Positions 1 through 64,000 of a DNA stretch of 64,000 nucleotides are shown here, piece by piece (position 1 is the first letter of the stretch; the number at the start of each line of letters is the position of its first letter). The DNA is taken from IMG/VR virus record IMGVR_UViG_3300013132_000043. One strand, 5' to 3'. Under the pieces are notes generated by a model, which was not told the origin of the DNA, searched no databases, and saw nothing but the letters and a program-made list of their open reading frames with translations. A program made the translations under genes and the position numbers. The stretch comes from an uncultured virus (IMG/VR IMGVR_UViG_3300013132_000043). Taxonomy: Duplodnaviria > Heunggongvirae > Uroviricota > Caudoviricetes.

Positions 1-393
1 AGGATATACTTTAAATTTAGATTTGGCCATAGATTTTGCTCTGGCCCATAACTTAGGATTGGTTGGTTTATTTTTTCCTTCATCAATAGAAGTTTCTTCA
101 TTCATACTAAATTGACTAAGGTCCCCTCTTACTTTACTTGAAGGTTCAATTTGGTTCTTTAAAAAATCAAAAACTTGGTCTAACAAACTCTTGGCTTCAG
201 ATATATGGTCTTGAGCCCAATCGTGTTGTTTAAGAATGGAATCAATTTCGTTTTTATCCTCATTCATCAACAATTCACATTGTCTTTTCATTTGTTCAAT
301 GTTACCGAAGAACATATAGTTCTCTTGTTCTGGCATCCCACCTTCACTAATTGTTTTAAGGTGTTTTTTGATAATGTTTTCAAGTTTACTCAT
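1..393 (-). CDS. Partial hypothetical late protein (runs off the left edge)
   Basis: Not in the ORF track. ATG at 393 reads MSKLENIIKKHLKTISE...KNKPTNPKLWARAKSMAKSKFKVYP with no stop before position 1. TATTTAT lies 5 nt upstream. The PTNPxLW..AK..AK.KFKVYP segment resembles a recurrent phage motif (DUF5872-like). Confidence 0.8.
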   Translation of the reverse strand, partial: MSKLENIIKKHLKTISEGGMPEQENYMFFGNIEQMKRQCELLMNEDKNEIDSILKQHDWAQDHISEAKSLLDQVFDFLKNQIEPSSKVRGDLSQFSMNEETSIDEGKNKPTNPKLWARAKSMAKSKFKVYP

Positions 394-407
394 AATCTAT
401 AAATATT

Positions 408-1784
408 TTACTTTTCTGACAATATTTCAAATTTTACATAATCATCATAGAAGATTTCTTCCGTGTGAGTTTTGGCTTTGAACTCCATAAAATATTCTCT
501 TGGAATCATATATGATGTATCCAAAAAGAATGAATTTTCGGTTGTTGTCATATCAACTTTAGTCCAATCATATACAATGACATTAGTTTTACCCTCTTTT
601 ACAAAAACACGATAGTAAACATCTTCAAATAGTTGGGCCCTTGGTACTTCAATAGATTTAAATGATAGGACTATTTTTTTCAACTCACCTCTTATAATTC
701 TTTCATTTTGTTTAATACCGGAAAACTGAATTATGTATTTTTGAGCTTCAGTTGGGTTTGAACCAAATGAGTAGTAATCGGTAAATGGTTTTGGTACAAA
801 CTTTTGAGTTACATCCGCAATTGAAACCCCATCTATAGATAAATTTTTCCATTTATCATAGAAGAATCTCTTACCATCACATAACTCACCTGTTAAACCA
901 AAGGTTACTTTGTATATTCCTTTTCTTATTCTTGTTGTGGTTAACCCTGTTAATCCAGTAATTGCCACTCCCGAACTATTCAGGATATCTACTGTTGGGA
1001 GATTTGTTAAGTTGTAGAAGTTAGTACCTTTTGTCACATACAGATACAAATTATTCTGTCTTTCACCTATAAAGTTTTGTCTATGGTCCTCAATTCTATC
1101 CGCAAATTGTGTTTCAACAAATGGTTCATAGAATGTCTGTGTGTATTTGGTAAAGAATGCGACCGATTGGTCATATTCATCATTAATATTTTCATATAAT
1201 ATGGCAAAAGCCAAACCTAACCCATGGTTGGTGTTACCTGATAGTACAATACCATTAACATAGTTTGTAATATCCACATTTATATTTTCATCACCATTAT
1301 CAAAGTGTATTGTACTAACTATTGTGGGAGTACTTTGATATATTCCCGGTGTCGTCCAAGAATTTAAAGTCGTTCTATTATACCAGTTACAAGGTCTTTC
1401 ATCAAATGTATTGTTACCAACAGTATAATCATATCCACCATCTTCATAATCGAAACCAACACCCTCATCCCAATTTTCAGGTATTTGAAAAAGAATCAAA
1501 TCAAAAGATGTGGTTCTTTGTCTTCCTGTGTTTCTTTTCTCGCCCACCAATTGAGCATCTCCTGACACTGTATTGGTCATTTTTAAGTAATGTTTGGTAT
1601 TTGAATTAATAACCAAATCACCATTTTGGATTTTAGATATTAAATCCGTAAAGTCTACTTTAAATAAAAATTTAGAAAAACCAGACCCGTAAAAAATCTC
1701 CGTGGTGGGGTTTTTTGCGGTATTCACCTGAGAATTTTTAATAATTGTATTGTTTTTCTCGAAATATGAACGGAAATATGACAT
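408..1784 (-). CDS. Putative virion structural protein (beta-rich, DNRLRE/CBM96-like N-terminus)
   Basis: 458 aa beta-rich ORF behind TATTTAT. The N-terminal NTII..NT.KNP..EI....SKFLFKVDF pattern resembles DNRLRE-type domains. Contains SGNT and TGLT motifs. Confidence 0.55.
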   Translation of the reverse strand: MSYFRSYFEKNNTIIKNSQVNTAKNPTTEIFYGSGFSKFLFKVDFTDLISKIQNGDLVINSNTKHYLKMTNTVSGDAQLVGEKRNTGRQRTTSFDLILFQIPENWDEGVGFDYEDGGYDYTVGNNTFDERPCNWYNRTTLNSWTTPGIYQSTPTIVSTIHFDNGDENINVDITNYVNGIVLSGNTNHGLGLAFAILYENINDEYDQSVAFFTKYTQTFYEPFVETQFADRIEDHRQNFIGERQNNLYLYVTKGTNFYNLTNLPTVDILNSSGVAITGLTGLTTTRIRKGIYKVTFGLTGELCDGKRFFYDKWKNLSIDGVSIADVTQKFVPKPFTDYYSFGSNPTEAQKYIIQFSGIKQNERIIRGELKKIVLSFKSIEVPRAQLFEDVYYRVFVKEGKTNVIVYDWTKVDMTTTENSFFLDTSYMIPREYFMEFKAKTHTEEIFYDDYVKFEILSEK

Positions 1785-1807
1785 CTTTTTATTTAATAAA
1801 TATCAAA

Positions 1808-3367
1808 TTAGTTGGTTCTCACCGACTTGTTCAGAAGTTCTGATTCAAGTTTGTTAAAGAGTTCCACTAAGGTGTCATGTGAGTCATATGTTGTCCTTGC
1901 GTATGGTTTGTTGATGTTATGGGTGTGAGTTAATAGGACATTATACATCGCCCTTAAAAATTCCAAAAGAACCTCCCCTCTAACAATTGCATATGTGTTT
2001 GGGTCAATTTCACCTAAGTAGTCCTCTTGGGTATATTCATAGTTGTTTAATTTCTCGAATTCCACATATTTGTCTGTAAAGTTTGTATCAGTCGACAAAA
2101 GGTATATTTTATCAGAGGTTAAACTTGAAAATGTTTGTTCCCTTGAGGTATTGTTTTTTACTAATTTTTCAGATTCTTCTGGTTTTACAGATGATGGGGC
2201 ACTAAATCTCGATGTTGACCACACAAGTCCGCTCTGTTGAACTCCTTTAGATAATTTAACCCCACTTAATAAAGTATTTTTTCTTTCTAACTCTGTGGTG
2301 TTTGATGTTGATAAAGTTCTAAGTGATTGTGTTGGTCTAAAAAAGAATGGATAAATTAGTTTTAAATCTTCCTGTGAATCAAATTTCGCATTGATAGTGG
2401 AACTAAATAATCCATCAAATCCATCTTCTTTTATTTTGAGAAGGGTTAATCTTATTTCTGAACAAATAGTACTTATTTTTTCATTTATTGTATAAGTTGT
2501 GTAATCTGTTTTTGTGGTCATGTTTACGCTAAATGTTGGGGTTGTTGTGGTCCCATCATCGTTTAACAAAACACATAATGTCGTCGGTATTTCGGTAAAT
2601 TCTGTGAAAGTATTTGATTTAAAAATATCCCCGTAAACCCCTGTGTTAATTTTGTAAACAAAAAAGTTTATTGTTGTGGGGGTAGATATACTATCTATTG
2701 AATATTCAATTACATATAATAAATTTGCATTTTCATATATTGTCTTTTCAACAACGTCAATTTTTAATTCTCTTTTTTCAGAGAATTTCTTTAGATGTAA
2801 TTTAGCTACTTTCTTAGCGGCGATTGGGTAATTGGATAATCGTTTTCTTTCCTCAACAGTTGATGCCTGTTTTGACAATAATTTACCTCCTCTTAGGACA
2901 AGACCATTTTCAGTAAAAAGAGCATCTGAACCAAATTTACCTGAAACGGCATAATCGGTATTTTTTGAAATGGTTCCTTCGCAATCGGGTGGTAGATTTC
3001 CGTTGGAAAATATTTCAGGTTTATCTTTAATTCCTGAACCGAATGTTGTAGGAGCAATTTGTTGTGAGAATATTTGAGAGTTAAAATCGTATCTTGTTGT
3101 GAAAGGACCACTTATATATTCTTGGTTAACAGTTGTTTTATCTGTGTTATATCGTATAACTTTTACTGTTTGATTTACCTCAGGAATAAAATTAATATTG
3201 TTAGGTAAGAATGGTAAAGCAATAAATAAATCGTCTTCACCCCATGGTTTATATTTTTTATAGTTTTCCTTACCGGCCACGTAGTCATCGTAGTCAACAA
3301 GGCGAATTCTTCCTATACCCAATGGGTCTTTATTGTCGATACAAACACCTAAATCAATTATTTTCAT
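1808..3367 (-). CDS. Baseplate central spike protein (T4 gp5/gpV-like)
   Basis: N-terminal GVCIDNKDPLGIGRIRL matches the gp5 OB-fold start. C-terminal LLTHTHN has the HxH metal-binding motif of spike tips. Confidence 0.75.
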   Translation of the reverse strand: MKIIDLGVCIDNKDPLGIGRIRLVDYDDYVAGKENYKKYKPWGEDDLFIALPFLPNNINFIPEVNQTVKVIRYNTDKTTVNQEYISGPFTTRYDFNSQIFSQQIAPTTFGSGIKDKPEIFSNGNLPPDCEGTISKNTDYAVSGKFGSDALFTENGLVLRGGKLLSKQASTVEERKRLSNYPIAAKKVAKLHLKKFSEKRELKIDVVEKTIYENANLLYVIEYSIDSISTPTTINFFVYKINTGVYGDIFKSNTFTEFTEIPTTLCVLLNDDGTTTTPTFSVNMTTKTDYTTYTINEKISTICSEIRLTLLKIKEDGFDGLFSSTINAKFDSQEDLKLIYPFFFRPTQSLRTLSTSNTTELERKNTLLSGVKLSKGVQQSGLVWSTSRFSAPSSVKPEESEKLVKNNTSREQTFSSLTSDKIYLLSTDTNFTDKYVEFEKLNNYEYTQEDYLGEIDPNTYAIVRGEVLLEFLRAMYNVLLTHTHNINKPYARTTYDSHDTLVELFNKLESELLNKSVRTN

Positions 3368-3564
3368 AACGCCTTTCTTTTTTCTATTTCTTCAACAATT
3401 TTACCATGTAAATCTTCAATGATTTCCATATGTTTTGTCAGTGCAACCACAATCTCTTTTGTCTTTTCGTATTCATCAAAAAGAGAAGATTCCACATCAA
3501 ATAAATCCTTGTTGGATTTGTTCTCAACGTTTTCAACAATCTCTATAATCTTTTCTTTTTCCAT
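3364..3564 (-). CDS. Small acidic coiled-coil hypothetical protein
   Basis: ORF track gives 3364..3585. The in-frame ATG at 3564 (MEKEKII) directly follows the upstream gene's stop and is the more likely start. Confidence 0.65.
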   Translation of the reverse strand: MEKEKIIEIVENVENKSNKDLFDVESSLFDEYEKTKEIVVALTKHMEIIEDLHGKIVEEIEKRKAL

Positions 3565-3565
3565 A

Positions 3566-5515
3566 TTAAATCTTTTTACCCACACCTGAGATTATTCCGG
3601 GTGGAATTACCGCACCACCCGTTGGTCCTGGTAGTACACCTCCTTTAAGTACAATCTTGACAAATGAGTTTGCATCTTCTTCTTCGGAGTATCCATCAAT
3701 TACGTTCTTAATGGCAGTCATAAAATCATTATCCTCACCAAATATTGGTCCTGTTGGGATACCCGCAGCTGCCATTTTTTCACTAATGTTTACAAACGCC
3801 CTCTCTTTACTAAAACCTGGCGATAGGTCTGATGCCAATAATAAAAATGATGCAATATCAAATGGTGTTTTTCCATTCAATGCGGTTGTTATTGTGTTTA
3901 GTATTGTTTGAAAAATACTATAACAATTATCTATTTCAGTTTCCTTTGCTTTTCTTAAAAGAGCAAGTAATGAAGAAACAATTAAAAGATATCTTTTATA
4001 TTTTTCCTTTAATATTTTTTTAACCAATCTTGTTACAAACGCAATTAAGTCAATTTTAATAAGTTTCCAAAATTCGGTAATAAACAACCAAAATAAATCT
4101 TTAATAATAAAATAAACCGCCTTATAGAATTTCTTAACTAATTCTTTAATGTTTACAACAACATTTAATGCAAGTGTTTTGAAATATTTGTATAAAATTA
4201 TCAGAGGTAAAAATAATTTAGCCGATAAAACAGCCATCATTATTGCCTTTGGTAAACTTAAAATGAAACTATTAAGTAGACTATTTAATAAGTCAGATAT
4301 GGATAAGGATAATCCCGATTGTTCACTTGCGTCAGCGGCTACTTTATTAAGAGAATCATCAATCGCCTTTTTAATATCTTTATTTTTTGTTAGATATATA
4401 AAATCTTCAATATGGGTGTCGTCAACCTCCATTTCAAAATTATAACAATCTTTAAACCTAAGAACTCTTCTATATCTCAAATCTTCATCATCTAAGTCAA
4501 TCCCCTCAACATCATCAAAATCAAAGTAAAACTCAATATTTTCTTCGCTTTGGTCGAACATGTCAACCGCATTTTGTTTCTTTAAGTCGTCTTTGTTATT
4601 GTCTGAACCACATATTGATAATAATTTTTTTAATAATCTATCAATATTATTTATTGACGCTTCGTATTTTTTTGTTTTACCGCATTTTTGACTGCCTTGC
4701 ATTGTAAGTAACATCGCAGTCTTTGCAATGTCATTTAGTTCGGGAAATTCAATAGATGAATAATAATCCGAAATAAAGTTTTGAACTTTAATTCCGTTAG
4801 CATTTCCTTGGGTTAGACCCGTAATTACATAATGTTGATTCGCACTACTCCAACTTGCATTGAATAATGAAGTATTGTTATTTGAAGTGAATGTATATGA
4901 ACCTCCGCTAAATATTTTATATAATTCTCTGTTTACCTTTTGTTTGTTTCTATCCGGATTCTTTGGTTCATATATAATTTGACCACATGGACTTGTGGGG
5001 TCCATAGTAAGAATATCAAGAAAATCAAATTCTTCGGGTTTTAAATTTATTGTGTCACCGGTTAATGTGCCATTACTACCACAAATTCCGTCACCCATAA
5101 AAAGGGCTTCACTTAATCTTTTAACAACAATATCTTTTGCAGAATCTAATGTTTTTTCTGTTGCTGAAAGAGCATGTTGCTTTACCCTTTTCTTTGTTTT
5201 ATTTTTTTCAGGATTTGTGGTTGTACCCGATTGTACAACACTGGCATCTGATTCAGAATTTTTCTTATCTACCCCTAAAAATTGTTCAACAACATCTAAA
5301 AGTTCCTCAAAAATATCTTTTTTATTTTCCTTTTTTTGGGCTCTTTTATTTTTTAATGCGTCAAGTTTTTTACCTACAAAATCATTTGTTGACGGGATAT
5401 TTTTTAGATACTTATCCGCAACATCATCCTCAAACCCTTTTGGGTCGTCGTTAATCTTTTTAATTGCTTCAATTTTTGATTGAAGCTTCTTTTTGGTATT
5501 TTTTAACTTACTCAT
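3566..5515 (-). CDS. Hypothetical (probably virion) protein with hydrophobic helical C-terminal region
   Basis: 649 aa, co-oriented with the spike gene in a TATTTAT-led operon. Long hydrophobic or amphipathic helices (LLNSFILSLPKAIMMAVLSAKLFLPLIILYKYF) and a Gly/Pro-rich C-terminus. Confidence 0.6.
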   Translation of the reverse strand: MSKLKNTKKKLQSKIEAIKKINDDPKGFEDDVADKYLKNIPSTNDFVGKKLDALKNKRAQKKENKKDIFEELLDVVEQFLGVDKKNSESDASVVQSGTTTNPEKNKTKKRVKQHALSATEKTLDSAKDIVVKRLSEALFMGDGICGSNGTLTGDTINLKPEEFDFLDILTMDPTSPCGQIIYEPKNPDRNKQKVNRELYKIFSGGSYTFTSNNNTSLFNASWSSANQHYVITGLTQGNANGIKVQNFISDYYSSIEFPELNDIAKTAMLLTMQGSQKCGKTKKYEASINNIDRLLKKLLSICGSDNNKDDLKKQNAVDMFDQSEENIEFYFDFDDVEGIDLDDEDLRYRRVLRFKDCYNFEMEVDDTHIEDFIYLTKNKDIKKAIDDSLNKVAADASEQSGLSLSISDLLNSLLNSFILSLPKAIMMAVLSAKLFLPLIILYKYFKTLALNVVVNIKELVKKFYKAVYFIIKDLFWLFITEFWKLIKIDLIAFVTRLVKKILKEKYKRYLLIVSSLLALLRKAKETEIDNCYSIFQTILNTITTALNGKTPFDIASFLLLASDLSPGFSKERAFVNISEKMAAAGIPTGPIFGEDNDFMTAIKNVIDGYSEEEDANSFVKIVLKGGVLPGPTGGAVIPPGIISGVGKKI

Positions 5516-5892
5516 TAGGTTTTATAGATTCCGGGTTTGGGGTCTTCGTCAGAGTCGTCCATTAACTTCTCTAACAAAACTCTATCCTCGTCGGTTAGTT
5601 GTAATTTACCACCGCCGACACCGGAACCTGAACCTTGGGTTTGCTTGAGTAGGGCACTCTGAAGTTTGACCAATGAGATTTTCTTTTCAGTACAATCGTT
5701 TAATATCTTTTGTTGTTCTTTAATTACGGGACCTATAACACTCATGTCCTCTGCGTCTTTCATGAATGTCAACATCTTCTTTGTAATCATTGAGGCGGTA
5801 TTCTTTTGTTCTACAATATCATTATAGATTTCTTGCATAAGTGCAAGTGCAGAATCCGTGTCAAGAGATATTATATTCTTTCTTTCTCTCAT
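5515..5892 (-). CDS. Hypothetical helical protein, first gene of a late operon
   Basis: 125 aa ORF with TATTTAT 5 nt upstream of the ATG. Confidence 0.7.
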   Translation of the reverse strand: MRERKNIISLDTDSALALMQEIYNDIVEQKNTASMITKKMLTFMKDAEDMSVIGPVIKEQQKILNDCTEKKISLVKLQSALLKQTQGSGSGVGGGKLQLTDEDRVLLEKLMDDSDEDPKPGIYKT

Positions 5893-5913
5893 ACTCTATA
5901 AATAGATAATTTG

Positions 5914-6612
5914 TTAATTTATGAACTTGAACATTATCCCCTCGTATAGTTTTTTGTACTTTCTCATGGAAATTCTTATTTCCTTGGTTGAAAGTGAAGT
6001 CATCTCCCTTAATGATAAAAGAATTAGGTTTTTATTAAACTTATTACCATCACCAATTTGAAATATCTTTTCAAAGTTTCCAAATATTTCAAGTAACGCA
6101 AAACCCAATTTTTGTTCATTTTCGGATAAATCTTCCGCCTCCATAAATTCCTCCATTTCTATAGTAAACTTGATTATAACGTCTTTATAATCTATATGGG
6201 TCTCGTCTATAGTATATGAATGTTCGGTGCTTTCCTCCAAGTCTGACGATATATCATCATAGGATACACTTCTGTTCATTTCCTTTGCGTCTTTTTGAAT
6301 AGCACCCATAAGATAATTCTTACAGATGGTACCAAAATAGGAGTATGCTTTATGGTTTTTTGTATGGTCGAATTTGTTAATTTTAGTAATCAAAAACGAC
6401 ATGGTATCCGCATGGATATCTACAAATTCAAAGTCTTTTCTATATAATTTATAACGTCGAATAATTGATTCGACCATTATGATGAGAGGTTCTCTTAAAT
6501 ATTCATTGAATATCTTGTTCTTTTCTGACTCGGAGTCTGATTGTAGATATCGGACTACCGCTTGTTCTTGCTCCTCCCCAAAATATATTTTTTGGGTTCT
6601 TTTACGGGGCAT
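5914..6612 (-). CDS. Late-transcription RNA polymerase sigma factor (T4 gp55-like)
   Basis: Sigma region-2-like segment MVESIIRRY...LITKINKFDHTKNHKAYSYFGTICKNYL parallels the gp55 FD...AY(F)T motif. Confidence 0.75.
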   Translation of the reverse strand: MPRKRTQKIYFGEEQEQAVVRYLQSDSESEKNKIFNEYLREPLIIMVESIIRRYKLYRKDFEFVDIHADTMSFLITKINKFDHTKNHKAYSYFGTICKNYLMGAIQKDAKEMNRSVSYDDISSDLEESTEHSYTIDETHIDYKDVIIKFTIEMEEFMEAEDLSENEQKLGFALLEIFGNFEKIFQIGDGNKFNKNLILLSLREMTSLSTKEIRISMRKYKKLYEGIMFKFIN

Positions 6613-6613
6613 A

Positions 6614-7393
6614 TTAGCTTAGTACATATTTTACATCGCGTTTATTTTTAAAGAAGAATTCTTTTTTAGCGGTCTCAAGCCAGAATTTAACCTCACCTTC
6701 TGACATTTTCATTGAGTTGTCATTTTTGTATAACCAAAATAATGAGTTTTCCCTGAAGTTAACATGTTGGTATCCCACTTTTGGTACTGTCATAACTACA
6801 ACATTGTTGTGTGTTAGTCTTAGAAGAAATTCATACCCAAAAGTTAATTTGATATTTTCTTTTAATTTACCATTTTCCTTAATAACAGAAGTTCTATAAA
6901 ATCCACCACTTATTTGAAAATTTTGGTAGTCGAGTAATGCTTCGTTATCTAAAATTCCCTGTTTCTCTGTAAACCCATATGCCCATGTAGATTCATTTGT
7001 ATAACTCAAGAACTTACCCTCCACATTGATGTCTTTAACAACAGGTAAAAACACATCCACATTAGGGTTTTCTTTACTATATGCATCCATAGACTTTAAC
7101 CATGTGGGTTTGAATTCATCGTCCACTTCTAAAATAGAAAACCATTCAGTATCACATTTGTCAATGCCAAGGTTTACTTGACTACAAAAATCTGTAGGGC
7201 CCTCATTTTCGATTATTTTAGATTCTATTTTATCTGAAACAACCTGAATGTTTGAAACCACTTTTTTAGGTCCTACAATTAGTAATTTAACGTCGTTTGA
7301 AAACTCCCCAACAGATTTTACCGAATTCTCAAACATTATTTTATGGTCATCATCCCATAAATGAATGGGTAGAATTATTGTTGTATTTTTCAT
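6614..7393 (-). CDS. Glycosyltransferase, GT-A fold (GT2-like)
   Basis: N-terminal TIILPI strand, N.G.....TEWFSILEVDDEF (DxD-like motif) and YEFLLRL motif. Confidence 0.8.
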   Translation of the reverse strand: MKNTTIILPIHLWDDDHKIMFENSVKSVGEFSNDVKLLIVGPKKVVSNIQVVSDKIESKIIENEGPTDFCSQVNLGIDKCDTEWFSILEVDDEFKPTWLKSMDAYSKENPNVDVFLPVVKDINVEGKFLSYTNESTWAYGFTEKQGILDNEALLDYQNFQISGGFYRTSVIKENGKLKENIKLTFGYEFLLRLTHNNVVVMTVPKVGYQHVNFRENSLFWLYKNDNSMKMSEGEVKFWLETAKKEFFFKNKRDVKYVLS

Positions 7394-8457
7394 GCTGTAA
7401 CCTCCTCTTTATTTAATTTTTCTAATGCTTTTTCAATAGTCGCAATTCTGTTAGTTTTGAAAGAATCAAATATTGCGATGATATTTTTCTTAGTAATTTC
7501 AGAATCATATGGTAAAAGAGTATCTTTCATTTTCTCTTTTACTTCATCAGATAACTCAACTCCCTCTAACCAAGCCATAACAAATTTCCCAAGGATTTCA
7601 GTAATCTTAGATTCATCATATGTCCACATTCCGTTTTCACCAATCCAATCTGGGTCAGTTTTTGGAATTTTACCAACTACCGGTACTCCGCACTTCATGG
7701 ACTCCAATGGGAATGTACCAAAAGTAGAGTCATCATCTACCCATACAGACACCATGCACTCGCTTAACACAGAAGGAAAATCTTCATATGTAATTTGATT
7801 CATGTCTTTGAAGTTAATCCATCTTAAATGAGGGTGTTTAATATAGAATTCAGAGATTAATTTCTTATTAATTGACCTGTCTCTACAAGAAATTGCAATT
7901 GTTGGTTTAGTTAATTTTGTGGATGGTACAAAATGGTCCCCAATCATTGGTGGGATTATGAAAACGTTGATATCTTTAAAATAATCATTGATGTATTCTT
8001 TAGTATTAACAGTGGTTGTTATTGCTTTATCAAATCCGTAATCACTCCACTTACTACCAATAGGTAATGTTTCAAATATTAGTTCTTTTTGTTGGACTAA
8101 CATTACTTTTACACATCTAATGTTTGATAGATTCTCCAATGCATTTGAGTAATATTCAGGAATTACAATGATATCCTCGATTTTTATTTCAACTCTATCG
8201 TCTTTGATGGTGACAACATCGATAGAGTCATATTTATCACCTAACCATCCTTTAACACCTGTGTAGGTTTTATCCTCCACTAATATTTTCACATTATTGC
8301 CGTTTTCTTTTAAGGTTAAAGCCATGTCATAGATATGTTTAATTCCGGCTCTTGGATTATTTTTTGTGTCATAAGTCAAAAAATAAATCACATGTTCATT
8401 TGAGTTTAAATTACTCAATGAAGATTCTAATTTTTCTAAGTTTTCTTTATTATTCAT
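7390..8457 (-). CDS. Glycosyltransferase, GT-B fold (GT4-like)
   Basis: AGIKHIYDMALTLKENG at the N-terminus and STFGTFPLESMKCGVPVVG at the C-terminus, the GT4 nucleotide-sugar binding signature. Confidence 0.8.
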   Translation of the reverse strand: MNNKENLEKLESSLSNLNSNEHVIYFLTYDTKNNPRAGIKHIYDMALTLKENGNNVKILVEDKTYTGVKGWLGDKYDSIDVVTIKDDRVEIKIEDIIVIPEYYSNALENLSNIRCVKVMLVQQKELIFETLPIGSKWSDYGFDKAITTTVNTKEYINDYFKDINVFIIPPMIGDHFVPSTKLTKPTIAISCRDRSINKKLISEFYIKHPHLRWINFKDMNQITYEDFPSVLSECMVSVWVDDDSTFGTFPLESMKCGVPVVGKIPKTDPDWIGENGMWTYDESKITEILGKFVMAWLEGVELSDEVKEKMKDTLLPYDSEITKKNIIAIFDSFKTNRIATIEKALEKLNKEEVTA

Positions 8458-8731
8458 CTTCTTCCATTAAGATTTGGTATTTTATTAGTGTGTTAAATGC
8501 AATTTTAAATGATATTGATAAATCTCCCTGTCCAAACGGACCCATCTCCTCATCAATTTCTTGTATTTCGTTTAATACTCTTTCTACACATAATTTTATG
8601 GTTTCGTATTTAAAAAGATTTACTTCTAAGCTTTCACTTCCGTCTTCATTTCGGACCGCATTACCTGTTTGACATTTTGCAGTAATCCCTTCAATGTCGA
8701 TGTAATAGTTTTTTCCGAATATTTCAACCAT
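8450..8731 (-). CDS. Hypothetical protein
   Basis: 93 aa ORF with ATG start, coupled to the downstream GT. It overlaps the upstream ORF by 106 nt. Confidence 0.7.
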   Translation of the reverse strand: MVEIFGKNYYIDIEGITAKCQTGNAVRNEDGSESLEVNLFKYETIKLCVERVLNEIQEIDEEMGPFGQGDLSISFKIAFNTLIKYQILMEEDE

Positions 8732-9303
8732 TCTTTTTTTATTTCTGATAATTTATTTATTTCCAATGGATTTGTAAAGTGATTATTAAATGAAGTATTA
8801 AATTTTATTGCCCTTTTACTTGTCGGACAAGAATCTATTACCCTTTTATCATCGGTAATCCATACATCACATTGTTTCCATAATTTTTTAATTTCATCAA
8901 GATTAGAAAATTTTACATTATCACATATGATACCATTTCGTGACAAAAAGAAAAGTGTTGAGGGTTTTGCTTTACCCTTTTCATTCAATCCAACTAATGT
9001 AAATGTTGTGTTTAAATTTTCAAATATTAATGTGTTTAATTCTGTAGCTGCTTGATTGTAACTTAAACCCGCGTGACCAAAAATTTCGATAGGAAAATCA
9101 AAATATAAGAACTTAATAAATTCATCGTATGATTGAAATTTATAAGAGTCTAAAATATTATCATTTAAAATTGGTTCTTTAACACCATAATCAAAAGATT
9201 CTTCATTTTCGGTTTCAGTATTAATAAAATAATCTTTGTAGTGATAATCAAACTTTTGAATCATGTTCCTTAGAACACCATCAATGCTCACGAATACTTC
9301 CAT
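8626..9303 (-). CDS. HAD-superfamily 5'(3')-deoxyribonucleotidase-like protein, degenerate motif I
   Basis: VFVSIDGVLRN (canonical DxDGV), DVWITDD (motif IV) and the KFNTSFN tail typical of NT5C-like phage proteins. Confidence 0.6.
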   Translation of the reverse strand: MEVFVSIDGVLRNMIQKFDYHYKDYFINTETENEESFDYGVKEPILNDNILDSYKFQSYDEFIKFLYFDFPIEIFGHAGLSYNQAATELNTLIFENLNTTFTLVGLNEKGKAKPSTLFFLSRNGIICDNVKFSNLDEIKKLWKQCDVWITDDKRVIDSCPTSKRAIKFNTSFNNHFTNPLEINKLSEIKKEWLKYSEKTITSTLKGLLQNVKQVMRSEMKTEVKA

Positions 9304-9342
9304 ATTTGGAAATATAAATTTAAAAGTGTTATAAGTAAAGGA

Positions 9343-10074
9343 TTAATCGTACCTTTTTAATATTTCCGATATAATTGGATTCCTAACAATGTCTTTATTG
9401 TCAAATTCAAAAATTCCAATATTTTTAATATCCTGTAAACGAATTTTTGCGTCGTACAAACCTGTTTTTGTTTTGTCTTTGAATTTGTCTGATTGTTCTA
9501 AATCGCCTGAAATAAAAAATTTGGAGTTGAAACCAATTCTTGTTAGAAGAAGTTTCATTTGAGCAGGGGTTGTATTTTGGGCTTCTTCAAATACAAGAAT
9601 CGTATTATCAACATTCCATCCTCTCATATATGCTAAAGCCGCAATTTCAATAAATCCTTCCTCTTTTAATCTTTCTCTAGATTCTTTACCTATAATTTTA
9701 TTCAAAAGATAATAAGATGGGTAGATGTATGGGTCAAGTTTTTCTTCTAAGTTACCCGGTAGTGAACCAAGTTTTTCTTCTGCCTCAACTGCTGGACGCA
9801 CAATGATAATTTTTTCAAACTTATTGTTATCATCCCATAATAAATCAACCGCACGTTTCATTGCGATATATGATTTACCTACACCCGCAGGACCAAAACA
9901 AAGAGTAATTTCATTTTCTCCTAAAATTTTCCAATATTGTTCTTGGTTTTTAGTTAGGAACTTTTCTTTTGGTTGTTTAATGATTTGTCTAACCCTATCT
10001 TTCTTTATTAATTTCTTTTCATCGATTAATGTACTCGTCTTTGTAGTTCCCGATTTCGAATTTGCTCTTTTCAA
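9343..10074 (-). CDS. phoH: PhoH family ATPase
   Basis: GPAGVGKS Walker A, RPAVEAEEKLGSLPG, AYMRG, EEAQN, LTRIG and GDLEQSD motifs. Confidence 0.95.
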   Translation of the reverse strand: MKRANSKSGTTKTSTLIDEKKLIKKDRVRQIIKQPKEKFLTKNQEQYWKILGENEITLCFGPAGVGKSYIAMKRAVDLLWDDNNKFEKIIIVRPAVEAEEKLGSLPGNLEEKLDPYIYPSYYLLNKIIGKESRERLKEEGFIEIAALAYMRGWNVDNTILVFEEAQNTTPAQMKLLLTRIGFNSKFFISGDLEQSDKFKDKTKTGLYDAKIRLQDIKNIGIFEFDNKDIVRNPIISEILKRYD

Positions 10075-10097
10075 TTATTTGTTTTTTAATAATATGT

Positions 10098-10688
10098 TTA
10101 TTTTCCAGTCGAACCAAATCCACCTTCCCCTCTTTCACTTGATGAAAGTTCATTAACTTCTGTAAATTTTAATTGTGGATATGGAATTATCATTATCTGC
10201 GCACCTTTATCTCCCACGTTATATTTTTCTGAAGAATCCCCCTTTAACCAATTTGTCTTTTTAAACGTTGCTTGAAGTTCACCCCTATAACCACTATCAA
10301 TTACACCAACACAATTTGTTAACGCTAAATCGTATTTTCTAATTGATGAGCGGGGAAACACCAATCCAACATACCCATTTGGTATTTCTAAAGCAATACC
10401 AAATCCATACGATACGTCGGTTGTTGTTTCTGATATGATACTCGTTATCGTCAAATCCACACCAGCGTCACCATGTTTAGCGTAAGCAGGTATTATGGCG
10501 GTTGGATTAAGTTTCTTTATTTTAATTTCTAGTGGTGCAAAGTTTATTTCGGTTGATACTTCGGTATCTAATGATGACAACAACTTATTTAAATCACCTA
10601 TAACAGATAATTCAGGGTCATCCGACATCAATTCCTTTTCAATTGATTCGAGCTTTTTAATGTAGTCGTCAATTTCTTTTTTATCCAT
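10098..10688 (-). CDS. dut: dUTPase (trimeric) with about 50 aa N-terminal extension
   Basis: GDAGVDL, PRSS, GVIDSGYRGE, AQ and RGEGGFGSTG motifs. Confidence 0.95.
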   Translation of the reverse strand: MDKKEIDDYIKKLESIEKELMSDDPELSVIGDLNKLLSSLDTEVSTEINFAPLEIKIKKLNPTAIIPAYAKHGDAGVDLTITSIISETTTDVSYGFGIALEIPNGYVGLVFPRSSIRKYDLALTNCVGVIDSGYRGELQATFKKTNWLKGDSSEKYNVGDKGAQIMIIPYPQLKFTEVNELSSSERGEGGFGSTGK

Positions 10689-10926
10689 TTTTTTCTTCTA
10701 ATATTAAATTTTTTTCTGATAGTTTATCAGACACCCACTTGTCGAGTGATTTAATTCTATTTTTTAAATCGTCATCGGTGGGTCTTAAACAACATTCAAC
10801 AAATACATCGGTTACCCTTTGTAATTCCTCAACTGTCACTGTTAACCCAACAGAATTAAAATACTCTAATACAAGTTTAATTTGAGATTGTCTGAGAATC
10901 TGAACGTCTTTGCTGTGAAACTGCAT
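10681..10926 (-). CDS. Hypothetical protein
   Basis: 81 aa ORF tightly packed in the operon. Confidence 0.7.
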   Translation of the reverse strand: MQFHSKDVQILRQSQIKLVLEYFNSVGLTVTVEELQRVTDVFVECCLRPTDDDLKNRIKSLDKWVSDKLSEKNLILEEKNG

Positions 10927-10932
10927 AAAAAT

Positions 10933-11163
10933 TTATTTATAATATTCAGGTGTGTTGTTCTTGTCAATGATACATTCAATCGGCATTTTAACAATTGCTA
11001 AACTTTCGCTTCCTCGAGTATCTCCAGCTCTATATTTTGAGACAACAATTGTTGCCTCTTCAACTGATTCTGCGTCAACAATGTACTTAACTTTTTGAAG
11101 TCTTGGGTTTCCGTTGCGGTCGAGTTGTTCTAACTCGTAACCTACTGTTACTAAATAATGCAT
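10933..11163 (-). CDS. DUF4494-like small protein
   Basis: V.YE....NG..R.QKVKYIVDAESVEEA resembles the Bacteroidota DUF4494 pattern (YEK..ENG..KKV.E.YLVDALSFTEAE). Confidence 0.55.
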   Translation of the reverse strand: MHYLVTVGYELEQLDRNGNPRLQKVKYIVDAESVEEATIVVSKYRAGDTRGSESLAIVKMPIECIIDKNNTPEYYK

Positions 11164-11175
11164 GTTTTTTGGTTT

Positions 11176-12396
11176 TTAAATTATTGATTTGAAAAATTCT
11201 GTTCTATTTTTAGAAACATTTTTTAATGAATATCTGTCTTTGACAGTTTCGTAAAGTTTATTTCCTAAGTCTTCAATCATGTTAGGATTGTCGACTAATC
11301 TTTTCATGTGTTGGGACCATTGTTTGTGATTTTTACTCGGGGAAACTAATAAACAATTTCCTTTGTCATTAAACTTGCCACCATATTCTATTGCCCCAAT
11401 TAAATCAAGGGTATATGGTTGGGTTTCACTGGCAATTAATGCTTTTTTATGGAATCCAGCTTCAATCACTTTTAATTGTGATTTATTGGCATTAAATTCA
11501 CTTGGAACTAATGGTGCTAATGAAATATCAAAAAGATTGTAATTTGAAGCGTATTTGCTCACAGGTTGGGTCCATACTCTTCTATATCTTTTATTAGAAG
11601 AATCAAATTCTGTTTCAGTAAAAGTTAAGAGATAGTTTTTATAGTCCTCATCAACAAAACGATATTTGTCAGTAAAAATCTCTTCATACTTATACCATAC
11701 AGTTTCCATTGGTTGTATGGGTCGCGCTCTTTGTTCTTTTGTTATTGGGTTAATTTCAGTTACATTACCTCTTAAATCAAACCCACACAGAACAAATTGA
11801 GTATTATTAGTTTGACCAAGAACAGAAGAAATTCCTGATGACATTAAATCAATATCATGTAAATGCGTTGAGCCACCTAGCCACCCAAATCTTATTTTAT
11901 CTGATTCCGTTGGATTGGGTTGAAATTGAGTTTCATTTGGGTCCACTGCATTTGGAAATACAACTACGTTTTTAATCCCAACTTTTGAACGAATTGACTT
12001 TTCAAAAATTTCAGTAGTACAAGTTACCCAATCAGATAACTTCATCATTTCTATTTTCTTTCTTGGTATTTCGTTTGCTTTAATTTGGTGATACATTGGG
12101 TGTCTATGGTCAACAGCCCAATAGTCATCGGTGTCCATAACAACTTTAATCCCTTGTGATTTTAGTCTGTGAATCCTATCAAGATTTTTTTCATGTGACA
12201 AATGATGAATAAAACTATGGAAAACAACAATATCATAGTTTTTAAAAAATTCATCATTTTCATCGGCATTAAGACTAATGTCGACATGAAATTCATCTGA
12301 GTAATGTTCTGCAATATATTTAAATGGGTCTAATATTCTATATTTACCCACACCAAATTGGTCCGGTGGTATTGCTAATATTCTAATTTTTGACAT
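11176..12396 (-). CDS. Glycosyltransferase, GT-B fold
   Basis: GVGKYRI, MDTDDYW, RFGWLGGSTHLHD and DISLAPL..SEFNANKSQLKVIEAG, a pattern common in phage GT-B enzymes. Confidence 0.85.
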   Translation of the reverse strand: MSKIRILAIPPDQFGVGKYRILDPFKYIAEHYSDEFHVDISLNADENDEFFKNYDIVVFHSFIHHLSHEKNLDRIHRLKSQGIKVVMDTDDYWAVDHRHPMYHQIKANEIPRKKIEMMKLSDWVTCTTEIFEKSIRSKVGIKNVVVFPNAVDPNETQFQPNPTESDKIRFGWLGGSTHLHDIDLMSSGISSVLGQTNNTQFVLCGFDLRGNVTEINPITKEQRARPIQPMETVWYKYEEIFTDKYRFVDEDYKNYLLTFTETEFDSSNKRYRRVWTQPVSKYASNYNLFDISLAPLVPSEFNANKSQLKVIEAGFHKKALIASETQPYTLDLIGAIEYGGKFNDKGNCLLVSPSKNHKQWSQHMKRLVDNPNMIEDLGNKLYETVKDRYSLKNVSKNRTEFFKSII

Positions 12397-12450
12397 TCAA
12401 TATACTTGTATGTCTTAAATGATAAGGAAAAAAATTCAAAAAATCAAATG

Positions 12451-13014
12451 TCACTTGGATTTATTTACTCCAGTAATTTTACCCTTGAATATGGAATCGC
12501 CAACTTTTAAAACTAAATTTTCATTAATTGAAAGTGTCTGTTGGGCGGTTAATAATTGATTTAGCTTCTCATCCAATACTTTACGAACAGTATTCTCAAT
12601 TATGATTGCAATCTCTTTCATATCAACGTTTGATGATGAAGATTTTGATACGGATTGTTTTGGTTTAGATGTTACACCTTCAGCCTCCATTAATTTTTTT
12701 GTCTTGTTGACAAAATCTAAATCAAGTGAATCACTTAAACTAATTTGAGGAATTGGGTTGTCAATCATCGCCTTTTTAATTACGTCTGGTAATTTTGACT
12801 CCATAATCATTTTTGGATTATGTGAATATGTTTTTTGTTTTGGTGATGATTCGACAGCATCAGTAGATTTGATGTCTTCGGGATTTGACCTTAATAGTGT
12901 TTCATTGACGTGACCTCTTTCAAAGTTTCCCCCATCAACCTTATTCATTACTTTTTTGGCTTGAACCAATTTCTGCATTAATCCATTTTCTGATATTACT
13001 CCTTTTCCTGACAT
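12451..13014 (-). CDS. Hypothetical late protein
   Basis: 187 aa ORF with TATTTAT upstream (13034-13040). Confidence 0.7.
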   Translation of the reverse strand: MSGKGVISENGLMQKLVQAKKVMNKVDGGNFERGHVNETLLRSNPEDIKSTDAVESSPKQKTYSHNPKMIMESKLPDVIKKAMIDNPIPQISLSDSLDLDFVNKTKKLMEAEGVTSKPKQSVSKSSSSNVDMKEIAIIIENTVRKVLDEKLNQLLTAQQTLSINENLVLKVGDSIFKGKITGVNKSK

Positions 13015-13043
13015 ATTAATAGTTTTTTAAAATATAAATATTT

Positions 13044-13880
13044 TTAAAAGAACATTAAAGTTCTTATTCTACTTATTGATTCTTGTAATTGTGAAGGAGC
13101 AACGATTATATTATTCTTTTTCAATTCATTATATAACTCAACCTCGGCATCTTTTTCTATTCTTCTACGTGTACCTTCACCCGGATTCGTATTGACACCT
13201 AATTCTCTTTGTCTATTTGACCAATCCTGTAATTTCTTTTTTCTTAGTACGTCAAGTGATTTTGAAAATTCATCGGGGGTAATTTGTTTTTGCCCCTCAA
13301 CATCTTGAATCTTAGTTTTTAATTCATCATAAACTTGACCGGCAAAATTAATTTCAGGTTCAGGTGTTTGAGTCGGTTTGTCGTCTTGTTTTGGTTGTGG
13401 TAATTCTTTTTTAATCTCAGGTTTTTGAGGTGTTGGAGTTGGAGCGGTTGGTCGTTGTGGTTCCACTTGTTTTGGTTTGGGTGATATGCCCCAATCACTT
13501 GTTGCATAGACAGCGGTTAAACTTTTATCTCCACTATCATTTAATCCGGTTCTTTTTGTATCAAAGGTTTCATCCTCATATACTTGAATACCTGACATAT
13601 TGTTTATAATAAACAATCTCCATCCATGTTCACTAAAACCTTTCTTAGATACTGATGGTGGTTGTACCCAACCTCTAACAACAACATTTCCTTTTTTGGT
13701 GACACCTAAAGCAACCAATTCAGCTTTAATTCTTCTACCCGGTAAAACTTCGCCCCTCTTACCATTATAATAAAAAGAAACGGGGTTACGATTTTTAATT
13801 GCACGAATTAATCTATCCCTTTTACTACCAAGGGGTGCTTCCATAAGAAGATTAGATAATATTCGATTAAAATTAATCAT
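13044..13880 (-). CDS. WYL-domain protein with Pro-rich linker
   Basis: AIKNRNPVSFYY....GRR..E...LG....GN..VRGW.......GWRLFIINNM matches the WYL (SH3-like) pattern. It is followed by a P/T/Q-rich linker and a helical C-terminus. Confidence 0.65.
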   Translation of the reverse strand: MINFNRILSNLLMEAPLGSKRDRLIRAIKNRNPVSFYYNGKRGEVLPGRRIKAELVALGVTKKGNVVVRGWVQPPSVSKKGFSEHGWRLFIINNMSGIQVYEDETFDTKRTGLNDSGDKSLTAVYATSDWGISPKPKQVEPQRPTAPTPTPQKPEIKKELPQPKQDDKPTQTPEPEINFAGQVYDELKTKIQDVEGQKQITPDEFSKSLDVLRKKKLQDWSNRQRELGVNTNPGEGTRRRIEKDAEVELYNELKKNNIIVAPSQLQESISRIRTLMFF

Positions 13881-14824
13881 TAAAAATCGGGATACGTGTT
13901 AGAATCTTTGTATCTATTTCTTGCAACAGATACGACTCTTTCATTTATGTCTGTTCTTGTGCCCACAGAATTATTATTTTCACCTCTACCTTTTTCATCA
14001 CCATCAGACATTGCGTTTGGATTTACTGATGAATATTCAAAAGTTTTACCATAAATGTTTCTACCTAATAAATCGATTCTTTGATTTATATCTGTTAAAC
14101 CTCCCACATTATTATTTAATTCTCCTTTACCTTTTTCATCACCCGTAGACAATGCATTTGGGTGGTTAGAATCATACTGAGAAACATTATTATATGTGTT
14201 TCTTGCTAGCAAGGTCGTCCTTTGGTTTATATCTGTTAATCCACCAATGTTATTGTTCAATTCTCCTTTACCTTTTTCATCACCCGTAGACAATGCATTT
14301 GGATGATTTGAATCGTAACCCGTGTTTGGATTATATGTATTTCTTGCAAATGATGAATTTCTTTCGTTTATATCGGTGTTTGAACCAATACTTCCTCCAT
14401 TACTTTCACCTTTTCCCTTTTCATCACCATCTGAAACAGCGTTAGGGTTATTTACACCATATCCAAAATTAGAATTGTATATGTTTCTTGATAGTAATGT
14501 GTTTCTCATATTAATGTCAACAGAACTTCCAATTGCACCTGTATTTTCACCTTTACCCTTTTCATCACCTGTTGATAATGCATTTGGGTGATTTGAATCA
14601 TATCCACCTAATGGATTATATGTGTTTCTTGCAAATGAGGCGTTTCTTTCTATAATGTCTGTTTTGGAACCTACACTACCATTTAGTTCACCCTTTCCCT
14701 TTTCATCACCATCTGAAGTTGCATTCCTACTACTTGAACTATAAATGTCATTAGGATTGTACCCGTTTTTGGCAATGTGAATTTGTCTTTGTTGTTCTGC
14801 GATTATCTCTAATTGAGTTGGCAT
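13880..14824 (-). CDS. Tandem-repeat protein (six units of about 47 aa)
   Basis: Six GDEKG(K/R)GE-containing units, with a 141-nt DNA period (e.g. CACCCGTAGACAATGCATTTGG at 14140 and 14281). Confidence 0.85.
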   Translation of the reverse strand: MPTQLEIIAEQQRQIHIAKNGYNPNDIYSSSSRNATSDGDEKGKGELNGSVGSKTDIIERNASFARNTYNPLGGYDSNHPNALSTGDEKGKGENTGAIGSSVDINMRNTLLSRNIYNSNFGYGVNNPNAVSDGDEKGKGESNGGSIGSNTDINERNSSFARNTYNPNTGYDSNHPNALSTGDEKGKGELNNNIGGLTDINQRTTLLARNTYNNVSQYDSNHPNALSTGDEKGKGELNNNVGGLTDINQRIDLLGRNIYGKTFEYSSVNPNAMSDGDEKGRGENNNSVGTRTDINERVVSVARNRYKDSNTYPDF

Positions 14825-14825
14825 A

Positions 14826-15323
14826 TTAATAAGATATTAATTTCTTTATTTTTTCAAGTTCTTCAAATAAACCCAACGATGTTATTGGTGATATACTTGT
14901 TTTATGTGAATTACTTTTAACAAGATTTGTTGGTATTTTAAAACTAAATTTTTTTGAGTGGGATTTTAAATGACTATTTTTTCTCTCTCCCGTTAATCCC
15001 GACATTTCATCAGCATTTTTTCTCGACTCTTTGTTTCCTTTGATTAAGTCTCTTTCACCTTGTAAATGAGTCATCGCCCATTTTTCCATCAACTCACCAC
15101 CACATAAATTATATTTTACTTGGTCTTTTGTTTTATCAAAATTTTGAATATCATGGATAATCCTTTTTAACTGACCATACTTTACAGATTTATCTTGTAA
15201 AAGTTTTTTTGCTCTTTGAATTCCACGCACATTCTGACCATTTAAACCATAAACTGTTTGGTTTATTTTATCCAAAATATCTTGGGGTACATTAAAAACT
15301 CTACCTTTTAAATCTTTATTCAT
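14826..15323 (-). CDS. Hypothetical phage protein
   Basis: 165 aa. GIQRAKKL...LKRI...YNLCGG....KWA resembles a recurrent small phage domain. C-terminus LFEELEKIKKLI. Confidence 0.7.
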   Translation of the reverse strand: MNKDLKGRVFNVPQDILDKINQTVYGLNGQNVRGIQRAKKLLQDKSVKYGQLKRIIHDIQNFDKTKDQVKYNLCGGELMEKWAMTHLQGERDLIKGNKESRKNADEMSGLTGERKNSHLKSHSKKFSFKIPTNLVKSNSHKTSISPITSLGLFEELEKIKKLISY

Positions 15324-16059
15324 CGTCTTTGTCTAAAAGTTTTAGAACATCTTTTACTGAAAGATTATTCTTTACTAATGTGTTTTTAAGTGCTTCGATT
15401 TGTTTTTTTACAATCGGGTTAAGTTCTTTATCAACATCTTCCATTTGGTCTTTATTTACCAAATCTCCGTTTTTTGATTTTTTCATTAAAACACTTTCCA
15501 CATAATCTTGAATATACTTTTTGGGGTTTTCAATTAATCTAACTTTGTCCCCCTCTAGTTTCTCGTCATATCCATAGGATGAAAGTCTTTCATCAGTTTC
15601 AGGTTCACTCATCCCTAATTCTTTTTCAAAATAATCTTCAGCATCTTCTTTATCTGCATCTTGACCTAATGTTTTTTCATAACCCAAAGCTTTACTCATG
15701 TCCGCTTCAGCCCAATATCTTAAAGAAGTGTGAGTACCATGTACGCCATGTATACCCATAGACCCGCCACCGGTTTTTACCACTTGGTCTGTAGTCTTTT
15801 TGGTATTACCCTTACTATCTTTACTTACAGGTACTTTTTTTCTTGAAATATTACCTTTTTCATCCACAATCTCATCAATCTCCTTTTCTTTGGCCTCATC
15901 AGGTATTTTATCAAAATCGGTTTTACTTGAGAATTCCTTAGCCCACTTGGCCCATTTTTTACCTTTTTTACCACCCTTGGCGGCTTGAGCGTAGAAAAAC
16001 CTTTGTTGTTTTTTTGACGCAAAGGTCTCTTCAATAATATTTTTTATGTATTTATCCAT
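15316..16059 (-). CDS. Hypothetical highly charged late protein
   Basis: 247 aa with N-terminal FASKKQQRFFYA...WAKEF. TATTTAT at 16077-16083 (minus strand). Confidence 0.7.
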   Translation of the reverse strand: MDKYIKNIIEETFASKKQQRFFYAQAAKGGKKGKKWAKWAKEFSSKTDFDKIPDEAKEKEIDEIVDEKGNISRKKVPVSKDSKGNTKKTTDQVVKTGGGSMGIHGVHGTHTSLRYWAEADMSKALGYEKTLGQDADKEDAEDYFEKELGMSEPETDERLSSYGYDEKLEGDKVRLIENPKKYIQDYVESVLMKKSKNGDLVNKDQMEDVDKELNPIVKKQIEALKNTLVKNNLSVKDVLKLLDKDDE

Positions 16060-16114
16060 TTAATACCATTTTTTATATAAATATCAAAATAAGGGAAAGA
16101 TATTTATTAATAAC

Positions 16115-18085
16115 ATGAACAGTGAGAATATACTTAAATTTATAGGGTCGAAGTTCGACCTAAAGCTAGATTCGTCAGAATTTTACGATTATGAGGTTGG
16201 TAAAACCGAAACAGACTACGATGAAGATGTTTTGGATTTTAATGCCCCGATAGTGTATGACTCATTAAAAATCAATACTACTGGACTTGTGGGGTTATCG
16301 TGTTCCAAAGCAACCATTATTTTACATGAAATAGATAATAGGGTAAACGACCCAAGTTACCCATATTCGGGATTTACATGGGCGTTACCATTTGTAACGT
16401 TTCACACTCACATGAACAACTTTGATACCATTTTGGACAATGATGTTTATGAGTTTATTGATAAAAACGAAAAAAAACACTATTTTAAAATTATAGGTTA
16501 TAATGGACAATCATTAAATCTATATTCTTTAAGTGTTACGGGATTTACAGGGGTAAAACTTGGATGTGTGGATAAGTTGGCCAACGCAAATAATTGTTGT
16601 CCAACAGACCCAATTCTAAATTGTAAACCGTGGGCATATCAATTCAATCATGGTGGCGGAGCAAATAAATGTGAATTTTTATTTGATAGAAGACCCGAAA
16701 AAGGTTGGACAATTGATATGGTATTCAATAGACAAGGTTTAACTTGGTCAAGTGGTGGTGTTTTTTATTATTTTGGAACAAGGGGTGATTCACCTGTATC
16801 AGATTATGCGGATAATAATTTATCTTTTTCATTTTCAACAGATGGGAGAATAGTTTGGAAATCTGTTCATTACTCTGGTAATTGTGGAAATTCAGGTTAT
16901 GAAAGTGGTTATTATACTTTAACAGGTAGTACACCACAACTATGTTTGAGCGGTACTTCACAAGATTTTAATATCACAATAACATTTGATAGATATAGAC
17001 ACTTATCAGATTGTAATGTTGAAAACGATGGTGGTTGGAACGATTTGATTCCGGGTGTTAAAACAATACCATACACCCCACCAACAGGAAGTTCTATCAC
17101 CTCAACTCAAACTACAATCTATACAGAATCAGAAGAATTAAGAAAAAAATGGGCGTTAGAAAGACATAGAAGATTGGGAGTTTTGAAGATTTATCTTAAT
17201 GGCCGGCCAATTTACAAATATGAAAATTTTGAAGAAATAGTACCATCAGAAAGAGGTGTTCAACCATTTATCCAATCTTGGGGTGGGGGTAGTCTTTATG
17301 GTGGAGGTGTGCACATTGGTGTGTGTTGTTTTGATATAAAGAGAGTAAAATACTTTCAAGAACCTTTAAATTTTGTACATGTAAGACATCATCACATAAC
17401 ACAAATAAGACCAAGTTATACAATTGTTGATTGTGTTGCAGGATGCTCTGACACGGTTACAGGTGTTGTATTAACACCTACTCCAACTCCAACACCAACG
17501 AGAACCGTTACCCCTACACCATCGGTAACTCCGGGTTTAACTGTTACACCAACCCCAACATTAACAAGGACCCCAACACTTACATCTACACCAACACTAA
17601 CCGCTAGTACAACAATTACTAGTACCCCTACAATAACACCAACAAGAACATCAACACCAACAGTCACTAGTACCCCAACCGCAACGCCAACAGTAACCCC
17701 CACAATAACTCCAACAACAACAACACCGACTCCAACGCCAACAGTTAGTGAAACCGGAAATGTAACACCAACACCATCGACTACGCCATCTCTTACTGCA
17801 ACATCTGAGACACCTACTCCAACACCAACACAACCTTGTTTTTGTGAAGAAAACGAAATAACAGTTACTTCTGGTACAGTAGCGGAATGGGATTATATTG
17901 ATTGTGATGGAATAACAATTACCGGAGATACTATAACTGCAGGTAATTCAGTCACAGTTTGCGCATGTTCTGGTTCAGTCAATGTAATATCATATTCTGG
18001 TAGTTTTTCCATTAACTTTGGTGCTCAGTGCTTGACTGCGACTCCTACTCCTACTCCAACACCAACGGAAACACCAACAGTGTAA
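16115..18085 (+). CDS. Virion structural protein with beta-sandwich (lectin/LamG-like) region, mucin-like Thr-Pro linker and Cys-rich tip
   Basis: GWTIDMVF...NNLSF....DGRI...LKIYLNGRP resembles ConA/LamG folds. It has about 120 aa of TPTPT repeats and TATTTAT upstream. Confidence 0.6.
17473..17835 (+). repeat. Low-complexity Thr-Pro coding repeat (ACN CCN)
   Basis: Encodes [20 protein letters not shown]... with degenerate third positions. A second short tract lies at about 18035-18080. Confidence 0.9.
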
Positions 18086-18097
18086 TATTTATAGAAT

Positions 18098-18466
18098 ATG
18101 GAATTCTTTATAAGACAGGGAGCAAGTGACCCGATTTTAAAAATGAGAATGATTGATGATGGCAAAAACGACAAATCATCTTTTAATGATTTATTAGAAA
18201 ACGCCAACATTACTTTTGATATGTTTAAGATTGAAGATGGCGAACCCGAGATACTAAGTTCTACTTGTTATATAACAACAAGAGACAAAAAGTATAATCA
18301 AACAACAGATGAGTACTATATAACTCACAGATTTAAAGAATCTCAAACCGCAAATATGGGTAAATACGAGGGTAAGATTACAGTTCAGTTTTTAGACACT
18401 AATTTAAATCCCACAACAAAGCTCATTCTTCCTGTCAAGGAGAAATTGTTCATCACCATATTTTGA
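18098..18466 (+). CDS. BppU-like Ig-fold baseplate/fibre adaptor protein
   Basis: F.IRQG...PIL...A.ITF.M...Y.F...T...G.YEG...V.F.....L.LP....L.I.I pattern. TATTTAT 5 nt upstream. Confidence 0.55.
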   Translation: MEFFIRQGASDPILKMRMIDDGKNDKSSFNDLLENANITFDMFKIEDGEPEILSSTCYITTRDKKYNQTTDEYYITHRFKESQTANMGKYEGKITVQFLDTNLNPTTKLILPVKEKLFITIF

Positions 18467-18492
18467 TTTTTTATGAAAATTTTGTATATTTG
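18462..18492 (+). promoter_or_regulatory. Bacteroidota housekeeping-sigma promoter for the DNA polymerase gene
   Basis: TTTG (18462-65), 19-nt spacer, TATATTTG (18485-92): an exact -33/-7 consensus TTTG-N19-21-TAnnTTTG. Confidence 0.75.
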
Positions 18493-18552
18493 ATAGTAAG
18501 ACAAACTATACCAAGTGGTGTATGATAATGTGTCAAACTAAAAAAATATCAA

Positions 18553-21450
18553 ATGTCAGAAGTTATTTCACAAGAGGTCATAGAAAGTTTTCTAAATGGT
18601 TGGGACTCAGAGGAGTATATAGTTGGAGTCGAGTACGACTACAAAACAAATAAAATTTATAAGGTTATACAGGACCCTGAAAGGGGTAAGATAATAAAGA
18701 CGGATACTCTTGTACCATTTCTATGGGTTGGGGATTTATCGGGTTTAAATTTTTACCAAAACAACAAGTCATTACAGAAAAAGAAAATGGGTGAGTATGG
18801 TATCATGATTGAAAAATTAGATACCCATGGTAATGAACGTCTTGAAAATGGTATGACGTACTTGGTAAAATCTATGAAAGGATATACCGAGTTGGTTAAC
18901 TTTTTTAGACAGGGTGGGATAGACCCTTGGGGTGAGAAAACAAAACAATACTTTACAATACTTTCGCCCGTTGAACAATTTTTAATACAAAAAAAGAAAA
19001 GACTCTTCAAGGGAATTGATGATTATTCGGGTGTTCACAGATTTGTATTTGACATTGAAACCACTGGTCTTGAACCTGAAACCAGTGAGATAATTCTTAT
19101 CGGAGTAAAAGATAATCGCGGTTTACAAAGAACTATTTCCGCCTTTGGTGAAGATGGTGAAAAAAAATGTATTGAAGAGTTTTTTGAACTAATAAGAGAA
19201 GTAAAACCAACAATTATTGGTGGATATAACTCTGCATTTTTTGATTGGCCATTTATTTTAAAAAGGGCACATATTCTTGGTGTTGACGTTAATGGTCTGA
19301 CACAAATATTCACCGCTCAGGGAATGAAAGAAAAGGAAGGGATGTTGAAATTAGCCAATGAAATTGAACCATATACCCAACACGTTATATGGGGATTTAA
19401 TATAATTGATATTGCCCACTCTGTTCGTAGAGCACAAGCAATCAACTCCGAAATTAAATCTTGGGGATTGAAATATATTACGAAGTATTTGGAAAAAGAA
19501 AAACCAAATCGTGTGTATGTTGATGGTGCATGGATTTCAAAAATATATCTTGAAAATGAAAGTTACTACGTGAATCCAAAAACGGGTAACTATAAAAAGA
19601 TTGGCGAGTCGGGAACTGAAGGTTTACTTAAAAAGTATCCGGGTAAGTTTGAGATTTGGCCGGGTCGTAGGATTGTTGAACAATACCTTGATGATGACTT
19701 GTACGAAACAATGATTGTTGATGATTCTTTCTCACAATCAACTTTCCTACTTTCAAAGTTAGTACCAACAACTTACGAAAGGATTGCCACTATGGGTACC
19801 GCCACACTATGGAAGATTATAATGTTGGCGTGGTCATATGAAAATAATTTAGCAATCCCAACTAAAGATGAAAAACGTGCAATTACAGGTGGATTGTCTC
19901 GTTTATTAAACGTTGGTTACGCTAAAAACATTGTCAAATTTGACTATGCATCACTATACCCGTCTATTCAACTGGTTTATGATGTATTTCCTGATTGTGA
20001 TGTTATGAATGTTCAGAAATCAATGTTGAAATATTTCCGTAACATTCGTATTAAATATAAACGTCTCGCCGGAGAATTAAAGTCAAGTGACCTTGTTCAG
20101 TCGGAGATGTATGACCGAAAACAATTACCAATTAAAATTTTTATCAATGCATATTTCGGTTCTTTGTCTGCGCCACAGGTATTCCCTTGGGGTGATATGA
20201 ACATGGGTGAAACAATTACTTGTACAGGTCGTCAATGTCTTAGAATGATGATTATGTTTTTCATGAACAAAGGATATAAACCACTTGTGATGGATACGGA
20301 TGGTGTGAACTTTGAAACTCCTGACACAATTAATACTCACGTTTATATTGGTATAGGAAACAATGAATTAGTGGAATTAGGAAAGGAATATAAAGGTATT
20401 GAAGCCGATACTGCGGAGTTCAATGACCTTTTCATGAGAAATGAAATGGGTTTAGATATTGACTACACCGCACCTGCGTGTATTAATGTTTCTCGTAAGA
20501 ACTACATTATCAAACTAATAAAGAAAGGTAAAGAAGTTATAAAACTTACAGGTAACACAATCAAGTCAAAAAAATTACAAGAATACATAGTTGAATTTTT
20601 GGACGAGGGTTTAAAACTCCTTTTAAATGGTGATGGACTTTCGTTTGTTGAGTTATATTATCAACACGTTGAAAAAATATTTAATAAAGAAATACCATTA
20701 TCAAAGATTGCAAACAAAGCGAGAGTAAAACAATCTGTTGACGATTATAAAAAACATATTAAGAAAACAACCAAGTCGGGTTCATTAATGTCTCGACAAG
20801 CTCATATGGAATTAGTTTTACAAAACAATTATCCTGCGGGTCTCGGTGAGACTATCTATTATGTTAACAATGGGACAAATAAATCCGATGGAGATGTACA
20901 GAAAGTTTCTAAACCAAGTAAAAAAAGACAAGAAGAGTTTTTTACAACTAATGGTTATCAAATGCCATTCGATTATTTGGAAATAAATTGTTATATGATT
21001 TCTGAAAAAGATATTCAAAACAATCCAAATATGACGGGGGACTATAATGTTGCCAGATATTTGACAACATTCAACAAAAGAATTGAACCATTACTTTGTG
21101 TTTTCAAACCTGAGATACGAGAGGACATTTTAATTGAAGACCCCAAAGACAGACAATACTTCACAAAGTCACAATGTGAACTAATAAGTGGTCAACCATT
21201 AAAAGAAGATGGTCAAGATAAGTTCGATGAGGTTATGACACTATCAGATAGTGAGGTGATGTTTTGGAATAGAGTTCAAAGAGACCCATTCTTTATGTAT
21301 GTAGAGAATAGTATAGATTTAGTTGACAAGTATTGGGTTGACCACAATCGTAAGGTTGTAAATCTACAAGTTGCCAGTACAAAGAGTAACGAAGACGAGA
21401 TAATTCAAACCAATGGTAATGACTTTGCATACCATGCGGTGGAAAGTTAA
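18553..21450 (+). CDS. polB: Family B DNA polymerase with 3'-5' exonuclease
   Basis: Exonuclease motifs FDIETTG and GYNSAFFDWP. Polymerase motifs DYASLYPS, KIFINAYFG and MDTDG. Confidence 0.95.
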   Translation: MSEVISQEVIESFLNGWDSEEYIVGVEYDYKTNKIYKVIQDPERGKIIKTDTLVPFLWVGDLSGLNFYQNNKSLQKKKMGEYGIMIEKLDTHGNERLENGMTYLVKSMKGYTELVNFFRQGGIDPWGEKTKQYFTILSPVEQFLIQKKKRLFKGIDDYSGVHRFVFDIETTGLEPETSEIILIGVKDNRGLQRTISAFGEDGEKKCIEEFFELIREVKPTIIGGYNSAFFDWPFILKRAHILGVDVNGLTQIFTAQGMKEKEGMLKLANEIEPYTQHVIWGFNIIDIAHSVRRAQAINSEIKSWGLKYITKYLEKEKPNRVYVDGAWISKIYLENESYYVNPKTGNYKKIGESGTEGLLKKYPGKFEIWPGRRIVEQYLDDDLYETMIVDDSFSQSTFLLSKLVPTTYERIATMGTATLWKIIMLAWSYENNLAIPTKDEKRAITGGLSRLLNVGYAKNIVKFDYASLYPSIQLVYDVFPDCDVMNVQKSMLKYFRNIRIKYKRLAGELKSSDLVQSEMYDRKQLPIKIFINAYFGSLSAPQVFPWGDMNMGETITCTGRQCLRMMIMFFMNKGYKPLVMDTDGVNFETPDTINTHVYIGIGNNELVELGKEYKGIEADTAEFNDLFMRNEMGLDIDYTAPACINVSRKNYIIKLIKKGKEVIKLTGNTIKSKKLQEYIVEFLDEGLKLLLNGDGLSFVELYYQHVEKIFNKEIPLSKIANKARVKQSVDDYKKHIKKTTKSGSLMSRQAHMELVLQNNYPAGLGETIYYVNNGTNKSDGDVQKVSKPSKKRQEEFFTTNGYQMPFDYLEINCYMISEKDIQNNPNMTGDYNVARYLTTFNKRIEPLLCVFKPEIREDILIEDPKDRQYFTKSQCELISGQPLKEDGQDKFDEVMTLSDSEVMFWNRVQRDPFFMYVENSIDLVDKYWVDHNRKVVNLQVASTKSNEDEIIQTNGNDFAYHAVES

Positions 21451-22565
21451 ATCACGTTAAATGGTGATTGTATCGGTCTATACTTGAGAGCTTTGTTAAG
21501 ATTCTCTGCCTCATTTCCTTTTCTTTCAAGAATTTTTTCAGGACGAAGTCTTTCAAGTCTTCCCATTAACTCTTCAACAAGTTTTAATTTTTCGTCTTTT
21601 GCTTCAGTCAAAAGTGTTGAGTAATCAAGTTTAATTTGACTATCGGGAACTTGTAAATCACCTGAGAATTTACCCCAAATTCTTGCAAGACCTTCTTTGG
21701 CGTAAGTGATGAGATACTTTCTAACCCAGTTTTGTGCGGGTTTGTTTAACATATCCCATGTCAATTGTTCTGTCTCAACATCTGAGGGTAATTTAACAAT
21801 ACCACTATTTTTGTCTAAACATGTATCTAAAGATGTGGTGTCATAGTACCAATACCATACTCTTTCTCTATTGTTTTGTATTGAACCGAAATCAAATCTA
21901 CCACCAGGCACATTGTAAAGGTGTACTAATTTTTTACCATTAGGACCCGCAGTAATTCGGTATGTTAAATCCATACCAATTAGTCGGTTCTTAATGTTTC
22001 TATCTTGCATTCTTAATAACAAATCATATGCTGGTAACATGAAATAAGACCCCGATGAACCTTGTTGTGCAAAACCACCAACTCCACCAAACGCAACACC
22101 ACCAAGACCTCCAAATCCACCTAAGAATGGGTCAACTATTGAGTCGGTTAATTCTGCTCTTGTAAACCATAAAAGCTCGTTAATTTCTCTACCCGCTGGT
22201 ATTTCATATGTTTGAACTCCCCTTTCTAATTCTATGTAATCTTTTTTTAGTTCTGAATTACCACCTGTTTGAAGACCCACAATTTTAGAATATGAATGGG
22301 TATATTGAGTTTCGTAATCCAAACTTCTTGTTGTAAATGCTCTTGTAAGTGATTGAGTATCCACATCTAAACCCGCTAAAGCCGACCATTGGGACTCGAT
22401 TAACCAATCGCTAACGTATTGTTCGTATTCGGAAAGAGATAATTCCAAAAAGGTATCCATTTGTTCTTCAGTAAGTTCAATGCTACGAACCGGCATACCC
22501 AAAAGGTGGAATATTTGTGTGTAAAGTTTTTCTCTATCTGGTTGAGTTATTACTGTGGATGCCAT
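21447..22565 (-). CDS. Neck / head-tail adaptor protein (T4 gp13-like)
   Basis: LLGMPVRSIELTEEQMD at the N-terminus and WVRKY...AK..L..IWGKF.G...P......L..EAK.E...L.EEL at the C-terminus. Confidence 0.8.
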   Translation of the reverse strand: MASTVITQPDREKLYTQIFHLLGMPVRSIELTEEQMDTFLELSLSEYEQYVSDWLIESQWSALAGLDVDTQSLTRAFTTRSLDYETQYTHSYSKIVGLQTGGNSELKKDYIELERGVQTYEIPAGREINELLWFTRAELTDSIVDPFLGGFGGLGGVAFGGVGGFAQQGSSGSYFMLPAYDLLLRMQDRNIKNRLIGMDLTYRITAGPNGKKLVHLYNVPGGRFDFGSIQNNRERVWYWYYDTTSLDTCLDKNSGIVKLPSDVETEQLTWDMLNKPAQNWVRKYLITYAKEGLARIWGKFSGDLQVPDSQIKLDYSTLLTEAKDEKLKLVEELMGRLERLRPEKILERKGNEAENLNKALKYRPIQSPFNVI

Positions 22566-22569
22566 TCTA

Positions 22570-22600
22570 TTGTTTTTTATTATAAATATCCGTATATTTG
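22570..22600 (+). promoter_or_regulatory. Bacteroidota-type promoter for the 22618 ORF, overlapping the divergent late motif of the neck gene
   Basis: TTG (22570-72), 20 nt, TATATTTG (22593-600). ATAAATA at 22582-88 is TATTTAT on the minus strand. Confidence 0.55.
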
Positions 22601-22617
22601 GATATTAAGTATTTTTC

Positions 22618-23808
22618 GTGAAATCAAAATTTAAATTCAAATACACTAAAAGTAGGTTTTCACAAGGAATCAATAGAATTTGTGTGGGTAAAAAACCATA
22701 CGACACCTCTAAAAGTATCCTTACGAGCAATTGGAGGGTGATTTATGATGTTTTCTATTCAAAGTATGGTCAGTATGGAAAAGTAACGGAGAATGGTGAG
22801 GAAGGTGTTTTAACACCTAAAAGAACTTGGTCTGCGGTAAACCAATTTAACACTCACACAGATATTCAGGATATAATTGTTCAATATCTAAATCAAAATA
22901 TATCAAATGATTTTTTCTCTAAAGGTATAGAGGAGATTGATGGTAGAAAGGTTAAGTTAATCGATTTTGACCCCAAAAATGAAGACGTTCAATCTATTAA
23001 CGATGAGCTAAAAAATTATTTTAATTGGTTATATTATTATGGTGATAAATTATTTAAGGACTTGGGTAAAGTATCCAAGAACGATATTTTACATCACCTT
23101 TTAGAAATTGCAACTTTTACAATGGCTGCCGGCACATTTAGTGAACTTGCTGTTGAGTTTTTTCTAAAAACAAAGTATCCTGATGGTTATGATGTAATTA
23201 GAAATTCATCATTAAGGGGTAACTCAGATGATATGAAAAATGGTGTGGACTTGTACACAATAGAAAAGAAAATACCATATAAAAAGAAAAAGTTCCAAAT
23301 AAAAAACGCAAGGATTTATGATGAAAACGTAATTTATAAATCCATCAACACATCTTATTATTCTGATAAGGGAATAGATTATTTGGTTTTAGCTCAAATG
23401 AATATTGATGAAAATACCCATATCCCAAACCCATCTACTATGATTTTCTTAAAGATGTCCCCCAATTTATTTGACACTAAGAAAAGTAAAGTGGGTAGAT
23501 ATTCATATTCATATAAAAAAGAACAAGTAATAATGGAAGAACAAATTAACCCAATTTTTAAATCAAAAATATTTTTTGAATTTTTTATGTATTGTTCCAA
23601 GCACGGAATAGAATTTAACATGGATGTTTTGGAAGAAACAAGTATTAAAATTGGTGATAAGTCGGTGAATGTAATTCTACCAAAAAATCATCAAGATTTT
23701 AATGAATCAGTTATAATAGATTCTTGGAGAGATTTAATTAATCAGTTTGAAAAGGATGTACCTAAGAAAGAAAGTTTAGAGTACTTAGAGGAGCTCATTA
23801 AGAAGTGA
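22618..23808 (+). CDS. Hypothetical protein with putative PD-(D/E)xK nuclease-like domain
   Basis: GTFSELAVEFFL...DDMKNGVDL....KKFQIKN is an E...D...QxK arrangement. GTG start. Confidence 0.45.
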   Translation: MKSKFKFKYTKSRFSQGINRICVGKKPYDTSKSILTSNWRVIYDVFYSKYGQYGKVTENGEEGVLTPKRTWSAVNQFNTHTDIQDIIVQYLNQNISNDFFSKGIEEIDGRKVKLIDFDPKNEDVQSINDELKNYFNWLYYYGDKLFKDLGKVSKNDILHHLLEIATFTMAAGTFSELAVEFFLKTKYPDGYDVIRNSSLRGNSDDMKNGVDLYTIEKKIPYKKKKFQIKNARIYDENVIYKSINTSYYSDKGIDYLVLAQMNIDENTHIPNPSTMIFLKMSPNLFDTKKSKVGRYSYSYKKEQVIMEEQINPIFKSKIFFEFFMYCSKHGIEFNMDVLEETSIKIGDKSVNVILPKNHQDFNESVIIDSWRDLINQFEKDVPKKESLEYLEELIKK

Positions 23809-25536
23809 TTGAGCAAAACTTTCTGAATATTCATTATCTCCCATTACTTGGTCGATAATATTCTTTTTCTTTTGTAATATATTATAAACAATCATTTCGA
23901 TTGTGTTTTCGAAAATAGGGTAGTAAACGAGTACACTATTCTTCTGTCCATATCTATACGCCCTATCTTCTGCTTGAGAGTGGTCTGAAGGTACAAATGA
24001 TAGGTCATTCATTATTACTGTTTCCGCAGCGGTTAAAGTAATCCCAACACCTCCCGCTTTAATATTGGATATAAATATTTTTACTTTATCCTCGTTTTGA
24101 AATCTGTCAACACTTTCTTGTCTTCTTTCTTTTGACATTCTACCATCAAGGGTCACGGAATTTTTCTTATACTTCTCGTGAATCATATCCAAACTCATAG
24201 TAAAGTTTGTAAATACAATAACTTTTTTACCTTGTTCTATAAACTTATCAATTAACTCACATGTGTATGGTACTTTTTCGTATGCAATCACTTGTCTAAT
24301 TTTCATTAAACGATTTAATGTCACACTAATTGATTCATTCTTTTTGTTTTCCTTAGATATTCTCATGAATTCTTCTAACTCTTCATTGTAAAAAGTACTC
24401 TGCATATCTAAAAAAACAGGGGTGATAATTTTTTCGGGTAAATCGAGAATGTCGGTTTTCATTCTTCTTAATACCAAATTTTTTGTTCTTTCTCTTAGTT
24501 CATCTAAATTACTTGCACCGCCTGTGTTCCATATTTTTTTACCTCCTACTCTAAACTGATAACCGGCACAATATCTTCTGACATAACCTTGCCAATTTAA
24601 TGCAATTGGTGAATTAACAATTTTTAATAAATTATAATAGTTTATCGGTCTTGATGTCATTGGGGTTCCCGTGAGTAACCACACCTTAGGTATTTGTTTT
24701 ACAATATCATTAATTAGTTTTGTTCTCTGTGCTGTTGGATTTGAAACGTAGTGGGCTTCATCAATTATTACTAAATCAAAATTTTCATTTATGATTAATT
24801 TATATGCTTCACTATCTTCTGATTTATCGGTTGTATGATAGTTTTTTAATATATCATAATTGATTATATAATAATCAAATGTGGAACCCCATTTTCTGCC
24901 CTCAACAATTAATGATTTTTTTCTTGAGTAATTTTCAATCTCTCTTGACCAGTTAATCTTTAGTGATGCGGGACAAATAATTAAAACTTTTTTTGCTCCA
25001 CTTTCTAATGAAGCAATAATCGCGGACGTACTTTTACCAAGACCCATATCATCAGCAAGAATGTATTTGTCATTGGCTAACAATTTTTCAATGGCTTCTT
25101 TTTGATGTTCCATTGGTGGTCTATGTGAGTAAGGACTATAATCTATTATTCTGTCTAATTTTTTTTCTTCTTGGACAATAGATGATTTTGGAAGCCACAT
25201 CGCATGATTCGTTTCGGAATCAAGAATTTTACCCCATATATGGTATGCCTTATCGCTTTCACACAATAATTTTTCACACCAAATCTTTTCGGGTACTTTG
25301 GTTAACTTCTTGTCCTCCATAATTTTTTCACCAAAATTCTTGGCAATGGTGATATGCTTTCGAGCAACTCGAGGTACTGTTTCGTGATACTTTACAACAT
25401 ATTCCGCTTGAGGTCTTGTTAATTGAAAATTTTTAACATTCTGAAATTTGTTTTTCCAATCAAGTAATTGATTGTTAAAACCTTCATATTCAAGCAGTAT
25501 ATCCCTCGCCTCTATTTCGAGAATCTTGTTCTGCAT
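23785..25536 (-). CDS. SNF2-family (SMARCAL1-like) helicase
   Basis: LADDMGLGKS, DEAH, LLTGTP, LRR, GVGITLT and QAEDRAYRYGQ motifs. Start moved to ATG 25536 (MQNKIL) because the longer start overlaps the divergent gene. Confidence 0.9.
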   Translation of the reverse strand: MQNKILEIEARDILLEYEGFNNQLLDWKNKFQNVKNFQLTRPQAEYVVKYHETVPRVARKHITIAKNFGEKIMEDKKLTKVPEKIWCEKLLCESDKAYHIWGKILDSETNHAMWLPKSSIVQEEKKLDRIIDYSPYSHRPPMEHQKEAIEKLLANDKYILADDMGLGKSTSAIIASLESGAKKVLIICPASLKINWSREIENYSRKKSLIVEGRKWGSTFDYYIINYDILKNYHTTDKSEDSEAYKLIINENFDLVIIDEAHYVSNPTAQRTKLINDIVKQIPKVWLLTGTPMTSRPINYYNLLKIVNSPIALNWQGYVRRYCAGYQFRVGGKKIWNTGGASNLDELRERTKNLVLRRMKTDILDLPEKIITPVFLDMQSTFYNEELEEFMRISKENKKNESISVTLNRLMKIRQVIAYEKVPYTCELIDKFIEQGKKVIVFTNFTMSLDMIHEKYKKNSVTLDGRMSKERRQESVDRFQNEDKVKIFISNIKAGGVGITLTAAETVIMNDLSFVPSDHSQAEDRAYRYGQKNSVLVYYPIFENTIEMIVYNILQKKKNIIDQVMGDNEYSESFAQSLLNELL

Positions 25537-25586
25537 ATAAACTAAATATAATAAAATAGAATGAATAATTGAACTATTTATTGAGT

Positions 25587-26099
25587 ATGAAGCATAAATT
25601 ACCCATAACAAGAGTCAGTAAATTCTTTTCAGAAACAGATTTTGATTTGAATCAAATGATAGGTCAAGAATACCTTCATGGGGATTTAAATATGAAATTG
25701 GTTCTGTTCAGAGTTGACAAACAAAAGACTGATACGGATGAGGTTTATGCTGAGGTTGGTAAAGACCAAATTAAATTTTTACCTCCTGTTGAGTTTAATG
25801 GTTTAGTAAAGATTGAGGAACCAAAAAATACTACTTATAAGGGTGGGTTAGGTAGATACTTAGAGCCGGGTAATATGACAATATCTGTTTACATTAAACA
25901 TTTAGAAGAATTAAAAATAGATATTAGATATGGTGACTACATCGGTTATCCTGAAAGCGAAGAAAGAATTAGGTACTATACTGTAACCAATGATGGTAAA
26001 GTAACATCGGATAATAAACATAATATGTTTGGTTTTAAACCACATTATAGAACAATCATTTGTGTACCAGCACAAGAATCTGAATTTAGAGGAATATAA
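25587..26099 (+). CDS. Head closure / neck protein (T4 gp14-like)
   Basis: DEVYAE....KFLPPVE and I..GDYI patterns, located before the tail terminator and sheath. The ATG at 25587 sits 5 nt after TATTTAT. Confidence 0.6.
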   Translation: MKHKLPITRVSKFFSETDFDLNQMIGQEYLHGDLNMKLVLFRVDKQKTDTDEVYAEVGKDQIKFLPPVEFNGLVKIEEPKNTTYKGGLGRYLEPGNMTISVYIKHLEELKIDIRYGDYIGYPESEERIRYYTVTNDGKVTSDNKHNMFGFKPHYRTIICVPAQESEFRGI

Positions 26100-26101
26100 T
26101 C

Positions 26102-27355
26102 ATGGGAATACCTAAAAGAAAAAATAATATTCAAGTTTACGGGGTTAAACAAGACATGAATGGTCCTAACATTGTAGGAAGGAGAAAGGAATTATTGGAG
26201 AGAATAACCAAATCAGATACCTTTTTACCCGATTCTATTTTACATGAGGACCTTGATTTAGGTATGCTTGATTTTGTAAAACAAAATTTCAAGATTGTTT
26301 CTGATGGTGACCAAATACCCATTATTCCAAGAATCTTGACGATTCAAAGATGGGGTGAGATTTCAAACAATTGGACATTTGCGGATGAGGATGGTAATAT
26401 GAAGTTACCCTTTATAGCTGTAATCAGGAGACCAGACGTTCAACCCGGTACAAACCCATCAATTCAACGAACAATACCCGACAGAAGAGATTTCTTCTAT
26501 GCTTCTGTTCCGACATGGAACGGGACACAAATGGGTGCCGACATATATAAGATACCACAACCTGTGGCCATAGATATAACTTTTGATGTAACAATAGTTT
26601 GTACAAAACTTAGGGATATCAATAAGTTCAATAGAATTGTTTTACAAAAATTCTCGTCTCGTCAGTCATATACAAGCGTAAAAGGTCATTATATACCTCT
26701 TGTTTTAGATAGAATCGAGGATAACACCCCAATGGATACTTTGGAAGGTCGTAGGTTCTATATTCAAAATTACACCTTTACAATGCTTGGTTTCCTAATA
26801 GACGACGAGGAGTTTGAGGTTAAACCGGCGGTTAGTAGAATGTTTTTATTGAACGAGTTTATTAAGAGTAACAATTATACCAAAAAGTATATTGTCAAAA
26901 CTATTGAGATAACAATTGTATCTTTTCCCGCTGATGGTGTTCAAACCGTCTTTAGTGTGGGTGAAACAATAAATGTATTATTTACTGTTGCAATTAATGG
27001 TCTTGTACAAATACGAGATGTGGATTACTTTCACGTTGCTCAAACATCAAAAATAACTTTTGTTCAACCACCATTAGATGGTTCGGTTGTAACTATCACA
27101 TATTATAAAGGTAGAAACGACACATTTATGGATACATTTGGTAAACCATTAAATGTGATTTATGAAAGTTTTACCTACGATGGCTCAAGTTTAGAGTTTA
27201 CCACATCAAGCGCTCTTGATAGTATCATCAGTTTAGATATTAATGGTCTTGTGGAAGATGAGGGTGTCAGTTTTGAGGTTTCAGGTAACTACAAGTTTAA
27301 ATTACTATCGGCACCAATAATTGGTTCAAAAGTAAGTGTTGTTTACTTGAGTTAA
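26102..27355 (+). CDS. Tail terminator / tail completion protein (gp15-like) with C-terminal beta-repeat domains
   Basis: LPFIAV.R...PVAIDITFDVTI...N core, then two DG....F....INGL.Q....F...P..GS.V...Y repeats. Immediately upstream of the sheath gene. Confidence 0.6.
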   Translation: MGIPKRKNNIQVYGVKQDMNGPNIVGRRKELLERITKSDTFLPDSILHEDLDLGMLDFVKQNFKIVSDGDQIPIIPRILTIQRWGEISNNWTFADEDGNMKLPFIAVIRRPDVQPGTNPSIQRTIPDRRDFFYASVPTWNGTQMGADIYKIPQPVAIDITFDVTIVCTKLRDINKFNRIVLQKFSSRQSYTSVKGHYIPLVLDRIEDNTPMDTLEGRRFYIQNYTFTMLGFLIDDEEFEVKPAVSRMFLLNEFIKSNNYTKKYIVKTIEITIVSFPADGVQTVFSVGETINVLFTVAINGLVQIRDVDYFHVAQTSKITFVQPPLDGSVVTITYYKGRNDTFMDTFGKPLNVIYESFTYDGSSLEFTTSSALDSIISLDINGLVEDEGVSFEVSGNYKFKLLSAPIIGSKVSVVYLS

Positions 27356-27513
27356 TTTTCCCCGTAGATATCTTTTTTCTTCGATTTACAAGACTCTTCA
27401 ATCCACTTTTGGACCACTTTATAAATTTTTAGTCCGTTTTTATCACAATATTCTTTCAACATTTGATGATGTTTTTCGCTGACTTTGATGTTTTTTAGGT
27501 TCTCTTTTTCCAT
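27352..27513 (-). CDS. Small ribbon-helix-helix DNA-binding protein (not in ORF track)
   Basis: MEKENLKNIKVSEKHHQMLKEYCDKNGLKIYKVVQKWIEESCKSKKKDIYGEN (53 aa): strand NIKV, helix, NG turn, helix. TATTTAT 4 nt upstream. Confidence 0.7.
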   Translation of the reverse strand: MEKENLKNIKVSEKHHQMLKEYCDKNGLKIYKVVQKWIEESCKSKKKDIYGEN

Positions 27514-27591
27514 AAAGATAAATAATGATAAAAAAAGATTTTTAATTATCCTTTTTGAAAAAATTCAGGAAATCTTTGCTAAAAACAAAGA

Positions 27592-27598
27592 TATTTAT
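27592..27598 (+). promoter_or_regulatory. Putative late promoter TATTTAT of the tail sheath gene (representative of 16 copies)
   Basis: The same sense-strand heptamer lies upstream of 16 mostly structural genes (see findings). Confidence 0.7.
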
Positions 27599-27638
27599 TA
27601 GAATAAGAAAATAAAATAAATTAACCAAACTTTTAAAA

Positions 27639-30485
27639 ATGGCAAATTCAAATAGAGTATTTGTATCTCCGGGTGTATACACATCAGAAAAAGATTTAAC
27701 ATTCGTAGCACAGAGTGTTGGTGTTACAACCCTTGGTTTAGTTGGTGAGACCCTTAAAGGTCCCGCTTTTGAACCAATCCTTGTAACAGATTATGATGAG
27801 TTTAAACTTTACTTCGGAGGTTCTACACCAGTAAAAGATGGTAATGGTAACCCAAAATTCGAGTTACCTTACGTAGCAAAATCTTACCTTGAGGAATCAA
27901 ATCAACTTTTCGTAACAAGAATTCTTGGTCTTACAGGTTATAAACCTGTTAAGACTTACGCAATTAAAACCCTCGGTGGTTTAACCTTGGGTTCTTTGAG
28001 TGGTTCAACCACAGGTACATGTGACCCATCTACTTTCAATCAAATAACAGGTAGTACATTCTTTGAAAATATTTCAGGAGTTACTTCATATGATGGTCAA
28101 ACTATGGCTAATTATCTATTGTCCTCATTTAGTGGTAACACAAACGCTGACCACGGACAATGGTTCGTTATTGGTGAAGTACCATCATCATCTACATCAG
28201 GTTTAACGGCAAGTTTAGAAGAAATTTCACCTTTAACAGGTTTAAACAATGCTGACAACCAAAATGGTAAAGAATGGTATAATATAGTATGTAATTCAAG
28301 TGGTACTGAGGTTTACGCCTACCTATTTGAATACACATCAGGTGGTACAGGAACTTTCAACGTTACTCAATTTGTTTATAACTCAACAGTTAAAAGTGAA
28401 CACAACAATAAAGTTGTAGCCGCTTTCAGACCAAGAGGTTCATACTCAGGTCAAACTTTGGGTCTTGAATTGACAGGTAACACAAGTTTCAATGTTGTAG
28501 GTAGTTCACTTGGGGTGAACCCATTCTCTGAATTTACAATTCAGGTTACGGGTACAACAAGTAGCGGTAAGACATTTACATGTTCTATGGACACAACATC
28601 ATCTAAGTACATAACTAAAGTTTTAGGTACTGATGTGTTTGATAAACCAAGAAATGAAGTACCTATCTATGTTTACGAAGCATATCCTGCATACTTAAAA
28701 GCCGCGTTCCAACAAGGTAATGTAAGGGGTTTAAGTTTAAATGAAGTGTTTGTTTCAGAAGGTTCAAACTTCGCGGGACAATGGGATACCCCAATGTCAC
28801 CAATGGTTGTATCTGAAGTTCGTGGTGGCGAAGTATCTGATTTGTTTGAAGTGATTACCATCTCTGATGGTAACGCAGCTAACGAACAAGTAAAAATTTC
28901 AATCATTAATATTAACTTAGAAACAGGTGAATTTGATATGTTAGTTCGTGATTTCAACGATACTGACGACAATCAACTTGTTCTTGAAAAATTCACAAGA
29001 TGTTCAATGAACCCTGACCTACCAGGTTATGTGGCGAGAAAAGTTGGTACATCTGATGGTGAATATGAATTACGTTCTAAGTATATCATGTTAAACATGG
29101 CAAGTAACCATCCCGTAGATGCATTCCCTGCTGGTTTTAAAGGATTCGTGGCTAACACATCGTTCTCAGGTACAACCTTGGGTTCTGTTATGTTTAAAAC
29201 TCAATTCTTTGACGCTGGTGACGTTATGGGATACGAAGCCGATGGTACCCCTATCCTTTCAGGTGGGGACAAAATCAGAAAGATAACCTTTGGTTTATCT
29301 TCTCAGACAGGATTTGATAAGGATTTATTTAAGTATAAGGGGGCCGGAGCGGTAGGCACAACTAAAGGTTTCCACTTATCAACAAACGCATCTACAATCA
29401 CAGGTACAACATTTACAACTACATCTTACGACTTAGAGGGTCAATCAGGTGTTGATAATGTTATGACCAACATCAACTATCGTAAATTCACCTTTGCGGT
29501 GTGTGGTGGATTTGACGGATGGGACATTTACAGAGAAGTTAGAACATTCGGAGACTCTTATATCTTCGGAAAGCCAACGTATGTTAGTGGAAACACATCA
29601 AATGGTGGTGTATTCAGTACTACGGTTGGTAACTCTGACTACTATTCATACTTAAAAGGTCTTGAGACCTACGCAAACCCCGAAGCTGTGGATATCAACA
29701 TATTCGCATCTCCTGGTATCAACTTCTATGACCATAGTTCATTGACTGCACAGGCAATCGACATCATGGAAAATGATAGAGCGGATTCACTTTATATCAT
29801 AGCACCACCTAATTTCTCAACAGTTGAGGAAGTGGTAGACGCTTTGGATGGTGTTTCTCTTGACACTAACTATACAGCCACTTATTGGCCATGGATTCAA
29901 GTTAGAGACCAAGATAACGCCACCCAATTATTTGTTCCACCAACAGGTGAGGTTGTAAGAAACATAGCCCTTACGGATAATGTGTCATTCCCTTGGTTCG
30001 CAGTAGCGGGTTACTCAAGAGGATTGGTAAAAGCCATCAAAGCAACCAAGAAATTGACCTTAGACGAAAGAGACGAATTGTATAAAAACAGAATTAACCC
30101 AATCGCAACCTTCTCAGATACAGGTACAATCATATGGGGTAACAAAACCCTTCAGGTTAGAGAATCTGCGTTGGACAGAATTAACGTAAGAAGACTCTTG
30201 TTAAGAGCCAGAAAGTTAATTTCAGCGGTTGCAGTTAGATTACTATTCGAACAAAACGACGAACAAGTAAGAAACGAGTTCTTGAGATTGGTAAACCCAA
30301 TTCTTGAGTCTATAAAGAGAGAAAGAGGTTTATACGAATTCCGTGTAACCGTATCAAATGACCCTGAGGACATTGATGCAAACACTCTTAGAGGTAAGAT
30401 TTATATCAAACCAACACGTTCACTTGAATTCATCGACGTTGAGTTCATAATAACACCTACTGGAGCATCATTCGATAATATCTAA
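27639..30485 (+). CDS. Contractile tail sheath protein
   Basis: SPGVYTSEKD start, GETLKGPAFEP, YWPW, PWFAVAGYSRG, LY..RINPI, WGNKTL, RINVRRLL and IKPTRSLEFI. Confidence 0.95.
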   Translation: MANSNRVFVSPGVYTSEKDLTFVAQSVGVTTLGLVGETLKGPAFEPILVTDYDEFKLYFGGSTPVKDGNGNPKFELPYVAKSYLEESNQLFVTRILGLTGYKPVKTYAIKTLGGLTLGSLSGSTTGTCDPSTFNQITGSTFFENISGVTSYDGQTMANYLLSSFSGNTNADHGQWFVIGEVPSSSTSGLTASLEEISPLTGLNNADNQNGKEWYNIVCNSSGTEVYAYLFEYTSGGTGTFNVTQFVYNSTVKSEHNNKVVAAFRPRGSYSGQTLGLELTGNTSFNVVGSSLGVNPFSEFTIQVTGTTSSGKTFTCSMDTTSSKYITKVLGTDVFDKPRNEVPIYVYEAYPAYLKAAFQQGNVRGLSLNEVFVSEGSNFAGQWDTPMSPMVVSEVRGGEVSDLFEVITISDGNAANEQVKISIININLETGEFDMLVRDFNDTDDNQLVLEKFTRCSMNPDLPGYVARKVGTSDGEYELRSKYIMLNMASNHPVDAFPAGFKGFVANTSFSGTTLGSVMFKTQFFDAGDVMGYEADGTPILSGGDKIRKITFGLSSQTGFDKDLFKYKGAGAVGTTKGFHLSTNASTITGTTFTTTSYDLEGQSGVDNVMTNINYRKFTFAVCGGFDGWDIYREVRTFGDSYIFGKPTYVSGNTSNGGVFSTTVGNSDYYSYLKGLETYANPEAVDINIFASPGINFYDHSSLTAQAIDIMENDRADSLYIIAPPNFSTVEEVVDALDGVSLDTNYTATYWPWIQVRDQDNATQLFVPPTGEVVRNIALTDNVSFPWFAVAGYSRGLVKAIKATKKLTLDERDELYKNRINPIATFSDTGTIIWGNKTLQVRESALDRINVRRLLLRARKLISAVAVRLLFEQNDEQVRNEFLRLVNPILESIKRERGLYEFRVTVSNDPEDIDANTLRGKIYIKPTRSLEFIDVEFIITPTGASFDNI

Positions 30486-30488
30486 TGA

Positions 30489-30518
30489 AAAAGGGGAAGT
30501 TTAACCGCTTCCCCTTTT
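30489..30518 (+). terminator. Intrinsic (probably bidirectional) terminator after the sheath gene
   Basis: AAAAGGGGAAG-tttaaccg-CTTCCCCTTTT perfect stem. Confidence 0.8.
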
Positions 30519-30521
30519 AGA

Positions 30522-30537
30522 TGTTCCACATGGAACC
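30522..30537. promoter_or_regulatory. parS-like palindrome
   Basis: TGTTCCACATGGAACC matches the parS-type palindrome TGTTCCACGTGGAACA at 14/16 positions. Intergenic. Confidence 0.5.
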
Positions 30538-30590
30538 AAAATGTATAAAAGTTATATTTTAATATAAAACCAAGAATTGAGAAAAAACCC

Positions 30591-30664
30591 AGTATATACT
30601 AGAATCTAGTTTATATTTAATTAATCTAGTTTAATCTGGTTCTAGTATCAAATACTAGTATATA
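30591..30664. repeat. AT-rich CTAG repeat / inverted-repeat cluster, candidate replication origin
   Basis: Five CTAG in 60 nt, AATCTAGTTT twice plus AATCTGGTT, and a flanking inverted repeat TATATACTAG...CTAGTATATA. Confidence 0.55.
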
Positions 30665-30776
30665 AAAAATACGAAAAAAAAATTAAAGAATCAAGGGTTG
30701 AACGATAAAATATATTTTTTGACAATAACATATTTATAAGAAAGTAGATAAACAACAACTAAAAAATTAAATAGAC

Positions 30777-31265
30777 ATGGCAGATTTACTAATGAAAATG
30801 CCGGTTCCTTACGAACCGAAAAGAGTTAACCGATTCATTCTTCGTTTCCCATCAACATTGGGTATCAACGAATGGTATGTATCGTCAGCGGCTAGACCAA
30901 GTGCAAAAATCAACTCAGTTGCAATTCCTTTCATCAACACTTCAACTTACGTTGCAGGTAGATTTGAATGGAATGAAATGAGAGTAACCTTTAAGGACCC
31001 AATTGGTCCTTCAGCTTCTCAAGCATTAATGGAGTGGTTCCGTTTACACGCTGAATCAGTAACAGGTCGTATGGGATACGCTGCGGGATATAAGAAAGAT
31101 ATTGAATTGGAAATGCTAGACCCAACGGGTGTTGTGGTTGAAAAATGGATTCTTCAAGGAACATTTATCACAGACTTGAACTTCAATGAACTTGATTACT
31201 CAAGAGATGATATTGCAACTATCACATGTTCTTTAAGAATGGATAGATGTATTCAAGTATACTAA
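30777..31265 (+). CDS. Tail tube protein (T4 gp19-like)
   Basis: EPKRVNRF, YVAGRFEW, YKKDIEL.MLDPTG.VVEKW.L.G.F...LNF.ELDY. Follows the sheath gene. Confidence 0.9.
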   Translation: MADLLMKMPVPYEPKRVNRFILRFPSTLGINEWYVSSAARPSAKINSVAIPFINTSTYVAGRFEWNEMRVTFKDPIGPSASQALMEWFRLHAESVTGRMGYAAGYKKDIELEMLDPTGVVVEKWILQGTFITDLNFNELDYSRDDIATITCSLRMDRCIQVY

Positions 31266-31294
31266 TAGAAATAAACATAGAATCTGTCAATGTG

Positions 31295-31326
31295 AAGGTC
31301 TCTCAAAAGGAGACCTTTACTTTTTT
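31295..31326 (+). terminator. Intrinsic terminator after the tail tube gene
   Basis: AAGGTCTC-tcaaaag-GAGACCTT followed by a T-rich tract. Confidence 0.75.
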
Positions 31327-31369
31327 GTGGATATTTCGTAACTTAATGTAGTTATATAACAAAACATAT

Positions 31370-32119
31370 ATGGAAGAATTAAGAATTGACCCAACGATTG
31401 CATATGACGTTGTGGAATTACCTTCAAGAGGTATTCATTATCCAAGTAAAAAGAAATCTTTAAGAGTTGCTTATCTCACTGCCGCAGATGAAAATATATT
31501 ATCTGCACAGAATTTAATCGCATCAAATAATGTTGTTGAAGAATTACTTAAAAGAAAAGTATTAGATAGAGAATTTAATACCGATGATTTAGTCGATGAG
31601 GATAAACAAGCGGTTTTATTATTTTTGAGAAATACCGCATTTGGCCCCGAATATAAAGTTTTCCTTACTGACCCAAAAACAAATAATGACTTTACAGAAA
31701 TAATTGATATAAGTGAGGTTAAGTTTAAGGATTTTACTTTAGAGCCTGATTCAAATGGTGAATTTCAATATAGAATGGAAAAAAGTAATGTTGAAGTCAC
31801 ATTTAAATTCTTGAATAAAAAACAAAAAAAGGAATTAGAAGAATTAGAAAAGAGCTGGAATGGTCAAGGGGTCCCACCTGTAAAAACAAAAGAGTTGGAG
31901 ATGATGATAAAATCTGTTGCGGGCAACAGAGAAATTATGAATATCCACAACTTTATACAAAAATTACCAATAAAAGATAGTCAAGACTTTAGAAAGTTTG
32001 TCAAAGAAACTACACCAAGTTTAGACCTAACAAGAAATGTTAAATCCCCGTCAGGAGAGTCCGTACAAATTGAAATCGGGTTCGGGGTAGAGTTTTTTCG
32101 CCCTTTCTACGGATTATAA
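31370..32119 (+). CDS. Tail assembly chaperone / baseplate hub assembly protein (T4 gp26-like)
   Basis: VELPSRG..Y......LTAADENIL, D...VLLFLR..AFG and C-terminal FF.P. Lies between the tube and tape measure genes. Confidence 0.7.
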   Translation: MEELRIDPTIAYDVVELPSRGIHYPSKKKSLRVAYLTAADENILSAQNLIASNNVVEELLKRKVLDREFNTDDLVDEDKQAVLLFLRNTAFGPEYKVFLTDPKTNNDFTEIIDISEVKFKDFTLEPDSNGEFQYRMEKSNVEVTFKFLNKKQKKELEELEKSWNGQGVPPVKTKELEMMIKSVAGNREIMNIHNFIQKLPIKDSQDFRKFVKETTPSLDLTRNVKSPSGESVQIEIGFGVEFFRPFYGL

Positions 32120-32252
32120 AAAAGGTCAGCTCGACGAAATATTATATTTGGTTAAAAGAGGTTTTTCCTACGGGGATGTTCTCTCTATGCCCGTCTTCAT
32201 AAGAAGGTACTATGTTAATTATTTACTTGAATTGGAAAACGGACCAAAATAG
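32091..32252 (+). CDS. Frameshift-accessed C-terminal chaperone extension (gp51/gpT-like), +1 frame
   Basis: The +1 frame is open from 32091 to TAG 32250-52 and reads ...ALSTDYKKGQLDEILYLVKRGFSYGDVLSMPVFIRRYYVNYLLELENGPK. It has no ATG before the conserved part. Confidence 0.65.
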   Translation, partial: SFFALSTDYKKGQLDEILYLVKRGFSYGDVLSMPVFIRRYYVNYLLELENGPK

Positions 32253-32263
32253 TATTTATAGAT

Positions 32264-34174
32264 ATGCCACGTAAGTTATCAGATAGTGTTATTAGAAACC
32301 TTTTAGGTCAGAGGGGGAATGACGACCCAACTAATTTTGGAAACGCAATAAGAATGGGCGGAGGAAGTGATGATGATGTTGCTTATGGTACAACTTTATT
32401 TAATCAAAGATTTGGAAATCAAGGAGGTGGTAACACAGGAGGTGGAAGTAATAGTGGCGGAGGAAGTGGGGGAAGTGGCGGACCAAATACATTTCAAAAG
32501 GTCACTGGAAGTCTTTTAGAAGTTGGTGCAGGATTAATTTCAACACAAGAGTCAATAGGTTATATGCCTGCATTCTCAAAAGAGTATATAAAAATGTCCG
32601 ATGCAATTAAGGGCATGTTAGATAGTGGTGGAAATTTAAAAGGTATTGGAGATTTATTAAAACAAGTATTAACCACGGCTCGGGGTCAAATTGAATTATA
32701 TTATACACAACAAACCGAATTACTACACCAAGTAAATGAACAAGCGGGATTAACAGGACAATTTTCAAAAGATTTTAGAAAAGAATTAACCGAAACGAAT
32801 CCGCAATTATTAAGAATTGGAATTGGATTTGAAGAACTTGCAAATAGTGCAGTAAAAGTTGTCGAACAAAGTGGAAAATTTACTGCTTTAAGTAGGGAAA
32901 CATGGAAAGAAGCGGGATACGCAGCAAAAGCATATGTTGGACAATTAAGTGACTTAGTTCAAATGTATCCTGCATTCGAAAAAATTGGATTAGGAGCATC
33001 TGATTCAGCAAAAGAAATTACAAAGGCGGGTCAAAGGTCTATTGAGTTGGGACTACAATCACAAAAAGTAACAAAAGAACTTAGTACCAATCTTGGTAAA
33101 TTGAATGAATATGGTTTCAAAAATGGAGTACAGGGACTTTCTGAGATGGTAAGAAAATCAATAGAGTTTAGAATGAATATGGATTCAGTAACAAAAATTG
33201 CAGATAAAGTATTCAATCCAGAGGGAGCTATTGATTTGGCAGCAAATCTACAAGCAATTGGTGGTGCTATTGGTGATTTTAATGACCCATTAAAAATGAT
33301 GTACATGGCAACAAATAACGTCGAAGGTTTACAAGACGCGTTAATTGGTGCTGCGGGGGGATTGGCAACTTATAACAAAGAACAAAGTAGATTTGAAGTA
33401 ACAGGAGTCAATCTTAGAAAATCAAAGGCGATGGCGGATGAATTAGGAATGTCAATGCAAGAACTTAACAACATTGCAATTGCTGCGGCTGAAAGAAGTG
33501 CCGCATCCGCTGAGTTAATGGCTAGTGGTTTAAAGTTAGATGAAGACCAAAAAAGATTCATAACTAACATCGCCACAATGAAAGATGGTAAAATGACCAT
33601 TGCTCTTCAAAGTGATGAATTAAGACAAGCGTTTGGTGCAAGTGAAATTGCACTTGATAATTTGACAGAAGACCAAGCAAAACAATTAATGAAATACCAA
33701 GAGGAGTTTAAAAAATTAACTCCTGAAGATATTGTTAGAAAGCAAGCAACAGACATTGAAAACATTTCAAGAGACATGAATTTTGTTGCCGCATTACTGA
33801 GACAAGAGTTTGCAAAGACTGGGTCATCAATTGCGAAACAACTTGGATATGACCCCGCATCAATTGCTGAACAAACAAAAAAGTTAGCTGACGAATGGGG
33901 ACCAAATATAAAAGGTGCAGGTCAATACCTAAAAGGAAAAATCGAAGGAGATGGTGCATCTAAAAAAGTAGAGGAAGCGTTAAAGGAAAATAAAAATACA
34001 CAAGGAGGTTCACAACAAACTTCTCAAAAATCTGAGGTTAATGTTAATTTCAAAACAAACGATAGATTACAAGACGATATCTATAGGAACTTCTTTAACA
34101 ATCCAGATACAAAACAGAACATAGCCGCAGCTGCATTCCCAAGTAGGGAATATGATAGTCCTCAAATGGCTTAA
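32264..34174 (+). CDS. Tape measure protein
   Basis: Long Ala/Gly/Leu-rich helical ORF directly after the chaperone pair, with a Gly-rich N-terminal linker. Confidence 0.75.
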   Translation: MPRKLSDSVIRNLLGQRGNDDPTNFGNAIRMGGGSDDDVAYGTTLFNQRFGNQGGGNTGGGSNSGGGSGGSGGPNTFQKVTGSLLEVGAGLISTQESIGYMPAFSKEYIKMSDAIKGMLDSGGNLKGIGDLLKQVLTTARGQIELYYTQQTELLHQVNEQAGLTGQFSKDFRKELTETNPQLLRIGIGFEELANSAVKVVEQSGKFTALSRETWKEAGYAAKAYVGQLSDLVQMYPAFEKIGLGASDSAKEITKAGQRSIELGLQSQKVTKELSTNLGKLNEYGFKNGVQGLSEMVRKSIEFRMNMDSVTKIADKVFNPEGAIDLAANLQAIGGAIGDFNDPLKMMYMATNNVEGLQDALIGAAGGLATYNKEQSRFEVTGVNLRKSKAMADELGMSMQELNNIAIAAAERSAASAELMASGLKLDEDQKRFITNIATMKDGKMTIALQSDELRQAFGASEIALDNLTEDQAKQLMKYQEEFKKLTPEDIVRKQATDIENISRDMNFVAALLRQEFAKTGSSIAKQLGYDPASIAEQTKKLADEWGPNIKGAGQYLKGKIEGDGASKKVEEALKENKNTQGGSQQTSQKSEVNVNFKTNDRLQDDIYRNFFNNPDTKQNIAAAAFPSREYDSPQMA

Positions 34175-34212
34175 TAAAAATGATATAAATCTATTTATAT
34201 AGAAAATAATAA

Positions 34213-37200
34213 ATGCCGACTTATTTAGATTTTAACACAACCGCATCATTTAGAAATTTTTTGATTTCTAAAACACTTCAAAGACCGGGAGGACCTCAAA
34301 CCTTTACAAGTTCAAACTATGCGGTTCAAAATTTAAATGCTTATTCAAACGTTGACCCGGGTGACGTTAAAACAGGATGGGCGGCAGCATATGGTAATAG
34401 TTTTGGATTAAACTTATTCCAAGCAGATGTCTTTAAAGAAATAACATCCTTATCAAATCTTAATTTACAGGTCGGTAATAATGGAATTATATATTCAGGA
34501 TACATAAATTCTTTTACTCCTGTAACAAATCCAAATCTCGTCGGTATAATGACAGGTCAAAACTTTGATACCGATTCAAGATTAATGAGATTTGCAACAC
34601 AAAATATTCGAGATAATAAACAAGGACCTGTAAGAGCAAGAATTGCTCAAAATTTAGCAGCAGCAAGTTTAGGTAGAATTAGATTGTTAGACGCATTACA
34701 GGGTAATTTAGCAACTGCAATTAATTTAGTTACAGGTAGAGAACCTTTAATTGAGAAAAATTATAAGATAACTGTTGCAAAAACTTTACCTGGCAAAGCA
34801 ATAGATTTTTTACAAACAGTTGCGGGTGTTGAGTTTCCATTTAGTGAGATACCGGGAGATTATTTAACTAATCCACGCAACCCAATAGAAAATAGACCGG
34901 TACCAAGAACGGAAGGGGGTGCAATTTTACAAGATGTAACAGGTGCATTAGGTTCACTAATTGGTATTAGAAGACGACCAAAACTATCAAGAAAACCATC
35001 AGACCTTATGATTGAATATATGGGTGATGGTCAGAAACAAAAATTATACGATAACATTTCTTTTTCAAAATATGCACCGAATTATACAACATCTGCGAGG
35101 TCACAACAATCATCCAAGTTATTCAACTTTGTAAATAATGTGGCTCAAGGTGTAAAGACAGTATTAGGTGTTGAAGCACCGAGAGGTGAGGCATACATTG
35201 GTGATGATAGAAGTGAAGATGTAAAATATACAATGTCCGATTTTAACGGAAACATTGTTAAGAGTAACTATTATCTAAGTCTAATGTATGACCCTGTTGC
35301 TGCTGAGTTATTTGAAAGAAGAAAAAATATTACTGAAGGGGGTACCATAGGAGGTAAACTTACATGGATTAGTAGAAACTCAAGAAATGAATTAGGTTTA
35401 CACAATGATGAATGGGCTCAAGAAGGTACAAGTCTTAAAGACTCGTTATCAACAAAATATGGGTTTAGAGAAGATTCAATATTAGGAAAAACACAAGAGA
35501 TATTAAACTCAATGCCTAAAGATGGGTTGGTATCGAGAACACACGTTGGTAATAGTATTGACCAAACAAGTAGAATCTTTAGAGAAGGTGAGACTATGTT
35601 GTCGAGAGGTTCTGCAATTCAATACGTCGATAAATTTACAAACGAAACAACAGGGGTTGAATATTGTAGAGTATGGACTAAGGATAGGGCATATATGAAC
35701 TATTCGGACACTATGAAAAGAACAGGTAACATCCGTAAGTTCGATGATAGTGTTATGTCTACTCCTTGGAACCTCAACATTGCACCAATGTCAAATGGTG
35801 ACAGAGAATTTGAAGGTGTTTCAACAAACATTTTTAAAAAGGGTGATGGATTTTATGCTAAGAAATACATGTTCTCAATTGAGAATCTTGCATGGAAAAC
35901 ATCAAACATGCCAGGATTTACATATAACGATTTACCATATTGTGAAAGAGGTCCAAATGGGGGACGTGTAATGTGGTTCCCACCATATGATTTAAAAATT
36001 AGTGAGAACAACTCAGCTAGATGGCAAGACAATACGTTTTTAGGTAGACCCGAACCAATTTATACATACCAAGATACATCAAGAACAGGACAATTATCTT
36101 TTAAAGTTGTAGTTGACCACCCAAGTGTTTTAAACTTATTAGTTAGAGAACACTTTAGAAACATGAGTGATGAAGAAGCGGAAAACTACATTAATGCTTT
36201 TTTTGCTGGTTGTGAAGAATTAGATTTTTATTCTTTAATTAGAAGATATTCATACCTTGATGGAGATGATATTAAATTAATTAAGGCATATCTTGAAAAG
36301 GCAAAAGACCCTGAGGTAATAAAAACATTTAGTACAAATACAACACCTGTCGAGGTTACTCAACAAACAAATAACAATGAAGGTGGTGGAGGAAAACCCG
36401 AAAAACTCGGTTCATTTGATTTAAAATATGATAATGATTATCCGGGTCCAAAAACGACTCAGATAAAAGTTGACACTCCGTATAGTTCATTATTTACTAA
36501 TTTTTATAATAAAAAAACAACACACTCTAATCGTTTAGAAACTGATTTAAGAAGTTTCACGGGAATCACTCAAACAACCCAAGTAAAAAAAGAAATTGGT
36601 TATGTTTTTGGAAGCGGCGGTGCAACTATTGATAACACATCAGTTTTAGCAAAAAGGGATGAACTAATTGCTGCATTTGATAAAGCTAAGGAACAATTTG
36701 AATCATATACAGGTAAAACAGAACAATTAAAAACAAAACTAAAAGAGAGTAATAAAGTTCAAAAAATATTACTTAAAGTCGAGTCTTCATGTTCTTCAGT
36801 TGCGAGTGAATTATATAACGAAAAACTGGCATTAAGAAGAAGCTCAAGTATCATAAAAGATTTTTTTGAAAGAATCAGTAATGGTGCAAAACCAGAATTA
36901 CAATGGATTAGTGATATAAAAGAGTCACTCACAAAAGACGGAGGTGAGTTCGATAAGGTGGTTATTCAAAAAGGTCAAACAATTAAAATTGTTAAAGAAT
37001 ACAAATTAGCCGATTTTGGTTATAAAGACAACCCCGGTAAACTTGTTGTCATGAGTATAAATTGGGGTGAAAAATTCACAGGTCCAAAACCTGATGACCA
37101 ATGTAATGGAAAAGAATTTGAAACTGTTAAGGGTTTAAAAATTAATGCACCAATAGCGTTTGGTTGTAGACAATCAAGAGTGGATGTTGATTACACAGAA

Positions 37201-38961
37201 AATCCGGAACCACCAAAACCACAACCAACACCTACACCAGTTACAAGTATTGAACCGGGTAAAGATGTAATTATATCATCACCCACTAAAAAACCAGCTA
37301 TTGACCCATTAAAGAGAATCATAATGAAAACACTTTCCGAGTGTTATTACTTCAAGAAACTTGAGGAAGATTCTCCTATTGCATTTAAATCTTTAAAAGA
37401 AAAATTAAAATATTTCCATCCAGGTTTCCACTCAACAACACCCGAAGGATTGAACGCACGTTTAACTTTTATGTTACAATGTATAAGACCCGGAGATACT
37501 ATCCCAATTAAAGGAATATCAGATGATTCAGACCTAAATGCAAGAAACACCACATTTGGTCCACCACCTGTTTGTGTTTTGAGAATTGGGGATTTTTATC
37601 ATTCTAAAATTATTATCCGTGATGTGAATATATCCTATGATGATTCTCCATGGGATTTAAATCCTGAGGGTATTGGGGTACAACCTATGATTGCAACAAT
37701 ACAATGTCAAATCACATTTATTGGTGGACAAGGATTATCTAAACCTGTTGAAAGATTACAAAACGCCTTATCGTCTAACTTCTTTGCTAACACAGAAATG
37801 TATGATGAAAGGTCAATTTCAACTAATGAAACAATTGGTGGTGTTAAAGCTGAAAAATTCACAAAAGAATTCTTAGAGTCGCTATTGAAAGCATCATCCA
37901 CACCACCAAGTACACAATCTCAGAACACAAATAAAATTAAAGAAGGTGTTTATGTTGGGGCATTAAATAGTGGAAAATTAGACTATTCAAAATTAGTTGA
38001 TGAGGTATTCACAAATACTAAGGCATATTTTGATTCATATGAAAAAACGTACAACTCTTTAATACCGAAATATGGTAATGAGATTGGTAAACTATTATTC
38101 GAACCAACATATAGGTCAGTACATCAATACGATGTGTTTACAACTACGAGTACGTCACCCGGTAAAACAATTTCTATATTAGGTCAATATAAACCAACAA
38201 AAGAATTAGCAGTTTTAAAAAGAGGATTACTGAGTGGATTAATTACACAAATGGAATCAACAGATTTATCAACCATGTTAAATTTAGATAGTGAATTAAC
38301 CCCACCTAAGATTACAAAGTCAAACGAATTTATAACTCCAGTTATACGAAAACATATTGAAGATACTATCAATGCACTTGTTGAAAAAAATCCAATGGAA
38401 GATTTGGAAAAAACAAGAAATTCATTAGTAAAGTCATTAGACAATGTGAATTTTATAGTTAAATTAGGTAAGGATGTAAAAGTTTCGGGTGAAACGGCAA
38501 CAACCGCAACATTATCTGGTTTCACATATAATATGTTATACGAACAATACGAAAGTTGTATTGACTATATTCAAAAAAACAATTCTAAATTATATAGTGA
38601 TTTAACCACATCAATTAATTTCTTTGGTCCGACATTCTCAAGTACCGATTTTGAAAAGATAATGAAAGTTATTTTGGTAGATGCGGTGGATTTGATAGTT
38701 AAATCATATGAAAAGGATGAATCTATTTTTCCTAAAAATCTTAGAAAAAAGATAAGAGACAAAATAGAAAAATTTGTTGATAAACCAAAAGAGAAGAAGT
38801 TTAAGTTTAGTAAATCACCTGAAAGAAAAAATAAAAAACCACTATCCTTTGCGATTACTGAAGCTCCCGAAACTAACTCAACTATAATTGAGGAAGCAAA
38901 AAAAGTTCATTCAGATAATTTACCGATTGGAAGTAAATTAAACTACTATAAAGTTACATAA
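34213..38961 (+). CDS. Large baseplate / tail-tube initiator protein (gp48/gp54-like) with inserted OmpA-like domain
   Basis: W....FLGRPEPIYTY..T.R.G.LSFK and PPVCVLRIGD.Y....II..V.ISY...PW are tube-initiator-like halves that flank YNEKLALRRSSSI. Confidence 0.6.
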   Translation: MPTYLDFNTTASFRNFLISKTLQRPGGPQTFTSSNYAVQNLNAYSNVDPGDVKTGWAAAYGNSFGLNLFQADVFKEITSLSNLNLQVGNNGIIYSGYINSFTPVTNPNLVGIMTGQNFDTDSRLMRFATQNIRDNKQGPVRARIAQNLAAASLGRIRLLDALQGNLATAINLVTGREPLIEKNYKITVAKTLPGKAIDFLQTVAGVEFPFSEIPGDYLTNPRNPIENRPVPRTEGGAILQDVTGALGSLIGIRRRPKLSRKPSDLMIEYMGDGQKQKLYDNISFSKYAPNYTTSARSQQSSKLFNFVNNVAQGVKTVLGVEAPRGEAYIGDDRSEDVKYTMSDFNGNIVKSNYYLSLMYDPVAAELFERRKNITEGGTIGGKLTWISRNSRNELGLHNDEWAQEGTSLKDSLSTKYGFREDSILGKTQEILNSMPKDGLVSRTHVGNSIDQTSRIFREGETMLSRGSAIQYVDKFTNETTGVEYCRVWTKDRAYMNYSDTMKRTGNIRKFDDSVMSTPWNLNIAPMSNGDREFEGVSTNIFKKGDGFYAKKYMFSIENLAWKTSNMPGFTYNDLPYCERGPNGGRVMWFPPYDLKISENNSARWQDNTFLGRPEPIYTYQDTSRTGQLSFKVVVDHPSVLNLLVREHFRNMSDEEAENYINAFFAGCEELDFYSLIRRYSYLDGDDIKLIKAYLEKAKDPEVIKTFSTNTTPVEVTQQTNNNEGGGGKPEKLGSFDLKYDNDYPGPKTTQIKVDTPYSSLFTNFYNKKTTHSNRLETDLRSFTGITQTTQVKKEIGYVFGSGGATIDNTSVLAKRDELIAAFDKAKEQFESYTGKTEQLKTKLKESNKVQKILLKVESSCSSVASELYNEKLALRRSSSIIKDFFERISNGAKPELQWISDIKESLTKDGGEFDKVVIQKGQTIKIVKEYKLADFGYKDNPGKLVVMSINWGEKFTGPKPDDQCNGKEFETVKGLKINAPIAFGCRQSRVDVDYTENPEPPKPQPTPTPVTSIEPGKDVIISSPTKKPAIDPLKRIIMKTLSECYYFKKLEEDSPIAFKSLKEKLKYFHPGFHSTTPEGLNARLTFMLQCIRPGDTIPIKGISDDSDLNARNTTFGPPPVCVLRIGDFYHSKIIIRDVNISYDDSPWDLNPEGIGVQPMIATIQCQITFIGGQGLSKPVERLQNALSSNFFANTEMYDERSISTNETIGGVKAEKFTKEFLESLLKASSTPPSTQSQNTNKIKEGVYVGALNSGKLDYSKLVDEVFTNTKAYFDSYEKTYNSLIPKYGNEIGKLLFEPTYRSVHQYDVFTTTSTSPGKTISILGQYKPTKELAVLKRGLLSGLITQMESTDLSTMLNLDSELTPPKITKSNEFITPVIRKHIEDTINALVEKNPMEDLEKTRNSLVKSLDNVNFIVKLGKDVKVSGETATTATLSGFTYNMLYEQYESCIDYIQKNNSKLYSDLTTSINFFGPTFSSTDFEKIMKVILVDAVDLIVKSYEKDESIFPKNLRKKIRDKIEKFVDKPKEKKFKFSKSPERKNKKPLSFAITEAPETNSTIIEEAKKVHSDNLPIGSKLNYYKVT

Positions 38962-38962
38962 A

Positions 38963-39289
38963 ATGGCAAGAGAATATTTTGATAGATATCAGTTCTTTAT
39001 TGAGAGTGGTGAATTTGGGATAGTTCCCGGTATAGAAGTACCAATTAAGACTACCGACAAATACATTTATTTCAAAAGAGGAAAAGACAGGATGGATAAA
39101 CTATCTCAGGATTATTATGGTACACCAGTTTTCGGTTGGATAATACTAATGGCAAACCCTCTACTTGGTAGTGTTGAATTTGAAATACCAAATAATGCGT
39201 TATTAAGAATACCATTTCCATTGACAACCTCTTTACAAGATTATAAAAGAGGCGTAGAATTGTATAACTTATATTATGGGGAACAGTGA
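38963..39289 (+). CDS. Baseplate wedge LysM-like protein (gp53 / P2 gpX-like)
   Basis: DRMDKLSQDYYG.P..GWIILMANP....F.IP....LRIP. Confidence 0.8.
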   Translation: MAREYFDRYQFFIESGEFGIVPGIEVPIKTTDKYIYFKRGKDRMDKLSQDYYGTPVFGWIILMANPLLGSVEFEIPNNALLRIPFPLTTSLQDYKRGVELYNLYYGEQ

Positions 39290-42200
39290 ACTATCAAATA
39301 GTGAAAACATACTTGTAAAAGTTGACCAAAACAATCTCATATATGTTGACCCTAATAGTGTTGTAGATGTCGACGGAAACATACAACCAAGGGGATTAAA
39401 ACAAGAGAATTTGGTAATGTATGTTAATTTGGAAGCAGATTTGATTCCAAGAACAAGACTTGTTGCCCAAGACCAAGGAAGTACCTTAGTTAGTATTGCA
39501 AAAGGAAATTTAAACTTTTTAAAAAATCAAAGTGGAGATGGAAACTTTGATTCAACTTGGACAGAAGCATTTGTGGGAAATCCCGAATTAAATAAAGCTA
39601 ATGACTTTAAAATAAAAGATGATGCGTCATCTAAATTATTTAAAGACGACTATTTTATTAACGATAAATCAGGACAAAGTTTTGGTATTGATTCAATTAC
39701 GATAACAGTTAAGGGAGCGAATTTTGTACCTCAGGTTACAATTAACTTCATCGATGTTAGAGGTAAGACGTTGTTTGAATCCCCTGAGAACTCACCATAT
39801 AACGCATTTTTCCACATCCCGTGGCCAATATTTTATCTAACGGTAAAGGGGTATTATGGAAAGGCGATAAGATATAGGTTACATTTAATTAAGTTCAGTA
39901 CAAGATTTAGTGATACAACAGGAAACTTTGAAGTTTCAACAACTTTTGTTGGGTCAAATTATGTATACCTTAATGATATATCATTATCCGCGATTATCAA
40001 CTCACCATATATGTTCTTAACCGAAAAGGTTGAAAACAAAAAATTTAATGAGGAAACTGGTAGGTACCAAAAAACAATATCAAGAGGGTCAAGAGGATTT
40101 GCAATTTTAAACTCAATCTTTTCTCAATACAAACAGAAAGGTTTGGTGCCAAAGAATATGCCAACAAGAACAATTAAAGAATTAGGTTATTTGGCAGAAT
40201 CACTTGATAAAATTTTAGAGAAACAAATTTTTAATAATGTAGTCTCGATGGAGGTTTTATCAGGAGTAAGTGAAATTGAAAAAAGTATTGATGATTTTGA
40301 AAACAGTCTAAAAGCATGGGCTAATATAAATCTATCCAAAGAATACATAATCAAAACAAAAAAAGTTGCATTAAATAACACAGAGACAACAAGTGAGAAT
40401 TGGTATTATACATCTGAGTCAGATAAAACTAAATTAGATAAGATTACCGGTAAAGATAAAAATGGTACACTTGAAAAATTAATTGTTAACGGAACAGAAC
40501 TTATAAATAAAAATTTAAGTTTTGTTAATAGTAATATGAACAAAACAACCGCAGATTTCAAGAAGGTCACATTAAATAATGTAAAAACCATAAAAGAATA
40601 CTATGAAACTGATGGTAATAAAAAGGTTTTAATTGGTTTTGATAATTTAATAAATGATACACACGAAATAAGAAAAAGTTTTGAGGAACAAAGAAAGAAA
40701 CTTGAAGATGAGGTTGAAAGAAAAATGAATGAAATCATCAAAGACCCCTCTAAAGGTTTTGGATTTGAACCAACAATTAGAAACATATTCGCGGTACTTC
40801 TCGCAAATGCTGAAGTTTATATTAGATTAATGAAAGACGTTCATGATAGAGCGTTCGAAAATTCTAAAGCGAGAGCAAAACTCCTTTCAGGATTAACCGA
40901 TGAACAAAAGAGTAAAGAACCTGCAATATACCCTTGGCCTGAAGTTAAGAAACCAACATCTGCTGGAAAACAAAATGTTATAGCATACCCTGGCGACGCA
41001 GATTTAGTAAACAAACTAAAATCAAATAATAAAAATTTATGGCCTGAGGTTGACTTTGTTGAAGAATATTTTAAAATAGTTACAAATAGACTCGATACCA
41101 ACGTAAAAAATGAACCTACTGTTAGTGAAATAGATTACATTTTCGAAACAGACTTTGACGAAAACAAAATTGATGATATAAGTGGTATTGATGTAATGAA
41201 TGGTTCATCACCGTTTAGAGATAAAGTGTTTTCGTCTTTCATATATGAACTATATGAGAGAGTAAAATACATGACATTATTTGATTCATATACAAATGAT
41301 TTCTTGAGAATACTTGTCGAGGAAGAATTTGAAAATATATCAGAATCTATCAATGAAGATATTGACCTTGTTCAGTTAGTTAAGAAATTAAAGACAATTG
41401 ATGATTTAATTAGGGTTAGAACCGCGGTACCAATGGTCGATGAAAACAATAGACCAATATTAGATTCCGATGGTAAACCAAAAACGTCAAGAGAATATAG
41501 TGGTTACTTACCCGGTGTTTCTCCATACGATAGATTCCCTAATTTAAAAGACCACTTACCCACAGTTCCTTATCTAAAAGAAATTATTGAGTATCCTTTT
41601 GTTTTTGAAAAATACAAAAATGTATCAAAACCAACTAAATCATTTAAGAAGGATGAGTTAAATGCTGAATTGGTTAAGTATGTACCTGAACCATATAGAA
41701 AGAACATATACCCTTTTAACTCAAACCTTTATCTTGATTACCTTAACAAAACATCTTTTACTGATGATAATTTTAAATTTGAAGGAATATTAAGTATTAA
41801 TCCAAACCAAGGATTTGTTTGTTCACCAATCGATTCAAGTGCTTGGGTAAAGAGTAATTACAAGACTAATATGTTCCTTAATAAATTTAAGGTTGCAGAT
41901 AATTCAGTCAACATTGTTAATACACCATATTTCCATAAACAATTATTTTCAGATTTTAATAATAATGGAATTTATGGAAGATATGTCGGTTCGGCATATT
42001 TGTTATTAACCTCGTTACCATTTTTAGATTTAGAAGATAATATCACATTTAGTGGTAAAACAATATTGATGTCATCTCTTTTTAGAGAAATTTCTTCCAC
42101 ACATTTTATTCCCTATCATCTTATGTTAAAATGGGGAGCCATTTATCATAGATACAAAAAGAAAATAATAAATGGTACAGATATTTTAAGTGGATTTTTA

Positions 42201-45083
42201 AACACAAGCAATGTAACCCAACCCATCACCGGTTCTACATTCTTTGATGGGGGATTAACAGGTGCGGTATACACAGCATTTACAATTAGTTCGACAACAA
42301 TAACAAATGCAACAGACGTTGGTATTGCACCTTATTATCAAGGTGTTTATCATCAAATTGTTAACGGATATAATCACTATACCATTGTTTCAGGTAACAC
42401 ATCATATAGTGCTGAAACCACATCAAATAAAATTATACATAAAAAAGAAGTAAAAAATAATAAATACTGGTCTGTTTATGTTGATAATTCAAAGTATATT
42501 CCAAAGGATAAGTACTTCACTATTTTACCATCAAATGGTTTCAATAGTAGTGATTTAGTAACAAAAAATACTGAAGACATTTCATTTGCAAGACAATACA
42601 ATTTTAGAAGTATTTGGGTTGATGAAAAAATAACGTCAGAGTTTTCGGGTAGAACTTACGCATCAACATCACAATACCCAAGGAGTTACACTTCGGGTTC
42701 TACAACTGATAATGTTTATTCAATTGATACAAATTATAGAAAAGTAATTGATTTAATAGGAACATTTAGTCCTACAATACTTGAGGCATTTGAAGAAATG
42801 TTTTTAGACTTTGCAACTGAAAAAGGTAATGCCGAGTTACCATATCAAAAATTCTTGAATGTATATTACCCAAAGTTCCAAGACTTACTAAAAGATATGT
42901 CAACAGTACTGAAGGGTGATTCGGATGTTATTGGTTCCGACGACCTACTAAAGTCAATAAAAGAAAGACAAGAACAAAAGCTACAAATCGTCACATCAAA
43001 TATTTTGAATAGTGAAAACCTAATAAAGTTCACTTTAGCAAATCCAAAAGAAATTGACCCATATAGTTTTTATGGAATGGGAGCACCGGCTCAATCAACA
43101 TACAGGGAATTATCTTTTAATGTTGCGGATTTAACGGCAACAAATTTAGATTTTATTAAGTTATACATAGGTGAAGATATTGATGGATATTACGTAAACT
43201 TCTTTTCAATTAATGATATAAAGTTAAATGAAGAGAATATTATAAGATATAGACCCATGGCACAAATCTATGGGGGATATAGAAAAGCCGGTGGAGTTAA
43301 TACTACTACAGCATTTAAAGAATATTTAAAAAACTCAATATTTGAGGGTTCGACAAACAAAATATATGCCGGTGGTGCAAACAAAAGATTGGAATATTTT
43401 TTAGGAGAATTATTAAAAAAGATTAGTTCAGACAACGGAATTAACCTGAATAGAAATGACAATTATATAAACCTTTACAAAGGATACAACACAGACCAAA
43501 CCAAAATCGAAGTTTATAATACTTTCAAGTCGTTTAATGATAAATGGACCGCAGGTAATTCAATTGGTCAGAGATTATTGTTGGAAGAGTTTTTATTCTT
43601 AGATAAAGCAAATAGAGATATTGGAGATAAGTTCTATCTAAACATAGATAGAATTCTACCATTATTGGATATGAAAAATGCAAAGGTTCCTTTGTATGGT
43701 GCAATTTCCATGTTAATACAAGGAACGGGACTTGATATGAGAGCACTTCCCGCATATGTTAATTTCTATGGTACTAATTTTAAAAACAAAACTAAAATCC
43801 AACCATCTAAATCAGTTGCAAAAAACTTGTTTGGTACTTTCTTAGAGGTTAATTATCAAGAATCTTCACCAAAGATTATAATACAACTTGCGGGTAACAC
43901 ATCAAAAAGACCTGACATGTCAAACAGCAAACAATATAAATTTGCCGATGATAGTTTTTATATTGGTAGTGTAAACAATAACCCACTTGTTATCACATCA
44001 TTAGAAAGTTTTACAAACAATGATTTAAGTAGGTCAAATAAAGTTGTGGCATTTGAAGTGAGTTTTGGGGACCAAAACCAAGGAATCTTTAAAGGTTTAA
44101 CACTTGACCAAGCAACTTTAAAAAATACATCAGAATCTTTTGTTGTGTTGGAAAATTTGGCAAGGTCAGAATCGGGGGCGGGAGCATATAATGTTGACGT
44201 TGGTTTATTTGATTACTACAAACAAGCCTCTTATAAATGTGAGGTTACCTCTATGGGTAATGTTATGATTCAACCAACCATGTACTTTTATTTGAAAAAT
44301 GTTCCAATGTTTAAAGGAACATATTGGATTACAGATGTTACTCACACAATTAAGAATAATGTTATTAACACAACATTTAGTGGTGGTAGAATTCCTTATA
44401 CCGCATTACCCGACCCGAAGGATTCATTCATTGCGAGTTATAGGGTGTTATTTGATAAAATGACAAGTAAATCTAAATCGGTACTAAAACAAAAAGCCAC
44501 AATTACAGGTACAACTAAGACAGTTGTATTTGATGGTGTCACATATTTCACAAATATGGGTTCAAAATCAATAAAAGGAGAAGACTTTACAAAATCAACA
44601 CCAAAAGTGGGTATAACAGAGTTTGGTGTACCATATAACGGATATAATAACGAACCAGATATTCAAAAGGTTGATTATACATCAGGTAGTGGAACAGAAA
44701 CTTGGTTCAGAGCTATTGTGGTTAAAATGGGAGGGGAAAAATATCCTATTGACTCAGGAACAACTATGAACGTTGCAGAAGGAATCAAATGGTCTGATGT
44801 TAGTGGTTCAGATATGAAGTTTTACAATACCAAGTTTCAACTCGGTACTGCGAATGCACAAAAAATCAGAACCGCAAAAACAGAATTTAAAAACCCTCAG
44901 AATGGTAAAACATATACATTACAACCAAGTTATCAATTAGTACCGGGTTCAGGACCCTTATCAGTACAAGGACCAATATCGGTAGGACCAAAAGTAGAGG
45001 GATATGGTATGGGTATGTCACCAAAATTAATGTCTGAACTTGGAATACAAGAAGGTGAAGTAATATACTTCAAAATGTCTTAA
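39276..45083 (+). CDS. Very large baseplate hub protein (gp27/gpD-like termini)
   Basis: N-terminal FGIDSI.I......P.V.I.F.DVRG...F.L.VKGYYG and C-terminal C.V..MGN.MIQP..YF.L....F.G.Y.I..V.H.I......T.F.G.R. Located after the LysM gene. Confidence 0.65.
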   Translation: MGNSELSNSENILVKVDQNNLIYVDPNSVVDVDGNIQPRGLKQENLVMYVNLEADLIPRTRLVAQDQGSTLVSIAKGNLNFLKNQSGDGNFDSTWTEAFVGNPELNKANDFKIKDDASSKLFKDDYFINDKSGQSFGIDSITITVKGANFVPQVTINFIDVRGKTLFESPENSPYNAFFHIPWPIFYLTVKGYYGKAIRYRLHLIKFSTRFSDTTGNFEVSTTFVGSNYVYLNDISLSAIINSPYMFLTEKVENKKFNEETGRYQKTISRGSRGFAILNSIFSQYKQKGLVPKNMPTRTIKELGYLAESLDKILEKQIFNNVVSMEVLSGVSEIEKSIDDFENSLKAWANINLSKEYIIKTKKVALNNTETTSENWYYTSESDKTKLDKITGKDKNGTLEKLIVNGTELINKNLSFVNSNMNKTTADFKKVTLNNVKTIKEYYETDGNKKVLIGFDNLINDTHEIRKSFEEQRKKLEDEVERKMNEIIKDPSKGFGFEPTIRNIFAVLLANAEVYIRLMKDVHDRAFENSKARAKLLSGLTDEQKSKEPAIYPWPEVKKPTSAGKQNVIAYPGDADLVNKLKSNNKNLWPEVDFVEEYFKIVTNRLDTNVKNEPTVSEIDYIFETDFDENKIDDISGIDVMNGSSPFRDKVFSSFIYELYERVKYMTLFDSYTNDFLRILVEEEFENISESINEDIDLVQLVKKLKTIDDLIRVRTAVPMVDENNRPILDSDGKPKTSREYSGYLPGVSPYDRFPNLKDHLPTVPYLKEIIEYPFVFEKYKNVSKPTKSFKKDELNAELVKYVPEPYRKNIYPFNSNLYLDYLNKTSFTDDNFKFEGILSINPNQGFVCSPIDSSAWVKSNYKTNMFLNKFKVADNSVNIVNTPYFHKQLFSDFNNNGIYGRYVGSAYLLLTSLPFLDLEDNITFSGKTILMSSLFREISSTHFIPYHLMLKWGAIYHRYKKKIINGTDILSGFLNTSNVTQPITGSTFFDGGLTGAVYTAFTISSTTITNATDVGIAPYYQGVYHQIVNGYNHYTIVSGNTSYSAETTSNKIIHKKEVKNNKYWSVYVDNSKYIPKDKYFTILPSNGFNSSDLVTKNTEDISFARQYNFRSIWVDEKITSEFSGRTYASTSQYPRSYTSGSTTDNVYSIDTNYRKVIDLIGTFSPTILEAFEEMFLDFATEKGNAELPYQKFLNVYYPKFQDLLKDMSTVLKGDSDVIGSDDLLKSIKERQEQKLQIVTSNILNSENLIKFTLANPKEIDPYSFYGMGAPAQSTYRELSFNVADLTATNLDFIKLYIGEDIDGYYVNFFSINDIKLNEENIIRYRPMAQIYGGYRKAGGVNTTTAFKEYLKNSIFEGSTNKIYAGGANKRLEYFLGELLKKISSDNGINLNRNDNYINLYKGYNTDQTKIEVYNTFKSFNDKWTAGNSIGQRLLLEEFLFLDKANRDIGDKFYLNIDRILPLLDMKNAKVPLYGAISMLIQGTGLDMRALPAYVNFYGTNFKNKTKIQPSKSVAKNLFGTFLEVNYQESSPKIIIQLAGNTSKRPDMSNSKQYKFADDSFYIGSVNNNPLVITSLESFTNNDLSRSNKVVAFEVSFGDQNQGIFKGLTLDQATLKNTSESFVVLENLARSESGAGAYNVDVGLFDYYKQASYKCEVTSMGNVMIQPTMYFYLKNVPMFKGTYWITDVTHTIKNNVINTTFSGGRIPYTALPDPKDSFIASYRVLFDKMTSKSKSVLKQKATITGTTKTVVFDGVTYFTNMGSKSIKGEDFTKSTPKVGITEFGVPYNGYNNEPDIQKVDYTSGSGTETWFRAIVVKMGGEKYPIDSGTTMNVAEGIKWSDVSGSDMKFYNTKFQLGTANAQKIRTAKTEFKNPQNGKTYTLQPSYQLVPGSGPLSVQGPISVGPKVEGYGMGMSPKLMSELGIQEGEVIYFKMS

Positions 45084-45131
45084 CAATCGGTATATTTTAC
45101 CATTTCTTTGATATTTATAAAAGAAAATACT

Positions 45132-45335
45132 ATGAGTAACGAAAAATTAAATAATGCACTCAACAATTTTATTTCTCCAACCAAAACAAAAAGTGTTTCA
45201 CAGGATGGTATGGAAAGAGAAGAGTGTGATTTACAGACAGGTGAATGTTATGTCATCAGGTCTAAAGATGGAATAGTAGAAAGAATCAATAAAAAATTTA
45301 TTACCGAAGACGGTAGACAACTATTACAAGATTAA
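45132..45335 (+). CDS. Small hypothetical late protein
   Basis: ATG 45132 (MSNEKL) follows TATTTAT at 45112-18. Contains ECDLQTGEC. Confidence 0.7.
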   Translation: MSNEKLNNALNNFISPTKTKSVSQDGMEREECDLQTGECYVIRSKDGIVERINKKFITEDGRQLLQD

Positions 45336-45339
45336 AGCC

Positions 45340-45981
45340 ATGAGTAAATTAGAAAAAAAACTATTAGAAGAAGTTGCTAGATTTAAACAAATCAACAAAT
45401 ACGCAACTAAATTAATGAACGAACAGGAAATTCCACCACTTCCCGCGGACCCTGCAGCAGGAGCTCCACCTATGGATGCTGGTGCTGGCGCACCTCCTCC
45501 TCCACCCATGGCCGCAGATGCGGGGGTACCGCCACCAGCTGTTGAGGGAGATGATTCAACTGAAGAAATTGATATCACCGATTTAGTTAATATGACCAAA
45601 TCAATTAAAAAGGATTTGGACAATAGCAAGGGTGAGAACCAAGGAGTTGTTTCTAAGATGGACGATGTGTTCACTAAATTAAACGACTTGGAACAAAAAT
45701 TGGCAAACATGGATGCTGTAATGGCTAAGATTGACCAATTGGGAGCTAAGATTGAACAAGTAAAAGAACCAACCCCTCAAGAAAGACTTGAGATGCGTTC
45801 ATTAGATTCTTATCCTTTTAATCAAAATCCACAAGAGTTCTTTTCACAAAAACAGGGTGAAATGAGAGCAAGTGGTAAAAATGAGTATGTCTTAACCAAA
45901 GACGATGTTCAGAATTATTCACAAGAAACGATAAGAGATACGTTTAATATACAAGACGACCAAGATGAATTTAAGTTCTAA
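45340..45981 (+). CDS. Hypothetical acidic, Pro-rich coiled-coil protein (possible head core/scaffold-type)
   Basis: N-terminal LLEEVARFKQI, a P/A-rich disordered segment and a coiled coil. Confidence 0.55.
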   Translation: MSKLEKKLLEEVARFKQINKYATKLMNEQEIPPLPADPAAGAPPMDAGAGAPPPPPMAADAGVPPPAVEGDDSTEEIDITDLVNMTKSIKKDLDNSKGENQGVVSKMDDVFTKLNDLEQKLANMDAVMAKIDQLGAKIEQVKEPTPQERLEMRSLDSYPFNQNPQEFFSQKQGEMRASGKNEYVLTKDDVQNYSQETIRDTFNIQDDQDEFKF

Positions 45982-46339
45982 AGTAAATTTTTTATTAGGG
46001 CTGCATGTACAATTAAAAATTAACCACTGGCAAACAAAGGGTGTTGCAAGACACGAAGCATTTGGCAATACCTATAATGCTTTTACGGACCTAATTGACG
46101 AATTCGTTGAGATTGCAATGGGTAAGTATGGTAGATTTGTTTTAGATGATGAGACTAATAATATAAAACTTATAAACCTGTCGGAGATGAATCCAAAAGA
46201 CATGATTACTGTATGTGTCGAAGGTATCATCCAATTCACAGAGGACTTAGACCCAACCAAGGACACAGACCTTTTAAATCTAAAGGATGAGATGATTGGT
46301 TTGTTAAACAAACTTTTGTATCTTTTAACCTTAGAGTAA
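45965..46339 (+). CDS. Ferritin/Dps-like four-helix protein (DUF5856-like)
   Basis: HWQTKG.ARHEAF...Y......IDEFVE...G.YGR and DLLNLKDEM....NK..YLL. Confidence 0.7.
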   Translation: MNLSSKVNFLLGLHVQLKINHWQTKGVARHEAFGNTYNAFTDLIDEFVEIAMGKYGRFVLDDETNNIKLINLSEMNPKDMITVCVEGIIQFTEDLDPTKDTDLLNLKDEMIGLLNKLLYLLTLE

Positions 46340-46359
46340 AAGATTTTCCAAACTTTTTT

Positions 46360-46390
46360 AAAACCGGATTTTGTAATCCGGTTTTTTTTT
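46360..46390 (+). terminator. Intrinsic terminator ending the late operon before the SSB gene
   Basis: AAAACCGGATT-ttgt-AATCCGGTTTT plus a further T run. Confidence 0.85.
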
Positions 46391-46427
46391 ACTATATTTT
46401 ACATATAAACAATTTAAATTTTATTTT

Positions 46428-47276
46428 ATGTCTACATTTGATGCAGTTTTAGCTCAGTATGAGAAAAACAAACAAGCCGCTGGCGGCAGTTCAAACAAGG
46501 TTTCACAAGAAGACCGATTAAAGAAGTATTTCACCACCCTTTTACAAAAAGGTGCTCGTAGTGGTGAAAAACGTATTAGAATCCTCCCTACTTCAGATGG
46601 TGGTTCACCCTTTAAAGAGGTTTATTTCCATGAGGTTCAGGTGGATGGTAATTGGGTTAAACTATATGACCCAAAACAAGAGGGTAAACGTTCACCCCTA
46701 AACGAGGTGTACGATGCACTCAATATGACAGGACTTGAATCCGACAAGGTTCTTGCTCGTCAATACAGAGCTCGTAAGTTCTATATTGTAAAAGTTATCG
46801 ATAGAGAGAACGAACAGGATGGTGTTAAGTTCTGGCGTTTTAAACACAACAGTAAAGGTGAGGGAGTTCTCGATAAAATCTTCCCACTATTCAAAAACAA
46901 AGGTGATATCACCGATGTAAACATTGGTCGTGACCTTATCATTACTTTGGGATTAACCAAAGCCGGTAATGGTCGTGAATATACTACAATCACATCTATC
47001 ATCCCCGAAGACCAAAGTCCACTACACACAGATAAGGGTACTTCTGACTCATGGGTAAATGATGAATTGACATGGGCGGATGTATATTCTAAAAAACCTG
47101 AAGAATATCTCGAAATGGTTGCCAAAGGTGAAGTTCCAAAGTGGGATAGTGAAACCAAAAAATGGGTTTCTAATTCAGAAGAAAGCGGAACAATCATGTC
47201 TCCATCTTCAGCCACAACCACAAAACCCGTAGACCCACAAGAAAGTGATGATGCGGATGACGACCTTCCATTCTAA
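46428..47276 (+). CDS. Single-stranded DNA-binding protein (T4 gp32-like)
   Basis: IRILP....PF....FH, VIDR......KFW.F, GRDL and an acidic DDDLPF C-terminus. Confidence 0.85.
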   Translation: MSTFDAVLAQYEKNKQAAGGSSNKVSQEDRLKKYFTTLLQKGARSGEKRIRILPTSDGGSPFKEVYFHEVQVDGNWVKLYDPKQEGKRSPLNEVYDALNMTGLESDKVLARQYRARKFYIVKVIDRENEQDGVKFWRFKHNSKGEGVLDKIFPLFKNKGDITDVNIGRDLIITLGLTKAGNGREYTTITSIIPEDQSPLHTDKGTSDSWVNDELTWADVYSKKPEEYLEMVAKGEVPKWDSETKKWVSNSEESGTIMSPSSATTTKPVDPQESDDADDDLPF

Positions 47277-47287
47277 GAACAATATAC

Positions 47288-47332
47288 AGGGCGCTCTCTT
47301 GGACATTTTGTCCTTGAGAGTGGTCCTTTTTT
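47288..47332 (+). terminator. Long imperfect hairpin with U-tract between the SSB and recA genes
   Basis: AGGGCGCTCTC-tt-GGACA-ttt-TGTCC-tt-GAGAGTGGTCCT-TTTTT. Confidence 0.55.
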
Positions 47333-47344
47333 AAAAATATTAAT

Positions 47345-48376
47345 ATGGCTATTAAGAAAAAAGATTTTTCAATTTCGAGTATAACATCCAAGTACTCAAG
47401 TAAAATGACCTACAAACCTGATAGGTTTTTAGATTTGGGTGATGCGTTTTTGGATGCAACGGGTTTACCGGGTCCCGCTCTTGGACACATTAACATGTTC
47501 CTTGGTCACTCGGATACAGGTAAAACAACCGCATTATTGGCAGCAGCGGCGGACGCAATTAAAAAAGGTATTTTACCCATCTTCATTATTACGGAACAAA
47601 AGTTCAATTTTGAACACGCTGAGATTATGGGTGTTCCGGTTAAAGAAGATGTTAATTCCGATACGGGTGAAATTACTTTCACAGGTGATTTCATTTTCAG
47701 AAATGATTTCGAGTATATCGAACAAATTACTGACTTCATTAATGAAATGATTGATGCTCAAGAAAATGGTGAAATACCATATGACTTATTGTTCCTTTGG
47801 GATTCTGTTGGCTCTGTACCATGTAAGATGACTTGGGAAGGTAAGGGTGGTAAACAACACAACGCATCGGTTCTTTCTGATAAGATTGGTATGGGTATTA
47901 ACCAACGTATTTCAGGTTCAAGAAGAGCAGATAAGACACACACGAATACTCTTGTGATTGTAAATCAACCTTGGGTGGAACTTCCAAGTAACCCATATGA
48001 ACAACCAAAAATCAAAGCTAAAGGTGGTGAATCAGTATGGTTAAATTCAACATTGGTATTTCGATTTGGTAATGAAAAGAACGCAGGTGTAACCAAAATT
48101 CCAATCACCAAAAACAAAAGAACCATTACCATTGCAACAAGAAGTAAGATTACTGTGATGAAGAATCACGTTAATGGTATTCAGTTTGGTGATGGTAAAA
48201 TCATGGTTACCCCTCACGGATTCATGAGAGCAAAAGAACCGGCAGAAGAAAAGATTTCAAGGGAAAATTATATTAAGGAACACCTTGATTACATAAGTAA
48301 ACTATTCGGAGAATCGGTTACAAATGTTACAGATATTAAGTTTGAACCTATAGCTGAAGAAGATACTGAAGATTGA
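47345..48376 (+). CDS. recA: RecA/UvsX-like recombinase
   Basis: GHSDTGKTT Walker A, FLWDSVG Walker B, VIVNQ, KAKGG and KNH. Confidence 0.85.
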   Translation: MAIKKKDFSISSITSKYSSKMTYKPDRFLDLGDAFLDATGLPGPALGHINMFLGHSDTGKTTALLAAAADAIKKGILPIFIITEQKFNFEHAEIMGVPVKEDVNSDTGEITFTGDFIFRNDFEYIEQITDFINEMIDAQENGEIPYDLLFLWDSVGSVPCKMTWEGKGGKQHNASVLSDKIGMGINQRISGSRRADKTHTNTLVIVNQPWVELPSNPYEQPKIKAKGGESVWLNSTLVFRFGNEKNAGVTKIPITKNKRTITIATRSKITVMKNHVNGIQFGDGKIMVTPHGFMRAKEPAEEKISRENYIKEHLDYISKLFGESVTNVTDIKFEPIAEEDTED

Positions 48377-48413
48377 TATTGATATTGTTTAACGGATAAT
48401 TGCATAAGACGGA

Positions 48414-49433
48414 ATGTCTAATATTTTATTGGTTGATGGAGATAATTTATTAACCATTGGTTTTTTCGGATTAAAGAATCACTTTCACAAGGGTAATCAT
48501 ATTGGTGGATTATACCACTTCATCAATACTCTTAGAAGAGCTATTGAGACACATAGATTAGACAAGGTGGTAGTATTTTGGGATGGTAAAGAAGGTTCAT
48601 CATCTCGCAGAAGATACTACCACCAATACAAAGAGAATAGAAGAGAAAGAATTAGAAGTGAGGAACAAGTCCATGCATACGGACAACAACGAAATAGGGT
48701 AAAACAATACCTTGAGGAGTTGTTTGTGAGACAGGGAGAGTACGACTATTGTGAAACAGATGATTCCATAGCGTATTATGTTCAAAACTCCAAAGAAAGT
48801 ATAATCATATTCTCATCTGACGGAGACCTCACCCAACTTGTATCCGAGAACACAAGACTATTCAATCCTGCACATAGTCGAATGTATCAACCTAACGATA
48901 TGTTTGTCTATGACCACGAGGAGATTCGAATAGAGAACATCAAAATTGTAAAGATGTTATGTGGCGACCCCTCTGATAATATTGCAGGTATAAAGAATCT
49001 TGGTGTCAGAAGACTTCTCACTATGGTTCCCGAACTAAAGACTGAGGGAATTACATTAGACTTCATTAGAGACCGATTTAACACCTTATTTGAGGAAGAC
49101 AAGGATAATCGTCTTGTTACTAATCTCCTAACGGGAGTGACCAAACATGGGGTGTTGGGAGAGGAATTTTTTGATGTCAATAGTAGAATTGTGAGTCTTG
49201 ATGAACCATTCCTGACGGATGAGTCGAAGGAGTCGATTATTTCCTTAATAAACGACCGATTAGACCCTGAAGGACGTTCATATAAGAATATGATGAAAAT
49301 GTTGACAGAAGACGGAATATTTCTTCTCCTTCCCAAATCAGATGACGCATGGATAAACTTCTTAAACCCCTTTTTAAGATTAACAAGAAAAGAAAAAAAT
49401 AAAAAAATAATTAAAATAAAAACCAATGACTAA
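48414..49433 (+). CDS. 5'-3' exonuclease / flap endonuclease (T4 RNase H-like)
   Basis: LLVDGDNL, VVFWDG, YKENR, ETDD, SSDGDLTQL and GDPSDNIAGIKNLG. Confidence 0.9.
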   Translation: MSNILLVDGDNLLTIGFFGLKNHFHKGNHIGGLYHFINTLRRAIETHRLDKVVVFWDGKEGSSSRRRYYHQYKENRRERIRSEEQVHAYGQQRNRVKQYLEELFVRQGEYDYCETDDSIAYYVQNSKESIIIFSSDGDLTQLVSENTRLFNPAHSRMYQPNDMFVYDHEEIRIENIKIVKMLCGDPSDNIAGIKNLGVRRLLTMVPELKTEGITLDFIRDRFNTLFEEDKDNRLVTNLLTGVTKHGVLGEEFFDVNSRIVSLDEPFLTDESKESIISLINDRLDPEGRSYKNMMKMLTEDGIFLLLPKSDDAWINFLNPFLRLTRKEKNKKIIKIKTND

Positions 49434-49869
49434 TCAAGATGTAACTAAATTCGAATTCCTTTTAACCCTTGAAGGAAACATTATTTGCCAACGTTATTTT
49501 AATGTCAAGGGTCATAATCCAAAATCTCGTCGTTCACTTAATATGCACTATTATGTGAAAAATATTTGTGACGAAATTTTTGAAGATTTAAAAATAAAAA
49601 CTTCGGACTATCTCTACGAAAATCGTGAATATTTTTATGGTTTGGGAGCTGCAGAAGCTACGGAAGATACCGCTAAAGAAACTTTTTTGTTGGAAATTAA
49701 GATAGGAGACGATGTATTTATTCAAAGAGTGTTTCCCGCGTATCTGTTTCATCCAAAAACAAGATATACGGTGGACATTCGTCCCCATCTGAAGAGATAT
49801 TTGGCGGAGTTAAATGCTATTTTATCATCCGAAGAATTGGAAACAACATACTTAAACTATCAATTATAA
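49426..49869 (+). CDS. Hypothetical protein in the replication operon
   Basis: 147 aa ORF coupled between the exonuclease and helicase genes. Confidence 0.7.
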   Translation: MTNQDVTKFEFLLTLEGNIICQRYFNVKGHNPKSRRSLNMHYYVKNICDEIFEDLKIKTSDYLYENREYFYGLGAAEATEDTAKETFLLEIKIGDDVFIQRVFPAYLFHPKTRYTVDIRPHLKRYLAELNAILSSEELETTYLNYQL

Positions 49870-49887
49870 AAAAATAATATATATACA

Positions 49888-51261
49888 ATGAGTGAAAAGA
49901 ATTTTGGTACGTTAGGAACGTCATTTCAACAAGCATTATTAAGGTCAATTATAGAGGATAAAAAATATGGAGAACAAATTATCGATGTAATCGAAAGCAA
50001 ATATTTCGACAACGTATCGTTCAAATTCATTTCAGAACACATTAAAGAATATTATAAGAAGTACAGCAAATTGCCAAACTATGAGAGTTTGGCTCTGAAA
50101 ATTATTTCAGAGATGGGGTCTAAAGAGAACGCTAGAATTCACTTAGATACACTTGAGGCCATCAAAACAAATATACAAGATGGTTCTCTTGTTAAGGATG
50201 AAGCATTGAATTTCTGTAAACAACAGAACCTAAAGAAGGAATTAAAGAAAATCAATTCCATCATCGAAAACGGGGCATTCCAAGACTATCCAAAGATTGA
50301 AACTATTATTCAGAAGGCAATGCAAGTAGGACTTCCTCCTGAAGAATCAATGGACGTATTTCATGATATTGATGCCACTTTAGAAAAGGATAACAGACAA
50401 GCAATTCCAACAGGAATTACGGGTGTTGATAATGTTCTTAAAGGTGGTTTAGGTAGGGGTGAACTTGGGGTTGTACTTGCACCTACCGGAACAGGTAAAA
50501 CAACATTATTAACACTTTTCTCAAATACGGCATACAACCATAATTTTAACGTACTTCAAATATTCTTCGAGGACAATCCCTCAAATATCAAAAGAAAACA
50601 CTTTACCCTTTGGACAGGAATTGAGCCAGATGCTCAACCTGAAAGAAAAGAAGAGGTTAAGAAAATTATTGAGGAAATTAAAGAAGTAAAAACAGGTTCA
50701 CTTAGTACAATGAAGTTACCAAGCGACTCTGTCACTATTTCTGAAATTAAATCAAGAATAAGAAAACACTTGTCTGATGGTAAAAAGTTAGACCTTTTGG
50801 TAATTGATTACGTGGATTGTATATCACCAGAAAGAAGTACTTTCGGTGAAGAATGGAAAGGTGAGGGTTCTGTTATGAGAAGTCTTGAGGCTATGACCGG
50901 TGAATTTGATATTGCGATATGGACAGCAACTCAAGGAAATAGAGAATCAATCTCATCTGAAGTAGTTACCACCGACCAAATGGGTGGGTCAATCAAAAAA
51001 GCTCAGATTGGTCACGTTGTATTATCCATTGGTAAAACACTTGAACAAAAAGAACACAACTTGGCCACAATGACACTTCTTAAATCGCGTATTGGTCAGG
51101 ATGGTATTATTTGGAATAACTGCAAGTTTGATAACAGATATCTACAAATCGATACTGAAACTCAAACAACACTTCTTGGTCATCAGGAAGAAAAAGTGAA
51201 AACAAATACCAATAGGGCGGCTGAAGCATTTAAGAGACGACAAGAGTTACTTAATCGTTAA
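49888..51261 (+). CDS. dnaB: Replicative DNA helicase (DnaB/gp41-like)
   Basis: GGLGRGELGVVLAPTGTGKT, VIDYVD, WTATQGNR and KSR.G. Confidence 0.9.
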   Translation: MSEKNFGTLGTSFQQALLRSIIEDKKYGEQIIDVIESKYFDNVSFKFISEHIKEYYKKYSKLPNYESLALKIISEMGSKENARIHLDTLEAIKTNIQDGSLVKDEALNFCKQQNLKKELKKINSIIENGAFQDYPKIETIIQKAMQVGLPPEESMDVFHDIDATLEKDNRQAIPTGITGVDNVLKGGLGRGELGVVLAPTGTGKTTLLTLFSNTAYNHNFNVLQIFFEDNPSNIKRKHFTLWTGIEPDAQPERKEEVKKIIEEIKEVKTGSLSTMKLPSDSVTISEIKSRIRKHLSDGKKLDLLVIDYVDCISPERSTFGEEWKGEGSVMRSLEAMTGEFDIAIWTATQGNRESISSEVVTTDQMGGSIKKAQIGHVVLSIGKTLEQKEHNLATMTLLKSRIGQDGIIWNNCKFDNRYLQIDTETQTTLLGHQEEKVKTNTNRAAEAFKRRQELLNR

Positions 51262-51278
51262 TCCTAAAAATTTAATAA

Positions 51279-52253
51279 ATGAAAGAGAAGATTTTACAAG
51301 AAAATCCGGGTCGTTTTGTCCTCTTCCCAATCAAACACAACGACATTTGGAAGTTATATAAGCAACAAGAAGCATGTTTTTGGACGGCTGAGGAAATTGA
51401 TTTAGCACAAGACATAAATGACTGGGAAAACAAATTAAATGACGATGAACAACATTTTGTTAAACACGTTTTGGCGTTCTTTGCGGCATCAGATGGAATC
51501 GTAAATGAAAACTTAGCAATGAACTTTGTTAACGAAGTTCAATTCACAGAGGCTAAGATGTTTTATGGATTTCAAATCATGATGGAAAACATTCATAGTG
51601 AAACCTATTCACTTTTGATTGACACATATATCAAAAATAAAGAAGAACAGAATCGTTTATTTAATGCGATTGAAACTGTACCTGCTATCAAGAAAAAAGC
51701 TGAATGGGCAATTAAGTGGATTGGCTCTGAATCATTTGTTGAACGTCTCATTGCTTTTGCCGCGGTTGAAGGTATTTTCTTTTCAGGTTCATTCTGTTCT
51801 ATCTTCTGGCTTAAAAAACGTGGACTAATGCCAGGTTTAACGTTCTCAAACGAGTTAATTTCTCGTGATGAGGGAATGCATTGTGACTTTGCCTGTCATT
51901 TGTATAATAATCATATACAAAAGAAACTTACACAGACTAAAATAAAAGAAATCATCTGTGGTGCATTGGAGATTGAAAAAGAGTTTATTCTTGAGGCACT
52001 ACCAGTTCGTTTAATTGGTATGAATTCAGATTTGATGTCTCAGTACTTGGAGTTTGTTACCGACAGATTATTAATGTCTTTGGGCGTACCTAAAGTATAC
52101 AACTCAAACAACCCATTTGATTTCATGGAAAACATCGCAATTCAAGGTAAAACAAATTTCTTTGAAAAAAGAGTTGCTGAATATCAAAAAGCGGGTGTTG
52201 CAACGACATCGTCTATTGAAGACATAACAAACATTGATGACATTGATTTTTAA
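51279..52253 (+). CDS. nrdB: Ribonucleotide reductase class Ia beta subunit
   Basis: [38 protein letters not shown] and SRDEGMH. Confidence 0.97.
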
Positions 52254-52264
52254 TTGTTTAGAAA

Positions 52265-54700
52265 ATGAAAGTTAAAAAAAGAGACGGCTCCTTTGAGGAG
52301 ATGCGATATGATAAAATCACAAGAAGAATGCAATATTTCTGTGATAATTTGAATATAGAATATATTGACCCAACACTTGTTACCTTAAAAGTAACTCAAG
52401 GAATTTACGATGGTATATCGACAGTAGAATTAGATATTCTTGCTGCCGAGACTGCTGCATCTCTTGTTACCACACATCCCGATTATGCTAAATTAGCCGG
52501 TAGACTCGCGGTATCAAATCTCCATAAAACAACCCCAAAGAAATTTTCTCAATGTATTAAAGAATTACATTCTTTTAATGAACCAAAAACAGGTAAAGAA
52601 TCATCTTTGATTGATGATGATGTGGCAAAATTTGTCCATCAAAATAGAGAAGCATTAGATGGTGCAATTAGACAAGAAAGAGATTTAGATTTTGATTATT
52701 TCGGATTTAAAACTTTGGAGCGTTCATATCTTTTAAAAATTGGTAAACGTATTGTTGAAAGACCACAATACATGTACATGAGAGTTGCTGTTGGTATTTG
52801 TAATGGTGATTTAGAAATGGCATTAAGAATTTATGACGACCTTTCTCAACACTTCTATACACACGCAACCCCAACGTTATTCAATGCCGGTACTCGTAGA
52901 CCACAAATGTCTTCTTGTTTCCTAATTGGTAATAAAGGTGACGATATCGATGGTTTGTTCGACACAATTAAAGACGTTGCTAAAATTTCCAAATGGGCTG
53001 GTGGAATTGGTTTACACGTTCACGATGTTAGAGCTAAAGGTTCATACATTAAAGGAACAGGTGGTGAATCCGATGGATTACTTCCGATGATGAAAACTTA
53101 TAATGAGGTTGCTCGTTGGATTAATCAGGGAGGAAAAAGAAAAGGTTCATTCGCCATTTATCTTGAACCATGGCACTCAGATGTTTTTGAATTTATCGAT
53201 TTAAGAAAAAATCATGGTAAAGAAGAACTACGAGCGAGAGATTTATTCTTGGCGATGTGGACCCCAAGTTTATTCATGAAAAGAGTTGAAGAAGATGGTG
53301 ATTGGTCATTATTCTCACCTGATGAGGCACCTGGTTTATCTGACGCATATGATGACCCATTTGCATTTACTCAAGAATTTACCGAATTGTATGAAAGATA
53401 TGAGAAAGAAGGAAGGGCGAGAAAAGTTGTAAAGGCGAGAAAACTAATGGACGCAATCTTGACTGCACAAATTGAAACGGGTACGCCATATATGTTATAT
53501 AAGGACCCCGCAAATTACAAATCAAATCAAAAGAATTTAGGCACAATAAAATCTTCAAATTTATGTACTGAGATTATTGAATACTCAAGTCCAACAGAAC
53601 AAGCGGTCTGTAATTTATCGTCCATTGCATTACCAAAATATATTATTGATGGTGAATTTAGTCACCAACTCCTATATGAGTACACATATCAAGTGGTAAA
53701 GAATTTAAACAATGTGATTGATTTAAACTTCTACCCAACTGAAGAAACAAAACTTTCAAACATGAGACACCGACCTGTTGGTTTAGGTGTACAGGGATTG
53801 GCGGATGTATTCTGTATGTTATCAATTCCATTTGAAAGTGACGAAGCTGATAAACTACAAACTGATATTTTTGAAACCATTTACTACGCTGCACTTGTTT
53901 CGTCAAAAGACATTGCAAAAGAAAATGGGTCGTATGAAAGCTTTCAAGGTTCACCATTATCTGAAGGTATTTTTCAATATCAATTGTGGGGTAAAACCGA
54001 TAAAGACACAAGTGGTCGTTGGGATTGGAAATCTCTGAGAAAAGAGGTTGTTAAATTTGGTGTTAGAAACTCATTATTAGTTGCCCCAATGCCAACCGCA
54101 TCTACCGCACAAATCTTGGGTAACAACGAAGCGTTTGAACCATTTACTTCAAACCTATTCTCAAGAAGAACACTTGGTGGTGAATTTATTGTGGTCAACA
54201 AGCACTTGGTTAAAGTACTACTTGAAAGAAAGATATGGTCAGACGATATTAAGAAGAAACTAATCATGGAAAATGGTTCAGTTCAAAATATTCCTGAAAT
54301 CCCAACTGATATAAAAGAAGTGTTCAAGACTGTTTGGGAAATGTCTCAGAAGAGGATTTTAACTATGGCTGCCAATCGTTCAATCTATATTGACCAATCA
54401 CAATCATTAAATTTATTTATCGATAATGCTAGTAAACAAAAAGTATTAGCGGCACACCTTTATGGTTGGAAACTTGGTTTAAAAACTGGTATGTATTACC
54501 TAAGAACAAGAGCGGCTGTTGACCCTCTAAAAGGACTTGGCATCGATACTTCGACAGTGAAACCTGTGGTTGAGTCTATCGAAGTATCAACCACTAATAA
54601 TTTTATTCAGGACACATCCGAAGAAATTAAAATGACTGAAATGGTAACCATTTCCAAACCAACAGACTCACCATTTGAATGTGAGGGTTGTGGTTCCTAA
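52265..54700 (+). CDS. nrdA: Ribonucleotide reductase class Ia alpha subunit with ATP cone
   Basis: VKKRDG ATP cone, TPTLFNAG, SSCF, SNLCTEI, APMPTAST, KTGMYYLR and C-terminal CEGCGS. Confidence 0.97.
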   Translation: MKVKKRDGSFEEMRYDKITRRMQYFCDNLNIEYIDPTLVTLKVTQGIYDGISTVELDILAAETAASLVTTHPDYAKLAGRLAVSNLHKTTPKKFSQCIKELHSFNEPKTGKESSLIDDDVAKFVHQNREALDGAIRQERDLDFDYFGFKTLERSYLLKIGKRIVERPQYMYMRVAVGICNGDLEMALRIYDDLSQHFYTHATPTLFNAGTRRPQMSSCFLIGNKGDDIDGLFDTIKDVAKISKWAGGIGLHVHDVRAKGSYIKGTGGESDGLLPMMKTYNEVARWINQGGKRKGSFAIYLEPWHSDVFEFIDLRKNHGKEELRARDLFLAMWTPSLFMKRVEEDGDWSLFSPDEAPGLSDAYDDPFAFTQEFTELYERYEKEGRARKVVKARKLMDAILTAQIETGTPYMLYKDPANYKSNQKNLGTIKSSNLCTEIIEYSSPTEQAVCNLSSIALPKYIIDGEFSHQLLYEYTYQVVKNLNNVIDLNFYPTEETKLSNMRHRPVGLGVQGLADVFCMLSIPFESDEADKLQTDIFETIYYAALVSSKDIAKENGSYESFQGSPLSEGIFQYQLWGKTDKDTSGRWDWKSLRKEVVKFGVRNSLLVAPMPTASTAQILGNNEAFEPFTSNLFSRRTLGGEFIVVNKHLVKVLLERKIWSDDIKKKLIMENGSVQNIPEIPTDIKEVFKTVWEMSQKRILTMAANRSIYIDQSQSLNLFIDNASKQKVLAAHLYGWKLGLKTGMYYLRTRAAVDPLKGLGIDTSTVKPVVESIEVSTTNNFIQDTSEEIKMTEMVTISKPTDSPFECEGCGS

Positions 54701-54724
54701 AATATTTCACCGAAATATAGTGTT

Positions 54725-54746
54725 AATCCCGACTTCGGTCGGGATT
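54725..54746 (+). terminator. Hairpin with C(UUCG)G tetraloop after nrdA
   Basis: AATCCCGAC-TTCG-GTCGGGATT. The U-tract is weak. Confidence 0.7.
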
Positions 54747-54786
54747 CTCATTTATTAGTATTTCTTGTTTGTTTATATTTATTTGT

Positions 54787-55239
54787 ATGGCAGCAACGTA
54801 TGGTATAGATTTTCCATTTAGAGAGAGTAGGAAGGGATTGTTTCTTAATATGACAGAAGCTCCTGATAGAGAAATCAGAGCTAATTTGTTACATCTTATT
54901 TTAACAAGAAGAGGTACTCGATATTATTTACCTGACTTTGGAACAAGACTATACGAGTTCATATTTGAACCAAATGACGCTGTTACATTCCAAATGATTG
55001 AGGACGAAATAAGAACAACAGTTAAAAAGTTTATTCCAAATCTCGATATAAATTCAATAAGAATAACTCCAGCAGACCAAGATACTGAAGAACCATCAAG
55101 TGTAAGTGAGGATTCAGATTCAAGATTGTTCAGGGTATCAAATAATGCCGCAAAACCATACACTGCGAAAGTTAGAATTGATTACGAGATTAATAATGAA
55201 CCATTTAGTTCTTCTGACTTTATAATTATTAACATATAA
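54787..55239 (+). CDS. Baseplate wedge protein (gp25-like)
   Basis: GIDFPF, I..NL..LILTRRG.R...PDFGT.L...IFEP. ATG 54787 sits 4 nt after TATTTAT. Confidence 0.9.
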   Translation: MAATYGIDFPFRESRKGLFLNMTEAPDREIRANLLHLILTRRGTRYYLPDFGTRLYEFIFEPNDAVTFQMIEDEIRTTVKKFIPNLDINSIRITPADQDTEEPSSVSEDSDSRLFRVSNNAAKPYTAKVRIDYEINNEPFSSSDFIIINI

Positions 55240-55240
55240 C

Positions 55241-57073
55241 ATGGGAAAAAAGATTTCATACGCAACAAGAGACTTTGCAGGTTTGAGACAAGAATTAGTA
55301 AACCTAACAAAGGAATACTATCCTGACTTAGTTAAGAATACGAATGACGCATCAATTTATTCTGTACTATTAGATTTAAATGCTGCGGTTACTGATAACC
55401 TACATTACCATATCGATAGAGTGTGGCAAGAGACTATGTTGGACTTTGCACAACAAAGACAATCTCTCTTCCATATTGCAAAAACATATGGTATTAGACT
55501 CCCAGGTACAAGACCATCAGTTGCGTTATGTGATTTTAGTGTAAACGTACCTGTCAGAGGTGATAAAGAAGATGAACGTTATTTGGGTACGATTAAAGCG
55601 GGTGCTCAAATTAGTGGTGGAGGACAAGTATTTGAAGCTATCGAGGATATTGATTTCTCAAATCCTTTTAATAGTAAAGGAGAACCAAATAGATTGAAGA
55701 TTCCTAATTTTGATGGTAACAATCGTTTAATATCGTATACTATTGTAAAAAGAGAAGCGGTCGTTAATGGTGTATCAAGAATTTACAGAAAAGTAATTAC
55801 TGAATTAGACCAAAAACCATTCTTAAAACTTTACCTACCCGAACAAAATGTTTTGGGTGTAACATCAATTATACACAAAGATGGTACCTCTTTTGCCGGT
55901 AATCCATCAAACTCAGAATTTTTAGACCCAACAAATAAGTGGTATGAAGTTAAATCTTTAATGCAAGATAAAGTATTCGTACCCGATTCGACAAATGCAT
56001 CCGACAGAGATAATTTTACCGCGGGAAAATACGTTAGTGTTGCTAATAAATTTATTACAGAATACACACCCGAGGGTTATTTTTCCGTAACATTTGGAAG
56101 TGGTAATGTTGACCCAATGGACAACTTAGATGACTACATGAACGGGTCATTGAAAGTTAATCTTGGAACATATCTAAATAACATGTCTTTAGGTGCGTTA
56201 CCAAAAGTCGGTACAACATTATTCATAAAATATAGAATAGGTGGTGGTAAAGACACAAACATTGGTGTAGATGTTATTACAAGTGTTGATGATGTTGATT
56301 TTGTAATTAATGGACCAAATTCGTCTATTAATACTCAGGTTACCCAATCACTAATTGTAACAAACGTTACGCCAGCAATTGGAGGTGCGGACCAACCAAC
56401 AATTGAAGAAATCAGAAACATGATTGCTTACAATTTTGCGGCACAAAACAGAGCGGTTACCTTAAACGATTATAAATCATTGATTGAGACAATGCCATCT
56501 ACATATGGTGCGCCAGCAAAAGTAAATGTGATGGAAGAAGATAACAAAGTGAAAATCAAGTTGTTATCTTATGATGAGAATGGTAATCTTTCAGATACAG
56601 TATCTACTACACTAAAGAGTAACATTTTAAATTATTTGTCTGAATACAGAATGATTAATGACTACGTTGACATTGAGAGCGGTCAGGTAATTGATTTAGG
56701 ATTAGAGATAGATTTGGTTATTGATAAAAACGGAAATCAAACTGAGATTATAAGAAATAGTATTGAAGATATTATTGACTATTTCGCCATTGAAAAAAGA
56801 AAAATGGGAGACCCCTTACTTGTGGGTGATTTAAATAGATTAATCGGTCAAGTTACGGGTGTGGTAAATGTTGTTGACGTTAGAGTATTTAACCTAACAG
56901 GGGGTGAATATTCAAGTGCAGAAGTGGCACAAGATTATTCAGACCCAACTACTAAACAAATCTTACAATCTGATATGACAATTTATATGAAATCCAATCA
57001 GATATTTCAGATTAGATTCCCAAATAAAGATGTCAAAATTAGAGTAAGAACTCTCGGTTCGACTACATTCTAA
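55241..57073 (+). CDS. Baseplate wedge protein (gp6 / baseplate J-like)
   Basis: RDF..LR..L, YRIGGG, GGAD...IEEIR and QNRAVTLNDY. Confidence 0.9.
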   Translation: MGKKISYATRDFAGLRQELVNLTKEYYPDLVKNTNDASIYSVLLDLNAAVTDNLHYHIDRVWQETMLDFAQQRQSLFHIAKTYGIRLPGTRPSVALCDFSVNVPVRGDKEDERYLGTIKAGAQISGGGQVFEAIEDIDFSNPFNSKGEPNRLKIPNFDGNNRLISYTIVKREAVVNGVSRIYRKVITELDQKPFLKLYLPEQNVLGVTSIIHKDGTSFAGNPSNSEFLDPTNKWYEVKSLMQDKVFVPDSTNASDRDNFTAGKYVSVANKFITEYTPEGYFSVTFGSGNVDPMDNLDDYMNGSLKVNLGTYLNNMSLGALPKVGTTLFIKYRIGGGKDTNIGVDVITSVDDVDFVINGPNSSINTQVTQSLIVTNVTPAIGGADQPTIEEIRNMIAYNFAAQNRAVTLNDYKSLIETMPSTYGAPAKVNVMEEDNKVKIKLLSYDENGNLSDTVSTTLKSNILNYLSEYRMINDYVDIESGQVIDLGLEIDLVIDKNGNQTEIIRNSIEDIIDYFAIEKRKMGDPLLVGDLNRLIGQVTGVVNVVDVRVFNLTGGEYSSAEVAQDYSDPTTKQILQSDMTIYMKSNQIFQIRFPNKDVKIRVRTLGSTTF

Positions 57074-57127
57074 TTTTTATTTTCCGTATTTTTTTGGAAA
57101 ACCTATAAATTTCTATTTATAGTAGAA

Positions 57128-60100
57128 ATGATTCAGAAGCATAGAATTTCCACAAATATTGGTAGAGACCAAAGAGTCACTGTCGAGTTAAAACAAGACT
57201 ATGACCTCTTGGAGATTTTGTCTCTAAAATTCACCCAAAGTGATGTCTATGCTTCGATGTGCTCAGATTATGGGGTTGTTGTTGGTAGGATATCAGTTAA
57301 TAACGGATTTGGAGTTCCTAATGCTAGAGTTTCTATCTTTATTCCCATAACGGATGAGGATAGTGAAGACCCCGTAATATCCGCATTATACCCATTTACT
57401 TCAGTAAACGATAAAGATGAAAAGGGTTATAGATATAACCTATTACCATCAAGGAAACAACACGGAGGACACGAACCAACAGGAACATTCCCCGACCAAA
57501 AAGATATTTTAACAAGAGAAGAGGTTCTTGAAGTTTACGAGAAATATTACAAATACACCGCAAAGACCAACGATGCGGGTGATTTCATGATATGGGGAAT
57601 ACCCACAGGTAATCAAACCATTCACGTTGATGTTGATTTATCTGACATAGGTTGTTTCTCACTTAGACCCGATGATTTTATTCGTCAAGGTATGGGTGTT
57701 GACCAATTTAAAAATGAATACACATTTAAAGCTTCAGAAGATATTGATTCATTGCCTCACATTGTTTCTTTTAATCAAACGATAGACGTTTTCCCGTTTT
57801 GGGGAAATGAAGATATATGTGAAATTGGAATAACAAGAACCGATTTTGATTTATCGAACAAGGGTGTAAAGATTGAACCTAAAGCGTATCTAATCGGAGG
57901 TACATATACCGATACAGGAAAATCTGCATTAAATAAAAATTGTGCTCCAAGAAGAAAAATGGGGCGTAAATGTGACCTAACAACAAAGACAGGTAAGATA
58001 GAGGCGATAAGATTTACAAGTCAAAAGGATGTTAAGTTAAGACCAATATTAGAGGAATTACCAATTAATGAGGACATAGACGAAGATGGTTCATTCATTG
58101 TTGCACTCCCAATGAACATGGATTATTTGTACACAAATGAATTCGGTGAAAATGAATATACAAATGACCCAAATAAAGGAATTCCAACATCATCATGTTA
58201 TAGATTTAGAATAAGTTTATCGGATGAGGGAATGGAAAAAATTAGAGTTAACGCAGACTACTTGGCACCAAACATTAGAGAATATGAAAATACAATCGGA
58301 AACCCATACGAAAAAGAAAAATCGTACGCCTTTTCTATTAATTTTGATGACTACCCACAACACGCGGTAGAAAATTTTATACTTAATTCTACTGATGGTT
58401 TTTATTATCCGAGAGATTATTTTTATCGAGTAACATATAACAAGGTTTATACTGTATCATCATTTCAAGGTTCATACTTTAAAGGCAATACATTTACAAA
58501 AGATAGATATCTTGGTTTAAAAGAGTTGGTACCTTCAGAAGAGGAAGATTGTGCTTCAAGTGCAGTAACCCCACCGGTAAATTTTGGATTTAAAAATTAT
58601 ACATTTCAATTACTAATTGCGGATGTTTTACTTTTATTTGAACACTTAATAAATTTATTCACATTTCTTTTAACAAATGCACTTGTAAACTTTTTACATG
58701 GTTTTGCGGAAGCCGTTGATTTCTTTCCAATAAAAAAATTATCGAAAACAATCCGTAAGGGGGCATATACAATACAGGATGCCACACAAAGAAAATTATA
58801 TTTAATAAATTATCCTGAATGTGAAGAATGTAATGGTGAAAACGAATTTGGTACATCTCAAGGAGGTGTATCTGAAATTGAATATTGCGAAGTTGGCACA
58901 ATAAGAATACATGGTTCGAGTGAGGAAACACCTAGAACGGGATTTACAGTATCAAATGATGTTTTTTTCCAAACGAACCCATATACAGGGTCACCCCAAC
59001 CATGTACAGGGGCAACGTTAATAGTGAACACCACCCAATGTGCAAGAGCACAGGATTTTGTTAATAATCAATCAAACTATGTTTTAACATATACCTCTAA
59101 TGGTATAACAAATATTATCCCATTAGGAAGTGGAGGTGTACAATTTAATATTGATATTATTTATGACCCAAATCCACCATATGATTGTGCAAGTTATGAT
59201 TTAACATTTGATGACCCCGGTGGATTCTTTAACGAATCAATTGACTATGATTGTGAAATTAGAGATAAAAATTCACCTGTAAATCCAGCATCAGCAATAA
59301 CGGCACAACTTGAATCTGAGTGTGATTTATATGATGTTCCATATAATGAAAGCATAGTTTCTAAATATTTTGTTGGTACGGGTAGAACACAATACAATCC
59401 GGGTTCTTTACCGGCAGGCGCAGACATCTCCGCAACTAGAATATCAGATAGAGATTATTTTGGATTACCAACTTCATATGAAGGTTTATCGTTCTCACCA
59501 AATACACCGGCAGACGGTCCTAACTCTGGTGGGTCCTACGCGTTTTCGGAATTTAGTAACGGAGTGTTTTATTTTATACCCGGAACACAAAGCGCCACTA
59601 GAATATTTTCAATTCTTAAAGAATACAGAAGAAGAAAAAGAGTTGGTACAATGTTCTGTGGAGGAATTGTTAATTATGGATTCTTAGATAACTGGTTAAG
59701 CGGTTCATTATATTTCTTTCAATTCAAAGCTAAAGTTAAATGGGATGACGAAAAGGCATTAGATTTAAATTATGGTCGTACAAATTACTGCGAAGATTTA
59801 GTTCTATATAAAGTAAAAGAAGAGACTACCGGTTTTCCTGTAAAAAGATTTTATTATCGTTCTACGTTATCAAACTCATCAGGAACATTCATTGGTGAAA
59901 CATATAATAGCACATTTAAAAGACTTGGTCATCCGACCACATTAGTTGATTTAGGACCAAGAGATGAATTTATTAGAGAAATATGTACTGACCCAACACT
60001 TGACCCAAATTGCTCGGTCGTAAGGTCTATTGGACCATCGTCATTTCAAAGTTTTGGAGAACTATTAGGTTTAGTTATAAATTATAGAATGGATACCGAA

Positions 60101-61006
60101 GACGATGGAAATTTTAGTCTTGATGAATTTTTCGATAACGATGGATTCCAAGATTCGGGATTTGGTAAAAAAGTTTTAGATGGAGATATATTACAATTGA
60201 TATCAATTAATAATGAGGTGGGTATTGAAGAATTCAATCTTCAAAGTCCAAAATACCTTGGTTATTCATATCAAATTCTTGACCCCGAAACTTATCCTGC
60301 GGTATTCCAGAACGGAAGCAACCCCGATGTTTGGGGACCAACACCGATAACATTTGATTTTGATGAGGATGGTCAAAGAGTTCGAGCTTGTCTAAATGAA
60401 CCTGGTAGATTAACAGAATCATCTCAAAACGTTCCATTCTTTTTATGGAATAAAGGCGGAACAGGTTTTGGACCATATGACAACGGCACTAAAGATGACC
60501 AATCGTGGGATTATGAAATTATCCAATCACAACCATTACAGGGTATGACATATGGATATACATTGACCGGTGGAACAAATGACCCATCAGACAAATACTT
60601 GTTATTACCAATGACTTATACATATAGTGGATTATCAATAACAGGTTTGAACGTAACAAATAGTGTTGAATTTGATGTTGTTGAAGCGTCAGTAACAGAT
60701 AACCACACATCATATGATACACAATACCCCGGCTTTACTTATTTATGGGTTACAGGTGGTACTATCACAACACCAACCGCGGGTATATTATATACGAGGT
60801 ACGGCACAGCGGGTACTTGGCACACGTTAAGTTGGAATAGCGGTATGGATTTTATCATTAGAAAAACAGAAGATTATTATTCGGGTTTTAAACAGATTTT
60901 ATCTACACCATTCCAATTTTATTTTGGATTAAGACCCGGCAATACTGGCGTTGATAAATTTATAAAAAGATTTGGTCCTTTAGGAGCATTTCCCGCATCT
61001 GAATAA
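57128..61006 (+). CDS. Large putative baseplate/tail structural protein
   Basis: N-terminal GVVVGRISVNNGFGVPNARVSIF...TN..GDFMIWGIP.G (carboxypeptidase-regulatory-like beta sandwich), an internal hydrophobic helix and TATTTAT upstream. Confidence 0.6.
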   Translation: MIQKHRISTNIGRDQRVTVELKQDYDLLEILSLKFTQSDVYASMCSDYGVVVGRISVNNGFGVPNARVSIFIPITDEDSEDPVISALYPFTSVNDKDEKGYRYNLLPSRKQHGGHEPTGTFPDQKDILTREEVLEVYEKYYKYTAKTNDAGDFMIWGIPTGNQTIHVDVDLSDIGCFSLRPDDFIRQGMGVDQFKNEYTFKASEDIDSLPHIVSFNQTIDVFPFWGNEDICEIGITRTDFDLSNKGVKIEPKAYLIGGTYTDTGKSALNKNCAPRRKMGRKCDLTTKTGKIEAIRFTSQKDVKLRPILEELPINEDIDEDGSFIVALPMNMDYLYTNEFGENEYTNDPNKGIPTSSCYRFRISLSDEGMEKIRVNADYLAPNIREYENTIGNPYEKEKSYAFSINFDDYPQHAVENFILNSTDGFYYPRDYFYRVTYNKVYTVSSFQGSYFKGNTFTKDRYLGLKELVPSEEEDCASSAVTPPVNFGFKNYTFQLLIADVLLLFEHLINLFTFLLTNALVNFLHGFAEAVDFFPIKKLSKTIRKGAYTIQDATQRKLYLINYPECEECNGENEFGTSQGGVSEIEYCEVGTIRIHGSSEETPRTGFTVSNDVFFQTNPYTGSPQPCTGATLIVNTTQCARAQDFVNNQSNYVLTYTSNGITNIIPLGSGGVQFNIDIIYDPNPPYDCASYDLTFDDPGGFFNESIDYDCEIRDKNSPVNPASAITAQLESECDLYDVPYNESIVSKYFVGTGRTQYNPGSLPAGADISATRISDRDYFGLPTSYEGLSFSPNTPADGPNSGGSYAFSEFSNGVFYFIPGTQSATRIFSILKEYRRRKRVGTMFCGGIVNYGFLDNWLSGSLYFFQFKAKVKWDDEKALDLNYGRTNYCEDLVLYKVKEETTGFPVKRFYYRSTLSNSSGTFIGETYNSTFKRLGHPTTLVDLGPRDEFIREICTDPTLDPNCSVVRSIGPSSFQSFGELLGLVINYRMDTEDDGNFSLDEFFDNDGFQDSGFGKKVLDGDILQLISINNEVGIEEFNLQSPKYLGYSYQILDPETYPAVFQNGSNPDVWGPTPITFDFDEDGQRVRACLNEPGRLTESSQNVPFFLWNKGGTGFGPYDNGTKDDQSWDYEIIQSQPLQGMTYGYTLTGGTNDPSDKYLLLPMTYTYSGLSITGLNVTNSVEFDVVEASVTDNHTSYDTQYPGFTYLWVTGGTITTPTAGILYTRYGTAGTWHTLSWNSGMDFIIRKTEDYYSGFKQILSTPFQFYFGLRPGNTGVDKFIKRFGPLGAFPASE

Positions 61007-62748
61007 TGGAAAAGAAAAGAGTCATATTACCAACTAAAAAATTCTTCGGAGCAATTAATGAAGATTTGAGTCTAAAAATAAATTTAGATGAAAGTAAAAA
61101 TTTGCTTAGAGAAGGTGATAGAACAATCATTCTTGACACATCAATACTTTTTGCAAAAGAGAGAAACGAAAGTCCACATTATAAAATACATGGAAAACTT
61201 AAAATGGTTTTCAGAAATTTGTATAGTGGAACTACGGGATATCAACCATTAAAGAAGAATTTATATTTAGTTTTTGATGATGGTAATCAGTTTGATGGGT
61301 TTTTACCATACAATGAATTTGCATTTTTAAGAGATGATGTTAAAAGAGAAACCAATGACCCTATTTCCACAAGTGTACTTTCAGCGTTTACTCAAAATAT
61401 AGTAGTAACTGGACAAACAGACCATGTTGAGGTTACACCAATAACAGCACCATTTCACAATTGGAATATTTGTTTATCATATATCTATTCGGGTGACCCA
61501 TCTCATCAAATGAAATATACATTGAGTGGTAATACTGTCTATAGTTTTACTGCTCAAGATGGAATACCATTTAGAGTTACAGAAGACAGGTCGTCATATT
61601 ATCTAACAAGTCCGGTTGAGCATGGTATTAGTAAGGGAGAATATGTTGTGATATCAGGAGGTACATTAAATAACACAGTACCACAGTCGGGAAGAACATT
61701 TTCGGTTGTTTCGGTTGGTAATGAAAAGTTTAATTCTGAAAATTATGTTTTAGAAATAAGCAAATCAGAAGTTCCATCAGGTACTACGTTGTCTACGGTT
61801 GTTCTTGGTAAAAGATGTATTAACAGAAACAGATTAACTGAAACAATTTCAACATATTATGTTCATAAACATAAAGTGTTAACCATGGGAGATGCCTTTA
61901 TTTTAGATAAGATTGGTTTTGAATCTTCAGTTTGGGAAAATGAAAAGAAATTAGTATTTGAAAATAGTGTTGGAGATAATGATGTATTGGTTGTAAGAAA
62001 CAGAATGGAATCATTGGTTTATGATTTTAAACAACCATTTACTTTAACAGGTCTAACAAATAATCTCGGATACCTACCAACTGATGTGTATGTGTCTATT
62101 GTTTTTAAAAACAAAAACGGATATTTTGATTATCCCTATAAAGTTGGTTATAAGTTTAATTTCCATGATACATGGATTGACCAACATTTTAGTGGAACAA
62201 CGTCGTTAGAAACATCGGTACCTTATGGTACGTTTACAAAATCAGGAAATACTTTTATTTCTGGTGGTACGATTACGACAGGTACAACATTAACGGGTGC
62301 ATTTATAGAATATAATAGGTCAGAATTAAAAGAAAGAGTTGTTAGTGAAGCATATCATAAGATTACATCACCAACAACAATATTCGACCATAACCAAGAT
62401 GACCCCACATCATATTCGGGAGCGTCGGAAAATAATAAATTTGGTATATACTATCAACCACATCATAGAGTGAAACTTAGGGAATTATCTCCTTATGTTG
62501 AGACATCTACAACAAATCAAATATATGGGTTACCACAAAATGCTAAGTATTTCTCAGAAGAGTCTTTATGGAAATGGAGAGATGTTTACGACCATGGGTT
62601 CATAGACCCAGAGGGATTTGGTACAAACTATCCTTACATTAACAATATTCATTATGTAAAAAATGATATTAATTTCTATTTACGTAATGAACAACAATAT
62701 ACCAATAAAAAAGATGGAAATTATAAAATAAAAAGATTTAAGTGTTAA
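61006..62748 (+). CDS. Putative virion structural protein
   Basis: 580 aa, beta-rich, coupled to the previous gene, with 11 [ST]GxT motifs. Confidence 0.6.
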   Translation: MEKKRVILPTKKFFGAINEDLSLKINLDESKNLLREGDRTIILDTSILFAKERNESPHYKIHGKLKMVFRNLYSGTTGYQPLKKNLYLVFDDGNQFDGFLPYNEFAFLRDDVKRETNDPISTSVLSAFTQNIVVTGQTDHVEVTPITAPFHNWNICLSYIYSGDPSHQMKYTLSGNTVYSFTAQDGIPFRVTEDRSSYYLTSPVEHGISKGEYVVISGGTLNNTVPQSGRTFSVVSVGNEKFNSENYVLEISKSEVPSGTTLSTVVLGKRCINRNRLTETISTYYVHKHKVLTMGDAFILDKIGFESSVWENEKKLVFENSVGDNDVLVVRNRMESLVYDFKQPFTLTGLTNNLGYLPTDVYVSIVFKNKNGYFDYPYKVGYKFNFHDTWIDQHFSGTTSLETSVPYGTFTKSGNTFISGGTITTGTTLTGAFIEYNRSELKERVVSEAYHKITSPTTIFDHNQDDPTSYSGASENNKFGIYYQPHHRVKLRELSPYVETSTTNQIYGLPQNAKYFSEESLWKWRDVYDHGFIDPEGFGTNYPYINNIHYVKNDINFYLRNEQQYTNKKDGNYKIKRFKC

Positions 62749-62749
62749 A

Positions 62750-63601
62750 GTGGAATTAGTTAGAAGAAATATTGACCAAAATTTAATTGTAGACCCGACT
62801 CAAAATTTTAAAACTGATTTGGGGTGGACTGAGTCTGCTGAAATCATGGAAAAAGAAATTCTTTATCAGATTATTAACCCAATAGAGAATTATGAGACGG
62901 TAAGATACATACATAAACCATACACAAATGTTAGTGGATTTAGTCAAACGGACATTTGGTTCTACTTTTATTTTGGCGATTATCAGTATAATAATTCAAA
63001 CCCCACAAATCCAATTATTACGGGTGTGACGTTTAAACAAGATTATCAGTTAATGGATATAACATTACAAGAAAATGCTTTAATGTTAAAACAATCAACT
63101 GAAAGTTTTTTTAGATTAGAATTTTATAAAACACCAAATGATGTTGCACCTAACAATACAAATAAAAGAATGGTTTTTGCTAAAAATTTAGCACTTCCAT
63201 TGGGTGAAAAAATATTCTATACAGGAACAACATCGGGTTCAACAATACCGATGAATGACTATATATACTTCCCTGTCTTTATGGGTTCAAATTATAGAAA
63301 CAAAGAGAATATGTATTTCTTTTGGTTTACGGACGATACGCCATTTGATGAAACAACTTTGACGGGAAATACATTTTACATGACCGCCAAATTTTATAAC
63401 GCAAAGACAAGTGAAATTTTTGATTTTACAAATAAAACAAAGACACCTAACGGTACAATTGTCGAAGAAAATGACTTATACTATAAAGTTGTAATTGATA
63501 GGAGCGATTTCTCATATCAAATATTTCGATTTAATGGTTCTGTTGGTTCAAGAATAGGTGAAACAAATGACCCAATAGTTTTTTATGAAAAATTCTTATA
63601 A
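62750..63601 (+). CDS. Putative virion structural protein
   Basis: 283 aa, GTG start 1 nt after the previous stop, aromatic and beta-rich. Confidence 0.6.
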   Translation: MELVRRNIDQNLIVDPTQNFKTDLGWTESAEIMEKEILYQIINPIENYETVRYIHKPYTNVSGFSQTDIWFYFYFGDYQYNNSNPTNPIITGVTFKQDYQLMDITLQENALMLKQSTESFFRLEFYKTPNDVAPNNTNKRMVFAKNLALPLGEKIFYTGTTSGSTIPMNDYIYFPVFMGSNYRNKENMYFFWFTDDTPFDETTLTGNTFYMTAKFYNAKTSEIFDFTNKTKTPNGTIVEENDLYYKVVIDRSDFSYQIFRFNGSVGSRIGETNDPIVFYEKFL

Positions 63602-64000
63602 AATATTAAGAAAGAACATTCCAAATGTTAGACTACATTCTCTTAGTGGTCAATTTTGGTACGACTATTTTGGTAATTGGGTCCCATGGTCAGGTTCTAC
63701 GACATTACCTCCTGACTCAGGAGATGTCGTCTATAATGTTACAGGTAGTCTTGCAACAGGATACTATAAGTGGACAGGTAGTGCGTGGTCTTCGATAACT
63801 GAAGCAACTGCTGTAGGTAGTCACGATGTTCCACTATTTTTAGAATCGTCAGTTGATGAAATGGGGGTAATGGTTGGGTTTGATGGATATATGGAACAAG
63901 TTGAACAAATATGTAATTTTTCATACACTCAGACAGGAAACACTGTTCAGGTTTATAATACGGTGGATTCAACCAAGGTATCTGAAATACACACAGTTAA
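63585..64000 (+). CDS. Partial putative structural protein (runs off the right edge)
   Basis: Not in the ORF track. ATG 63585 reads MKNSYKILRKNIPNVRLHSLSGQFWYDYFGNWVPWSGSTT... and is open to the end of the window. Confidence 0.75.
   Translation, partial: MKNSYKILRKNIPNVRLHSLSGQFWYDYFGNWVPWSGSTTLPPDSGDVVYNVTGSLATGYYKWTGSAWSSITEATAVGSHDVPLFLESSVDEMGVMVGFDGYMEQVEQICNFSYTQTGNTVQVYNTVDSTKVSEIHTV

What the first reader, a model, noticed from the sequence alone, without database searches (positions are those of the whole stretch)
6614..62748. Candidate phage-encoded virion glycosylation system with its own sequon, [S/T]-G-x-T
Seen: the tetrapeptide [ST]GxT, often after a hydrophobic residue, recurs in predicted outer virion proteins. 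I count 13 copies in the sheath (SGST, TGST, SGVT, SGNT, SGLT, SGGT, SGQT, TGNT, TGTT, SGKT, SGTT, TGTT, SGNT), all in the variable central region and none in the conserved termini. There are 11 in the 580-aa protein (e.g. KSGNTFISGGTITTGTTL) and several each in the 458, 649, 656, 1582, 1935, 1292 and 283-aa proteins. I count none in NrdA, NrdB, tail tube, tape measure or gp6, and one in PolB. A rough composition estimate gives about 1 per 1000 aa. The window also encodes three glycosyltransferases (6614-7393, 7390-8457, 11176-12396), two of them directly upstream of the late sigma gene. Established: some mycobacteriophages glycosylate capsid and tail proteins with their own GTs. The Bacteroidota host O-glycosylation sequon is different (D-[ST]-[AILVMT]). 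Inference: [ST]GxT is a dedicated modification site that coats the virion surface with glycans.
Basis: partly seen in the sequence, partly recalled or inferred. Interest (0 to 1): 0.85.

Follow-up and report, generated by a model that had tools for sequence, protein, structure and literature searches.

The report
Sequon-like Ser/Thr-Gly-x-Thr tag on phage tail
The outer particle proteins of this uncultured lake jumbo phage carry the four-residue word Ser/Thr-Gly-x-Thr about six times too often, which looks like a tag read by the phage's own sugar-adding enzymes, but no attached sugar has been measured.

Summary
Ten flagged virion-module ORFs hold 57 copies against about 9.5 expected; the other 37 ORFs hold 7 against about 6.0. 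The excess survives whole-protein and 30-residue block shuffles. SG.T ranks first and TG.T third of all 'ab.c' patterns.

The word is sharp: only S/T at position 1, only G at 2, essentially only T at 4. It lies in proteins with no mutual similarity. Relatives keep the number of copies while the sites move, and the three residues are gained and lost together.

T4, a phapecoctavirus, Mel-JY01 and a 484-kb phage lack the excess. An unrelated 735-kb phage that shares only a homologue of GT 11176-12396 has it.

Relatives carry soluble, exporter-free glycan islands, two PF11397 transferases and a 5,472-aa Thr/Pro protein.

The glycosylation reading is plausible (about 0.45) but has no chemical support. 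A lineage-specific structural turn is the main rival. The scan noted like motifs before on other DNA (e1-5709981, e1-5979999).

The parts
27639..30485 (+). Tail sheath, 948 aa; 13 [ST]GxT, all in residues 121-650 (outer, inserted domains)
   Evidence: Pfam Phage_sheath_1 and Phage_sheath_1C; phrog_23 at 9e-65. 13 vs 1.57 expected, 0 of 1000 shuffles. Residues 97-374 align best to outer domains of solved sheaths: 9ezm Z 7.3, 8jaj Z 5.7.
61006..62748 (+). 580-aa protein of the baseplate module; 11 [ST]GxT
   Evidence: 11 vs 0.63 expected, 0 of 1000 shuffles. 53 distinct homologues average 11.1 copies at 49 different alignment columns. AF2 pLDDT 72.8. No family or fold match.
62750..63601 (+). 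283-aa protein; 4 [ST]GxT
   Evidence: 4 vs 0.21 expected, 0 of 1000 shuffles.
63585..63998 (+). 3'-open ORF (138 aa seen); 2 [ST]GxT. Its 388-aa homologue in relative G005 has 11.
57128..61006 (+). 1292-aa protein after the gp25- and gp6-like genes; 5 [ST]GxT. Late-promoter-like TATTTATA at 57114-57121.
   Evidence: 5 vs 1.38 (p 0.012). Block shuffle p 0.04. Promoter motif.
39276..45083 (+). 1935-aa protein; 8 [ST]GxT
   Evidence: 8 vs 1.34, 0 of 1000 shuffles. Block shuffle p 5e-4.
34213..38961 (+). 1582-aa protein; 4 [ST]GxT (not significant alone)
   Evidence: 4 vs 1.37, p 0.052.
16115..18085 (+). 656-aa protein; 4 [ST]GxT (not significant alone). Carries a 142-aa Thr/Pro linker (aa 440-581, nt 17432-17857) between Cys-rich parts.
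   Evidence: TATTTATT at 16101-16108.
3566..5515 (-). 649-aa protein; 3 [ST]GxT
   Evidence: 3 vs 0.23, p 0.001.
408..1784 (-). 458-aa protein; 3 [ST]GxT. Homologues have 7 copies in G005 and 5 in G007.
11176..12396 (-). Soluble GT-B glycosyltransferase; candidate reader of the motif
   Evidence: phrog_7162 at 1.5e-42. No TM helix. 69-76% identical in G002, G003 and G005. The only protein of 23 queries with a match in the 735-kb phage that shares the motif excess (33% identity, 1.6e-51). It lies 54 nt downstream of 12451-13014, with no terminator-like site between them.
12451..13014 (-). 187-aa unknown gene with late-promoter-like TATTTATA (13033-13040) just upstream; possibly co-transcribed with the GT
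   Evidence: Co-transcription is inferred.
7390..8457 (-). Soluble GT-B-type glycosyltransferase, a core gene of the clade
   Evidence: Pfam hits are below cut-off. A profile of 25 homologues hits PDB 8xsg at 1.1e-9. 1382 homologues at E<=1e-5. No TM helix.
6614..7393 (-). GT2 (GT-A) glycosyltransferase; overlaps the preceding GT by 4 nt
   Evidence: PF00535, 29.2 bits against a 23.3 cut-off. 71-79% identical in G002, G003 and G005.
5914..6612 (-). gp55-like late sigma candidate, 1 nt downstream of the GT pair
   Evidence: phrog_234 at 7.7e-4; Sigma70_r2 at 0.0036. Both are weak.

Best explanation
[ST]-G-x-T, usually after a hydrophobic residue, is a lineage-specific short linear tag on loops and turns of the outward-facing virion proteins. 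Those proteins are the sheath outer domains, baseplate periphery and fibres; in relatives the capsid region as well.

The tag is read as a unit by an enzyme. The most likely reader is a soluble phage glycosyltransferase that O-glycosylates Ser/Thr in the cytoplasm during assembly, after which other phage GTs extend the glycan. The best candidate for the initiating reader is the GT-B protein at 11176-12396. The GT2/GT-B pair at 6614-8457, and the glycan islands seen in relatives, would be elongating or sugar-making enzymes.

Shown: the excess, its sharpness, its evolutionary behaviour, its distribution across lineages, and the presence of soluble GTs.

Inferred: that anything is attached, that it is a sugar, which residue accepts it, and which GT acts.
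For: (1) Size and robustness of the excess. 57 vs 9.9 (sd 3.0) in 11 proteins, reached by 0 of 300 shuffles. It survives block shuffles. SG.T and TG.T are first and third in an unbiased scan.

(2) Sharp specificity.
- Given G.T, only S (30 vs 4.5) and T (27 vs 5.5) are enriched at position 1. N, D, A and G sit at expectation.
- Given [ST]G., only T is strongly enriched at position 4 (57 vs 10); S is mildly so (13 vs 8.5).
- G is required at position 2 (57 vs 10.0; A 10 vs 5.1). All.
- General beta-turn statistics, as I recall them, would also favour N and D.

(3) Convergence. There are no blastp hits at E<1e-3 among the 11 proteins, and no flank conservation beyond position -1 (hydrophobic in 74% against a 34% background).

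(4) Number kept, sites moving.
- 116 sheath homologues average 9.1 copies (range 5-14). Single sites are kept in 3 to 115 of 116.
- 53 homologues of the 580-aa protein average 11.1 copies (range 4-16), at 49 columns.
- Eleven permuted or re-spaced versions of the word give 0.6-5.4 per sequence.

(5) The three residues co-occur beyond control triples matched on marginal frequencies: +0.50 and +0.53 log2, Wilcoxon 1.5e-5 and 3.8e-6.

(6) Not a general property of phage tails.
- T4: 11 vs 10.9 and 8 vs 4.9.
- Phapecoctavirus Mt1B1_P17: 23 vs 21.6.
- 484-kb phage LR756508: 69 vs 49.7, best single protein p 0.01.
- Mel-JY01: 37 vs 27.7.

(7) A prediction that held. LR756501 (735 kb) was chosen only because it has a 33-35% identical homologue of GT 11176-12396, the sole match among 5 records. 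It shares no other of 23 query proteins at 1e-5. It has 12 non-low-complexity proteins with a strong excess, for example 1158 aa with 17 vs 1.2. Position 1 is S 75 vs 12 and T 85 vs 15 only.

(8) Deep relatives (30-46% identity) that keep the GT trio keep the excess: G008 has 18 vs 4.6.

(9) Capacity for cytoplasmic protein glycosylation in the clade.
- None of the three window GTs, nor any of the 15 genes of a 12-kb island in G005, has a TM helix. Pfam finds no Wzx, Wzy or initiating phosphotransferase.
- G005 and G004 carry two PF11397 'GlcNAc' transferases (3e-72 and 7e-48). This family rang in 0 of 14 control genomes.
- I recall PF11397 as CAZy GT60, the polypeptide alpha-GlcNAc transferases that start mucin-type O-glycans in protists (passage on GT60 in PMC8724618).
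- G005 encodes a 5,472-aa Thr/Pro/Asn/Val repeat protein, and the window holds a 142-aa Thr/Pro linker.

(10) The host-type periplasmic sequon D[ST][AILVMT] is not enriched (22 vs 31.6), nor is N-x-S/T (103 vs 102.5).
Against: - No chemical or proteomic datum exists.
- Mt1B1_P17 has a 26%-identical homologue of the candidate GT inside a four-GT cluster, yet shows no excess.
- Flavobacterium phage immuto has no homologue of that GT, yet shows a mild excess (40 vs 23.4) and its own SGS/SGT excess.
- In both AF2 models most sites lie at strand-to-turn boundaries with a hydrophobic residue before them. A structural element would look the same.
- In the deep relative G007, a 1461-aa fibre owes 68 copies to tandem repeats: 18 SGGT (in the printed stretch as R-x-SGGT) and 18 [ST]GHT (as L-[ST]-GHTH). 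I recall His-x-His as a structural fibre motif. So the word can be structural.
- The GT2/GT-B pair lies in one run with the putative late sigma gene and has no late-promoter-like motif.
- Thr/Pro linkers are a more conventional substrate for the clade's GTs.
- The independent co-occurrence rests on one lineage.
- Glycan islands, PF11397 and the giant Thr/Pro gene were seen in relatives (74% sheath identity), not in this 64-kb window.
Confidence: 0.45

Rival explanations
1. Lineage-specific structural motif. Hydrophobic-[ST]-G-x-T is a favoured way to end one beta-strand, turn and start the next in the beta-rich folds these phages use. Nothing reads or modifies it, and the GTs serve another purpose.
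For: Sites lie mostly at strand/loop boundaries. Sheath sites 234, 270 and 304 sit in hairpins; 580-aa sites 174 and 413 sit in hairpin loops; 135, 217 and 419 sit at strand ends. Position -1 is hydrophobic in 74%. G is the best-kept position at many sites. In G007 the word is part of tandem fibre repeats, including [ST]GHT followed by H. Residues of a turn can also be remodelled together, which would mimic the co-loss result.
Against: A general turn preference should appear in other phage tails, and it does not: T4 1.0x, P17 1.06x, LR756508 1.4x, Mel-JY01 1.3x. The residue specificity is sharper than I recall turn statistics to be: N and D at position 1, and V, I and S at position 4, are not or barely enriched. 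The proteins share no detectable homology. Contexts in the models differ: mid-strand, after helices, long loops. Sites turn over while the number is kept. An unrelated 735-kb phage that shares one GT shares the excess.
Confidence: 0.3
2. The phage does glycosylate something, but not this motif. The GTs act on the Thr/Pro mucin-like linkers of fibre proteins, on DNA, or on host envelope glycans. [ST]GxT would then serve another reader (another modification, a chaperone, a decoration protein) or be structural.
For: Thr/Pro linkers and a 5,472-aa Thr/Pro repeat protein exist in the clade. PF11397 enzymes, recalled as polypeptide GlcNAc transferases of mucin domains, occur in relatives. Viral GTs that hypermodify DNA are documented (search listings for 10.1101/2023.12.21.572611 and PMC13326640). 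The moraphage paper lists DNA, serotype conversion and virion as open options for its four core GT groups (PMC12619734, passages). P17 has the GT homologue without the motif.
Against: Against DNA: G005 encodes a true thymidylate synthase (TIGR03284, 305 bits against a 108 cut-off) and a dCMP deaminase. No hydroxymethylase, TET/JBP or C5-methylase family appeared among the 196 G005 ORFs scanned at E<=1e-5. Against host envelope glycans: none of the 15 island genes or 3 window GTs has a TM helix, and no flippase, polymerase or initiating phosphotransferase was found. The giant Thr/Pro protein has only 1 [ST]GxT, so the two features are separable but not exclusive. This rival leaves the motif itself unexplained.
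Confidence: 0.2
3. Compositional or sampling artefact: the excess comes from S/T/G-rich segments, internal repeats or choosing the motif after seeing the data.
For: Three of the nine fully read flagged proteins are not significant alone.
Against: Block shuffles keep the excess. A scan of all 8000 patterns puts SG.T first. There are no internal or mutual blastp matches. The excess replicates in 116 and 53 homologues, in the 288-kb relative (10 proteins: 106 vs 12.5; the other 287: 78 vs 59.1) and in an unrelated phage.
Confidence: 0.02

Closest known systems
Chlorovirus PBCV-1 major capsid protein Vp54: virus-encoded, cytoplasmic glycosylation at atypical sequons (NTXT: NTGT, NTET, NTAT; and NIPG). 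Source: passages of PMC9614988.
   Same: A large dsDNA virus with its own soluble GTs and sugar-methylating enzymes. The acceptor sites form a virus-specific short motif that differs from the host's. The glycans sit on the particle surface.
   Different: PBCV-1 glycans are N-linked to Asn on one capsid protein, and they are proven by crystallography and mass spectrometry. Here the putative acceptor is Ser/Thr, the motif is spread over about ten unrelated tail and baseplate proteins, the host is a bacterium, and nothing has been measured.
Mycobacteriophage virion glycosylation (Freeman et al. 2023, Cell Host Microbe). The paper is not held; I know it only through the citing passage in PMC12619734.
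   Same: Tailed phages encode GTs that put glycans on their own virion proteins.
   Different: According to that passage the glycans sit at the C-termini of the capsid and tail-tube subunits. They are not at a dispersed internal tetrapeptide, and the hosts are Actinobacteria.
HMW1C-type cytoplasmic N-glycosyltransferases of Haemophilus and Actinobacillus acting on NX(S/T) in large beta-rich adhesins. Recalled; the linkage is mentioned only in passing in PMC9614988.
   Same: A soluble cytoplasmic GT reads a short sequon at many sites in a large beta-rich surface protein before export or assembly.
   Different: It is a different enzyme family (GT41, recalled), makes an N-linkage, and is a cellular system. 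No homology was tested here.
'Moraphages': freshwater jumbo phages with predicted Bacteroidota hosts (PMC12619734; abstract and passages read).
   Same: Relative G005 shares several traits of that lineage: a genome near 300 kb, glutamine synthetase, a Clp-type chaperone, a sigma factor, several core GT groups, and a Bacteroidota signal (a T9SS C-terminal domain).
   Different: No sequence comparison with their genomes was made, so membership is only likely. In the passages I read, the paper notes GTs but names no acceptor motif. I did not open its supplements.
Earlier notes of this scan on other DNA: e1-5709981 ([S/T]-[G/A]-x-[T/S] in a ~300-kb phage), e1-5979999 (hydrophobic-S/T-G/A-x-T/S in a marine jumbo phage), and the [ST]-G-S and D-G-Y variants.
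   Same: The same kind of observation and the same reading.
   Different: These are unchecked AI notes on other genomes, not independent evidence. The cross-lineage GT link, the co-loss test and the PF11397/Thr-Pro context were worked out here.

Membership tests
Virus-encoded virion protein glycosylation (PBCV-1 / mycobacteriophage type) | The virus encodes its own glycosyltransferases | tested here: met
   PF00535 for 6614-7393 (29.2 bits, above 23.3). phrog_7162 at 1.5e-42 for 11176-12396. Profile hit to solved GT 8xsg at 1.1e-9 for 7390-8457.
Virus-encoded virion protein glycosylation (PBCV-1 / mycobacteriophage type) | Glycan covalently attached to virion proteins | not testable with these tools
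   Needs glycoproteomics or glycan staining of virions or recombinant proteins.
Virus-encoded virion protein glycosylation (PBCV-1 / mycobacteriophage type) | Soluble machinery without lipid-carrier or export components | tested here: met
   No TM helix in the 3 window GTs or in the 15 genes of the G005 island at 153.7-165.8 kb. Pfam finds no flippase, polymerase or initiating phosphotransferase. The islands were seen in a relative, not in the window.
Glycosylation sequon (short linear acceptor motif) | Motif over-represented in substrates beyond composition and local composition | tested here: met
   57 vs 9.9, reached by 0 of 300 shuffles. Block shuffles. First-ranked in the unbiased scan.
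Glycosylation sequon (short linear acceptor motif) | Acts as a unit independent of protein family and position (convergent gain, site turnover) | tested here: met
   No homology among the carrier proteins. 49 columns in 53 homologues with the count kept. Co-occurrence of the three residues beyond matched controls.
Glycosylation sequon (short linear acceptor motif) | Presence depends on the cognate transferase | tested here: inconclusive
   With the GT and with the motif: this clade and LR756501. With a 26%-identical GT homologue but no motif: Mt1B1_P17. Without the GT and without the motif: LR756508, Mel-JY01; T4 has no excess and was not among the listed records holding the GT homologue. Without the GT, mild motif: immuto. 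There is only one independent positive lineage.
Glycosylation sequon (short linear acceptor motif) | Acceptor side chains are solvent-exposed on the assembled particle | tested here: inconclusive
   Sites fall in loops and turns of the AF2 models and in the sheath's outer domain. No coordinates were available to compute accessibility, and no assembly model exists.
Bacteroidota general O-glycosylation (sequon D-[ST]-[AILVMT]) | Substrates carry the D-[ST]-[AILVMT] sequon and pass through the periplasm | tested here: not met
   D[ST][AILVMT] occurs 22 times against 31.6 expected in the 11 proteins. Virion assembly in the cytoplasm is established knowledge for tailed phages.
GT-B glycosyltransferases (Pfam Glycos_transf_1 / Glyco_transf_4) | Score above the Pfam gathering cut-off | tested here: not met
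   7390-8457: 17.5 bits against 26.4. 11176-12396: 18.4 against 28.5. They work like GT-B enzymes by PHROG and PDB-profile evidence, but they are not members by Pfam's rule.
CAZy GT60 / PF11397 polypeptide GlcNAc transferases | PF11397 match above cut-off in this phage | tested here: inconclusive
   Met in relatives G005 and G004 (244 and 164 bits). Not found in the G002 and G003 fragments. The window does not cover that part of the genome. The link between PF11397 and GT60 is recalled.
T4 gp55-type late sigma factor (5914-6612) | Significant match to the family | tested here: inconclusive
   phrog_234 at 7.7e-4, Sigma70_r2 at 0.0036, NCBIfam sigma models at 0.004-0.009.

The most novel reading that the evidence does not exclude
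A family of soluble GT-B transferases (phrog_7162-like; 3484 cluster representatives at E<=0.001) is a sequon-reading writer. In unrelated jumbo-phage lineages it starts O-glycans on [ST]-G-x-[TS] tags scattered over every outward-facing virion protein. The phage could then tune a glycan coat on sheath, baseplate, fibres and capsid simply by gaining and losing four-residue words. This would be a bacterial-virus counterpart of the evolving glycan shields of animal viruses, built entirely by viral enzymes in the cytoplasm.
Probability: 0.4. Interest if true: 0.85.

Novelty: new variant of a known kind. Interest (0 to 1): 0.68.

Why it matters
Glycosylation of phage particles is proven only in a few mycobacteriophages, and virus-specific sequons only in chloroviruses. 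If the reading here holds, abundant freshwater jumbo phages of Bacteroidota coat their whole outer surface with glycans at a simple, readable tag.

- That would affect how these phages meet host receptors, defence systems, grazers and particles.
- It would give a rule for predicting modified sites from sequence.
- It would supply a soluble enzyme-plus-tag pair usable for site-directed glycosylation.

The hypothesis can be tested directly without culturing the phage, by co-expressing one domain with one to three GTs. If the motif turns out to be purely structural, it is still an unusually sharp lineage-specific turn signature that structure predictors and annotators could use.

Tried and rejected
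- Whole genome of the window: none is held. I used relatives instead.
- Nucleotide-level cause: codons at the motif are mixed. The only oddity is more NCG codons at position 1 (15 of 55, against 11 of 93 other [ST]G). This is too weak to explain a protein-level pattern.
- T4-type late promoter TATAAATA: 14 matches against 9.8 expected, so not enriched. The reverse word TATTTATA/T is also not enriched in number (24 vs 25.1), but 14 of the 24 sit in sense orientation just upstream of genes.
- Fold searches:
  - The sheath model is poor outside residues 103-373 (mean pLDDT 45.5).
  - VIA-align gave only sheath outer-domain matches at Z 7.3 and 5.7.
  - Foldseek on the 580-aa model gave no match at E<=1e-3.
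- PDB sequence searches gave no hits for GT 11176-12396, GT2 6614-7393 or the G005 PF11397 protein.
- NCBIfam gave only sub-threshold hits for the GTs.
- DNA search of the GT pair against the phage collection: no match.
- Within-clade 'GT-less relative' test: not possible. G004 lacks the GTs only because its contig starts about 10 kb before the sheath.
- A conserved partner gene next to the GT shared between the window and LR756501: none found.
- G006 (38 kb) holds too few outer virion genes to be informative (6 vs 3.8).
- Literature: searches found no paper that describes an [ST]GxT or similar acceptor motif in phages. Freeman 2023 is not held. Supplements were not opened.
- Not used, because they cannot address a protein modification or an enzyme-substrate pair: complex prediction, the look-up of sequencing runs and read laying.

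Full report
WHAT THE WINDOW IS

The window is a piece of an uncultured T4-like jumbo myovirus with about 33% G+C. It encodes the following:
- replication and nucleotide genes: PolB, a gp32-like protein, a DnaB-like helicase, NrdA/B, dUTPase and PhoH;
- tail and baseplate genes: a 948-aa sheath, a tube, a T4_baseplate protein, and gp25- and gp6-like wedge proteins;
- many large ORFs with no family match.

Hundreds of relatives exist in IMG/VR. 703 stretches encode a sheath relative, on contigs up to 333 kb. No whole genome is held for the window. I therefore used a 288-kb relative, G005, as a proxy for gene content outside the window. G005 is estimated 92% complete and has 74% sheath identity.

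G005 carries glutamine synthetase, Clp-type chaperones, a sigma factor and a protein with a T9SS C-terminal sorting domain. These traits fit the freshwater, Bacteroidota-infecting 'moraphages' of PMC12619734 (abstract and passages read). I did not compare sequences with that paper's genomes.

- Over 47 ORFs there are 64 [ST]GxT against 15.5 expected from composition.
- The ten flagged ORFs hold 57 against about 9.5. The other 37 hold 7 against about 6.0. One of those 7 is the Walker A loop of the helicase.
- In 1000 whole-protein shuffles the observed count was never reached for the sheath (13 vs 1.6), the 580-aa protein (11 vs 0.6), the 283-aa protein (4 vs 0.2) or the 1935-aa protein (8 vs 1.3).
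- The 1582-aa (p 0.05) and 656-aa (p 0.14) proteins are not significant alone.

Shuffling only within 30-residue blocks controls for S/T/G-rich segments. The excess remains: 13 vs 2.3, 11 vs 0.9, 4 vs 0.24 and 8 vs 1.95. The 1292-aa protein is borderline (p 0.04).

The motif was chosen after looking at the data, so I scanned all 8000 patterns of the form a-b-any-c in 17 virion-module proteins. SG.T is first (30 vs 5.2, p 7e-14) and TG.T third (27 vs 6.1). Between them is PT.T, which comes from a Thr/Pro linker.

One detail of the finding has no weight. The absence from the sheath's conserved termini is uninformative, because only 0.15 and 0.12 copies are expected there.

HOW SHARP THE WORD IS

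All figures are unless stated.
- With G.T fixed, only S (30 vs 4.5) and T (27 vs 5.5) are enriched at position 1. N, D, A and G are at expectation.
- With [ST]G. fixed, T is enriched at position 4 (57 vs 10). S is only mildly enriched (13 vs 8.5), and V and I are not.
- The second residue must be G (57 vs 10.0; A 10 vs 5.1).
- The residue before the word is hydrophobic in 74% of sites, against a 34% background. No other flank position carries information.
- The x position is varied: T, N, S, L, G, F and others.
- The 288-kb relative gives the same picture with larger numbers: SG.T 56 vs 9.6 and TG.T 67 vs 13.9 in 12 proteins.
- Codon use at the sites is mixed, so a DNA-level signal is unlikely.

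WHERE IT SITS

The carrier proteins have no blastp similarity to each other or to themselves at E<1e-3. The word is therefore convergent, not inherited with a shared domain.

In G005 ten proteins (p<1e-3) hold 106 copies against 12.5 expected. The other 287 ORFs hold 78 against 59.1. The excess is concentrated in the capsid-region block (30-41 kb, 16 vs 2.4; the Gp23-type capsid protein itself has 4 vs 0.6) and the tail block (61-134 kb, 123 vs 38.9).

Two AlphaFold models were made.
- Sheath model. It is poor overall (pLDDT 45.5) but confident for residues 103-373, which hold 10 of the 13 sites. That part aligns best to outer domains of solved sheaths: 9ezm (Z 7.3, 101 residues, rmsd 3.2) and 8jaj (Z 5.7). 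These Z values are modest.
- 580-aa model. It has pLDDT 72.8 and pTM 0.76.
- Across both, sites occur in two-residue hairpins, a five-residue hairpin loop, strand ends, long loops, after short helices, and once in mid-strand.

They are thus mostly at strand/turn boundaries but do not form one structural element. I could not compute solvent accessibility because no coordinates are returned.

HOW IT EVOLVES

Sheath family. I used the 116 full-length homologues among the 120 listed proteins; 4 fragments were dropped. They are 59-100% identical over the central region. They carry 9.1 copies on average (range 5-14). Individual sites are kept in 3 to 115 of the 116.

580-aa family. From 79 loci, 74 ORFs aligned over more than 500 residues, giving 53 distinct sequences after dropping identical ones (51-100% identical). 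They carry 11.1 copies on average (range 4-16), against about 0.7 expected, spread over 49 alignment columns. Several columns absent from the window's protein are occupied in 12-26 relatives. The number is kept while the places move.

Eleven permuted or re-spaced versions of the word reach only 0.6-5.4 per sequence.

The three defining residues are present together more often than their separate frequencies predict. The excess exceeds that of control residue triples matched on the product of marginal frequencies, in every bin: mean excess +0.50 and +0.53 log2 units, Wilcoxon 1.5e-5 and 3.8e-6. My first, unmatched version of this test was biased; I rely on the matched one. This shows selection on the word as a unit. 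It does not say whether the unit is read or is structural.

IS IT JUST WHAT PHAGE TAILS LOOK LIKE? NO

- T4's structural region gives 11 vs 10.9, and its long fibres give 8 vs 4.9.
- Phapecoctavirus Mt1B1_P17 gives 23 vs 21.6.
- Microcystis phage Mel-JY01 gives 37 vs 27.7. The 484-kb uncultured phage LR756508, whose sheath is the nearest in the phage collection by coverage, gives 69 vs 49.7. The best single-protein p values are 0.006 and 0.01.
- In T4 no three-residue pattern reaches p<1e-4.
- Flavobacterium phage immuto is intermediate (40 vs 23.4). Its own top words are SGS and SGT.

THE GLYCOSYLTRANSFERASES

- 6614-7393 passes Pfam GT2.
- 11176-12396 matches PHROG 7162 'glycosyltransferase' at 1.5e-42.
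- 7390-8457 is below Pfam cut-offs. A profile of 25 homologues hits PDB 8xsg at 1.1e-9. A search listing ties 8xsg to the Actinobacillus minor glucoside-glucosyltransferase paper PMC12159676; I saw only the listing.
- None of the three has a predicted membrane helix.
- They are core genes. Homologues at 69-79% identity lie in the same place in the 3 of 3 relatives whose contig covers the region. 7390-8457 has 1382 homologues at E<=1e-5.

Transcription context.
- The GT-B/GT2 pair forms one tight run with the weakly supported gp55-like sigma gene, and it has no late-promoter-like word.
- TATTTATA/T sits in sense orientation within about 50 nt upstream of the sheath, tube, 32264, 34213, 57128, 16115 and 408-1784 genes, among others.
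- GT 11176-12396 lies 54 nt behind a gene that has this word, with no terminator-like site between them.
- Co-transcription is an inference.

A CROSS-LINEAGE PREDICTION

Homologues of GT 11176-12396 are rare in the phage collection: 140 of 50,697 records, nearly all of them E. coli and Klebsiella phages of about 150 kb. Among five records tested, only the 735-kb uncultured phage LR756501 has one.

By tblastn, that phage shares nothing else with this clade at E<1e-5. Only the GT matched out of 23 query proteins, which included the sheath, PolB, the other two GTs, eleven virion proteins and the PF11397 enzymes.

I then looked at its proteins.
- After dropping 86 low-complexity ORFs out of 712, it has 243 copies against 87.6 expected.
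- Twelve proteins show a strong excess, for example 1158 aa with 17 vs 1.2, and 1341 aa with 12 vs 0.9.
- The other 614 are near expectation (83 vs 60.7).
- Position 1 again accepts only S (75 vs 12) and T (85 vs 15). Position 4 accepts T (160 vs 27) and, here, also S (118 vs 22).
- Only 1 of the 6 such proteins I scanned has a PHROG label ('minor tail protein'). That they are virion proteins is therefore unproven.

This is one successful prediction. The phapecoctavirus is a failed one: its homologue is 26% identical and sits in a four-GT cluster, yet there is no excess.

Three deep relatives were reached through 38-42% identical GT representatives. They keep the GT trio in synteny at 30-46% identity.
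- G008 has 18 vs 4.6 overall; its sheath has 4 vs 0.8 and a 1099-aa protein has 6 vs 0.66.
- G007 has 5 vs 0.66 in the homologue of the 458-aa protein.
- G006 holds too few virion genes to judge.
- These three are not independent of the clade.

In G007 a 1461-aa fibre owes 68 copies to tandem repeats: 18 SGGT (in the printed stretch as R-x-SGGT) and 18 [ST]GHT (as L-[ST]-GHTH). I recall His-x-His as a structural fibre motif. So the word can also be a building block.

GLYCAN CAPACITY OF THE CLADE (SEEN IN RELATIVES, NOT IN THE WINDOW)

First island. G005 has a 12-kb island at 153.7-165.8 kb. It holds an epimerase/dehydratase, UDP-GlcNAc 2-epimerase, two FkbM methyltransferases and four GT2-type enzymes.

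Second island. It lies at 265.4-279.4 kb. It holds two PF11397 'GlcNAc' transferases (3e-72 and 7e-48), a HAD enzyme, a TylF-type O-methyltransferase, a nucleotidyltransferase and a RuBisCO-like protein.

PF11397. It is also present in G004 and rang in none of 14 control genomes. I recall PF11397 as CAZy GT60. A passage in PMC8724618 describes GT60 as the polypeptide alpha-GlcNAc transferases that start mucin-type O-glycans on Ser/Thr-rich domains in protists. The Pfam-to-CAZy link comes from memory, not from a call.

No export machinery. None of the 15 genes of the first island has a membrane helix, and no flippase, polymerase or initiating phosphotransferase family was found.

Mucin-like substrates. 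G005 encodes a 5,472-aa ORF made of T (2471), P (1095), N (792) and V (472) in TPTNTPTNTV-like repeats. Six further G005 proteins have Thr/Pro-rich stretches. The window's 656-aa protein has a 142-aa Thr/Pro linker.

DNA as an acceptor looks unlikely. G005 has a true thymidylate synthase and a dCMP deaminase. No hydroxymethylase, TET/JBP or C5-methylase family appeared among the 196 G005 ORFs scanned. ORFs under 120 aa, 14 ORFs that cross piece boundaries, and the genes already scanned in the window's own copy were left out.

WEIGHING THE READINGS

A general structural preference is excluded by the control phages. A lineage-specific structural habit remains possible and is my main rival (0.30). 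In its favour:
- the sites sit at strand/turn boundaries;
- a hydrophobic residue precedes them;
- one fibre uses the word in repeats.

Against it:
- the residue specificity is sharp;
- the carriers share no homology;
- the structural contexts are varied;
- sites turn over while the number is kept;
- the excess recurs in an unrelated phage that shares one GT.

I therefore rank 'enzyme-read tag, most probably an O-glycosylation site' first, at 0.45. A third reading (0.20) is that the GTs serve the Thr/Pro linkers or another target and the word has a different reader. Chance or composition is excluded for practical purposes.

The host's own O-glycosylation sequon is not involved: D[ST][AILVMT] occurs 22 times against 31.6 expected, and N-x-S/T occurs 103 times against 102.5.

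COMPARISON AND NOVELTY

Functionally the closest systems are:
- chlorovirus PBCV-1, with viral cytoplasmic GTs and the atypical sequon NTXT on the capsid protein (passages of PMC9614988);
- mycobacteriophage virion glycosylation, known to me here only through a citing passage.

Four literature searches found no paper describing an [ST]GxT-type acceptor motif in phages. In the passages I read, the moraphage paper lists four core GT groups and leaves their target open.

This scan has noted the same kind of motif on other DNA (e1-5709981, e1-5979999, and the [ST]-G-S and D-G-Y variants). It has also noted exporter-free glycan islands in related phages. Those are unchecked notes and add no independent evidence.

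I class the finding as a new variant of a known kind. It is unproven but directly testable.

Noticed in passing
window 17432-17857 (aa 440-581 of ORF 16115-18085): A 142-aa Thr/Pro-rich linker (TPTPTP..., T-x-TP) lies between Cys-rich segments of a 656-aa late-gene protein. It is a classic mucin-like candidate for O-glycosylation, and it is the source of the TPT/PTP signals in the pattern scan.
   Followed up: partly
relative G005 107949-124367 (L174-L175): An intact 5,472-aa ORF in the tail-fibre block is made almost wholly of TPTNTPTNTV-like repeats (T 2471, P 1095, N 792, V 472) with Cys-rich ends. It has only one [ST]GxT. By gene order it would lie about 8 kb beyond the window's right end.
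   Followed up: partly
relative G005 265375-279367 (L182): A second glycan island. It holds two PF11397 'GlcNAc' transferases, a HAD hydrolase, a TylF-type O-methyltransferase, a nucleotidyltransferase, a RuBisCO-like protein (type III/OiaX-like, below equivalog cut-offs) and about ten unknown genes. PF11397 rang in 0 of 14 control bacterial genomes.
   Followed up: partly
relative G005 153713-165822 (L176-L177): A 12-kb run of 15 soluble minus-strand genes. It includes an epimerase/dehydratase, UDP-GlcNAc 2-epimerase, two FkbM methyltransferases and four GT2-type transferases. There are no membrane or export components.
   Followed up: partly
window 398, 1795, 5897, 13033, 16076, 16101, 18086, 22581, 27592, 30731, 32253, 34192, 45112, 57114: TATTTATA/T lies in sense orientation just upstream of virion-module genes, within about 50 nt for most of them (the site at 45112 lies about 220 nt before the next gene). 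It is a candidate late promoter that reads as the reverse of T4's TATAAATA. The total count is not above chance (24 vs 25.1); the placement is what stands out.
   Followed up: partly
G007 35696-40081 (L279-L280): A 1461-aa partial fibre is built of tandem repeats of roughly 40 residues holding SGGT (18 copies) and [ST]GHT (18 copies), seen in the printed stretch as R-x-SGGT and L-[ST]-GHTH. I recall the His-x-His type as the iron-binding fibre motif of T4 gp37.
   Followed up: no
relative G005 6674-8590 (L169): A 638-aa protein ends in a T9SS C-terminal sorting domain (Por_Secre_tail, 3.2e-8). This points to a Bacteroidota host and to a phage protein exported by the host's type IX system.
   Followed up: no
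window motif sites, codon level: The Ser/Thr codon before the Gly ends in G more often inside the motif (15 of 55) than at other [ST]G dipeptides (11 of 93). Unexplained and weak.
   Followed up: no
L083 (Flavobacterium phage immuto, 110-160 kb): This cultured Bacteroidota phage has its own over-represented words in large proteins: SGS 25 vs 7.6, SGT 25 vs 8.9, GT.T 33 vs 11.9. It has no homologue of GT 11176-12396.
   Followed up: no
LR756501.1 (W06), e.g. 391944-395495: 86 of 712 ORFs of this 735-kb phage are low-complexity, with massive GTS/SGT/TSG and GPQ-type repeats (collagen-like by eye). They were excluded from the motif statistics.
   Followed up: no
window 10689-11175: A 488-nt gap without an ORF of 100 aa lies between the dUTPase gene and GT 11176-12396. 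In G005 and G006-G008 a conserved ~190-aa gene (188 aa in G005) lies beside the GT homologue. tblastn finds no trace of it in the window.
   Followed up: partly
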